From: Selaginella moellendorffii
Taxonomy: Eukaryota; Plantae; Lycopodiophyta
DNA: 64,000 bases
NCBI RefSeq assembly: GCF_000143415.4
Contig: NW_003314270.1
Span: 536,666 to 600,665, forward strand
Direction of reading: 5' to 3'
Part shown: positions 1-64,000 of the stretch, in pieces
How positions within the stretch are numbered: position 1 is the first letter of the stretch
Layout of the letters: each line of letters opens with the position of its first letter
Notes under the pieces: generated by a model
Database searches by the model: none
Seen by the model: only the letters and a program-made list of their open reading frames with translations
Told to the model about the DNA's origin: nothing
Program-made: the position numbers and the translations under genes

Positions 1-796
1 GTTAGTCTCATTTTGGTCCCAAATGCTATTTATGGAAAGTGTCCAGATTTGCTCATTTGGCATATCTACGGAATGTAGAGATTGGCCTGAACACAATGGT
101 GTTTGTCCCGTGTCCAAATTCGCAATCTAAGGACATTCCATATTTAGTAAGTTTCGAGCTTGTCCCAGAGACTAACTCTTGATACTAAGGGAGGCTTGGG
201 GTGAAAGCCCAAAGCGTGTGTTCCTCAAGGGGGGGGGGGCTATGGGGGGTTCCAAATGTATAGTAGGGATAGTGGGTAGGTCGGGCATGGCCGACCAACC
301 TGAGGCATAGTCTAGCTCCCGCTTGCGTGCTTGTCCTTGTTCTGCGTCCGGCTTGGGTCTAAGCCCAAGTTCCATTCCATGCTAGTTGGTGGAGTACCCA
401 TATCCTCACGTTAGGCCACCGGTATGCCGAAATAGCGCCAGACTCCGTTTGGCTCCGTTTTGCGTGCTGGTCCTGGCATTGGTATGCTGGTTGCTCCAGG
501 ACTGTTCCAAGTCGCTCCGGGCTCCTGTCCCCTCGCTCCTTGGGCTATATGCTCGGGAGTTGCTCCGTGGTCCGGTTTCATCACTCCTTGGCGTCACGCT
601 TGGGAGTTTGGCACCGTTCCTTCGTTCAGTGGCCCAAGGCCCTGAACCTCGGGTTACTATGGACACGTGGCACGGACACGTGGTATGTGACACGTGGCAT
701 TTGTCACGTGGCACAAAGAGGGTTTAGGTTCCGCTTCGTGGTGTTATCCTATGGTAAATCACCATAGGATAAAGGGTCAAAACCACGTGCGCTACA
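1..796 (+). mobile_element. Family A LTR (5' part outside window), followed by tRNA-iMet PBS
   Basis: Same sequence as the other A LTRs. Ends ...CACGTGCGCTACA at 796, then TT and TGGTATCAGAG (799-809). Confidence 0.93.
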
Positions 797-812
797 TTTG
801 GTATCAGAGAAG

Positions 813-1247
813 TGTCGCGAATGTGACTTCAGGTATCGAAAGTTACCTGTCGGCTAGTCCTTACGGACACTCTTACCTTACTGCCACGATGGCAGGAGGT
901 CGGTATTGCTGGTTCCCTTTATTAGCCCCTCTTGTTCAAGTGTTAGTTTACTGGGCTTAGCACCTGTACTTAGCCAGATGGACATAAGGTAGGAACTCCT
1001 ATGTGTTTCTAGCTGAGCATACTCGGCCTGGCTTTTAGTTCTCTTTTGCTCTGTCTTGCACTGGCTTGACAAGAACCCTCGCGTATTGAGATTGGTCCCT
1101 CAATATCGCTGGATGATAGCTTACCGTGTCTGCCAAACACCCTCGCTATCATGCCCTTTGTGTTAGTCTCATTTTGGTCCCAAATGCTATTTATGGAAAG
1201 TGTCCAGATTTGCTCATTTGGCATATCTACGGAATGTAGAGATTGGC
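813..1247 (+). mobile_element. Family A LTR, 5' fragment truncated at a fold-back junction
   Basis: Starts TGTCGCGAATGTGAC (A LTR 5' end). Homology to the LTR stops after GATTGGC at 1247. Confidence 0.9.
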
Positions 1248-1292
1248 TTAATTGAGTAACGGACACTATTGAGTAAGGACACCATTGAGTAA
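1248..1292. repeat. Filler DNA: three copies of ATTGAGTAA(C/G)G(G)A(A)CAC at an inversion junction
   Basis: ATTGAGTAA occurs at 1251, 1268 and 1284, between a + strand and a - strand LTR fragment. Confidence 0.85.
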
Positions 1293-4200
1293 GGAACACA
1301 CGCTTTGGGCTTTCACCCCAAGCCTCCCTTAGTATCAGGAGTTAGTCTCTGGGACAAGCTTAAAACTTACTAAATATGGAATGTCCTTAGAATGCGAATT
1401 TGGACACAGGACGAACACCATTGTGTTCAGGCCGACCTCTACATTCCGTAGATATGCCAAATGAGCGAATCTAGACACTTTCCATAAATAGCATTTGGGA
1501 CCGAAATGAGACTAACACAAAGGGCATGATAGCGAGGGTGTTTGGCAGACACGGTAAGCTATCATGTAGCGATATTGAGGGACCAATCTCAATACGCGAG
1601 GGTTCTTGTCAAGCCAGTGCAAGATAGAGCAAAAGAGAACTAAAAAGCCAGGCCAAGTATGCTTGGCTGAATAGACACTTAGGAATTCCGTCCTTATGCT
1701 CATCCGGCCAAGTACAGATGCAAAGTCCAGTTTACTAACACTTGAACAAGAGGGACTAATAAAGGGTCCAGCAATACCGACCTCCTGCCATCGTGGCAGT
1801 AAGGAAAGAGTGTCCGTAAGGACTGGTCGACAGGTAACTTTCGATACCCGAAGTCACATTCGCGACACTCTCCCCCCCTTGGGGAAGATCGACGTCCTCG
1901 TCGATGCATACTCGAGTCTAGAATACCGCCAAGGAAACAACTCCAGAAAAAGTTCACGGTACTCACACTATGTGAGAAATGCACCAACTTAAATGAGTTA
2001 AGGGGGTAACCTCTTTGTCTAACGCGGATGCGCTACCAGCTCAGACACCTTCCGGCCGTCGCCGACAAGGAAATGACCAACAGAATCAGCCACCCTTGCT
2101 GCTCTGGGTGTCACCCAGCTACAAAAGTGTGATATGCCCTGCCCGCAGAGACATAGAGAGAGAAGCTAGAGGCCCCAACCCTCCTGAGCAAAGAAACCAA
2201 ACCCGTCGGTAAGGTTTAGATAGACTACTGTCAACAGGCAGTTTAGAGTTGTTTACACGGTCACGCCCTTTCACGGAACAAGGAACATCGACAGAGAGGC
2301 GGGTTATGTGACCAGTCGACAATAGCTACCCCATGACTAGAGATTTCACCATGCACACGAAGTGCCGAAGCCAGTCTGCCTATACTGGCCCAAACTCAAA
2401 GATCAATATATATGGACATATCAAAGTCATAAACAATGATATCTTAGAGATTGAATTATCAGTGAATAAAGCTTATATTAGAACACAAAAGTATTCCAAG
2501 TAAGTTATCATCCGATAAACTAGTATTACAGTATAGGAACCACCAAGACCATTATAATTGGTAAACATAGGATTCACCATCTAACAAAATTCAATAGCAA
2601 GTATATCATCAAGGAAACTCAATGATAAAACTTAACTACCAAAAATCGCTGATAGCATGCCAAACAACTCACAAAACACAACTCAAAGAACACAAAGTAT
2701 CATTGACTAACAAGCACAATGCTCGCGAATGTATCACCCGAAGGAATAACATCCTAATCTATGAGAACTAACTCGAGCAATAATCAATAGAACAAAATGA
2801 ATGTTGCAAAGCAAACAAACGCTTGTTCATATTAACCATTACACTAGCCAATCCAAATAGATCCCAGCCAACAATACCAAGGAACTCAAGTTGCCTAAGC
2901 AAGTGTTAGCAACATCCTACTGATGTCTCAAGCCCAAGAGACCAATCTAGAGCAAACCACAAAGAATATGTGGTATTGTGAAAAGCCATAAGCCATCAAA
3001 GAGAACAACCAACTATCATGAAAGATCGTCAATTAGCCCATCAATGTAGTGATGTATAATCATCGTTGAAGAAAGAATCTACCATCCCGAAGAATAGCAA
3101 ATAATTCCAAACCAACAATAATCAAGCAAAACTTGTGATAAGGACAATCAACTACCCTAGATGATAGTCAATCATCACCAATGATTGCCAGATGCAAAAA
3201 CTAACTTCAATCGAAGCTAATGAGCCAAAATGCCTTCCCCCAACAACTTCAAACAAATGGAACAATGAGCACAAAACTCAAGAACCAAAAGCTCGAAAAA
3301 GCCTATAATTAAGTCTTGCCTAATAATGATCACGAGTCTCATAGAAGCTAACTTCAATGCTAAAGAAGAAATCATGGTGCAACCCACAATATCTTCCTCA
3401 ACACATCCATAAGCCAAACTTCATAATGCCAAAGCTAATGAAGAGCATTTCTGCATCAATCCAAAAGCTAAGCATAACGAAGCTATGCTTAACAAGTGAT
3501 CATCAAACGATCCTCCATGAATCCATCTACAGCAAGACGTAACTCACGTCATAACAAGTACAAGGCAAATCATCAATGATCAATATATTTGAATTCAAAC
3601 CCAATAACGATTCAAACTTTCCAATATTGATCACTAACTCTTTCGCTTGTAGAGTTAGCATAGTCCACGACTGAATCACTTTTCAAGGACAAGCTTAAAG
3701 CTCAACCCTTACTAAACAAACTCATCGAGAACACAACTAACTCAACTTGCCACTCAGTTCATTTGAATGTCAACACAGTTGCTAACTAGCAATTGCACGA
3801 ATGCTAACAACACAAAGCTACAGCCAAATCATCAACACTATCTTCATCAAGACTAACGAAACTCGACATCAATCTTGCGGAGAGACATCTCATTTCACTG
3901 AAATCTCAATATCAACAATATCAATGACAAAGCATCACTTCAATGCCATCAACACCAGGACAAAGCTAGAAGAAAGCACAAGTGAATCACCACTCAAAAC
4001 TCTCCAGCAACAAAGCTAACCGAAGTCGAAGATACTTTAGTCAGTATCCAAGACCAATCCTCTAACAATACTCAATTACAGATAACACGTCATCAAGGAG
4101 TGAATCACCACATCCAAGACTCAATGAAATCCAACACTATGGACTAAATGTAACCAAATGATATCGACAGAGGTAGAGTCGACATGTCAACATGGAAAAC

Positions 4201-7200
4201 CCATGTATGTCTAACGACACAATCCTCCGCAACACTATTCGGTAAAGCAAGCCCACCACTGCTAAATCATCATCGAGCAAAGCAAGTGTCAACGGTCTTT
4301 TTTTGACAAAGTCTACAAGTAATCACTAGTCGCAAATCAACTAACAATCGCCCTTCAACTTGCCTTCACAAGACCCGAACACTAACTCATGTCATCGAGT
4401 TACATACTTGTCCAACATGAACATAATACCCCAGGTATGAGATAAAAGTTCATAGACAAGCACAAACTAAATGACCACTCGAATCCAACTCAACCGCAAT
4501 AAGCTCACTAATGCATTTAGTCAATAGCTCTGAGCATGCCTTGAAGAGGCTAGCTATGTGATCAACACTCAGTCGAAACTAAAGTGAAGACCATGAGATG
4601 GACTCATATCGGTACACAACCTCCTCATAGACAAAGCTACAGTACGGGTACCAACATCTCAACCTCAAACAACTAAGTTGGACATCACCATCCTCAGCCA
4701 AGGTGCAGGGCCACCAAGACCAAGTCAAGATCAGTGAGAGCTCACTACTCTCATAGAGTCTAACGAAATGCAAGGTGCAAACTATCACCAAGCACAACGC
4801 TACAAAAGAAAGGCACAAGGGTCACCTTTCTTAGAAAAGCGCAACAGCCACTTTTCTACACCAACTCTAGACTCTATCCAACTCAATTGTTTTAGCCCCA
4901 AAAGTCAGCATCCCTTTCGGGCTGCATCATACAAACTACTTACTAAGATCTAAGCCAATCAAAGTCAACTCCAACCCCTTCACTAGTTTGTACTGGCTTT
5001 CAAAAATGGAATGGTTTTCGAGCAAAGTGATCAATAGATCAGCCATTGGAAAAGTCTAAGAAAATTTGTGGAAAATTTTCCATCCTAGAGAAAGAATGAC
5101 TCTCAATCCAGAATTGCAAACTTTCAAGACTCAACCAACTTCCTCCTACTAACAACTCCACATAGGTTCACCTCAACAAAAATTCTCATGATCCAAAAAT
5201 ATGCTTAAGCATCGAACATCTTTGCCCATCTAACCGATATCCAACACCGACATCCGCAAAGTGCAAAATGAACATCCAAGGCTTGATCACGAAGACCACA
5301 TCTTCGGATATCCATATTGCATTAACACTCTTCTTCAATCACCTTCAAGATTCAATGTGAAGTCAAAACACTAACAAGAAAAATGACATGGAAAAATCAA
5401 GGTCCAAGGAAAATTCCTCATCACTTGAAATAACAATGCCACCTCCACTAACACAAGTGCTAGTGATGTCAATGCCCCAACTACACATCTTCTCCATCCA
5501 ACAATCTACTCCAAGTGCTAACGGATCAACAGATGAGCTATAGCAAATGAATGCTACAACCCATTCCTAACACCTTATGGGCAAACCCTCAAGGAAACAA
5601 GGTACTAACATAAGCTTAGCATAATGGACCACCATTGAGAATCCAGTCAAAGCTACTACAATGCTACTTCGTGCAAGTAGACTAGCTTCTCCATCAACCA
5701 CTTTGGGGTTGATCATCATTTACCCAAGCAACTTCGTAAACACATTACTCATTATCACATGGATATGATATAAATCACAATGACTTGATCATCAATTGAG
5801 TAACGCAATGAGCAATGCCTATGTCATTACTTCAAACGTTTATGTGAGTATCAAATGCCAACTCGATTCGACAAAATGCAACATAAATGCCACACTCCAC
5901 CAATAGAGGTTTACGACACCCAACACCACTAACTTTTGTTCACAACATGGACAAGCTCATGCCACTCTCTTTCCGACCAAACTCAAAACTAATCCAACAC
6001 CAAGCTATTCAAGGAGCAATAGCAAGGTTCCCCGGAAAAGAATTGAGCATTGCAACCCAAGTCTTCCAATAGCGAGCCTAGACAAAATGGTTTAGTGTTT
6101 CACCACTATCCATCCCATAACTCACCATTGTAAAACTACCATCTCCAACATGCATCAAGATAGGGACTTATGATTGCATGATGTGAACACAAGCAATGAG
6201 TTAACACCTCGTTGCAAATCATCTCTCCAAGAAGAGAAGATGATTTACGTATTTGATCCTCCGTCCCCGATGACTCTCTTTTCGGTCTCATCTTTGACCA
6301 AACCTCAAACTTGCTTTTGCACTGCCTTCAGTTCAATCGAAGAAAAGTTTATAAGAGAGCATGGCAATGATTACTTGAACCAATAGACTATTCCCTATAG
6401 TCTTGATTGATCCAATCATAATCATGCCTAGGAAGGATCCACTAGTGCCGTGCTAAACAGCTATGGACCAGCCTATTTGCCACTCACAGCAAACCCAGGG
6501 AGGTTTGCTTTTCACCCATGGTACAAGGAACAACTCACGGAACCACTAGAACAACTTATGGAACCAATGATAGGCTAACATTAATCCTGCCAACTCAAAG
6601 TGTAACCTCGAGTTGCTAATGTGCCTCACTCACGAGCCCAAGCTCAAACTCGTGCAAATGGAACATCTCCAAACCATCCTATGAGCCCAAGCGCAAGCTC
6701 ACATCATAAGGTACAACAAGGTAACCCAAAACCTATCCCAAGGAACCAATGCGAAGTCTTTGCACCAAAACGTGTACCCACTCGGATCATCGTTTTCATC
6801 TCTGCGTATGCAACGAGACTAGTTGCCCAATCTCATTGGATAGTACTCGCCGAGACTCATTCTCTGATACCAAATGTAGCGCACGTGGTTTTGACCCTTT
6901 ATCCTATGGTGATTTACCATAGGATAACACCACGAAGCGGAACCTAAACCCTCTTTGTGCCACGTGACAGATGCCACGTGTCACATGCCACGTGTCCATG
7001 CCACGTGTTCATAGGAACCCGAGGTTCAGGGCCTTGGGCCACTGAACGAAGGAACGGTGCCAAACTCCCAAGCGTGACGCCAAGGAGTGATGAAACCGGA
7101 CCACGGAGCAACTCCCGAGCATATAGCCCAAGGAGCGAAGGGACAGGGGCCCGGAGCGACTTGGAACAGTCCTAGAGCAACCAGCATCCCAATGCCAGGA

Positions 7201-8022
7201 CCAGCACGCAAAACGGAGCCAAACGGAGTCTGGCGCTATTTCGGCATACCGGTGGCCTAACGCGAGGATATGGGTACTCCACCAACTAGCATGGAATGGA
7301 ACTTGGGCTTAGACCCAAGCCGGACGCAGAACAAGGACAGGCACGCAAGCGGGAGCTAAACTATGCCTCAGGTTGGTCGGCCATGCCCGACCTACCCACT
7401 ATCCCTACTATACATTTGGAACCCCCCACAGCCCCCCCCCCCCTTGAGGAACACACGCTTTGGGCTTTCACCCCAAGCCTCCCTTAGTATCTTTAGTTAG
7501 TCTCTGGGACAAGCTTAAAACTTACTAAATATGGAATGTCCTTAGAATGCGAATTTGGACACAGGACGAACACCATTGTGTTCAGGCCGACCTCTACATT
7601 CCGTAGATATGCCAAATGAGCGAATCTAGACACTTTCCATAAATAGCATTTGGGACCGAAATGAGACTAACACAAAGGGCATGATAGCGAGGGTGTTTGG
7701 CAGACACGGTAAGCTATCATGTAGCGATATTGAGGGACCAATCTCAATACGCGAGGGTTCTTGTCAAGCCAGTGCAAGACAGAGCAAAAGAGAACTAAAA
7801 AGCCAGGCCAAGTATGCTTGGCTGAATAGACACTTAGGAATTCCGTCCTTATGCTCATCCGGCCAAGTACAGATGCAAAGTCCAGTTTACTAACACTTGA
7901 ACAAGAGGGACTAATAAAGGGTCCAGCAATACCGACCTCCTGCCATCGTGGCAGTAAGGAAAGAGTGTCCGTAAGGACTGGTCGACAGGTAACTTTCGAT
8001 ACCCGAAGTCACATTCGCGACA
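1292..8022 (-). mobile_element. Family A copy A1: non-autonomous (LARD-like) LTR retrotransposon; 3' LTR truncated (1292-1867), internal 1868-6874, 5' LTR 6875-8022
   Basis: TG...CA LTR. PBS complement CTCTGATACCA at 6862-6872; PPT complement CTCTCCCCCCCTT at 1868-1880. The internal region has no long ORF and is colinear with A2 and A3. Confidence 0.92.
6958..7009. promoter_or_regulatory. Tandem G-box/ABRE array in family A LTR (present in every full A LTR)
   Basis: CACGTG at 6961, 6975, 6989 and 7002, each in a GCCACGTG context (13-14 bp period), plus one at 6882. Confidence 0.6.
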
Positions 8023-8026
8023 CTAA

Positions 8027-9173
8027 TGTAGCGCACGTGGTTTTGACCCTTTATCCTATGGTGATTTACCATAGGATAACACCACGAAGCGGAACCTAAA
8101 CCCTCTTTGTGCCACGTGACAGATGCCACGTGTCACATGCCACGTGTCCATGCCACGTGTTCATAGGAACCCGAGGTTCAGGGCCTTGGGCCACTGAACG
8201 AAGGAACGGTGCCAAACTCCCAAGCGTGACGCCAAGGAGTGATGAAACCGGACCACGGAGCAACTCCCGAGCATATAGCCCAAGGAGCGAAGGGACAGGG
8301 GCCCGGAGCGACTTGGAACAGTCCTAGAGCAACCAGCATCCCAATGCCAGGACCAGCACGCAAAACGGAGCCAAACGGAGTCTGGCGCTATTTCGGCATA
8401 CCGGTGGCCTAACGCGAGGATATGGGTACTCCACCAACTAGCATGGAATGGAACTTGGGCTTAGACCCAAGCCGGACGCAGAACAAGGACAGGCACGCAA
8501 GCGGGAGCTAGACTATGCCTCAGGTTGGTCGGCCATGCCCGACCTACCCACTATCCCTACTATACATTTGGAACCCCCCACAGCCCCCCCCCCCTTGAGG
8601 AACACACGCTTTGGGCTTTCACCCCAAGCCTCCCTTAGTATCAGGAGTTAGTCTCTGGGACAAGCTTAAAACTTACTAAATATGGAATGTCCTTAGAATG
8701 CGAATTTGGACACAGGACGAACACCATTGTGTTCAGGCCGACCTCTACATTCCGTAGATATGCCAAATGAGCGAATCTAGACACTTTCCATAAATAGCAT
8801 TTGGGACCGAAATGAGACTAACACAAAGGGCATGATAGCGAGGGTGTTTGGCAGACACGGTAAGCTATCATGTAGCGATATTGAGGGACCAATCTCAATA
8901 CGCGAGGGTTCTTGTCAAGCTAGTGCAAGACAGAGCAAAAGAGAACTAAAAAGCCAGGCCAAGTATGCTTGGCTGAATAGACACTTAGGAATTCCGTCCT
9001 TATGCTCATCCGGCCAAGTACAGATGCAAAGTCCAGTTTACTAACACTTGAACAAGAGGGACTAATAAAGGGTCCAGCAATACCGACCTCCTGCCATCGT
9101 GGCAGTAAGGAAAGAGTGTCCGTAAGGACTGGTCGACAGGTAACTTTCGATACCCGAAGTCACATTCGCGACA
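8027..9173 (-). mobile_element. Extra full family A LTR in direct tandem with the A1 5' LTR
   Basis: Near-identical to 6875-8022 and separated from it only by CTAA (8023-8026). Confidence 0.93.
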
Positions 9174-9317
9174 CTCCAGTAAGCTAACACTTGGACAAGA
9201 GGGGCTATTGAAGGGAACCAGCAGTACCGACCTCCTGCCGTCGTGGCAGTAAGGAAAGAGTGCCCGTAAGGACTGGCCGACAAGTATCTTTCGATACCCG
9301 AAGTCACGTTCGCGACA
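9174..9317 (-). mobile_element. Terminal fragment of a more diverged family A LTR (probable insertion target)
   Basis: Matches the LTR end ...GAAGTCACGTTCGCGACA, with several substitutions relative to A1. Confidence 0.85.
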
Positions 9318-9519
9318 AATGCCCCTGAAACATTGTAAGGCTCGTGTGGTCTCATGTGGTGTCCGATCGAGATGCTTCTTTGCAGGGTCATCAAGAAAGA
9401 CATTGTATACCATTCTTTATTTAGCTGAACATCTGGCATTTTTGGAAATACAAGATGCTTTGGAATATCCAATCATGCATGGTATAAATATAACGAGGGT
9501 ATTAAATGATATCCCAATC

Positions 9520-10053
9520 ATGATCTTTCTTTTGGATTTCGCGTGCATGCAGTCCGAGGAATGATGACGTTGCGGATTTCTTTTGGATTTCACATGCATG
9601 CATGCGCGCGGCGATCCAGAAATTAATGGTGGTGCCCAAGTCCGAGGAATGATGACGTTGCAGGATTACCAACCGTCGTGACATTTCGTGCGTGTGAGGT
9701 TAGGTTTTGCATCGTACTCGCGCTCGCATCGCGCTCCCACTCGCGATCACGCTCACATTCGCGCTCATCTACCTTCTCTACAGGTTTCTCGTGTGCATCG
9801 GCGTCCACTCGCGCTCGCATCGCGCTCATGTGCATCAGCGTCCACTTCAAGACACACCCAGTTTGTAACTTCGCCGCCAACTCCGCCGCCCACTCCGCCA
9901 CCCACACGCAGCCCACTTGGCGTCCCGGGAGATTTCAGTGCCACTCTCCAACTGTAAGTGGCAGAGTAGCCTTGTTGCTACGATCCGCTGCACACACAGT
10001 GCACATTCGCCAGCGAGTCCGGCCTCGATTGTCACGCCTCAATTCGGCTTCAA
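9520..10053 (+). promoter_or_regulatory. Probable promoter/5' region of the interrupted gene; CpG-rich with short direct repeats
   Basis: AGTCCGAGGAATGATGACGTTGC occurs twice (9551, 9639) and ACTCGCGCTCGCATCGCGCTC twice (9716, 9807). It lies directly upstream of the ATG at 10054. Confidence 0.45.
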
Positions 10054-10080
10054 ATGGTAAGTCTTTTAGGCCAAGTAGAA

Positions 10081-10240
10081 AATGGCATGAGGCCACATGC
10101 CATTCAGTAGCAATATTGGCATGCACCGATTGGGCTCTCGAGTGCAGTCCGGTTACAGATGGCGTGTAGCCTCACGCCATCTTAGGATGCAGCCTCAAGA
10201 CATCTGATGCAGTGGTGAATGGCGTGTGGCCTCACATTAT
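10081..10240. repeat. Three copies of the 22-bp palindrome ATGGCRTG-N6-CAYGCCAT in intron 1
   Basis: Copies at 10082-10103, 10159-10180 and 10219-10240. Further copies at 11496, 12995, 20742, 20933 and 50774. Confidence 0.9.
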
Positions 10241-10295
10241 TTCCAACTGCTAGCTTTTCATCTGTCAGCTCTAATTGTTGTGCATTTCTGAACAG

Positions 10296-12852
10296 GCGAG
10301 GAATTGCGTTCTTCTTCCAGCCACTATCAATGTGGATGCAGAGAAGGGGGAGGAGCTCATCAGTTGGACTTTCGGGATGGAAGGCGAGGATCTGAGGCTG
10401 TACAACACAGATGGTGGGAGAAAAGAATGCATGGGGATCCTCATCCAAGTGACAGACACTCCATGCAATTCCATGCAAGAATATGGACTGGCACTTGTGG
10501 TAGAGACAGCGTCCGCCTTCAAGATCCACCTTGCACATCCTAGCGGCTTCCCGGAGGGGGGCAGCGGCTATGAGGAATTCCTAGAGGGAGCTAGGGAGAG
10601 GTTGTCCAGGAGGCCCACAATTTCAAAGACGCTGCGGGACTATGAAGATCACATGGAATCCATGGACCTCACCTACGGCGATGTTCAAAAACTATATTCC
10701 AACATTGAGCCATTGAGAGTGCCTCCAGTTCGCGAAGCGAAGGGGAAGGGGGTCGATCTGGAAACTACCCCGAAGCAGAAAAGGGTGGTCAAGCTCAAGC
10801 CGACGTCCGACTCTCCTGCTCCAAAAAAGAAGCTACTCGGTGATGCCATTGCCTCGGGTTTGAACACTACACCCACCAAAAAGAAGAGCCACAAAGAGCA
10901 GAAAGAGCAAGAAGAGGCAGCAAAAATCGTCGCAGATAATAGTACTTGTTACTATTCCAACAAAGTATATACAATCAACGTGAGCCGTATCGACATCCAA
11001 AGCAAATACAACCACATGCTAGTATTTGATGAGTGGGTGGAGAAACTGAAGCAGAAGATGCTAGCAAGTCCAGTAACACTCGACATCGCAAACGTGATCC
11101 CCTACTACCGAACAATGAAGGGCGAGACGAGGTTTCCAGACTTGATCAATAGGAAGGTGTTGGACGATCAGAACATCTGGTTCTATACCGTCTCCGGGCA
11201 GCATTCTAGCTTGGCAATGCAAGAGATAGTTGTGGATATTATGGTGGGTGAGGAGGTGAAGAAAGTCTTCAAGACAAGAGTTGTCCGCCTGATAAAAGGC
11301 AACTCGCCCCTCCGATCTATCATATACATCTCCCACGCGCAGAATGTCAAGCAAGAAACGTGTTACAAATCGGGTCTGCACGAGACATTGGCACGAACAC
11401 GGAAGCTCTGGGTTCAACTGAAGAAGCCACAAAAACCAAGACAAGGACGTGCACTAGCAACTAGCGCTTGGCAGGTAAGCCTCGTTGCATGTGGCATAGC
11501 ATGTGGCCTTACGCCATTTCCATTGCAGGAATTCTCGAGTCTTCTCTCGAAAACACTGGGGGTCAATGACACACTCAACATCCATAACATTCTACTCGCG
11601 ACAAAAGTTGTTTTTGACAAATGGGTAGATGTGCTGAGGAGGTACCATGATGGGGAGTTGCTAAACTCAATGGGTGTGGAGGACGGCCGGAAGCCCAATG
11701 ATTTGAAGCTCAACGCCTTGCGTTTCTCGCTGTCTCTAGACGACGATGACCTTCTGACAGTGGCTAATGCTCTTCTACGTGGTGAGGTAGTCTTCAACAA
11801 GACCAAAATGACTCCCGGCCATATTGTGACATACGAGGACTTGTGCACGACTCTGAGAGCTCGTGCACTATTGAAGGATTGGATCCTCGAGCAAGTGGCC
11901 GTGGAGAGGGTGAGCATCAACACTACGCAAGAGATGATGGAAGAGCTGGAGTTGTCAAATGAAGACATTAACGAGTACGTGAAGGGGGCCCCCAAGTTCA
12001 TCGATCTGCTGCGGGATGCCACGAAAAGTAAAGCTGAGAAGTTGGATCAGTATCCAAATTTCATTAAGAGGGATGTCGACCGCCGGCTTCAGAAACAGCT
12101 CGACCCCGCAGCAGAGGCCTATCGAGAACCTTACCGGGTATACGTGAATTCGAATGAGGATCAAAGGTGGAGGAGCATCGTTTCCCGCGGAGATGAGCAG
12201 GTCAAGAACATCTTTTGTGTGATGGACTTCACAAATGAGGAGATCACTCATGCAGACGAAGTCAGCTCCATCATTGACTTAATGGTGGGACTTGCGGAGG
12301 TGGAATCTTCAGTCCACTATATGATCTACGACTCCGAATCCTATCACAAGTTCTGGAAAGCCTTGAACGAGGTGAAGGCTCAGTTGAAAGGCAAGGAGAT
12401 GCGGGAGATCCATGGGATAATGGTTAAGAAGAAGATACCGACGAATGTCTGCATCTTCACACTCGCCCTTGTTATTGGTCCTGCAGCAGAGTGGGACTGG
12501 AGTGACTTCTCAGCTTCGTTCGACAAGGCCAATCGAATTGATCTGAGGGAGGTCAATTTACCCGTGCCTGAGGAACTGAAGACGGCTATGGAGCTTTTGA
12601 ATCCAGAGAAAGCTCCAGGTGCAGCATGGGAAATGCTCAGCTGGGTCTTCAACGCAATAGCGGGTGGGTCACCTGCTTCCGACTCCAAGGGCAAATGCAT
12701 TGTCGAGTACAACTGCGGCGGACTATTCTTTCGAGCCGCACTACTCAAGGGTGTCCCGTGTGTAGCGGTGACAAACTCCATTGAAGAGGTGACTTCAATG
12801 GAGCATATAATTACAGTTGCCAAAGAAAAACAGTATCTTCTCTGCGAACCTG
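10296..12852 (+). CDS. N-terminal exons: ParB/Srx-like domain (FYTVSGQHSSLA...ISHAQN) and beta-class MTase-like domain (NPEKAPG...GKCIVEYNCGGLFFRAALLKGVPCVAV)
   Basis: 864-aa ORF 10275-12869 containing an in-frame 54-nt intron (11475-11528). Motif resemblance to ParB-N G-x-H/R and to the PF01555 order HPxxKP...VLDPFxGSG..AA...GR; no DPPY/SPPY (MDFT at that position). Confidence 0.6.
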
Positions 12853-14074
12853 GTGAGTACGCACTTTAAGTTTAAATGTTATGTCACAAGCTCTGTATGC
12901 AGGAGCGTGGCCACCCCCAGATGCTGAAACGGCGTTAACAGCTACTGTTGAAGATACCCATGTTGGGCCGAGCTCACAACCTGCACAAGGTAAGGTCACG
13001 TGAGGCCTCACGCCATTTTGATTATAGATCGTTGTGAATATTCAGACATGAGGATTGAAAAGCACACTGGTGGCGTGTGTAAGAGACTAAATTTTCCATT
13101 TTACTTTAGTCACTTAACCACATGTCTGACCACTTGGAGGAGTCTCATTGACAACCTCCATAAGTCCAACTCAGGACTTGGGGCTTGCTAGCCCTGAGAA
13201 TGGCATCCATGCCACTCAACCTTAGCACTTGGTCCAAGTGCTCCACGTGTCCGATCCCATGATCGACACCCCAAGGTATCACCGACGTACCGGCCCGTTA
13301 CGCTAAGGCCATGCCCATTTACCTTGGTCACACTAGTGGTCCAACACCACTTGCATCTCCGTCTTGGCCCTCCAAGACTAGGCAAACCATCCGTGAGTGG
13401 TCATCTCAGATCCACTCCTTAGCATCCTTAGGATGCCCACCGACAAGGGGAATAGCCTTCCCCAATATCCCTCTGTCAGTCCCCACTAAGTCCCTTTCTG
13501 CCCCTGGCCGTGTTTGCCAACACTGCCACTGGATCGAGACCCACAGGCCCGACCACTTAGTCCTACGGTCCTCTAGGACTTCCTCACCACACGACTGTGT
13601 CCTTGGTCACTACCCCAGAGGACTGCTCCTCTTCCTTTCCACAGTCTGGGCCTTTGGGACAACATTTCGGAACACCGTGGCCTTACGCGAGCCACCTAGG
13701 TACTCTCCTCGCCTTCTGCCCTTGGGTGCTCTAGCCATGGGCTTAGAGCGGGTTCCATTGAGCCACACCAGGTATCCAAGTAGGTAGTGCCACCCACACT
13801 TGGACTAGGAGCATCGGCCAGTCGATCTCCCGGGGGAACTAGAGCCGGCTCTTGAACACTTCACCAAGCTACCCCGCTTGTCGGTCCGTGTTCACTCTAG
13901 TCTTGGACTTCCCAGTGGGCATCTCATCACCCAACACTGGGTCCGGCCTTCCTGGGCCAAACTGGCCTTTCCTGGCCAAACTGGCTCCACTGCAGTCCTC
14001 CCCCTACTATACTTTTGGAGCTCACCAAACCCCCCAGGGTCTGGGAGACGAACGCTTTGGGCTTTCACCCTCTC

Positions 14075-14556
14075 AGGCTCCGGACTCGGACTCGGACTCG
14101 GACTCGGATTCGGACTCGGACTCGGACTCGGGCTTGGGCTCGGTCTCGGCCTTGGTCTCGGTCTCGGTCCCGATCTCGGTCTCAGTCTCGGTCCCGATCT
14201 CGGTCCCGGTCTCGATCTCGACTTCGGACTCCATCTCGGACTCCATCTCGGACTCCATCTCGGGTCCATCTCGGGTCCATCTCGGGTCCATCTCGGACTC
14301 CATCTCGGACTGCATTTCGGGTCCATCTCGGACTCCATTTCGGGTCCATCTCGGGTCCACCTCAGACTCCACCTCGGACTCCATCTCGGACTCCATCCCG
14401 GGTCCATCTCGGACTCCACTTCGGACTCCAACTCGGGTCCATCTCGGGTCCACCTCGGACTCCATCTCGGACTCCATCTCGGGTCCATCTCGGACTCCAC
14501 TTTGGACTCCAACTCGGGTCCATCTCGGGTCCACCTCGGACTCCATCTCGGACTCC
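14075..14556. repeat. Compound micro/minisatellite inside B LTR: (GGACTC)n, (GGTCTC)n, then 11/12-mers GGACTCCATCTC / GGGTCCATCTC
   Basis: Read directly. Repeated at about 19842-20452, 37636-38116 and 43433-43891 with different unit numbers. Confidence 0.95.
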
Positions 14557-16250
14557 CACGTGTCATGTGTTGGTCCTTTTGGGTCCCTTTTTGGAGCCTC
14601 ACCTTTTGCTCGCTTCGTGCTCGTTCCTCGAGCACTTTGTTGGGAGTTCTACTCCCGCTCTTGATTTTTCAAGTCGGAGCTTTTGGTCCAAACGTGTTAC
14701 GCTCGTTTGGCTCTCGCTTCGGCCACTACTATGTGGCGCCCTTCCGGCTCCACTTTGGGGCCTAGGGATTTTGTGTCTCACAACTCCACCACCCATAGAC
14801 GAAGTTCGATGTCCTCATCGAACGGTAAACCCTTTCATAAAGTAACACCCACACGTGTTACCATTTCCATCCTTGGCACCTAGCCAATCTTTGTCTATGG
14901 TTTGACATCAAAGGCTCACCATGCCTTGTCCATCCTTTAAGGAGCGTAGTCTCTCCAACTTAGAGACTGATTGGACCATATGTAATGGTTCTCTCCTTTT
15001 ATTGGTTTAGTTCTCACTAAACCTTTTAGAGACCCTTCTCTAAGTCAATCCCACTACTCCTTCTCGAGTAGTCTCAATTTCCATCGATATATAACCTTTG
15101 CACTTTGGAACTTTGAATTTTGACTTCTTGGAGTCAATTTCCTAGGTGTCTCCAACACCTTGCATTGCACAGTTTGTGCGACTCCACTTCCCTATCCTAG
15201 GAAGTTCATTACTTGAGGGCACCATCATCCTCTCTTCTATTTCGTGCCACCTTGGGCACTAAGTTCCATTTATCACACTTTGTGCTAGGGTTGTCCATCG
15301 CCCTATCATTTGGCTACCTTACCGCTCCCTCCCTTGGAGCTTCCACTTTCGCCAAATCGGAGTAATTTGGAATCCCTCCTTGGAAACACACTTCCTTTCC
15401 CGCAACTTGTTAGCGTCCAACACATTAGTGTTCCTCGCCTAACTTTGTCACTTGGATTCCTTCCAAAGGATTCCACGGCCCTATCTTGGCCACTCATCTT
15501 TTGCTCCTATCCGTTGATTGTTGCACGAAGAAACATCGAATCTCTACCTCCCTCCTTGAGGTATTGTTTCGGTTCCATAGCAAAGACTCTTCTTTGCCAA
15601 GTCCGGAGGATGTTCACCCCTAGTACGTCTCTTTAGCATCTTCTGCTATGGGCTCTATCCACGGCCCAACTTCGTGACCCTCCCATGGGTCTTTTATAGA
15701 GACTACTTTCCTCGGACTCACTATGCCATCGCACGGACATAGTTTATTTCCCTTAGGTGCTCTTCCCACTTGGTTATTACGACCAAGCCACACCACCTTA
15801 AACAGTTCAATTTCAACATTTTGAACCAGGAGCTTCATTCCTTAGCCAACCAAGGACCTTGTCCTTTTCTGGCCATAAGATCACCTAGTGATCTCACCTT
15901 GGCACCTTAACAGAGTTGCCAAGAGGTACTTGGGTTTCTAGACCTCCAAGTTGTTGACTATAACCCCGGGGGCATCCCCCACACTTGGCGGTGCACCCAA
16001 GCTAGCCCTTACGGCCAAGGGTTCATAGCAACTGAGATTAGGTGTCCCCATCTCACTCACCACGACCTTGGTGCCACTTGCACCAAAGTGTTCAAGTTAG
16101 ATATGCTGAGCTTTCACACTAAGCAATCTAACTGTGCATCACGACTCCGAGGCATCCCTCGCTTGGCGGTGTGCCCAAACCAGTCTCCCCACTGAGAGTC
16201 CATGACCACCGAAATATGAGTGTCCTCATATTCCAAACCATCACCACGCC

Positions 16251-16365
16251 CTAGTGATTTGGGACTCGAACCCAAGCACTAGAGGGTCGGGACTCGAACC
16301 CAACCTCCGTATATGCATCTACGGACGGCATCACACTAGATGCCTGGCGTGACTCCCCACGCCGG
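16251..16365 (-). ncRNA. Structured RNA module: five consecutive stem-loops, two of them tRNA T-arm/B-box mimics (GGG-TTCGAGT-CCC)
   Basis: Minus strand: GGCGTG-N6-CACGCC, GGCATC-N6-GATGCC, TCCGTA-N8-TACGGA, GGTTGGG-TTCGAGT-CCCGACC, CTAGTG.TTGGG-TTCGAGT-CCCAA..CACTAG. Also in B2 (about 39844-39958) and decayed in D (about 58670-58766). Confidence 0.55.
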
Positions 16366-19300
16366 TGCACCAACCTCTTTTTAAAGCGCACTACAGATCA
16401 CAGCTTAGGAACCTAGTTCCTCCACACTGCCAAGTCCTCTCACTTGACATGTCTGTGATCATGCATGGACTCCTCCATGCTCGGCCCCCTGGCCCACCCT
16501 TTTTGAAGATATCACCTTCAACTAGGGTCTTTGTTCCCCCGACGTGCCAATCTCACTTGGCAAGTCCTCCGACCATTGTAACATGGTTCCTGCATAAGCG
16601 TGAAAGTCCTTGACCATCGACTTTCGTTCAAAGCCCTTTCTTTGAACACTCGGGAACTACTTCCCTAACCTTGATAACCTTGCCTCATGGCAAGCTTCAA
16701 GACCACGCTTCTGCTGCGCCACTCTGATTTTGCGCGTTCCATGAACCATTTACACTTGGCCTTTCTAGGTACTACGCTACCTAGAATCGTCTTTGGGAAC
16801 CTTGAAGGAACTCTGTCCCTCAGCTTGCTAAGGCCTCCCCTTTCGCAAGCTTTATAGTTGCCATATAGTCTAACATGGACAATTCCATATTTTAGACTCT
16901 CCATGGCATCATGGTTGCTAACAACAACATCCTCGAGCACTCTCTTTATTCTCCACTCCCAACTTTCATAACCACTGTTGGATATGCCCTTTGATTCCTA
17001 TGGTTCAGTTCCATCCCAACACTACTTGCCTTTGGCTTCACACCTTTCCTTCGGTCATTCTCCTCCAGACCAGGAGGATAGCTTTGCACTTTCTATCATG
17101 CCTTAGCAAGTATTCTTAGGGATGAACCTACCCAATAGCCCAAGGAGTGGTTCCTCAATCCGGGTATGCTCAGCTTATAATCCCACACACTGGGGTTACA
17201 TTGTTGCTTATGGGCCTTTACATGCCCATCACTAGCCTTGCCAAAATTCCAATTTTGGCTTTGTCCAACTTGGGTAGACAGTCCTCTCCTATCTTCGCAA
17301 CCTTGAACATTTGGATAGCACCTTCTATCCATCATTCACTAGGGACTTAGTCCCTTGGGCTTTATCCATTGCCCTCGCAACATCAAACACCACCTTCTGG
17401 TGTTCTAAAGTGTTCAGGTGTCCCAATGATGGCTTTCTTGACAATGAGTATTTCCTTTTATGACATTGACTTACTATATCGCAACATAAGCAACTTATCC
17501 CCCGTAAGGGTATATCCGACTTCCCTATACTAGAAGTCTTGGGTAGCTACCTTCTACCCGTTTAACCAGTTATTTTGCACCTCTTGCTTAGTTGCCTCAT
17601 AGTTGTCAAGTCCTACAACTCATTGCTTGGTGCTTTCACACCTCCATCACTATCTGGGTCACCACACTCCAACTGCATGCTCTACAGCTTAGGCTATGCC
17701 ATTCCCATTTCCATTGGGATTCCTTTGGCAAGGGGTTCTCATGAACCCACCAACATAGCCTCAAGGTATCACACCTTGGCACATTTGGTGTCTCCACACC
17801 ATCGGCTCCACGAGCCTACCTCTATGACATTTCCCTTCGTGTCTAAGTCTTTGCCAAGACCAACACCGCTCTTTCTCATGCCAACCATCCGTTAGCACTG
17901 CCCCATAGAGGTCACACACAACTTTATGTCAAAGTTGTTTTCTTCTGGGAACACCTTTCCCATAACTTTAGCATGGCACATTTTGCCATTGATGAGATAC
18001 TCTCTATTCTCATCCTTGGATCCTATGATCCCCCCCCATCCTTTGTGGGGTACAACGCACCTCAGTCCAAATGCTTCATTCAGTCCTTTTTAGGACCATC
18101 CCTTGACTCTACTTGAGTCGTCTAGCAGTTTTGGACTTGGTTAATCCACCGACCCGTAAGGTCCTACTTGTGAGGCACTAGCTCACTGGAATACACATCT
18201 TGCATTCCGGTCCTACTCAAAAGGACTATTTTCACAAGTGTTACTCCGACACTTGATTTTGTTCTCTGGGGGCAACCTTTGCCCCTTAGGACTACTTGTC
18301 CATGTGATGAGAATACCAACTCATCCACTTAATACACCCCCAACTCCTTGGGTTGTTCCAGCATTTATTAGAGGTAACCCCGGCTACCATTTCAAGGACT
18401 TGAGTCCTCTTCCGTATTTGACCTTCCACGGTCATTACCTTTGGTCTCACATTCATGAGCACCAACCTCAACTATATGAGGATAATCTTGTGACTCCTTT
18501 ATTGTTTTGGAGTCTCTATCTTTCCCGTGATCCCAACTTTAGTTGTTTACCACAACAACCTAAGACAATTTGCTGAGACAAATGCTCATCTGGATCACAT
18601 CCTCAACTCAATGAGGAAAACCTTGCACTGTTCCCAAGATCCCAAAGTCGTTCCATTATTGGCCCTTTTCTATCCACCACCTCGTCTACAAGTTCACACA
18701 TGAACTGTAATGGAGAGCCATGTCTTCCAGACTTGCTACTCCTCAAGGATAGGCCCACTCCTCGGACCTTCCGATGCCAACACTAGTGGTGATATACTTG
18801 AGCACCAATAAAAGTCGGACTAAGGAACAGCTCCGATACCAAATTGTAAGAGACTAAATTTTCCATTTTACTTTAGTCACTTAACCACATGTCTGACCAC
18901 TTGGAGGAGTCTCATTGACAACCTCCATAAGTCCAACTCAGGACTTGGGGCTTGCTAGCCCTGAGAATGGCATCCATGCCACTCAACCTTAGCACTTGGT
19001 CCAAGTGCTCCACGTGTCCGATCCCATGATCGACACCCCAAGGTATCACCGACGTACCGGCCCGTTACGCTAAGGCCATGCCCATTTACCTTGGTCACAC
19101 TAGTGGTCCAACACCACTTGCATCTCCGTCTTGGCCCTCCAAGACTAGGCAAACCATCCGTGAGTGGTCATCTCAGATCCACTCCTTAGCATCCTTAGGA
19201 TGCCCACCGACAAGGGGAATAGCCTTCCCCAATATCCCTCTGTCAGTCCCCACTAAGTCCCTTTCTGCCCCTGGCCGTGTTTGCCAACACTGCCACTGGA

Positions 19301-21145
19301 TCGAGACCCACAGGCCCGACCACTTAGTCCTACGGTCCTCTAGGACTTCCTCACCACACGACTGTGTCCTTGGTCACTACCCCAGAGGACTGCTCCTCTT
19401 CCTTTCCACAGTCTGGGCCTTTGGGACAACATTTCGGAACACCGTGGCCTTACGCGAGCCACCTAGGTACTCTCCTCGCCTTCTGCCCTTGGGTGCTCTA
19501 GCCATGGGCTTAGAGCGGGTTCCATTGAGCCACACCAGGTATCCAAGTAGGTAGTGCCACCCACACTTGGACTAGGAGCATCGGCCAGTCGATCTCCCGG
19601 GGGAACTAGAGCCGGCTCTTGAACACTTCACCAAGCTACCCCGCTTGTCGGTCCGTGTTCACTCTAGTCTTGGACTTCCCAGTGGGCATCTCATCACCCA
19701 ACACTGGGTCCGGCCTTCCTGGGCCAAACTGGCCTTTCCTGGCCAAACTGGCTCCACTGCAGTCCTCCCCCTACTATACTTTTGGAGCTCACCAAACCCC
19801 CCAGGGTCTGGGAGACGAACGCTTTGGGCTTTCACCCTCTCAGGCTCCGGACTCGGACTCGGACTCGGACTCGGATTCGGACTCGGACTCCGACTCGGGC
19901 TCGGGCTCGGTCTCGGCCTCGGTCTCGGTCTCGGTCCCGATCTCGGTCTCGGTCTCGGTCCCGATCTCGGTCCCGGTCTCAATCTCGACTTCGGACTCCA
20001 TCTCGGACTCCATCTCGGACTCCATCTCGGGTCCATCTCGGGTCCATCTCGGACTCCATCTCGGACTCCATCTCGGGTCCATCTCGGACTCCATCTCGGA
20101 CTGCATTTCGGGTCCATCTCGGACTCCATTTCGGGTCCATCTCGGGTCCACCTCGGACTCCACCTCGGACTCCATCTCGGACTCCATCCCGGGTCCATCT
20201 CGGACTCCACTTCGGACTCCAACTCGGGTCCATCTCGGGTCCACCTCGGACTCCATCTCGGACTCCATCTCGGACTCCATCTCGGGTCCATCTCGGACTC
20301 CACTTTGGACTCCAACTCGGGTCCATCTCGGGTCCACCTCGGACTCCATCTCGGACTCCATCTCGGACTCCATCTCGGGTCCATCTCGGACTCCACTTTG
20401 GACTCCAACTCGGGTCCATCTCGGGTCCACCTCGGACTCCATCTCGGACTCCCACGTGTCATGTGTTGGTCCTTTTGGGTCCCTTTTTGGAGCCTCACCT
20501 TTTGCTCGCTTCGTGCTCGTTCCTCGAGCACTTTGTTGGGAGTTCTACTCCCGCTCTTGACTTTTCAAGTCGGAGCTTTTGGTCCAAACGTGTTACGCTC
20601 GTTTGGCTCTCGCTTCGGCCACTACTATGTGGCGCCCTTCCGGCTCCACTTTGGGGCCTAGGGATTTTGTGTCTCACAGCGTGTCGAAGAAGGACAAACA
20701 GACAAGCAATAGGAAAAAAGGAGGTACAAATTATATTTGCAATGGCGTGTGGTCTCATGCCATTCCTTGCAGGAGACATTTCTTCAAAGGCAAAACAGGC
20801 AAGCACCAGCCAAGCTCAAACTGACAGTGGTCATAAAAAGCGAAAGCACTTTGGATAGTCGTCGGGATCAGAGGCGTTTGATTAGAAAAGGAAGAAGGGC
20901 AATGAAAAGATGATAGGTAATGCCTCACGGTTATGGCATGTGTGCTCATGCCATTCATTGCAGATCAAGGGCTGAGTGAAAGCAGCCAGTCACCACCTCC
21001 TGACTCAGATTCCTATGGCGGACTCCCCTTCCCCAATCTCAATGGAGAGGTACAATGGATGAGGGATGTTTTTCAAGTCAGGGCCACGTTTTTCTCATCT
21101 CGTCGTCTTCGAAGGGTGTGTCAGGAATCCCCCAATTCTTGCCAC

Positions 21146-21248
21146 ATTCCTGACTCTCGAGACACTTCGCTATTCCTGACTCTCGAGACACTTTCCTATT
21201 CCTGACTCTCGAGACACTTCCCGATTCCTGAGTCTCGAGCCACATTCT
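21146..21248 (+). repeat. 26-bp tandem repeat (ATTCCTGACTCTCGAGACACTT....) x3 plus a variant, in U3 of C LTR
   Basis: Read directly; duplicated in the 3' LTR at about 26293-26395. Confidence 0.85.
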
Positions 21249-21469
21249 TGATGATGATGTGGTGCCTCCTCGACCTCAGCTATATTTAGGCCGTCCTCGA
21301 TCCAAGAGTGGTGGAGCTTCATCAACCTATAGTATATATAGGTTAGCCTTGTTCCATTTCTCCACAATCTGAATCAACACCAGTCTAAGGCTTCTTCTTT
21401 GTTTTCACTAGCTTTTTCTCTTTGTCTTTAGCATTTTCCAGTCTTGATCTTGTTGGGGGTCTTGACAGT

Positions 21470-21485
21470 TTGATTCAGATTGTGG
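21470..21485 (+). other. Self-priming PBS of element C
   Basis: TTGATTCAGATTGTGG is the exact reverse complement of LTR bases 21362-21377, which start about 22 nt after TATATATA (21333-21340). No TGG tRNA-type PBS is present. Confidence 0.8.
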
Positions 21486-21564
21486 TTTTTGCTTTTCTTT
21501 TAGCTCGCTTTGATTATTTGATTGCCTTTGTCTTTTTCCCCCTTTCTTTTCTTTCTTCTTGCCA

Positions 21565-22536
21565 ATGGAGTCTCCAAGCCATCCTGATTTCTTTGCTGAA
21601 GTCCTTGCAAAAATCCAGTCTGAGAATACCGAGCTGAAGGCGACCCTTCTTCGCACGCAGCAGGAGCTTGCTTCACTTTCAGCTCAAGGATCCAGCAAAG
21701 TTCCTGAACCGAAGGTGAGCTTCCCAGCGAAATTTTCAGGCAAGCGTTCGGAGCTTCACGGATTCCTGAACCAGATGGAGTTGATCTTCGCACTTCAACA
21801 TCGACAGTACCCTACTCCCGAGTCTCAAATCGGCGTGATTGGGACGTTGCTCGAAGGTGCAGCTTTGTCATGGTTTTCTCCTCTTCTGGAGAAGAGCATG
21901 AAAGGGGTCGTGGTTCCAGAGCTTTTGGATCTTCAATTGTTCAAAGAGAAGCTCGAAGCATGTTTTGGCGAGACGAATCGGGTTCGAGCTGCTACCACAA
22001 AGATGAGACGTCTCTCTCAGGGGTCTCGTCCTGCCTCGATCTACGCTGCAGAGTTCCAACTCCTTGCTTTGGACACTCAGTGGGATGAGCGGGCCCTGAT
22101 TGACCAATTTCGTTTCGGACTCAACAACGGTGTCAAGGATTTGTTGCTCACCATGGAGGATCCCAAGGACCTGTCGGATGCCATCAACAAAGCTGTTCGA
22201 TGTGACAATCGTCTCTTTGAACGTCGTCAGGAAAGTCGCCGCGCCGCTGTTTTTCCGTCCCAGACTCAGGAATCCCAGCTTGAGTCTTCGGGGCATACTC
22301 CTGAACCTACTGCTCCAGTTCCAATGGATATTTCTGGTACTCCCCGACTCATTAGAGGGAAGTTGAGTCCTGCTGAGAAGCAACGTCGAATATCTCATAA
22401 TCTTTGCTTCTATTGTGCTGATCCTAATCACAAAGCAGCTGTATGTCCCAAGAAGCCTCCTCGACTGCTCGAGTTCACTCTGCCTCAAAGTCCACCTCTA
22501 TTGCAGTCAGGAAACGACCTTGTCCAAACAGAGTAG
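21565..22536 (+). CDS. gag: Gag (retrotransposon capsid + CCHC zinc knuckle)
   Basis: PEPKVSFPAKFSG, LSQGSRPASIYAAEF, PMDI and CFYCADPNHKAAVC motifs. Confidence 0.93.
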   Translation: MESPSHPDFFAEVLAKIQSENTELKATLLRTQQELASLSAQGSSKVPEPKVSFPAKFSGKRSELHGFLNQMELIFALQHRQYPTPESQIGVIGTLLEGAALSWFSPLLEKSMKGVVVPELLDLQLFKEKLEACFGETNRVRAATTKMRRLSQGSRPASIYAAEFQLLALDTQWDERALIDQFRFGLNNGVKDLLLTMEDPKDLSDAINKAVRCDNRLFERRQESRRAAVFPSQTQESQLESSGHTPEPTAPVPMDISGTPRLIRGKLSPAEKQRRISHNLCFYCADPNHKAAVCPKKPPRLLEFTLPQSPPLLQSGNDLVQTE

Positions 22537-25500
22537 GAGCTGTTTGTTTGGACTCCCCGAATAAAAATCACTTTTCTTCTTTATCAAGCTCCTCACCATC
22601 TTCATCAAAGCCACCACCAATTCCCGCAACTTCCGCGTCCCATGTCTCCTTTCTTTCACCGGACAATCAGGACTCAAGGCTCTGGCATTACTGGACTCGG
22701 GTGCAACTTCCTGCTTCATGGACACGGACTTTGCTGCCCGACATCACGTTCCTCTTTCTCCTACCATACGGGATTTGAGGGTTGAAGGTATTGGCGGGCA
22801 TTTTGTGTCTCCATCTTCTGGACTTAGGGAAACGTTGCCCGTTCGAGTACACATCGGGTCCACCGTCACCGATATCGCCTTCAACATCATCAACAGCAAG
22901 TCCTCCTCTGTGGTGCTCGGTCTTCTACATCAGCCTCAGATCTGTTGGAAGGAATTACAGCTCATCTCTCCCACGGCTTCCCCTGCTGTTCATCGAGTCC
23001 GAATCAGGAAAAGTTCCCTAAACTCAAATCGGGGTTCTGTTCCTGACTCTATAAAGTTTTCACCCTCTTCTTTTTCCTCTCTTCCATCTTACACTGGACC
23101 GTATTTTCGTCTCATCATTCCATTTAGTCGTACGCCTCCTCCTATCTCCACAATCACTATGAAAGAACTCCTTCATGAAGAACCTCTTTTTCTTTTTTCT
23201 TTGCATGTTTCTCCTGTCAGTCTTCCTGAGAAGTATCATGATTTTGGGGATGTGTTTGACAAGAAAAAAGCTAGTGTACTGCCTGTTCATCGGCCTTATG
23301 ATTGTCCCATTGATTTACAGGAAGGAGCGTCACCTCCGTGGGGGCCTATCTATGGGTTATCCCCGTCCGAGCTTAAGGCCCTCAAAGAGTACGTGGATGA
23401 GAACCTTGCCTCGGGCTACATTCAGCATTCGCAGTCCCCGGCTGGAGCACCTGTCTTCTTTGTCAAGAAGAAGGATGGGAGCTTGTGGCTAGTCATCGAC
23501 TACCGAGGTTTGAACAAGGTGACTGTTCGGAACCGTTATCCGCTGCCCCTGATCTCGGACCTGTTGGAACGCCTCGGCGGTGCCCGCTTCTTCACCAAGA
23601 TTGACCTCTGTGGAGCATACAACCTGATCCGGATCCGGCCTGGTGATGAATGGAAGACTGCGTTCCGAACCCGCTATGGCCACTTCGAGTACACTGTCAT
23701 GCCATTTGGCTTGACAAATGCTCCAGCAGTTTTCCAACACATGGCAAACGACATCTTTCGGGAGTTTCTTGATCAGATGGTGATCGTCTATCTCGATGAC
23801 ATCCTCATCTACTCAAAAACTCAGGAGGAGCATGACAAACATGTTCACAAGGTGCTAGCGAAGCTACGAGAACACAGCCTATACGCGAAGCTTGAGAAAT
23901 GTTCCTTTGATCAGCAGTCTGTGGAGTTCCTTGGGTACATTGTCACTCCTGAGGGTATCACGATGGATCCTGCCAAAGTCAAGACTATTCTCGAATGGGA
24001 GCCTCCACAATCAATGTCGGACGTTCAGGTTTTCCTTGGCTTCGCCAACTTCTACCGCAAATTCATTGATCACTACTCTGACATTGTCCTTCCTCTCACA
24101 CATCTCATTCGCAAGGATGTTCCCTTCTCTTGGTCTGCTGCTGCCTAGCAGGCCTTTGACACACTCAAGGTGGCCTTCAGTTCTGCTCTTGTCTTGATCC
24201 ATGCTGATTCCTCACAACCTTTCTTCATTGAGGCTGACGCCTCCGACTTTGCCATTGGTGTTGTGCTGTCTCAACTCGGAGCGGATCACGAACTTCATCC
24301 GGTCGCTTTCCATTCTCGGAAATTCTAGCCTGCGGAGATCAATTACGAAATCCATGACAAGGAGCTCCTTGCCATCGTGGATTCCTTTGGAGAGTGGCGC
24401 CGTTTCTTGGAGGGGGCGAGCAATCAAACAACAGTCTGGACGGATCACAAAAATCTCGAGTACTTTGCCACTTCCCGAGTTTTAAGCCGTCGTCAAGCAA
24501 GGTGGGCACAATTCCTGAGTCGGTTTGACTTTGTTATCAAGTACAGACCTGGAAAGTTTCAAGGCCTTCCTGATGCTCTTTCAAGGCGCTCCTATCTCAG
24601 TCTCAAGCTTGGTAATCCTGCCTTCGATCAACAGGATCAAGTTATCCTCGGTCCTGATCGGCTTCAAGTTATGGCAATTTTCCTGGCCCCTCAGGACTCC
24701 TCCTTGATGGATGCAATCAGAAACAATCTTCAATCCGATGATCTCGCTAGCGACATTTTCCCCCATCTTCAGGCTGGACACCCAGTGACTCCCGACTGCC
24801 GGCGATTTGACGAGTTCAAGTTCTTAGATGGCTTATTGTACCGTGGGGAGCAGCTTTACGTTCCTGAAGGTGATGCTCGAAGGTTGGTCCTGATGGCGTG
24901 CCACGATAGCCCGACTGCTGGTCACTTCGGCATTGCGAAAACCTATGAACTAGTTGCACAGGACTTTTGGTGGCCTCACATGGACGACTACATCAAAGCT
25001 TTTGTTACCTCCTGTGACACTTGTGCTCGGAATAAGGTACCTCGCCACCTTCCTTCAGGTTTGCTTCGTTCCCTTCCGGTCCCTTCAGGTCCTTGGGAAT
25101 CCATCTCCATGGATTTCTTGAGTGATCTTCCGAGTTCTAGAGGCTTCAACAGCATTTTAGTCGTGGTGGATCGCTTCACAAAGATGGCGCACTTCTTGCC
25201 ATGTACCAAGGAGTTTTCGGGCGAGGACATGGCAAAACTGGTATTCAGGGAAATTTTCCAACTTCATGGGATTCCTACAGATGTGGTTTCGGATCGGGGG
25301 CCTCAGTTCATCTCTCATTTCTGGCAACAGTTTTTGCAGCTGCTTGGAGTGAAGGCCAACCTCTCTTCGGCATATCATCCTCAAACTGATGGGCAGTCCG
25401 AGCGAACGATTCAGACATTGGAACAATTCTTGAGGTGCTTCATCAACTATCATCAGGATAACTGGTTCGATATCCTTTCCCTTGTTGAGTTCTCCTATAA

Positions 25501-26254
25501 CAACTCTGTTCACTCCTCTCTTCGAGTTTCCCCCTTCTTTGCGAACTCTGGCCGAAATCCCCGATTCAATCTCTCACTTCCTTCTCCATCTGAATCCTCT
25601 CGTTCAAATCCCCGCTCTGAGGCATTTATCTCCAACCTCCAGGAAATCCACAACTCCATCTCCTTCCACCTCCATCGTGCTCAGGAATTTCATAAAACAT
25701 TTGCCAATGTCCATCGTCAGGATTGTCCCCCTTACAATATCGGGGATAAAGTTTGGCTCCTCAGGCGAAATATCTCCACCACCAGGCCCTGTCCAAAACT
25801 CGATTTCAAACGCCTTGGTCCTTTCCCTATCACTGCTATCATTAATCCTGTCACTTATCGCCTTGCACTTCCCTCCTCATATCAAATTCACCCCGTTTTT
25901 CACTCCTCTTTCCTTGAGCCTTATATTCCCAGTCCTATTCCAAATCGGGTCATTCCTCCGCCTCCACCAGTGCAGCTCGAGGATGGGTCTGAGTACGAGG
26001 TTCAGGACATCCTTGATTCCAAGATTTCACGGTCTAAACTCTACTATCTGGTGGACTGGAAGGGTTACGGACCTAAGGAACGCACTTGGGAACCTACAGA
26101 CAACCTGCTTCATTCTCCTGACCTTGTTCAGGACTTCCACCGCCGCTATCCTTCTCGTCCCAGTCCTCATTCTTTTTCTCCATCTCCCATCCCTCACCGC
26201 TTATCTCATCCTCCTCTTCGTTCTCGTTCACATCCTCGTTCCAATCGTTCTTGA
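22509..26254 (+). pseudogene. pol: Pol (protease LLDSGAT, RT YLDDILIYS, RNase H, integrase HHCC/DDE/GPF, chromodomain YEVQDILDS..YLVDWKGY), disrupted
   Basis: ORFs 22718-24148 and 24377-26254 share a frame. In-frame TAG at 24146 and 24326, and one extra frameshift at about 22640-22670 before the protease. Confidence 0.92.
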
Positions 26255-26724
26255 GGAGGGGGTGCTGTCAGGAATCCCCCAATTCTTGCCACATTCCTGA
26301 CTCTCGAGACACTTCCCTATTCCTGACTCTCGAGACACTTTCCTATTCCTGACTCTCGAGACACTTCCTGATTCCTGAGTCTCGAGCCACATTCCTAATG
26401 ATGATGTGGCGCCTCCTCGACCTCAACTATATTTAGGCCGTCCTCGATCCAAGAGTGGTGGAGCTTCATCAACCTATAGTATATATAGGTTAGCCTTGTT
26501 CCATTTCTCCACAATCTGAATCAACACCAGTCTAAGGCTTCTTCTTTGTTTTCACTAGCTTTTTCTCTTTGTCTTTAGCATTTTCCAGTCTTGATCTTGT
26601 TGGGGGTCTTGACAGAGTGCAAGAATGTGCAGAAACCATGTTAAGACAGTCGGGTGAGGATACGGTCCTAGGTCACGCACTAAAACAGGCTATGGATGTC
26701 TTGTATTTTGAGATGGAGACTCGG

Positions 26725-29700
26725 TGTAGCGCACGTGGTTTTGACCCTTTATCCTATGGTGATTTACCATAGGATAACACCATGAAGCAGAACCGAAACC
26801 CTCTTTGTGCCACGTGACAGATGCCACGTGTCATATACCACGTGTCCATGCCACGTGTCCATAGGAACCCGAGGTTCAGGGCCTTGGGCCACTGAACGAA
26901 GGAACGGTGCCAAACTCCCAAGCATGGAGCCAAGGAGTGACGGAACCGAACCACGGAGCAAATCTCGAGCATATAGCCCAAGGAGCAAAGGGACAGGGGC
27001 CCGGAGCAACTTGGAACAGTCCTGGAGCAACCTGCTTCCCAATGCCAGGACCAGCATGCAAAACGGAGCCGAACGGAGTCTGGCGCTATTTTGGCATACC
27101 GGTGGCCTAATGTGAGGATATGGGTACTCCACCAGCTAGCATGGAATGGAACTTGGGCTTAGACCCAAGCCGGACGCAGAACAAGGACAGGCACGCAAGC
27201 GGGAGCTAGACTATGCCTCAGGCATTGGTCGAGGCCATGCCCGACCAGACCCCTTTCCCTTTTAAACATTTGGAACCCCCCAAAGGCCCCCCCCCCCCCC
27301 CCCCCCCTTGAGGAACACACGCTTTGGGCTTTCACCCCAAGCCTCCCTTAGTATCAGGAGTTAGTCTTTGGAACAAGCTTGAAACTTACTAAATATGGAA
27401 TGTCCTTAGAATGCGAATTTGGACACGGGACGAACACCATTGTGTTCAGATTGATCTCTACATTCCGTAGATATGCCAAATGAGCAAATCTGGACACTTT
27501 CCATAAATAGCATTTGGGACCGAAATAAGACTAACACAAAGGGCATGATAGCGAGGGTGTTTGGCAGACACGGTAAGCTATCATCTAGCGATATTGAGGG
27601 ACCAAGCTCAATATCGCAGAGGTTCCCAACACTAGCAAGTGCAAGTCAACATCATGAGTTTCTCATCATCGTGTCAAGTCTGCTTGACTAAATGACAACT
27701 TAGGATTTCCTTCCTTAGTGCCCTTCCGGTCTAAGTGCACATGTGATGACCAGTTTCTCAACTAGCTTAGGCAGAGACTAATAACGGGTCTAGCAATACC
27801 GACCTCCTGCCATCGTGGCAGTAAGGTAAGAGTGTCCGTAAGGACTAGCCGACAAGTAACTTTCGATACCTGAAGTCACATTCGCGACACTCTCCCCCCC
27901 TTGGGAAGATCGACGTCCTCGTCGATGCATACTCCAGTCTAGAATACCGCCAAGGAAACAACTCCATAAAAAGTTCACGGTACTCACACTATGTGAGAAA
28001 TGCACCAACTTAAATGAGTTAGGGGGCAACCTCTTTGTCTAACGCGGATGTGCTACCAGCTCAGACACCTTCCGGCCGTCGCCGACAAGGAAATGACCAA
28101 CGAAGTCAGCCACCCTTGCTGCTCTGGGGGTCACCCAGCTACAAAAGTGTGATATGCCCCTGCCCGCAGGAACATAGAGAGAGAAGCCAGAGGCCCCAAC
28201 CCTCCTAAGCAAAGAAACCAAACCCGTCGGTAAGGTTTAGATAGACTACTGTAAACAGGCAGTTTAGAGTTGTTTACACGGTCACGCCCTTTCAACAAAA
28301 TAAGGAACATCGACAGAGAGGTGGGTTATGTGACCAGTCGACAGTAACTACCCCATGACTAGAGATTTCACCATGCACACGAAGTGTCGAAGCCAGTCTG
28401 CCTATACTGGCCCAAACTCAAAGATCAATAGATGGACAATATCAAAGTCATAGACAATGATATTTTAGAGTCGGAATTATCAGTGAATAAATCTTATATT
28501 AGAACACAAAAGTATTCCAAGTAAGGTATTATCTGATAAACTAGTATTATAGCATAGGAACCACCAAGATCATCATAATTGATAAACCTAGGAATCACCA
28601 TCCAATAAAATTCAATAGCAAGTAGATCATCAAGGAAACTCAATGATAAAACTTAACTACCAAAAATGGCAGATAGCATGCCAAACAACTCACAAAACAC
28701 AACTCAAAGAACACAAAGTATCATTGACTAACAAGCACAATGCTCGCGAATGTATCACCCGAAGGAAATAACATCCTAATCTATGAGAACTAACTCGAGC
28801 AATAATCATCAGAACAAAATGAATGTTGCAAAGCAAACAAACGCTTATTCATATCAACCATTGCACTAGCCAATCCGGATAGATCCTAGCCAATAACACC
28901 AAGGAACTCAAGTTGCCTAAGCAAGTGTCAGCAACATCCTACTGATGTCTCAAACCCAAGAGACCAATCCAGAGCAAACCACAAAGAACATGTGGTATTG
29001 CGAAAAGCCATAAGCCATCAAAGAGAACAACTAACCATCATGAAAGATCATCAATCATCCCATCAATAAAAAGATGCATAATCATCGTCTAAGAAGGAAT
29101 CCACCATCCCGAAGAACGGCAAACCATTCTATATCAGCAATAATCAAGCAAAACTTTTTGACAAGGATAATCAACTATCCTAGATGATAGTCAATCATCA
29201 TCAATGATTGCTAAATGCAAATACTAACTTGTACATCGAAGCTAAAGAGCCAAAAATGCCTTCCCCCCAACAACTTCTAACAAATGGAACAATGAGCATA
29301 ATAAACTCAAAGGACCAAAAGTTCGAAGAAGCCTATAGCCAAGTCTTGCCTAACAATGATCACAAGTCTCGCACGAACTAACTTCAATGCTAAAGAAGAA
29401 ATCATGGTAGAACCACAATATCCCCTTCAATACATCTAGAAGCTAAACTTCATAATGCGAAAGCTAATGAAGAGCATGTCTGCATCAATCCAAAAGCCAA
29501 GCATAATGAAGTTATGCTCAACAAGTGATCATCTAATTGATCCTCCATGAATCCATCTTTAGCAAGACGTAATGCACTTCATAACAAGCGCAAGACGAAT
29601 CATCAATGATTGATATATCTCAATTCAAACCCAACAAGGATTCAATCACTTCAATACCAATCACTAACACATCATCTCGTAAAGTTAGCATAGTCCACGA

Positions 29701-32700
29701 CTAAATCACTTTTCAAGGAAAAGCCAAAGCTTAACCCTTACTAAACAATCTCATCTAGAACACAACTAACTCAACTTGCCACTCAGTTCATTTGAACGTC
29801 AATATAGTTGCTAACTAGCAAATGCATGAATGCCAACAACACAAAGCTAAAGCCAAATCATCAACACTATTTTCATCAGGACTAATGAAACTCAATATCA
29901 ATCCTTGGAAGGATATCTCATTTCACTCGAATCTCAATGTCAACAACATCAATGACAAGGCATCACTTTAATGCCATCAACATCAGGACAAAGTTAGAAG
30001 AAAGCTAGAGTGAATCACCACTCAAAACTTCCTAGCAACCAAGCTAACCACAGTCGAAGATACCTTAGTGTGTATCCAAGACCAATCCTTCAGCAATACT
30101 CAGTTTCAGATACACATCATCAAGGAGTGATTCACCAGGTCCAAGACTCAATGAAATCCAACACTACGGACTAAACGTAACCAAATGATATCGACAGAGG
30201 TAGAGTCGACAAGCCAACATGAAAAACTCATGTAAGTCTAACGACATGATCCTCCGCAACACCACCCGGTAAAGCAAGCCCATCACTGCTAAATCTTCAT
30301 CGAGCAAAGCAAGTGTCAACAATCCTCGAAAAAGTCTATAAGCAATCACTAGTCGCAAAGCAACTAACAATCACTCCTCAACTTGCTTTCACAAGACCCA
30401 AACACCAACTCTTATCATCAAGTTATATACTTGTCCAACATGAACGTGATACCCCAGGTATGAGATAAAAGTTCATAGACAAGCACAAACTAAATGACTA
30501 CTCGAATCCAACTCAACTGCAATAAGCTCACTAAAACATTTAGCCACTAGCTCTGAGCATGCTTTGAAGAGGCTAGCTATGCGATCAACACTCAGTCGAA
30601 ACTAAAGTGAAGACCATAAGATGGACTCATATCGGTACACAACCTCCTCATAGACAAAGCTATAGTACGGGTATCAACATCGCAACCTCAAACAACTAAA
30701 TTGGACATCACCATCCTCAGCCAAGGTGCAGGGCCACCAAGACCAAGTCAAGATCAGTGAGAGCTCATTACTCTCATAGAGTCTAACAAAATGCAAGGTG
30801 CAACCTGCCACCAAGCATAACGCTACAAAAGAAAGGTACAAGGGTCACCTTTCTGAGAAAAGTGCAACAACAACTTTCCTATATCAACTCTAGACTCTAT
30901 CCAACTCAATTGTTTTAGCCCCAAAAGTCAGCATCCCTTTCGGGCCGCATTATACAAACTACCTATCAAGGTCTAAGTTAACCGAAGTCAACTCCAACCC
31001 CTTCACTAGTTTGTACTGGCCTTCGAAAACGGAATGGTTTTCGGACAAAATGATCAATAGATCAACCATTGGAAAAGTCTAAGAAAATTTGTGGAAAATT
31101 TCCCATCCTAGAGAAAGAATGACTCTCAGTCCAGGATTGCAAACTTTCAAGACTCAACCAACTTCCTCCTACCAACAACTTCACATAGGCTCACCTCAAC
31201 ACAAATTCTCATGATCCAACAACATGCTTAAGCATCAAACATCTTTGCCCATATAACCGACATCCAACACTGACATCTGCAAAGTGCAAAATGAACATCC
31301 AAGGCTTGATCACGAAGACCACATCTTCGGATATCCATATTGCACTAACACTCTTCTTCAATCACCTTCAAGATCCAATGTGAAGCCAAAACACTAACAA
31401 GAAAAATGACATGGAAAAATCAAGGTCCAAGGAAAATTCCTCATCACTTGAAATAACAATGCCACTTCCGCTAACACAAGTGTTAGTGATGTCAATGCCT
31501 CAACTCCACATCTTCTCCATCCAACAATCTACTCCAAGTGCTAACGGATCAACCGACAAGCTATAGCAAATGAATGCTACAACCCTTTTCTAACACTTTA
31601 GTGGGCAAACTTAAGGAAACAAGGTACCAACTTAAGCTTAGCATAATGGACCACTATAGAGAATCCAGTCAAAGCTACTACAATGCTACTTTGTGCAAGT
31701 AGCCTAGCTTCTCCATCAACCACTTTGGGGTTGACCCAAGCAACTTCGTAAATGCATTACTCTTTATCACATGGATATGATATAAGCATCACAATGACTT
31801 GATCATCAATTGAGTAACGCAATGAGCAATGCCTATGTCATTACTTCAAACGTTTATGTGAGTATCAAATGCCAACTCGATTCGACAAAATGCAATATAA
31901 ATGCCACACTCCACCAATAGAGGTTTACGACACCCAACACCACTAACTTTTGTTCACAACACGGACAAGCTCATGCCACTCTCTTTCCGACCAAACTCAA
32001 CACTAATCCAACACCAAGCTACTCAAGGAGCAATAGCAAGGTTCCCCGGAAAAGAATTGAGCATTGCAACCCAAGTCTTTCAATAGCGAGTCTAGACAAA
32101 ATGGTTTAGTGTTTCACCACTATCCATCCCATAACTCACCATAGGATACCACCACTTCCAACATGCATCAAGGTAGGGACTCTTGATTGCATAATGTGAA
32201 CACGAGCAATGAGTCACACCTCGTTGCAAATCATCTCTCCAAGAAGAGAACATGATTTACGTCTTTGATCCTCCATCCCTGAAAACTCTCTTTTCGGTCT
32301 CATCTTTGACTAAACCTCAAGCTTGCTTTCGCACTGCCTTCAGTTCAATCGAAGAAAAGTTTATGAGAGAGCACGGCAATGATTACTTGAACCAATAGAC
32401 TATTCCCTACAATCTTGATTAATCCACTTATAATCATGCCTAGGAAGGATCCACTAGTGCCGTGCTAAATAGCTACGGACCAGCCTATTTGCCACTCATA
32501 ACAAACCCAGGTAGGTTTGCTTTCACCCATGGTACAAGGAATAACTCACGGAACCACTAATAGGCTAACATTAATCTTGCCAACTCAAAGCGTAACCTCG
32601 AGTTGCTAATGTGCCTCACTCATGAGCCCAAGCTCAAACTCGTGTGAACAGAACATCTCCAATCCATCCTATGAGCCCAAGCGCAAGCTCACATCATAAG

Positions 32701-33913
32701 GTACAAAAAGGTAACCAAACCTATCCCAAGGTTTGGTTATCTCTGATACCAAATGTAGCGCACGTGGTTTTGACCCTTTATCCTATGGTGATTTACCATA
32801 GGATAACACCACGAAGTGGAACCTAAACCCTCTTTGTGCCACGTGACAGATGCCACGTGTCATATACCACGTGTCCATGCCACGTGTCCATAGGAACCCG
32901 AGGTTCAGGGCCTTGGGCCACTGAACGAAGGAACGGTGCCAAACTCCCAATTATGGAGCCAAGGAGTGACGGAACCGAACCACGGAGCAAATCTCGAGCA
33001 TATAGCCCAAGGAGCGAAGGGACAGGGGCCCGGAGCGACTTGGAACAGTCCTGGAGCAACCTGCTTCCCAATGCCAGGACCAGCATGCAAAACGGAGCCA
33101 AACGGAGTCTGGCGCTATTTTGGCATACCGGTGGCCTAACGCGAGGATATGGGTACTCCACCAACTAGCATGGAATGGAACTTGGGCTTAGACCCAAGCC
33201 GGACGCAGAACAAGGACAGGCACGCAAGCGGGAGCTAGACTATGCCTCAGGTTGGTCGGCCATGCCCGACCTACCCACTATCCCTACTATACATTTGGAA
33301 CCCCCCAAGGCCCCCCCCCCCCCCCCCCCCCTTGAGGAACACACGCTTTGGGCTTTCACCCCAAGCCTCCCTTAGTATCAGGAGTTAGTCTTTAGAACAA
33401 GCTTGAAACTTACTAAATATGGAATGTCCTTAGAATGCGAATTTGGACACGGGACGAACACCATTGTGTTCAGATTGATCTCTACATTCCGTAGATATGC
33501 CAAATGAGCAAATCTGGACACTTTCCATAAATAGCATTTGGGACCGAAATGAGACTAACACAAAGGGCATGATAGCGAGGGTGTTTGGCAGACACGGTAA
33601 GCTATCATCTAGCGATATTGAGGGACCAAGCTTAATATCGCGGGGGTTCCCAACACTAGCAAGTGCAAGTCAACATCATGAGTTTCTCATCACCGTGTCA
33701 AGTCTGCTTGACTAAATGACAACTTAGGATTTCCTTCCTTAGTGCCCTTCCGGTCTAAGTGCACATGTGATGACCAGTTTCTCAACTAGCTTAGGCGGAG
33801 ACTAATAACGGGTCCAGCAATACCGACCTCCTGCCATCGTGGCAGTAAGGTAAGAGTGTCCGTAAGGACTAGCCGACAAGTAACTTTCGATACCTGAAGT
33901 CACATTCGCGACA
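26725..33913 (-). mobile_element. Family A copy A2; LTRs 26725-27889 and 32754-33913
   Basis: TSD CTCGG (26720-26724 / 33914-33918). PBS complement before 32754 and PPT complement after 27889. Internal region colinear with A1. Confidence 0.95.
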
Positions 33914-34488
33914 CTCGGCCAGATGATTTTCCCAAGATGGTCCTGGAAGAACAAGCCATCCAGCCTGAGCAGCCTATGGAAGAAATGCAGAAGGGGGATG
34001 AGGAGCCAGAGAAAGATAATGAGCAGGAAGAGCAGAAGGACGAAAAGGAGGACAAAGAAGAGGAGGACGAAGAGGACTTGGATGGTCCTCACAATGGTGA
34101 CGATCACAATAACGACGACGACGATGATGACGACGATGGCCAGCTTGAGATGGCCAAAGAGCAGTGGAGGAAGGTCATACAAGACAAACCATCAGGTAAA
34201 TAATAGTACATCCATTCCTAACCTTTTATCATTTCTAACATTGTCCATGTAGGTCGCAAAGAAAATGGTAAGTAGAGATTATTCAGTTGAATTAAGATAC
34301 AAACTCTAGCCTTTAGTGTCGAGGAAGGATAGTCCCATGCAAGGGTCGAAACGTATGTCCAATCTGTCGCGAATGTGACTTCGGGTATCGAAAGTTACTT
34401 GTCGGCTAGTCCTTACGGACACTCTTACCTTACTGCCACGATGGCAGGAGGTCGGTATTGTTGGACCCGTTATCAGTTTCCCACTTGA

Positions 34489-34601
34489 NNNNNNNNNNNN
34501 NNNNNNNNNNNNNNNNNNNNNNNNNNNNNNNNNNNNNNNNNNNNNNNNNNNNNNNNNNNNNNNNNNNNNNNNNNNNNNNNNNNNNNNNNNNNNNNNNNNN
34601 N
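34489..34601. other. Assembly gap (N run) inside the A3 5' LTR
   Basis: Run of Ns; its length keeps the same 13621-bp offset to the 3' LTR on both sides. Confidence 0.98.
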
Positions 34602-36637
34602 TGGCTTGCACTTGCTAGTATCAAGAACCCCCGCGATATTGAGATTGGTCCCTCAACATCGCTACATGATAGCTTACCGTGTCTGCCAAACACCCTCGCT
34701 ATCATGCCCTTTGTGTTAGTCTCATTTTGGTCCCAAATGCTATTTATGGAAAGTGTCCAGATTTGCTCATTTGGCATATCTACGGAATGTAGAGATTGGC
34801 CTGAACACAATGGTGTTTGTCCCGTGTCCAAATTCGCAATCTAAGGACATTCCATATTTAGTAAGTTTCGAGCTTGTCCCAGAGACTAACTCTTGATACT
34901 AAGGGAGGCTTGGGGTGAAAGCCCAAAGCGTGTGTTCCTCAAGGGGGGGGGGCTATGGGGGGTTCCAAATGTATAGTAGGGATAGTGGGTAGGTCGGGCA
35001 TGGCCGACCAACCTGAGGCATAGTCTAGCTCCCGCTTGCGTGCCTGTCCTTGTTCTGCGTCCGGCTTGGGTCTAAGCCCAAGTTCCATTCCATGCTAGTT
35101 GGTGGAGTACCCATATCCTCGCGTTAGGCCACCGGTATGCCGAAATAGCGCCAGACTCCGTTTGGCTCCGTTTTGCGTGCTGGTCCTGGCATTGGGATGC
35201 TGGTTGCTCTAGGACTGTTCCAAGTCGCTCCGGGCCCCTGTCCCTTCACTCCTTGGGCTATATGCTCGGGAGTTGCTCCGTGGTCCGGTTCCATCACTCC
35301 TTGGCGTCACGCTTGGGAGTTTGGCACCGTTCCTTCGTTCAGTGGCCCAAGGCCCTGAACCTCGGGTTACTATGGACACGTGGCACGGACACGTGGTATG
35401 TGACACGTGGCATTTGTCACGTGGCACAAAGAGGGTTTAGGTTCCGCTTCGTGGTGTTATCCTATGGTAAATCACCATAGGATAAAGGGTCAAAACCACG
35501 TGCGCTACATTTGGTATCAGAGGATGAGTCTCAGCGAGTACTATTCAATGAGATTGGGCAACTAGTCTTGTTGCATACGCAGAGATGAAAACGATGATCC
35601 GAGTGGGTACACGTTTGGGTGCAAAGGCTTCGCAATTGGTTCCTTGGGTATGGATATTGTTACCTTGTTGTACCTTATGATGTGAGCTTGCGCTTGGGCT
35701 CATAGGATGGTTTGGAGATGTTCCGTTTGCACGAGTTTGAGCTTGAGCTCGTGAGTGAGGCACATTAGCAACTTGAGGTTACACTTTGAGTTGGCAGGAT
35801 TAATGTAAGCCTATCGATGGTTCCAGTGGTTCTGTAAGTTGTTCCATGTACCGTGAGTGAAAGCAAACCTCCCTGGGTTTGCTATGAGTGGCAAATAGGC
35901 TGGTCCGTAGCTGTTTAGCACGGCACTAGTGGATCCTTCCTGGGTATGATTATAAGTGGATCAATCAAGACTGTAGGGAATAGTCTATTGGTTCAAGTAA
36001 TCATTGCCGTGCTCTCTCATAAACTTTTCTTGGGTTGAACTGAAGGCAGTGCGAAAGCAAGCTTGAGGTTTGGTCAAAGATGAGACCGAAAAGAGAGTCA
36101 TCGGGGACGGAGGATCAAATACGTAAATCATTTTCTCTTCTTGGAGAAATGATTTGCAACGAGGTGTTAACTCATTGCTTGTGTTCACATTATGCAATCA
36201 AGAGTCCCTACCTTGATGCATGTTGGAAGTGATGGTCTTACAAGTGGTGAGTTATGGGATGGATAGTGGTGAAACACTAAACCATTTTTGTCTAGACTCG
36301 CTATTGGAAGACTTGGGTTGCAATGCTCAATTCTTTTCTGGGGAACCTTGCTATTGCTCCTTGAGTAGCTTGGTGTTGGATTAGTGTTGAGTTTGGTCGG
36401 AAAGAGAGTGGCATGAGCTTGTCCGTGTTGTGAACAAAAGTTAGTGGTGTTGGGTGTTGTAAATCTCTATCGGTGGAGTGTGGCATTTATGTTGCATTTT
36501 GTCGAATCGAGTTGGCATTTGATACTCACATAAACGTTTGAAGTAATGACATAAGCCTTGCTCATTGCGTTACTCAATTGATGATCAAGACATTGTGATT
36601 TATATCATATCCATGTGATAATGAGCAATGTGTTTAC

Positions 36638-39600
36638 TGTAAGCGACTAAATTTTCCATTCTACTTTAGTCACTTAACCACACCTCCGACCACTTGGAGG
36701 AGTCTCATTCACAACCTCCATCAGTCCAATTCAGGACTTGGGACTTGCTAGCCCCAAGAATGGCATCCATGCCACTCCACACTTGCACCTGGTCTAAGTG
36801 CTCCACGTGTCCGGTCTTGAGACCGACACCCAAAGGTACCACTGACATCTCGGCCCGTTACGCTAAGGCCATGCCCATTCACCTTTGCTGCACTAGTGGT
36901 TCAACACCACTTGCATCACCACCTCGTCTCTCCAAGACTGGGCCATGTGTCCACGAGTGGTCATCCTAGATCCACTCCTTAGCATCCTTAGGATGCCCAC
37001 AGACCTGGGGAATTGCCTTCCCCAAAGTCCCTTTGTCAGTTCCTACCAAGTCCCTTTCTGCCCCTGGCCGTGTTTGCCAACACTGCCACTGGATCGAGGC
37101 CCACAGGCCCGACCACTAAGTCCCACGGTCCTCTGGGACTTCCTCACCACATGACTGTGTCCTTGGTCACTACCCCAGAGGACTGCTCCTCTTCCTTTCC
37201 CCAGTCTGGGCCTTTGGGACAACATTTCGGAACACCGTGGCCTTACGCGAGCCACCTGGGTACTCTCCCCACCTATCGCCTTTAGGTGCTCTAGCCATGG
37301 GCTTAGAGCGGGTTCCGTTGAGCCACGCCTGGTATCCAAGTAGGTAGTGCCACCCACACTTGGACTGGGAGCATCGGCCAGTCGATCTCCCGGGGGAACT
37401 AGAGCCGGCTCTTGAACACTTCACCAAGCTACCCCGCTTGTCGGTCTGTGTTCACTCTAGTCTTGGACTTCCCAGTGGGCAGCTCATCACCCAACACTGG
37501 GTCTGGCCTTCCTGGGCCAAACTGGCCTTTCCTGGCCAAACTGGCTCCACTACAGTCCTCCCCCTTACTATACTTTTGGGGCTCACCAAACCCCCCAGGG
37601 TCTGGGAGACGAACGCTTTGGGCTTTCACCCTCTCAGGCTCCGGACTCGGACTCGGACTCGGACTCGGACTCGGACTCAGATTCGGACTCGGACTCGGGC
37701 TCGGGCTCGGTCTCGGCCTCGGCCTCGGTCTCGGTCTCGGTCCCGATCTCGGTCTCGGTCTTGGTCTCGGTCCCGGTCTCGGTCCCGGTCTCGGTCTCGA
37801 CTTCGGACTCCATCTCGGACTCCATCTCGGACTCCATCTCGGACTCCATCTCGGGTCCATCTCGGGTCCATCTCGGACTCCATCTCGGGTCCATCTCGGA
37901 CTCCATCTCGGACTCCATCTCGGACTCCATCTCGGGTCCATCTCGGACTCCATCTCGGCGTCCATCTCGGGTCCATCTCGGACTCCATCTCGGACTCCAT
38001 TTCAGGTCCATCTCGGGTCCACCTCGGACTCCATCTCGGACTCCACTTCGGACTCCAACTCGAGTCCATCTCGGACTCCACTTCGGACTCCAACTCGAGT
38101 CCATCTCGGACACTCCCACGTGTCATGTGTTGGTCCTTTTGGGTCCCTTTTTGGAGCCTCGCCTTTTGCTCGCTTCGTGCTCGTTCCTCGAGCACTTCGT
38201 TGGGAGTTCCACTCCCGCTCTTGACTTTTCAAGTCGGAGCTCTTGGTCCAAACGTGTTACGCTCGTTTGGCTCTCGCTTCGGCCACTACCATGTGGCGCC
38301 CTTCCGGCTCCACTTTGGGGCCTAGGGATTTTGTGTCTCACAACTCCACCACCCATAGACGAAGTTCGATGTCCTCATCGAACGGTAAACCATTTTATAA
38401 AGTAACACTCACATGTGTTACCATTTCCATCCTTGGCCCCTAGCCAATATTTGTCAATGGTTTGACATTGAAGGCTCACCATGCCTTCTCCATATTCGTC
38501 AATGGTTCGACACCAAAGGCTCACCATGCCTTGCCCATCCTCTAAGGAGGATAGTCTCTCCAGCTTAGAGACTCACTTGACCACCTGGGGTGGTTTGCTC
38601 CTTTTTATTGGTTCAGTTCTCGCTAAACCCGTTAGAGACCCTTCTCTAAGTCAGTCCCACTACTCCTTCTCGAGTAGTCTCGATTTCCATCGATATAACC
38701 TTTGCACTTTGGGAACTTTGAATTTTGACTTCTTGGAGTCAATTTCCTAGGTGTCTCCGACACCTTGCCTTGCACCTTTTGTGCAACTCCACTTCCCATC
38801 CTAGGAAGTTCTCTACTCGAGGGCACCATCATCCTCTCTTTTATTTCGTGCCAAAGTTCCAGTTATCATACTTTGTGCTAGGGCTGTTCATGGCCCTATC
38901 ATTTGGCTACCTTACCGCTCCCTCCCTTGGAGCTTCCACTTTCACCAAATCGGAGCATTTCGGAATCCCTCCTTGGAAACACACTTCCTTTCCCGCAACT
39001 TGTTAGCGTCCAACACATTAGTGTTCCTCGCCTAACTTTGTCACTTGGATTCCTTCCAAAGGATTCCACGGCCCTATCTTGGCCACTCATCTTTTGCTCC
39101 TATCCGTTGATTGTTGCACCAAGCAACATCGAATCTCTACCTCCCTCCTTGAGGTATTGTTTCGGTTCCATAGCAAAGACTCTTCTTTGCCAAGTCCGGA
39201 GGACGTTCACCCCTAGTACGTCTCTTTAGCATCTTCTGCTATGGGCTCTATCCACGGCCCAACTTCGTGACCCTCCCATGGGTCTTTTATAGAGACTACT
39301 TTCCTCGGACTCACTATGCCATCGCACGGACATAGTTTATTTCCCTTAGGTGCTCTTCCCACTTGGTTATCACGACCAAGCCACACCACCTTAAACAGTT
39401 CAATTTCAACATTTTGAACTAGGAACTTCATTCCTTAGCCAACCAAGGACCTTGTCCTTTTCTGGCCATAAGATCACCTAGTGATCTCACCTTGGCACCT
39501 TAACAGAGTTGCCAAGAGGTACTTGGTTTTCTAGACCTCCAAGTTGTTGACTATAACCCCGGGGGCATCCCCCACACTTGGCGGTGCACCCAAGCTAGCC

Positions 39601-42600
39601 CTTATGGCCAAGGGTTCATAGCAACTGAGATTAGGTGTCCCCATCTCACTCACCACGACCTTGGTGCCACTTGCACCAAAGTGTTCAAGTTAGATATGCT
39701 GAGCTTTCACACTAAGCAATCTAACCGTGCATCACGACTCCGAGGCATCCCTCGCTTGGCGGTGTGCCCAAACCAGTCTCCCCACTGAGAGTCCATGACC
39801 ACCGAAATATGAGTGTCCTCATATTCCAAACCATCACCACGCCCTAGTGATTTGGGACTCGAACCCAAGCACTAGAGGGTCGGGACTCGAACCCAACCTC
39901 CGTATATGCATCTACGGACGGCATCACCCTAGATGCCTGGCGTGACTCCCCACGCCGGTGCACCAACTTATTTTTAAAGCGCGCTACAGATCACAGCTTA
40001 GGAACCTAGTTCCTCCACACTGCCAAGTCCTCTCACTTGACATGTCTGTGATCATGCATGGACTCCTCCATGCTCGGCCCCATGGCCCACCCTTTTTGAA
40101 GTTATCACCTTCAACTAGGGTCTTTGTTCCCCCGACGTGCCAATCTCACTTGGCAAGTCCTCCGACCATTGTAACATGGTTCCTGCATAAGCGTGAAAGT
40201 CCTTGACCATCGACTTTCGTTCAAAGCCCTCTCTTTGAACACTCGGGAACTACTTCCCTAACCTTGATAACCTTGCCTCATGGCAAGCTTCAAGACCACG
40301 CTTCTGCTGCGCCACTCTGATTTCGCGCGTTCCATGAACCATTTACACTTGGCCTTTCTAGGTACTACGCTACCTAGAATCGTCTTTGGGAACCTTGAAG
40401 GAACTCTGTCCCTCAACTTGCTAAAGCCTCCCCTTTCGCAAGCTTTATAGTTGCCATATAGTCTAACATGGACAATTCCATATTTTAGACTCTCCATGGC
40501 ATCACGGTTGCTAGCAACAACATCCTCGAGCACCCTCTTGCTTCTCCACTCCCAACTTTCATAACCACTGTTGGATATGTCCTTTGATTTCTATGGTTCA
40601 GTTCCATCCCAATACTACTTGCCTTTGGCTTCACACCTTTCCTTCGGTCATTCTCCTCCAGACCAGGAGGATAGCTTTGCACTTTCTGTCATGCCTTAGC
40701 AAGTATTCTTAGGGATGAACCTACCCAATAGCCCAGGGAGTGGTTCCTCAATCCGGGTATGCTCACCTTATAATCCCACACACTGGGATTACATTTGTTG
40801 CTTATGGGCCTTTACATGCCCATCACTAGCCTTGCAAAATTCCATTTTTGGCTTTGTCCAACTTGGGTAGACAGTCCTCTCCTGTCTCCGCAACCTTGGA
40901 CATTTGGATAGCACCTTCTATCCATCATTCGCTAGGGACTTAGTCCCTTGGGCTTTATCCATTGCCCTCGCGATATCAAACACCACCTTCTGGTGTTCTA
41001 GAGTGTTCGGGTGTCCCAATGATGGCTTTCTTGACAATGAGTATTTCCTTTTATGACATTGACTTACTATATCGCAACATAAGAAACTTATCCCCCGTAA
41101 GGGTATATCCGACTTCCCTATACTAGAAGTCTTGGGTAGCTACCTTCTACCCGTTTAATCAGTTATTTTGCACCTCTTGCTTAGTTGCCTCATAGTTGTC
41201 AAGTCCTACAACTCATTGCTTGGTGCTTTCACACCTCCATCACTATCTGGGTCACCACACTCCAACTGCATGCTCTGCAGCTTAGGCTATGCCATTCCCA
41301 TTTCCATTGGGATTCCTTTGGCAAGGGGTTCTCATGAACCCACCAACATAGCCTCAAGGTATCACACCTTGGCACATTTGGTGTCTCCACACCATCGGCT
41401 CCACGAGCCTACCTCTATGACATTTCCCTTCGTGTCTAAGTCTTCGCCAAGACCAACACCGCTCTTTCTCATGCCAACCATCTGTTAGCACTGCCCCATA
41501 GAGGTCACACACAACTTTATGTCAAAGTTGTTTTCTTCTGGGAACACCTTTCCCATAACTTTAGCATGGCACATTGCCATCGATGAGATACTCTCTGTTC
41601 TCATCCTTGGATCCTATGATCCCCCCCCATCCTTTGTGGGGTACAATGCACCTCAGTCCAAATGCTTCTATCAGTCCTTTTAGGACCATCCCTTGACTCT
41701 ACTTGAGTCGTCTAGCAGTTTTGGACTTGGTTAATCCACCGACCCGTAAGGTCCTACTTGTGAGGCACTAGCTCACTGGAATACACATCTTGCATTCCGG
41801 TCCTACTCAAAAGGACTATTTTCACAAGTGTTACTCCGACACTTGATTTTGTTCTCTGGGGGCAACCTTTGCCCCTTAGGACTACTTGTCCATGTGATGA
41901 GAATACCAACTCATCCACTTAATACACCCCCAACTCCTTGGGTTGTTCCAGCATTTATTAGAGGTAGCCCCGGCTACCATTTCAAGGACTTGAGTCCTCT
42001 TCCGTATTTGACCTTCCACGGTCATTACCTTTGGTCTCACATTCATGAGCACCAACCTCAACTATATGAGGATAATCTTGTGACTCCTTTATTATTTTGG
42101 AGTCTCTATCTTTCCCGTGATCCCAACTTTAGTTGTTTACCACAACAACCTTAGCCAATTTGCTGAGACAAATGCTTATCCGGATCACATCCTCAACTCA
42201 ATGAGGAAAACCTTGCACTGTTCCCAAGATCCCAAAGTCGTTCCATTATTGGCCCTTTTCTATCCACCACCTCGTCTACAAGTTCACACATGAACTGTAA
42301 TAGAGAGCCATGTCTTCCCGACTTGCTACTCCTCAAGGATAGGCCCACTCCTCGGACCTTCCGATGCCAACACTAGTGGTGATATACTTGAGCACCAATA
42401 AAAGTCGGACTAAGGAACAGCTCCGATACCAAATTGTAAGCGACTAAATTTTCCATTCTACTTTAGTCACTTAACCACACCTCCGACCACTTGGAGGAGT
42501 CTCATTCACAACCTCCATCAGTCCAATTCAGGACTTGGGACTTGCTAGCCCCAAGAATGGCATCCATGCCACTCCACACTTGCACCTGGTCTAAGTGCTC

Positions 42601-44117
42601 CACGTGTCCGGTCCTGAGACCGACACCCAAAGGTACCACTGACATCTCGGCCCGTTACGCTAAGGCCATGCCCATTCACCTTTGCTGCACTAGTGGTTCA
42701 ACACCACTTGCATCACCACCTCGTCTCTCCAAGACTGGGCCATGTGTCCACGAGTGGTCATCCTAGATCCACTCCTTAGCATCCTTAGGATGCCCACAGA
42801 CCTGGGGAGTTGCCTTCCCCAAAGTCCCTTTGTCAGTTCCTACCAAGTCCCTTTCTGCCCTTGGCCGTGTTTGCCAACACTGCCACTGGATCGAGGCCCA
42901 CAGGCCCGACCACTAAGTCCCACGGTCCTCTGGGACTTCCTCACCACATGACTGTGTCCTTGGTCACTACCCCAGAGGACTACTCCTCTTCCTTTCCACA
43001 GTCTGGGCCTTTGGGACAACATTTCGGAACACCGTGGCCTTACGCGAGCCACCTGGGTACTCTCCCCACCTATCGCCTTTAGGTGCTCTAGCCATGGGCT
43101 TAGAGCGGGTTCCGTTGAGCCACGCCTGGTATCCAAGTAGGTAGTGCCACCCACACTTGGACTGGGAGCATCGGCCAGTCGATCTCCCGGGGGAACTAGA
43201 GCCGGCTCTTGAACACTTCACCAAGCTACCCCGCTTGTCGGTCTGTGTTCACTCTAGTCTTGGACTTCCCAGTGGGCAGCTCATCACCCAACACTGGGTC
43301 TGGCCTTCCTGGGCCAAACTGGCCTTTCCTGGCCAAACTGGCTCCACTGCAGTCCTCCCCCTTACTATACTTTTGGGGCTCACCAAACCCCCCAGGGTCT
43401 GGGAGACGAACGCTTTGGGCTTTCACCCTCTCAGGCTCCGGACTCGGACTCGGACTCGGACTCGGACTCGGACTCAGATTCGGACTCGGACTCGGGCTCG
43501 GGCTCGGTCTCGGCCTCGGCCTCGGTCTCGGTCTCGGTCCCGATCTCGGTCTCGGTCTTGGTCTCGGTCCCGGTCTCGGTCCCGGTCTCGGTCTCGACTT
43601 CGGACTCCATCTCGGACTCCATCTCGGACTCCATCTCGGACTCCATCTCGGGTCCATCTCGGACTCCATCTCGGCGTCCATCTCGGACTCCATCTCGGAC
43701 TCCATCTCGGACTCCATTTCGGGTCCATCTCGGGTCCACCTCGGACTCCATCTCGGCGTCCATCTCGGGTCCATCTCGGACTCCACTTCAGACTCCAACT
43801 CGAGTCCATCTCGGACTCCACTTCGGACTCCAACTCGAGTCCATCTCGGACTCCACTTCGGACTCCAACTCGAGTCCATCTCGGACACTCCCACGTGTCA
43901 TGTGTTGGTCCTTTTGGGTCCCTTTTTGGAGCCTCGCCTTTTGCTCGCTTCGTGCTCGTTCCTCGAGCACTTCGTTGGGAGTTCCACTCCCGCTCTTGAC
44001 TTTTCAAGTCGGAGCTCTTGGTCCAAACGTGTTACGCTCGTTTGGCTCTCGCTTCGGCCACTACCATGTGGCGCCCTTCCGGCTCCACTTTGGGGCCTAG
44101 GGATTTTGTGTCTCACA
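36638..44117 (-). mobile_element. Family B copy B2 nested in A3; LTRs 36638-38342 and 42435-44117
   Basis: TSD TTTAC (36633-36637 / 44118-44122). Same PBS, PPT and internal region as B1. Confidence 0.95.
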
Positions 44118-47100
44118 TTTACGAAGTTGCTTGGGTAAATGATGATCAACCCCAAAGTGGTTGATGGAGAAGCTAGTCTACTTGCACAAAGTAGCATTGT
44201 AGTAGCTTTGACTGGATTCTCGCTGGTGGTCCATTATGCTAAGCTTATGTTGGTACCTTGTTTCCTTGAGGGTTTGCCCATAAGGTGTTGGGAATGGGTT
44301 GTAGCATTCATTTGCTATAGCTCATCTGTTGATCCGTTAGCACTTGGAGTAGATTATTGGATGGAGAAGGTGTGAGGTTGATGCATTGACATCGCTAGCA
44401 CTTGTGTTAGTGGAAGTGGCATTGTTGATTCGAGTGATGAGGAATTTTCCTTAGAGCTTGATTTTCCATGTCATTTTTCTTGTTAGTGTTTTGGCTTCAC
44501 ATTGGATCTTGAAGGTGATTGAAGAAGAGTGTTAGTGCAATATGGATATCCGAAGATGTGGTCTTCGTGATCAAGCCTTGGATGTTCATTTTGCACTTTG
44601 CGGATGTCGGTGTTGGATATTGGAAAAATGGGCAAAGATGTTCGATGCTTAAGCATATTGATGGATCATGAGAATTTGTGTTGAGGTGAACCTATGTGAA
44701 GTTGTAGGTAGGAGGAAGTTGGTTGAGTCTTGAAAGTTTGCAATCCTGGACTGAGAGTCATTCTTTCTCTAGGATGGGAAATTTTCCACAAATTTTCTTA
44801 GACTTCTCCAATGGCTGATCTGTTGGTCACTTTGCTCGAAAACCATTCCGTTTTCGTAAGCCAGTACAAACTAGTGAAGGGGTTGGAGTTGACTTCGGTT
44901 GGCTTAGATCTTAGTAGGTAGTTTGTAAGATGCGACCCGAAAGGGATGCTAACTTTTGGGGCTAGAGCAATTGAGTTGGATAGAGTCTGGAGTTGGTGTA
45001 GAAAAGTGGCTGTTGTGCTTTTCTAAGAAAGGTGACCCTTGTGCCTTTCTTTTGTAGCATTGTGCTTGGTGGCAGTTTGCACCTTGCATTACGTTAGACT
45101 CTATGAGAGTAGTGAGCTCTCACTGATCTTGACTTGGTCTTGGTGGCTGCACCTTGGCTGAGGATGGTGATGTCCAACTTAGTTGTTTGAGGTTAAGATG
45201 TTGGTACCTGTACTATAGCTTTGTCTATGAGGAGGTTGTGTACCGATATGAGTTCATCTCATGGTCTTCACTTTCGTTTCGGCTGAGTGTTGATCATGCA
45301 TAGCTAGCCTCTTCAAGACATGCTCAGAGCTAGTGGCTAAATGTTTGAGTGAGCTTATTGCGGTTGAGTTGGATTCGGGTGGTCATTTAGTTTGTGCTTG
45401 TCTATGAACTTTTATCTCGTACCTGGGGTATTATGTTCATGTTGGACAAGTATGTGACTTGATGATATGAGTTGGTGTTTGGGTCTTGTGAACGTAAGTT
45501 GAAGAGTGATTGTTAGTTGCTTTGCGACTAGTGATTACTTGTAGACTTCATCAAAGACAGTTGACACTTGCTTTGCTCGATGATGATTTAGCAGTGATGG
45601 GCTTGCTTTACCGGATGGTGTTGCGGAGGATCGTGTCGTTAGACTTGCATAGGTTTTCTATGTTAGTATATCGATTCTATCTCTGTCGATATCATTTGGT
45701 TACGTTTAGTCTGTGGTGTTGGATTTCATTGAGTCTTGGATGTGGTGATTCACTCTTTGATGAAATGTTATCTGTAACTGAGTATTGCTGAAGGATTGGT
45801 CTCGGATACTAAGTAAAGTATCTTTGACCTGATTAGCTTAGTTGCTAGGAAGTTTTGAGTGGTGATTCACTTGTGCTTTCTTCTAGCTTTGTTATGGTGT
45901 TAATGGCATTGAAGTGATGCCTTATCGTTGATATTATTGATGTTGAGATTTGAGTGAAATGAGATGTCTCTCCGCAAGATTGATGTCGAGTTTCGTTAGT
46001 CTTGATGAAGATAGTGTTGATGATTTGGCTGTAGCTTTGTGTTGTTGGCATTCGTGCAATTGCTAATTAGCAACTGCATTGACGTTCAAATGAACTGAGT
46101 GGCAAGTTTGGGTTAGTTGTGTTCTAGACGAGATTGCTTAGTTGAGGTTGAGCTTTAGCTTTTCCTTGAAAAGTGATTTAGTCGTGGACAATGCTACCTT
46201 TAAGAGAGGAAGAATTAGTGTTCGATATTAAACTATTTGATTCCTTATTGGATTTCAGTTGGGATATATCGATCATTGATGATTTTTCTTATGCTTGTTA
46301 TGAGGTGAGTTACGTCTTGCTGTAGATGGATTCATGGAGGATCGTTTGGTGATCACTTGTTGAGCATAACTTTGCTATGCTTAGCTTTTGGATTGATGCA
46401 GAAATGCTCTTCATTAGCTTTGCATTATGAAGTTTGGCTTATGGATATGTTGAGGAGGATATTGTGGGTTGCACCATGATTTCTTCTTTAACATTAAAGT
46501 TGGTTCATGCAAGACTTGTGATTATTGTTAGACAAGATATGGCTATAGGCTTCTTCGAGCTTTTGGTTCTTTGAGTTTTATGCTCATTGTTCCATTTGTT
46601 AGAAGTTGTTGGGGAAGGCATTTTTGGCTCATTAGCTTCGATGTTGAAGTTGGCTTTTGCATTTAGCAATCATTGGTGATGATTGACTATCATCTAGGAA
46701 AGTTGATTATCCTTGTCGAAGGTTTTGCTTGATTATCGTTGACCTAGAATGATTTGCCATTCTTCGGGATAGTGGATTCTTTCTTCAATGACGATTATGC
46801 ATCTCTTTATTGATGGGATGATTGATGATCTTTCATGATGGTTAGTTGTTCTCTTTGATGGCTTATGGCTTTTTGCAATACCACATGTTGTTTGTGGTTT
46901 GCTCTGGATTGGTCTTTTGGGTTTGAGACATCAGTAGGATGTTGCTAACACTTGCTTGAGCAACTCTGGTTCCTTGGTATTGTTGATTGAGATCTATTCA
47001 GATTTGCTAGCGCAATAGTTGATATGAACAAGTGTTTGTTTGCTTTGCAACATTCATTTTGATCTGTTGATTGTTGCTCGAGTTAGTTTTGATAGATTTG

Positions 47101-49877
47101 GATGTTATTTCCTTTGGGTGATACATTTGCGAGCTTTGTGCTTGTCAGTCAATGCTACTTTGTGTTCTTTGAGTTCTCTCTAGTAAGTTGTTGGCTTACT
47201 GTCTACTATCTTCGGTAGTTAAGTTTCATCATTGAGTTTCCTTGATGATATATTAGCTATTGAATTTTGTTGGCTGGTGATTCTTATGTTTACCAGTTAT
47301 AATGATCTTGTTGGTTCCTATACTGTAATACTAGTTTATCGGATGATAACTTGTTTAGAATACTTTTGTGTTCTACTCTAAGATATAATCACTAGTAATT
47401 AAGCTTCTCAGATATCATTGTCTCTGACTTTGATATTGTCCATCTATTGATCTTTGAGTTTGGGCCAGTAATAGGCAGACTGGCTTCGGCACTTCGTGTG
47501 CATGGTGAAATCTCTAGTCATGGGGTAGCTGCTGTCGACTGGTCACATAACCCGCCTCTCTGTCGATGTTCCTTGTTACGTTGAAAGGGCGTGACCGTGT
47601 AAACAACTCTAACTGCCTGTTGACAGTAGTCTATCTAAACCTTACCGACGGGTTTGGTTTCTTTGCTCAGGAGGGTTGGGGCCTCTGGCTTCTCTCTCTA
47701 TGTTCCTGCGGGCAGGGCATATCACACTTTTGTAGCTGGGTGACGCCCAGAGCAGCAAGGGTGGCTGACTCCGTTGGTCATTTCCTTGTCGGCGACGGCC
47801 GGGAGGTGTCTGAGCTGGTAGCGCATCCGCGTTAGACAAAGAGGTTGCCCCCTTAACTCATTTAAGTTGGTGCATTTCTCACATAGTGTGAGTACCGTGA
47901 ACTTTTTCTGGAGTTGTTTCCTTGGCGGTATTCTAGACTCGAGTGTGCATCGACGAGGACGTCGATCTTCCCAAGGGGGGGAGAGTGTCGCGAATGTGAC
48001 TTCGGGTATCGAAAGTTACTTGTCGGCTAGTCCTTACGGACACTCTTACCTTACTGCCACGATGGCAGGAGGTCGGTATTGTTGGACCCGTTATCAGTTT
48101 CCCACTTGAGCTAGTTGAGAAACTGGTCAATGACCATGCACTTAGATTGGATAAACATAAGGTAGGAACCCTATGTGTTTCTTGCTGAGCATACTCGGCC
48201 TGGTTTGAGAAACTTGAGTCATTGGCTTGCACTTGCTAGTATCAAGAACCCCCGCGATATTGAGATTGGTCCCTCAACATCGCTACATGATAGCTTACCG
48301 TGTCTGCCAAACACCCTCGCTATCATGCCCTTTGTGTTAGTCTCATTTTGGTCCCAAATGCTATTTATGGAAAGTGTCCAGATTTGCTCATTTGGCATAT
48401 CTACGGAATGTAGAGATTGGCCTGAACACAATGGTGTTTGTCCCGTGTCCAAATTCGCAATCTAAGGACATTCCATATTTAGTAAGTTTCGAGCTTGTCC
48501 CAGAGACTAACTCTTGATACTAAGGGAGGCTTGGGGTGAAAGCCCAAAGCGTGTGTTCCTCAAGGGGGGGGGGCTATGGGGGGTTCCAAATGTATAGTAG
48601 GGATAGTGGGTAGGTCGGGCATGGCCGACCAACCTGAGGCATAGTCTAGCTCCCGCTTGCGTGCCTGTCCTTGTTCTGCGTCCGGCTTGGGTCTAAGCCC
48701 AAGTTCCATTCCATGCTAGTTGGTGGAGTACCCATATCCTCGCGTTAGGCCACCGGTATGCCGAAATAGCGCCAGACTCCGTTTGGCTCCGTTTTGCGTG
48801 CTGGTCCTGGCATTGGGATGCTGGTTGCTCTAGGACTGTTCCAAGTCGCTCCGGGCCCCTGTCCCTTCACTCCTTGGGCTATATGCTCGGGAGTTGCTCC
48901 GTGGTCCGGTTCCATCACTCCTTGGCGTCACGCTTGGGAGTTTGGCACCGTTCCTTCGTTCAGTGGCCCAAGGCCCTGAACCTCGGGTTACTATGGACAC
49001 GTGGCACGGACACGTGGTATGTGACACGTGGCATTTGTCACGTGGCACAAAGAGGGTTTAGGTTCCGCTTCGTGGTGTTATCCTATGGTAAATCACCATA
49101 GGATAAAGGGTCAAAACCACGTGCGCTACACAATCCTTCAAAATCAGTAGTGCGCCCAAGTGATATCGGTCCTAGTTCCTCAATAGCAGTTGATGGTAAA
49201 TACAATATAGTCGATTCAATGTGCTAATGAGTTTGTTTTTAGTAGCCAGTAAGGAGGATACCATCTCAATCGAAGGGAGATATTTGGACATGCATATGGA
49301 TCCGCCAGTGGACTCTACTTGCCTACAAGAGTTATCAGAGCTGGTGGAGGCTACTATCCATATCAACGCCAAGCAAGTTGACCACGCTCCACTTGATGCT
49401 GCCCATACCACTGAGTCAATCTTGTCCACGTATCCAACTGACGGTGACCAGGCGCCATTGGACCCGCATGAGGCCGCCCCAGCCGCTGAGCCGGTCGTAT
49501 CCTCATTTCCAACGGACTCAACGTGTGCCCAATCGTCTGACTACGGGCCGTTGGAACCTCCCTACACCGCCCCTGCTGCCTGTTTGGTCATGTCCACTTT
49601 GCCAACGGAGGCACCAGCTGAAATAGCGTGTGATCACACGCCATCGGAACCACCCCATACCACTATTGAGCCAGTTTTACCAGAGTCTACAGCTGAAATG
49701 GCATGTGCCCACACACCATCGGATGCGATTGACCCCACATTGCAGAGGAGAGTATTTCCGCCCTTCACGTTTCCTCGACCAAAACCCTCTCAACGACCAT
49801 CAGGAGCACCATTCGCTAATATTGTAGATGGTAAAATTGACTTGTACCATTTTTTATGCTGACGCATTTCATTTCAG

Positions 49878-50739
49878 AGTCACGGCGAAGGTACTGTATC
49901 GTTTTTTATCTGAACGGTGTCCTTTTCTCCCATGAGCGTGGCTCGTCCTCGAATGTCACTGCACCCTCCAAAGCCTGCGGTCGCAAGTTGGTCAAAAGAG
50001 ACAGATTCACATTAATCACACGGGAGAAACTGCAGGATCTAATAATGACCATGCGACACTTAAAACATAGGGCCGGGTTCAATTTGCAATTGGGAGTTTG
50101 GACATCCATGATGTGCCACAATGCATTAACGTTGCTACAGATGATGCACGATCAAACGCGAGTAATATTACCATTTGACTTTCTCCTAACGCAAGAGGAT
50201 TGCTTGACTATGGTCCATGTGGGGGTAGCAAGCCCATCTTCGTCAAGCCAGAGGCTGTAGTGATGAACCGGACTGATAGGTCAAGTGAAATCCTCATCAT
50301 CGATGACTCGCCGATTAAAACTGCAGTGAACACGCACACATATGCAGTGCACCCCATCTCTTGCAGTATGGAAACTAGGGAGAAGAAACCGTATGTTCTG
50401 GGGGACCTTGCAAAACGGCTTGGAGCAATGGTGATAAAGAACCGGCTAGTCCAGGAGGTGGCTGCAAAAATCAACCAAATGGCAGATGGAATGGTATATC
50501 AGAAGCCATTTGATCGGACAGACACCAGTCATCATTTATGGCATGTATATTGTCTAGCCAAGCACTATCCGCATCTCCATAATCTGCTCAACCGGATGGG
50601 TTCTTCGACCACTGAACATGAGCGTGGACGTATTAGAAAAGAGATGGCATTACTATTGGGTTTAAATCCTGATAGTGTGGAGAGTGATGAAATTCCAAGA
50701 TTATTGTATAGGCGTTGGAGGCAAAAAATAACAGTCTGA
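49878..50739 (+). CDS. Last exon: FCP1/NIF-like HAD phosphatase domain (frameshifted)
   Basis: CIVFYLNGVLF (DLNGxL motif I, D>Y), GVWTSM (motif II), KPIFVK (motif III) and LIIDDSPIK (motif IV), split between ORFs 49856-50260 and 50200-50739. Confidence 0.7.
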
Positions 50740-51189
50740 GATGGCATGTATTTATTTAAAAATGTAACTTATTATGGCATGGGGTTCCATGCCATTGTAT
50801 TAATATTAAAAGACAATTCTTTGAGAGGATTTGCATTATACTAGAAGTGTTACAGCATGTTATTGGAAGTCTACGAAGTTGTTTTATTAATAAGGGGAAA
50901 GTAAAGATTGAATGGGGACTTGGGCTCCACCTAGACTCGGAACAACTGAGCCAATATTAAAAGGATGGAAAGAAATTGGACGACGATGACAAGGAGAAGA
51001 GAGAGGTGAAGCAGTGGCAGGGGGAGGAGAAGTGATTGAGTAGACATTTCCTTGTTTAAAATAAAATGGCATGTGCCTCAATGCAGTTGAATTTTGTTAT
51101 ATTTATATACTATATAAAGGTTTGGAAACCTTATTTTACAAGTGGGATAATGACAATTCCCACTTTAACAAAATAGAGCTTCATTGTAG

Positions 51190-52000
51190 ACATCTTGAAG
51201 ACGAAAGGGCATATTCACAACTTGGTCTAGAAACAACTTTCATGGATAAACTTGTATGGATAGGTCCATTTTAGTTTAAGGATAGAGTCAATTTTTTATT
51301 GCAACTTCCCCTCTCAAGATTCATACATTCAAGATTTTATTTTAAACAATATAATGTAAAAAAAAGATATTATTATAAGGTATGAAATACAACGGATGTA
51401 CCTCCTTAGGCTAGTAGGAAGTTGTACTCCTTTTAATAAGTCTTGCAAGATAGCTTCATTTAGTTGAGCCTTTTGGCAATCCAAATTGAGTAAGGTGTTT
51501 GTGATAAAATCCTTGAGGATAGTTTTTTGAATATACTTCAAAGTTGCAAATGAATTTCTCAATATCTCTTCCTACATACCATCTTTGAAAGGGTTGAAAG
51601 AACTCCTTTATATCCCTTTCTACATTGGATATATGTATGTGCTAACATGCATTGCAGCTCTTCCAGCAATGGTGTCATAGGCAGAAGGATTGATTACCTT
51701 TGCAAAAAATAGAATTTCTATAATGATTTCAATTGCATGCTTTATCCACACAATCTAAATACCCGCCACAATGAACTATACACACCATGCCTTCAAAATG
51801 TTGAAAGTGTGTAGTCTTGATCTTGCACCAATTTTGGACATCTTGCTTGGTTTCCATCCCCTTCCATTTGGAACCTGTGCTGTTGACAAAAGGTGGTAGT
51901 TCAAAAAAAATATTGCCATTGTAGGAGGATAAAAACTTGCTCATAGGCTTATAAAAAACAAGTGCACATTGATTATGAGGTGTGAAAACTAAAAAGCATT
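51190..52000 (-). pseudogene. Truncated, decayed copy of the GCM-like N-terminal part of a MULE-type transposase
   Basis: ORFs 51729-51944 (WCKIKTTHFQHFEG..HCGGYLDCVDKAC) and 51329-51562 are paralogous to 63746-63979 and 63257-63643. Confidence 0.7.
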
Positions 52001-53199
52001 GCTAATGGCTTTGAATATTGTTAAAGATGGAGCTAGTGAATTCGGTGTCAACACTAGCATGACTTCTTCATTTGAACTAAAAGAGGATGAAAGGATAACG
52101 ACTAACTTTTGCTTCACATTCACTTTGGCTAGAGTGCATATTTGCACTTTGACTGGAGATCCAAAAGCTCAAATCTCCTTCAATTTGGAATTTTATAAAT
52201 TCAATTGCTATTCACCTTTGCCCACACCAGAAAGAAGAAACTCCTAGTATGCAACTATACTAGTGTCATTGCAAATTACAATCTCTAAAGAAAGAGAGCC
52301 AAGACAAAGGTCAAAATGCCGACATAAAAAACTTTTGGAAACAGTACTCTGAGAGAATGAAAGAGATAGATAATCTTGAAAATGTAAAAGAAACTTCTCC
52401 ATCTTTCTCAATAGGTTTTAGAGTTCTCTCTCTCTTTATGCTACTTGTAAAAATCCATAGTGAAATATAATTGAAATTTAAAGAGAGCAATAAAAAAGAT
52501 GTCAATAACATACAAAATGAATTTAAATTCTATAGCAAATTTAACATGTGCAAGTGTGACACTATTAATATTATTGTCATCTATTATGATGTTTAATGCA
52601 TGTATACATATAGATCCAAGGAAGGATTTTCAGCACATGAAGTTTGATAGTTAATAATGATATCAGTAATGACATTTTTCTATAGCATGTCAATCCAAGA
52701 AATCCAATCTGACTATTAGCATATATGATGTGTCAAGTTATCAAATCTTAAGTGCTAGATGATGATAAATCTTGTCAAATATTATTCTTTAATGACAAAT
52801 TTGATTCTTAATACAACTCAAGTTTTAATCCATAATTGTGAACACTGCTCTATGATATTTAAAGCACGTGCCTATTTTTTAGGATATAATACAACACAAA
52901 ATAAATTTCTGGATGATAATTCATCCATTCATAGATTAATATAGTACAACATATTTACCGTGCCATATTTATACCCTTTAAAGTTCTTGTAATAAGTCTA
53001 AAATATGTACAAAATATGATGAGAATGCATCCTTTCTAGATAATTTGGAAAAAATAATATCATATCTCTAATAGCAGAAACATTGATAGGTGCTAGTTAC
53101 ATTGTCATTAAAATATACAAAATAAAGAACCATAATTCATATATAATGATAATGATAAGATAAAATAAGATTGAAGATATCATGATGGTTGAGATTTAG

Positions 53200-56100
53200 G
53201 TTATTCGGAATGAAAGGCTAGGATGAGAGATTGGTTAGGGTTAGGGCAGCTGTCAGGATTAGGGTTAGGGTAGCTGCCAAGATTAGGTTACTATTTGCAT
53301 TGTGAATGGAGTGCATGAGAGATTGAGAGATTGAGCACGAAGCGTGCGAGTGCGAGAGATCGAGCACGCAAGAGTGCGGGAGATTGAGTGCATGAGTGTG
53401 AGAGATCGAGTGTAGGAGAGTGTAGGAGATCAAGTGCATAAAAGTGAACATGAGTCTCAAGTCTTGTTGTACCAAGGGATGTTAGGAACCTGGAGGTTTG
53501 GTATGCGGGGAGTGTAGCCAAATTTTAAGTCCAATTTAACCCGGGGAGGGGGATTGAGAGAAAATTTAGGGATTCGTGGATGGATGGCTAATGCTCCATT
53601 GCTCGTGTAGTGAGTTACTGAAATCAAGTAGGACCAAGTAGGATCTAGTATAATAGGTGGGAACCTTGATGAGAGAACTTAACTAACACCAAGGCTATGG
53701 TGGACAAATAAACGAGGTAAACTAGCAAATTGGAAAGGAAAAATTTGTGACCTACAATTTAGTATCGGAGTCTTTTTCTCAATTCTAGCGAAAGATAGAG
53801 GTAGATTGCTGGGAGATGGCTAAGCCAAGGCATAAGATAACCAAGGTAGAGATGAAACCTCCTTCGGAGCTAGAGCCTCTAGTTGAACAAGAAGCTATGG
53901 ATGAGGAATCCTTACATGAGGAAGACTTTAGTGAGGAAACTTTCAAACAAGAGTCCAATGGTGAGGTTCGGTCGTCTAAGGCTTGATTGGACATTCTAGA
54001 AGGACAATTAGCATAGACCAATGTCTTGCTAAAGACCCTCGTATTCAAGCTAAAGCATGACGAGAAGCGGAAGAAAAAGTAAAAGACTATAGATGCTAGT
54101 AGCGCAAAAGGTGTGGACCCTTTGGCAGGGACTAAGGCAGAACTAAATAAGGTCTTACAAATTGAAGTGGAATTAGTCCCTCAAGTAGTTCTCAAGTACA
54201 AACTAAAGACCCCACCAGTTTTCAAGGGAGTGAATGATTATAAGATGGTAGAGAATTGGTTTTATGATATGGAGGATTACTTCCAAGTGTTGTAATTACC
54301 AAGATTTGAAAAAGTCCTATATGCTAAACTATACTTGGTAGATAATTCTAAGTCTTGGTGGAGAACAACAAAGGCCAATGAAGGACTGGTGGCCACTTAG
54401 GAAATGATAAAGGTGAGGATTTATGCAACTTACGTTCCTTTGAATGCTATTCTACACTTAAGGGATGAGTTGAGTAGGCTGAAATTGACGAGAACCATTC
54501 AAGAGTATATGAATACATTTATAACAAAAAGGATCCTTGTTACAGACATAGGTGATATGGATGCATTCTATACCTTCATATCATACTTGCAAACTTTGGT
54601 TTGAGGCGAGATGATGCATTGGAACCTGACCAACTACAAGGAAGAATTGGATGCAGTTATCAAGGTGCATTTCAATGATAACTTATGAAAGGGGAACACA
54701 ATGGGGTTAGGTTCCACATTTAGCAAAGGAACCAAATGAAAGTGGATATATGGCAAAGGGAAATTTAGGAAAAGTTTTTTTAAGAATGAGTCCTTAGGGT
54801 TTCAGAGAGGTAGATTTGGTGGCTAGCAAGCAAGTACGTGGGGGAGTCAAGAATTTGTTAGTAGCATGGGAAACAACATATACTTCAATTGTAGTGAAGC
54901 GGAACACTTTTTGAGAGAATGTCTTTACCCGAAAAAAGCCAAAGCCAATATGGCTATTAAGTTAAGTGAAATCCAAATTGAGGTATGTGATCTAGTCCCT
55001 AGCTCAAAGTTACTCATTACATAAAAAACTTTGGTAGAGACTTGTTCACAATATCTACTAACCCTCCGAGGGAAGCTTGGAGGTAATTTTATTAAGATCC
55101 TTATTGATATGGATCCTTTGGATAATTTTGTAGTTGCAGATATAGTCTAGCAAGCCAGACTAATGGTGCAACGGTTGGGTGAACAAAAGACTATAGAGTT
55201 TGTTCAAGGTAGCCAAAGCACTGATATGGTACTTTGACAGGTAAGAGTTAAAGTAGGGATATGGAAAGTAAATATGAATTTCACCGTGTTGGATATGGTG
55301 GGATTTAACGTGATTTTCAGGATGGATTGGTTCAATCAATTTGTGATAACTCTGCATGGACAAAGTAAGAACCTTGTGGCACTAGCAAATGCCCAAGGAG
55401 AATGATCTAGGGTGGAGGCCCAAGATCTAAAGGTAGAGCAATATAAGGCCAAAGACTCTTGTGTGAACCTTGTGTCCACAAGAGGACAACTCACTAAAGG
55501 AACTAATGCAACATTTTTGTGTTTACTCTTGGTGAGAAATAATAAAAAGACAGGAATAGAAGAAATACCTTTAATGATTCAGTAGGTGTTGGACCAATTT
55601 CAAGATACCACGCCAGAGGAGTTACCGGCAGGGTTACCCTCAGCACGACTAATAGAACATAAAATTAAGTTAGTCAAGGGTGCTAAGGCGGTGGTTCATC
55701 CCCCCTATCATTTGAACGAAAAGGAACTTGAGGAGCTCAAATGCCAATTAGAAGAGTTGATGGGTAAAGGGTATGTTAGGTTGAGTAAGTCGCCATATGA
55801 GGCGCCGGTGTTATTTATGAAAAAGAAAGATGGATCTATGCCAATGTTCATAGACTACCAGTTACTTAACAAATATATAAAGAAGAATAGGTACCTTTTA
55901 CCAAGGATTGGGTTGGGAAAGACAAATTACTTCTTGAGGATTAACCTAAGGTGAAGATACTACCAGATTAGGGTAGTAGAGGAAGATGTCAAGAAGACAA
56001 CCTATTGGACAAGATATGGAAGTTCTGAGTTTCTAGTGATGCCCTTTAGGCTGTGCAATGCACCAACGATGTTTTCAGCACTAATGAACCACAGTTTTGT

Positions 56101-58780
56101 ACCCTATCTGGATTATTTCATGGTCATCTACATAGACGACATCTTGATCTATAGTGAAACACTAGAGGAGCATGTCGAACACTTGACAAAGGTGTTTGAG
56201 AAATTAAGGGAACACAAGTTATATGCTAAAGAGAGCAAATGTGACTTTGCTCAATAAGAGGTAAAATTTCTCGGACATATGGTGGGCAAGGACTAGCTCG
56301 GTAGATCCTGAGAAGGTCCAAGTGATCTAGGAATGGGAATGACCATCGAATATAAACAAGTTAAGGGCATTCTTAGGGCTATGCAACTACTATAGAAAGT
56401 TTATCAAACACTATTTGAGAGTAATTTTGCCTTTAATAGGCCAAACGAGAAAAGGGAACATGGTATGAACAGTAGAATGTGAGGTGGTGTTTGTCCACCT
56501 CAAAGGGAAGTTGAGGAAGGCTCTCGTGTTAGCATTACCAGACTTTGGTAAGGACTTTGAGGTAGAAATGGATGCTTTAGACTTTGTATTGGGCATAGTT
56601 TTAAAGGAAGACAACCATCCAATAGTGTTCTTCTTGAAGAAATTGGACAAAGTTTAACAAAAGTGGCCCTCCTACAAGAAGGAATTGTTTGCATTGGTCA
56701 AAGCGCTCAAGGAGTGGCGATACTACCTTGGGAGGTACTTTAAAATTTACAAGAATAATATGGCAATGAAACATTTTTTATCACAGCCTGACTTAAGAAG
56801 TATACAGAGTCGATAGGCCAATGCTTTGGCTAAGTTTGATTGCTAGATTCTGTATAAACCTGAGAAGAGCAATATCATGGTAGATGTTCTAAGTTGAAAA
56901 GTAAACTTAAAGTTGATGATATCCAGCGCAATAGCAACTTTTTAGAATGATGTGCGGATAGCATATGAGAATGATAGTCTAGCACAAAAAATGTTGCTAA
57001 GGAACTAAGAAGCACGGGATGCTCACCAAAGAGGCGAGTCGCCCACGGCAGAAAAGATAGGTTATGTGGAACACAATAGACTCATCTATTATAAACAGAC
57101 AAGGGTTTATATTTCACAAGAGGAGCTAAGGAAGGTAGCATTAGAAAAGTGTCATGATAGACCTTTTGCGGGACACGACAAAGTGCCCAAGAGGATGGGC
57201 TTACTCAAGAAAAAGTATTACTAGCTAGACATAGCTAAGGACGTCCAAGACTATGTAAAGATATATTCAACATGTTAGCAAGTCAAAGGCGTGACTAAGG
57301 CTAGTGGGGGCTTGTTACAAAGCCTCTCAATTCCAGACTGTCCGTGGAAATGCCTTACAATAGACTTCATCATGGGACTCCCCCCAAGTGAGGGGTTTGA
57401 TACGATATTCATGGTGGTAGATTGGTTTTTAAAGATGGCACATTTTATACCCACCATAATTAAAGTGGATGCAGAAGGTGTGGTGAAGCTATTCTTTAAA
57501 TAAGTAGTTCGAGTGCAAGGAAGGCCAAAAGAGATTATCTCAAATCGAGATAAGATTTTCACCAGTAAGTTCTAGAGAACTCTTTTAGAATAGTATTGCA
57601 CCAAGTTAAAATTTAGCACAGTTTATCACCCATAGACAGATATTGGGTATTAAGTCAAGTTTAATAGCAATAACACTTCTTGACAAATGGACAAATAAAA
57701 AGGGTGAATAGGTAGGTAGAGGATTATTTGTGATGCTATGTCTCTAAAGACCAAACTGATTGGGTAAATCATTTAGGACTTGCGGAAATGTAATAACAAC
57801 TCACCACATTCAAGTACCAGGGTGAGTCCATGGGAAGTCATCAATAGGAAAGCTATTGAAAGTCCTGTAGAATTCGGCATGGTCGAGTATCATGAAGAGT
57901 TACCCGCTATAGAGGCATTCATGGCAGAAAGACTCAACATTTGGAATCTAGTGAGGGATTCCTTGGAACAGACTTAACAAAGGCAAACTAAATATACAAA
58001 CCAAAAGTGCCAAGATGTAAAGTTCCAACCTGGGGATAAAGTGTGGTTGAACACCAAGAATTTAAGGTTATCAAGTGGGAGCAGCCAAAAGTTGACTTAA
58101 AGGTAAAATGCATGTATTCCTAGAATTGAATTGATCTTGAGTTCTTTAAACAAGTTCGTGGGGCCTTATGAGATTAAGGCTTGAATTGGTAAAGTGGCTT
58201 ATTAATTCCGACTTCCTCAGGAGATGGGGAAGATGCACCTGTGTTCCATGTGAACTTACTCAAGTCATACTTTGAGGATCCACTTTACAAGGACTAAGTA
58301 AGACCTTTACCTGAGGTTATCCAAGAGGAAGAAGAATACAAAGTCAAGGCTATCCTCAATGCTTGCAAAAGTAAGCGATAAAGATATAAGGTGAGGGAGT
58401 TCCATATAAAGTGGAAAGGATTTCTACATTGTGAAGTAATATGGGAACTGAAGGAGAATTTACTAAACACGTGAGATCTAGTGGAAGAATTTTTGTAAAG
58501 TAGAACTTTGTGTACTTATGCAAAATTCAATTAAAGAATTTATTTGAGAAATTGAGAAATATCATATGTTGGGACCCAAAGGCATGCTGAAGGTAAGCTA
58601 ATTAACATGAATTTAACTAGGTCGACCAGGCGTAGGTGCTACACCCAACTCCCTAAGGTGGATGTCAGACTCATAGATGTATTTTACGGAGGTTGGGTTT
58701 GAGTCCCAACTCTCTAGTAAAGCAAGGGTGGGTTTGAGTCCCAACCCCATACTAGGGCGTGGTGAGGTAGGGGGTATAGG
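53200..58780 (+). mobile_element. Element D: old, heavily decayed Ty3/Gypsy chromovirus (LTR end 53756, decayed tRNA-iMet PBS about 53760-53770, gag-PR-RT-RH-IN-chromo remnants)
   Basis: Fragments PEELPAGLP..IEHKIKL, SPYEAPVLFMKKKDGS, MPFRLCNAP..YIDDILIYS, IDFIMGLP..VVDWFLKMAHFIP and chromo-like FHIKWKGF. Many stops and frameshifts. Left boundary approximate; no 3' LTR found. Confidence 0.88.
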
Positions 58781-58804
58781 GACATCTATACCCGGGTAAC
58801 ACTA

Positions 58805-60073
58805 ATAAGTGCAAGTCAATGAATGAATTTCTTTAATCAAGTCAAATATGCTTAACTAATAGCACTTAAGAATTCCATCCTTATGCTCTTCTGGCTAAGT
58901 GCACATGCAAATACTAGTATCTCAACTAACTTGAGTGGAGACTGAAAAAGGGTCTAGCAATACCAACTTCCTGCCATCGTGACAGTAAAGAAAGAATATC
59001 CAAAAGGACTAGCTGACAGATAACTTTTGATAGCTACAATCACATGTGCAACACTCTCCCCCCCTTAGGCAAAATTGATGTCCTCATTGATACACACTCT
59101 AATCTAGAACACCGCCAAAGAAACAATTCTAGAAAGGTTCAATGTATTTAAAAATGCACAAACTTAAATGAGTTAAGGTAACATCTCTATCTAACTCTAA
59201 TATGCTATAACTCAGACACCTTTTGGCTATTGCTAACAAGGAAATGATCAATGGAGTTAACCACCCTTGTTGCTCTAGATATCACCCAGCTTATAAAAGA
59301 TGATATGCCTCACTTGTAAGTGGCATAGAGAGAGAAGCCAAAAGCCCCAACTTTCATGGGCAAAGAAACCAAACTAGTTGGTAAGGTTTAGATAGACTAC
59401 TAGAAATAAGCAGTTAAAGTTGTTTATATGGTCACACTCTTTGAACAGAATAAGGAATATTGACAAAGAAGCAGATGATATGACCAGTTTATAGTAGTTA
59501 CCCCATAACTAGAGATTTCATCATGCACATGAAGTGCTAAAGCCAATCTACCTATATTGACCCAAACCCAAAGATCAAGAGATGGACAATATCAAAATCA
59601 TAAATAATGATATTTGAGAGACTTAGTTATTAGTGAATAAATATTAAATTAGAACACAAAAGTATTCCAAGTAAGTTATCATCTGATAAACTAAGATAGA
59701 ATAGGAGCTACCAAGAGCATCATAATTGATAAATATAGGATTTACCACTGAACAAAATTCAATAGCAAGTGTACTATTAAGAACAGTCAATAATAAAACT
59801 TAACTATCAAAGATTGCAAATAATATGTTAAATAACTTGCTAAAGACAACTAAATAAACACAAAGTATCATTAACAAATAAGCAAGATGCTTGCAAATGT
59901 ATTACCCAAAGGAAATAACATTCAATCAATCAAAATTAATTGTAGCAACAATCAATAAAACAAAATGAATGCTACAAGACTAACAAACACCTATTCATGC
60001 CAATTATTACACTAACCAATCTGAATAGATCCCGGTCAACAATATTAAGGAATTAGAGTTGCTCAAGCAAGTG
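58805..60073 (-). mobile_element. Old, diverged family A fragment (LTR end at 59053, PPT, adjacent internal region)
   Basis: Colinear with 1620-2905 with extensive CG/CHG-type transitions; CTCTCCCCCCCTT at 59054-59066. Confidence 0.88.
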
Positions 60074-60538
60074 CGGAGCATACTTGCACTCACGAGATGA
60101 AGAGTTGAGCTCAATTTTTAATTGTAATTTAGTACAAACATTATAAACTTTAAAATTTTAAGGTTATGGTGAACTTAATAATTTCAACTCTCTATATATT
60201 ATATAGATAAAAATGTTCTAAAGGACACTTTTTGTTCTAATAATTTAAATTTTTACTACATGCAATGATAGGGACGTTTGTTAGAACATAAAATAAAATC
60301 CTTGCAAAAAGAGTATTCTTGTCACTTCCTAAAATCTGTACTCTATGTTTTCTGGCTAGTAAATATTAGGTTTGCCAGAATTTAAAAATTATTAAATTTG
60401 AATTAAGATTCTATATAAGGCCATATAACTGTGAAAGGAAAAAAAAACAACTATTAATGTAATATTATTGCAGAGAGACTTGGTTCTTTTCTAGAATAAA
60501 TTTTTGAGGGATTTGTTATAGCATACTATCTAGAATTT

Positions 60539-61030
60539 ATGGATCTTCATTTGCCCTCTCATTCGAAGAAAAAAAAATACACACAAATGCCTATGGGTTC
60601 TAGTGATGGTAATTTTAAGTTTTGCAAGTTTTCTTCCCAGTGTTCAAGGGCTACACAATGCAATAATTATCCCATTGCACAACATAACCAAACCACACAA
60701 GAGAAAGAAAGAGAGGATAGTGAATATAGTGATCATGAACTGGAGATAAATGCAATGACAGAGGGTGCTACAAATTGGGTGAAAAAGAATACTTATTTTA
60801 GAAAATTGCAATTCTGTGACTTTAAAAAATGCTTTATATGTTTTTTGGCTTTTGGTGGAAACAATACCAATGATCAGTATAATAGTACATATGCTCTCGC
60901 AATATATTGCAACATCATGCACTCGAAAGACTACCACGAAATATTTTTTGAGATGGTAAAGACAAAAATGGAGACTCACAAATACTATGGGCAGTATTGT
61001 GAAAAGAACACTCACAAGTATATAAAATGA
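60539..61030 (+). CDS. Possible terminal exon or ORF of unknown function, convergent with the MULE gene
   Basis: 163-codon ORF in AT-rich DNA with CxxC...CxxxH-like residues; no family recognised. Confidence 0.2.
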   Translation: MDLHLPSHSKKKKYTQMPMGSSDGNFKFCKFSSQCSRATQCNNYPIAQHNQTTQEKEREDSEYSDHELEINAMTEGATNWVKKNTYFRKLQFCDFKKCFICFLAFGGNNTNDQYNSTYALAIYCNIMHSKDYHEIFFEMVKTKMETHKYYGQYCEKNTHKYIK

Positions 61031-61079
61031 AAAGTGAAATAATAAAATATTTTTATTAATTATCTAAGGTATAATAAGT

Positions 61080-63930
61080 TTATATTATTGATAGAGAATA
61101 AACATCGATAGTGTTGGAAAATCTAATTACCTCCAAAAGTTTTTTGCAACTCGGCAATAGTAAAGCTTGCTTAGTGTATATGAATATCCACTTTAGGATC
61201 CTGGTGTAAGATGTTGATGAAGATGTAATACATATGTTTGCAAGGAGTATATGCCTTCCCATATTCCTTACCCTTCGTAAAGTCTGGACATGTGCAAGAA
61301 GGAAAGTCTTGAATGGCAATTGTGTACTCTCCATCTTTTGTTTTGACTATGTATTCCTTTGCAAGTGTAGTGATGTACGTTGTGGAAAGAATCTCACACT
61401 CAAGTGTTTGAGCTAAGTTTATTTTACCTTGCTTCTACTTGAAGACGGTACCAATAAATTTAACTGCCTTACTTTTTCTTGCTGGCCTCTTGTGCATCTC
61501 TATAGGAATAGTCCTGGTTTTATCACTCATGTCTCCAACTCTCCTCTCAAGATTAAAACTAGATTTCTCAAGGTTTTCAATCTCATCCAAGGTGAGTGCA
61601 ACCCCATTAGCAACTGGCCATTCTTTAGGTACTGCATCAAGTTTAATCACTATAGTGTTTTCAAGCTACTTTGTATAGTTGACATTAGTGTTGCAGCAAT
61701 ATAGCCAACACTATCTTGAAAATTCTATTTGCTTTTGTTCCCTATGGAAATATGGGGCTGAAATAGAAGTAGACTTGTCACCACGGATTTAAGCCTAACA
61801 TTTGCCCCTCGAAAGCATCCCCACATACCTTACATTTGATTTTGTTGGCACCCAACAGATTGCCCATTGTTTCGGCTCCACACTACGATAAGCAATTTCA
61901 ACCTACTGTGATGCACTTTCTTCATCAGCCACTTAAGGTGGCTCGATTCGAGGGCATTGTCTTGGAGCAGAATGATACTCGACATTAGGCCTGTAAGAGC
62001 TTTTTGCTCCAAGATTTGTGCCAACTTCTTCACCAACAAAGAAAAAGTGACGCTTTGAATGGATGGTTTTTATGTTACCAATAGAAGCTCAGGGAGTGTA
62101 CTCCATAGATGTGCCGCGGACTACTTCCTCCACTACAGTTGCCACTATTCGTGCTGGTGGAGTCACTTTCTTCTTCATCCGATCGTGTAACATCTCAACC
62201 GAAAGTCCTATTCCCATGTATCTTCCTTTCTAAAATGCCAAGGCTTTTGAAGACTGCTCTATAGCGCATATCAAATCTGATAGACATGCTTCATATAGAC
62301 TCATCTTCCCTTTCCCTACCTTAGAGGAATGCCAGCTCCAATGCTTACTTTCTGAGAGATTCACAATTGGGGTGTATGCAAGATCCTCAAGTGGTTGATC
62401 CTAATAAAAAGATGATATTAAAAAGCAATAAAAAGAGAGGAAAAAAAAATCAACTTGAAAAGAGTGATGTCCTCATTGGAACATCCTAACTTCCCACCAC
62501 TCCAACCATAACTCAAGTTGTGGTAGACAACTTACGTCTGTATGACCATCTTCACACCACCACATTTAGATCTTGTTTGCTTTTGCCTCATGCTCTTCTT
62601 TAGAGGTGCACCTTGCCATTGTTTGCATAACTCCTTAAATACTTTGGAAATCTAACTTGATAAAGTGGTAGTGTTGGTTTAGGCTCTGAGCCCAATAGAA
62701 CTTACAAGTCCTCTCACGACCTTCTAGGTGTTGACCATTCCCAAAGACTGCGTGGACACCATTCCAATTAGCCCCAACCCCATCTGCCATGAAACTACAA
62801 AAGTTGGTAGGTTTACCAATCCACTTCAATATAATGTCGGAGAGGGACTTCCAAAATATTTCATGAGCCATCTGGTCTTGTACTTTAAACTCTGTTGTTG
62901 TAATTGTCAAGTTACAATGTAGCCTATGAAAAGGGCAATGCTTAAAACCATTTTAAGATAGTGAATAAAAAAAACTACCTCGGATCATACACATGAGCTC
63001 CCATGGTTGTTCAACCCGCTACCTGCTCCATATAGTTCAAATATACCCATGCATTAATAAGGTCACTCGACCCAAACATATCCATTTGGGAAACAAGATC
63101 CACACTAAAGGCAGGGCCCATAGTAGACATTTTAAAGATGAAGGGGCACTCTTGCTCACTAACGACTTGATTTGAAAATAAACTCCTATGGATAAACTCA
63201 CAAGGACAAGTCTGTTTTAGTTCAAGGATAGAGTTAATTTTTTATTAGAGTTTCCTCTATCGAGATTCACACATCCAAGACTTTATCCTAAATAAAACAA
63301 AATATAAAAGAGATATTATAGAAAAGTATGTAATAATATTTTTGTACCTCCTGAGGCTAGTTGCAGGTTGTATATGTTGTAGTAACTCTTGCAAGCTAGC
63401 CTCATCTAGTTGAGTATTCTTGCAGTCTGGATCAAGTAAAGTCCTTACGATGAAATCCTTGAGCACTATCTTTTGAACATGCTTCGGAGTTGCAGATGAA
63501 TTTCTCACAATCTCTATTTGCATTGCATCTTTGAAATAGTTGACTGAACTCCTTTGTATCCCTTCTTGCATTGGATGTGTATACGTGCCAATATGTACTA
63601 CAGCTCTACCAGCCTCTCCATCCCATGGAAGAAAATAGTACATCTTGGCCCCGCAGATGGCATGACATAATGGAGCATTCTTGCAAGACAGACACTTGAA
63701 TCCAACACCAATGGTGTCACAAATGGGATGATTGGTTGCAGATCCTTAAAAAAATATGGAGTTTTTACCATGCTCTTGATTGCATGCTTTATTCACACAA
63801 TCCAAATACGCACCATAATGAACTATAGACATTGTGCCTTCGAAATGCTGGAAATGTGTGGTCTTGATCTTGCACCAGTTGTGGACATCTTGGTTGGTCT
63901 CCATCCCCTTTGGATCCATGGCCGTTGGGG
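61080..63930 (-). pseudogene. MULE-type transposase pseudogene with GCM-like Zn domain, DDE core and SWIM finger
   Basis: GCM-like YYFLP..AVVHIGTYTHP. MULE core FMADGVGANWNGVHAVFG..RERTCKFYWAQS (62635-62910). SWIM SCTCPDF...YTPCKHMYY at about 61220-61300. Short introns, stops and frameshifts. Confidence 0.75.
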
Positions 63931-63975
63931 GCGGGCAGGTATGCTGGTGAACCGGCCCACACGGCCTCGCCCATG

Positions 63976-64000
63976 CCAAGTGCCCGGGCCGGGCACTTGG
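63976..64000. repeat. Perfect GC-rich hairpin CCAAGTGCCCGG-G-CCGGGCACTTGG in an insertion that interrupts the MULE gene
   Basis: 12-bp inverted arms. Homology with the 51.9 kb paralog ends at about 63928, where GC content jumps. Confidence 0.7.

Follow-up and report, generated by a model that had tools for sequence, protein, structure and literature searches.

The window analysed here, 64,000 nucleotides of the lycophyte Selaginella moellendorffii, carries a dead copy of a plant gene that exists in many copies and likely accompanies a large DNA transposon as an accessory gene. The gene joins a ParB-like, a methyltransferase-like and a NIF/HAD-like domain. The intact protein is predicted to bind a 22-base palindrome in the introns of its own gene and might act there, through its phosphatase-like tail, on the transcription or silencing machinery of the host. 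Taken as a whole, we give this reading an even chance. The land-plant form with a phosphatase-like tail appears to be new, and a ParB-plus-methylase core is known from algae.

Structure and decay of the Selaginella copy

The fusion gene was rebuilt independently from the window. Excision of LTR elements and ten GT-AG introns yields a coding sequence of 4,919 nt, equal to 1,640 codons minus one base. This confirms the single frame proposed in the initial annotation after removal of retroelements flanked by target-site duplications (TSDs), with TAG stops at codons 917 and 926 and one frameshift in the last exon, which can be placed only to about 50215-50250. All exons lie on the forward strand. 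Predicted exon 1 holds the ATG only (10054..10056) with a GTAAGT donor next to it, and intron 1 (10057..10295) contains palindromes at 10082, 10159 and 10219. Exon 2 (10296..11474) encodes an N-terminal beta-rich domain, a Lys-rich linker and the ParB-like domain (about 10930-11474, with SGQH at 11193-11204). Intron 2 (11475..11528, palindrome at 11496) is in phase 0 at a position also found in fern, lycophyte and further homologues. Exon 3 (11529..12852) runs from a helical domain into the methyltransferase-like domain, where remnants of motif IV (MDFTN from 12219) and motif I (IVEYNCGG from 12699) are found.

For the linker exons (codons about 845-1350), no homologue backs the predicted exact boundaries. 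Exon 4 (12903..12989) is followed by intron 4 with a palindrome at 12995, and exon 5 is predicted in two parts (13046..13077 and 20684..20723) ahead of a palindrome at 20742 in intron 5. Exon 6 (20773..20916) contains both stops (20856-20858 and 20883-20885), with a palindrome at 20933 in intron 6. Exon 7 is predicted in three parts (20964..21118, 26620..26724 and an acidic tract at 33919..34195), exon 8 (15 nt, 34253..34267) is the least certain, and exon 9 is predicted in two parts (34317..34364 and 49136..49195). Exon 10 (49243..49830) consists of Pro/Ala/Thr-rich 75-nt repeats with palindrome-like sites at 49623 and 49698. Exon 11 (49878..50739) encodes the NIF/HAD-like domain with the motifs FYLNGV (49904-49921), GVWTS and IIDDSP, contains the frameshift and ends with the stop at 50737-50739. 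The predicted introns 1-10 measure 239, 54, 50, 56, 49, 47, 57, 49, 47 and 47 nt, and introns 3-10 are in phase 1 throughout. Two read runs presumed to be RNA contained unspliced pieces and no splice joints.

Five LTR elements, all with TG...CA ends, interrupt the gene. Four are flanked by TSDs: element A (13078..20678, GCGTG), element B (21119..26614, forward strand, Ty3/Gypsy with a chromodomain integrase, GGGTG/GAGTG with one mismatch), element C (26725..33913, CTCGG) and element D (34365..49130, CAATC), which belongs to the family of C in opposite orientation. The fifth, element E (36638-44117), belongs to the family of A and is nested in D. Divergence within LTR pairs is 0-2.4%. The left LTR of D contains a run of 113 N, hence the gene join across D depends on the matching TSD and the frame. 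Among elements A-D, empty-site evidence concerns A only, with reads of run X1 (5 records) and X4 (1 contig) passing from 13075 into the sequence beyond the element. Uninterrupted copies of the gene exist at this insertion site. The copy in the window is dead; the five LTR elements, both stops and the frameshift have broken it. Synonymous changes account for 9 of 25 coding differences from other copies versus 28% expected (40 differences listed, 94 in all), a share compatible with neutral decay and uninformative on selection.

Copy number, palindromes and mobility

Within its host, the fusion gene occurs as a repeat of very high copy number. A total of 20,654 contigs of run X1 align over 3.9 kb, with depth in 30/30 bins. 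Differences from the other copies are mostly G-to-A or C-to-T changes in the window copy (50/81), as in a methylated, decaying repeat. The 22-base palindrome contains CG in both arms and GGCC at its centre. Gene DNA (6,711 bp) holds ten sites and the other 57 kb none, against an expectation of 0.03 for a pattern drawn from the same ten sites that it counts. Seven of the ten sites lie in introns, and one (50774..50795) is located 35 nt past the stop codon. Neither the palindromes nor the very high copy number featured in the initial annotation.

Dispersed near-identical copies and inverted-repeat motifs at a ParB-like gene, both present here, characterise accessory genes of giant DNA transposons. 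The fusion gene quite likely rides a DNA transposon. In ferns, Adiantum nelumboides models of 1,246 aa form one 90% cluster of 20 members. The fern model P0020 encodes a hAT-type transposase-like piece upstream of the gene (residues 1-348, Atlas top score 0.91), which is the case for one of 44 fern-family proteins and in a gene-model fusion. The previously suggested role as cargo of a large mobile element holds as far as the gene is repeat-borne, given the X1 contigs and the fern cluster; element ends, a target-site duplication or a young transposase gene were not seen in the window. The left end of the element lies beyond the window, behind the LTR nest. An older, CpG-depleted relic on the reverse strand (51182..51940) is cut off beside the 3' end of the fusion gene and is probably flank rather than part of the element. 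Its relative at about 61000-63910 is a transposase-like gene with SWIM.

We lean slightly towards a dimer of the ParB-like and helical part that reads the palindrome and does not form a CTP clamp. What such binding would serve could differ from anti-silencing. EnSpm and Harbinger elements encode DNA-binding helpers that act in the transposition complex or in expression. The fusion protein might similarly bind the palindromes to assemble or target a transposition complex, or to damp expression of its own element, and have no anti-silencing role, which we consider rather unlikely. Four sites at the gene start and in the first two introns resemble an operator array, and both enzyme-like domains are without canonical catalytic motifs, as this alternative would have it. 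However, the intronic sites are spread along the gene, which is the layout of targets of the Arabidopsis VANC proteins and not of known element ends, and the retained NIF domain would not be needed.

The domains of the fusion protein

The last exon aligns to the fern NIF domain with a score of 85 versus at most 53 in 1,000 shuffles (highest value over the break positions tried). The NIF domain (PF03031) of the fern model P0018 reaches 61 bits (Pfam cut-off 21.8, E 1e-16), and neither half of the last exon in the window matched a Pfam model alone. NIF or FCP1-SCP HAD phosphatases carry the catalytic motif DxDx(T/V), and FCP1 proper is expected to match an FCP1-specific model and to contain a BRCT domain. 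The first HAD motif is non-canonical in both plants, with YLNGV in the window copy and DLNGL in the fern. DLNG was found in 15/15 fern proteins showing the motif (44 examined), and the DD motif (IIDDSP) is preserved in the window copy. No FCP1-specific model matched, with only HAD-IIID and dullard-like models far below cut-offs, and the Pfam search returned no BRCT domain. The CTD-phosphatase-like domain of the initial annotation thus survives as a NIF-like domain, whereas an active phosphatase of the FCP1 type is not supported because of the YLNGV/DLNGL motif and the missing FCP1-specific match. By analogy to VANC anti-silencing, the domain could conceivably dephosphorylate or trap a phosphoprotein such as the RNA-polymerase tail and keep the element transcribable, which we propose only tentatively.

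The ParB-like, motif I and DLNG motif sets occur together in one chain in 10 of the 44 fern-family proteins, all Adiantum gene models, hence the fusion is not a modelling accident. The architecture appears real in these models and, together with the single frame in the window, bears out the claim of one three-domain gene. P0018 matches the window by tblastn (E 3e-14, residues 274-634), and Atlas clusters of streptophyte proteins were recovered at 0.97 (813 aa) and 0.94 (1,673 aa). The candidates P0002, P0005 and P0034 were dropped as chance matches, with P0034 remaining among the 44 proteins counted, and so was L178, a glycosyltransferase.

The NIF exon might have been captured as a passenger or belong to another gene downstream, leaving the ParB-like and methyltransferase-like part as the working unit. 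Many fern models end after the methyltransferase-like exon (P0038, P0040, 905 aa), and neither P0011 nor a Selaginella model of 451 aa reaches a NIF domain, hence the tail is not universal; these are gene predictions only. In the window, a 500-codon low-complexity linker precedes the tail. Yet the fern and window families, at ~21% identity, have equal domain order and strand, and in both a phase-1 intron precedes the NIF exon. Furthermore, the window requires no new start codon and the 1,673-aa streptophyte cluster matches, which together make a passenger improbable.

The middle domain is, by profile and motif comparison, a degenerate beta-class DNA amino-methyltransferase-like domain. Alignment to 42 phage beta-class methyltransferases using hhalign gave a probability of 86.7 and E 4.4e-6 over 174-210 columns, with a score of 46.2, whereas 60 column shuffles did not exceed 18.1 and reversal gave 12.8. 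When the first row defined the match columns, the alignment was limited to motif I (P 6.7e-4). Motif IV precedes motif I, as in beta-class N6A/N4C DNA methyltransferases (PF01555). The catalytic D/N/S-PP-Y/F/W motif is found in 0/10 plant rows versus 28/42 phage rows, and the SAM-binding FxGxG loop is degenerate (EYNCGG, DVFACG, DINTGG, EYGCGG). Both the beta-class assignment and the loss of DPPY, as noted previously, are hence upheld. We find it fairly likely that the domain sets no methyl mark and instead binds or shields DNA. The window, fern, lycophyte and P0011 sequences retain the motif IV Asp and a motif I with Gly, and the palindrome offers CG and GGCC, all of which would suit an enzyme with a rebuilt active site marking palindromes by 4mC or 6mA, as proposed for an Ectocarpus protein. 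Such activity is quite improbable given the absence of the catalytic motif from every plant row and the free variation of residues after the Asp (DFTN, DAAH, DSAN, DLRR).

The ParB-like part of the protein is likely a ParB-type DNA-binding domain, of marginal similarity. Comparison to a ParB profile yielded P 0.014 (score 22.0 versus a shuffle maximum of 21.3, 80 shuffles), a smaller 15-row profile yielded P 0.072, and Box I and Box II are in register at a relaxed threshold. The nearest named Atlas clusters by language model are phage ParB_N + N6_N4_Mtase proteins (0.77-0.78). The region matched no Pfam, PHROG, NCBIfam or PDB model, and the HMM libraries returned no match for the 5' domains of the gene. 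The earlier ParB assignment is weak, and the GxxR arginine is absent. This arginine is described as required for NTP binding (PMC12704722) and is replaced in every aligned row (SGQHSS, SGLHSI, DGQHTI, SGQHSA), hence the suggested clamp, as a CTP clamp, is not supported. No helix-turn-helix was identified, and a helical region of the fern protein gave a sub-threshold sigma-factor match (E 0.014-0.036). Two helical PDB sequence matches (E 0.003) did not recur with better alignments and were taken as chance. AlphaFold2 models reached mean pLDDT 33 (window ORF alone) and 37 (14-row alignment). For the methyltransferase fold, searches with these low-confidence models placed M1.HpyAVI at rank 4 (E 0.29) and gave a best VIA Z of 6.6 to STAS domains; Foldseek PDB, VIA wide and viral searches returned nothing usable.

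Word searches retrieved no close relatives of the window ORF or P0011. Metagenome, viral (phage, IMG/VR) and prokaryote collections contained no copy in scans sensitive to close relatives only, and no recent source of the proposed prokaryote-derived module was found. That the gene came as cargo of an endogenous DNA virus, or by recent transfer from bacteria or phages, for which the phage neighbours would speak, is highly improbable in light of these searches, ten spliceosomal introns including one common to plants, and no viral gene among the ORFs scanned.

Known systems and possible roles

In a literature search of open journals, neither the three-domain gene nor a ParB-like transposon gene from a land plant was described. 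Iyer 2011 is cited for green-algal cases. ParB-like accessory genes with inverted-repeat arrays are published for giant algal transposons (PMC12477816, 10.1101/2025.02.11.637652), and the ParB-plus-methyltransferase part of the architecture is among them. Close by description is an accessory protein of about 1,100 aa of the giant DNA transposon Sola1-1_Ec32 in Ectocarpus, where a ParB-like domain is followed by an N4C/N6A methyltransferase-like domain and binding and modification of the own element are proposed (PMC12477816). In contrast, the plant family has lost the catalytic motif, has gained a NIF-like domain and resides in a land plant. PAG3 and PAG2 of Bostrychia Plavaka elements combine a ParB-like N-terminus and a swappable effector with inverted-repeat arrays next to the gene and very high copy number, and PAG genes move between transposon superfamilies (10.1101/2025.02.11.637652). 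There, the effector is a 2OG oxygenase, the methylase is a separate gene and tandem repeats lie beside the gene, whereas the palindromes here are single and mostly intronic. The roles of the algal ParB-like genes are proposals.

Phage ParB_N + N6_N4_Mtase fusions (PF02195 + PF01555) share the order of ParB-like, helical and beta-class methyltransferase parts; these are about 410 aa with GxxR and DPPY intact, whereas the plant family is without both and has introns and two further domains (PMC12704722). Marchantia MpDN4MT1 represents a prokaryote-type amino-methyltransferase fold in a land plant but is an active host enzyme with TSPPY and two copies, and the available part of the source mentions neither a ParB-like nor a NIF domain (10.1101/2021.02.12.428880). 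Other ParB-linked methylase clades, as far as described in PMC4738411, do not match. VANC proteins of Arabidopsis VANDAL elements are likewise transposon-encoded, with short target motifs in element introns and non-coding DNA and with variable repeat-rich regions and exon structure (PMC5735166). Binding and demethylation have been demonstrated in experiments for VANC, and binding is a prediction here; no sequence relationship is expected. VANC are described as the only known proteins by which a transposon alters the chromatin of its own copies (10.1101/2025.02.11.637652).

We infer self-binding and anti-silencing from sequence features. More speculatively, and with considerable doubt, ferns, lycophytes and this plant might carry ancient giant transposons with phage-derived self-recognition, in which a ParB reader sits at intronic palindromes, a dead methylase shields CG sites against methylation by the host and a HAD domain resets RNA-polymerase-tail phosphorylation. 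If true, plants would have another way for transposons to counter silencing, unrelated to the first, in which a modular targeting head carries different effectors (methylase or oxygenase in algae, phosphatase in land plants). The locus provides a land-plant family whose fern members have intact reading frames, and a defined candidate site of 22 bases, hence the self-binding idea reduces to a simple binding assay. Pfam detects the family by its NIF tail only, although two or more plant genomes contain it in great abundance, hence the family may point to a class of large elements that lacks annotation.

Gene structure and LTR insertions

Once four outer LTR retrotransposons, elements A (13078-20678), B (21119-26614), C (26725-33913) and D (34365-49130), and ten GT-AG introns are removed from 10054..50739 (plus strand), the remaining DNA is predicted to form eleven exons with 4,919 coding bases, broken by two TAG stops (codons 917 and 926) and a single frameshift in the last exon. 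This bears out the hidden gene proposed in the initial annotation. Self-comparison and end motifs give each outer element a 5-base target-site duplication and place a fifth element (E, 36638-44117) within D. Element B, of the Ty3 type with a chromodomain, and a plant telomere repeat at a joint in sequencing run X1 mark the window as plant DNA. LTR pairs are only 0 to 2.4% apart, hence the insertions are young. Nine of the ten introns are 47-57 nt long, and introns 3-10 are uniformly phase 1.

The LTRs of element D are identical in the compared parts, yet those of nested element E differ by 1.1%, which points either to a copying of D when E was already in place or to a collapse of the assembly at 34365-49130. 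Family-A LTRs (14078-14556, 19845-20455, 37641-38111 and 43436-43886) contain arrays, variable and built of 12- and 23-nt units, in which several frames are open on each strand. At 1-9317, LTRs of family C lie nested, some in each orientation; two of them (6875-8022 and 8027-9173) are 4 nt apart, and a 144-nt LTR end is duplicated. This nest stands between the gene and the upstream part of its element. The region upstream of the gene at 9526-9926 is likely the promoter; it is CpG-rich (observed/expected 1.16 over 9318-10053), has short direct repeats and varies in length between copies. An old, heavily decayed Ty3-like element was read by eye at 53200-58800.

Palindromes and comparable accessory genes

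The intact gene is most likely one of the accessory genes that a large DNA transposon carries. Published counterparts are a 1,104-aa ParB-like plus methyltransferase gene on Sola1-1, a giant Ectocarpus element (PMC12477816), and a ParB-like gene, PAG3, with adjoining inverted-repeat arrays in red-algal Plavaka elements (10.1101/2025.02.11.637652). These two genes set the kind, of which the window gene appears to be a variant; a NIF-tailed three-domain fusion was not described in the literature searched.

A 22-base palindrome, ATGGCRTG-WGGYCT-CAYGCCAT, has ten sites at up to 3 mismatches, from which the pattern itself was drawn. Intron 1 has three of them, introns 2, 4, 5 and 6 have one apiece, exon 10 has two, and the tenth directly follows the stop. 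The remaining 57 kb of the window has none, with 0.03 matches expected. We infer that CG decay would give rise to the R and Y positions. By analogy, the gene product would most likely recognise these palindromes, and its HAD tail would most likely act on, or trap, a host phosphoprotein. VANC proteins bind motifs within introns of their own elements (PMC5735166). Alternatively, the protein might serve transposition or autoregulation.

Domains and homologues

Among 1.84 billion representatives searched, seven matched, five of them relatives from Selaginella, Adiantum and other contigs and two judged chance, and an alignment-based search returned 18 proteins, chiefly Adiantum nelumboides models. 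The Adiantum model P0018 (1,246 aa; cluster of 20 members) orders its parts as the window gene does; its linker is short, and its NIF domain passes the Pfam cut-off. All three motif sets occur in one chain in 10 of the 44 proteins examined. The position of intron 2 is common to the window gene, the fern, the lycophyte and two further homologues, and in window and fern alike a phase-1 intron precedes the NIF exon. In Atlas, a protein-cluster collection searched by language-model similarity, the nearest neighbours are streptophyte clusters of 813 and 1,673 aa. These data, gene predictions throughout with no spliced read among them, favour the proposed single fused gene, but the Selaginella model and the homologue P0011 lack the NIF tail, and the NIF exon might instead be a passenger. 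In one fern model, a 169-aa protein (P0049 residues 472-659, and P0050) is joined behind the ParB-like part and is possibly a second accessory gene.

The last exon scores 85 against the fern NIF domain (shuffle maximum 53) and retains GVWTS and IIDDSP. Of the suggested FCP1/NIF identity, the NIF-like part is supported, but by NCBIfam models the domain is not FCP1, and the first HAD motif reads YLNGV in the window copy and DLNGL in the fern.

Codons ~600 to 835 match a profile built from 42 phage beta-class methyltransferases (probability 86.7, E 4.4e-6), with motif IV preceding motif I and a score of 46.2 against 18.1 for shuffled and 12.8 for reversed controls. An earlier alignment setting aligned motif I alone (P 6.7e-4), and there was no match when the profile was made from 15 rows of phage fusion proteins. 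The DPPY-type catalytic motif is absent from all ten plant rows, in agreement with the methyltransferase-like domain of lost catalysis that had been proposed. The dead methylase would most likely be a DNA-binding or shielding module; an active enzyme with a rebuilt site is the rival here.

The ParB assignment is weaker. Both boxes are in register with a 34-row profile, but P is 0.014, the score barely exceeding 80 shuffles, and the GxxR arginine, which the proteins examined in PMC12704722 need to bind nucleotides, is missing. The ten best named Atlas matches all share ParB or methyltransferase families, at scores below 0.8. Fold searches were uninformative because both structure predictions failed.

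Copy number and probable mobility

Across the first 3.9 kb, sequencing run X1 has 20,654 matching contigs, whose summed depth lies between 4.5 and 9.5 x 10^5 in all 30 bins, and even run X4, of 2.5 million letters, covers this stretch. Summed depth is not itself a copy number; we infer hundreds to thousands of copies. Records of both runs read straight through the element A site, so uninterrupted copies exist there. The window copy has G-to-A or C-to-T at 50 of 81 differing places.

The initial annotation's interpretation is supported in part, its observation being confirmed. Abundance and a hAT-type transposase piece directly 5' of the gene in one fern model favour mobile-element cargo, but element ends of the putative transposon were not found. 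Viral cargo is the weakest rival, with no relatives in the phages, viral contigs or prokaryote genomes searched. Two decayed stretches of the minus strand, 60100-64000 and 51182-51940, are related to each other (73-83% identical). Both are copies of a gene with introns that encodes an N-terminus rich in Cys/His and a SWIM finger (E 0.0013, short of the cut-off), and that we take to be probably a Mutator-like transposase. The older relic downstream has a CpG observed/expected of 0.12 against 0.70-0.73 within the gene, and this SWIM-related relic is more likely a landing site than the transposition engine. A short hairpin at 51140-51165, immediately before the cut-off point of the transposase-like relic, is a candidate right boundary of the gene's element. 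In one X1 contig, plant telomere repeats stand at a joint in place of 86 nt of another gene copy (window 10429-10516).
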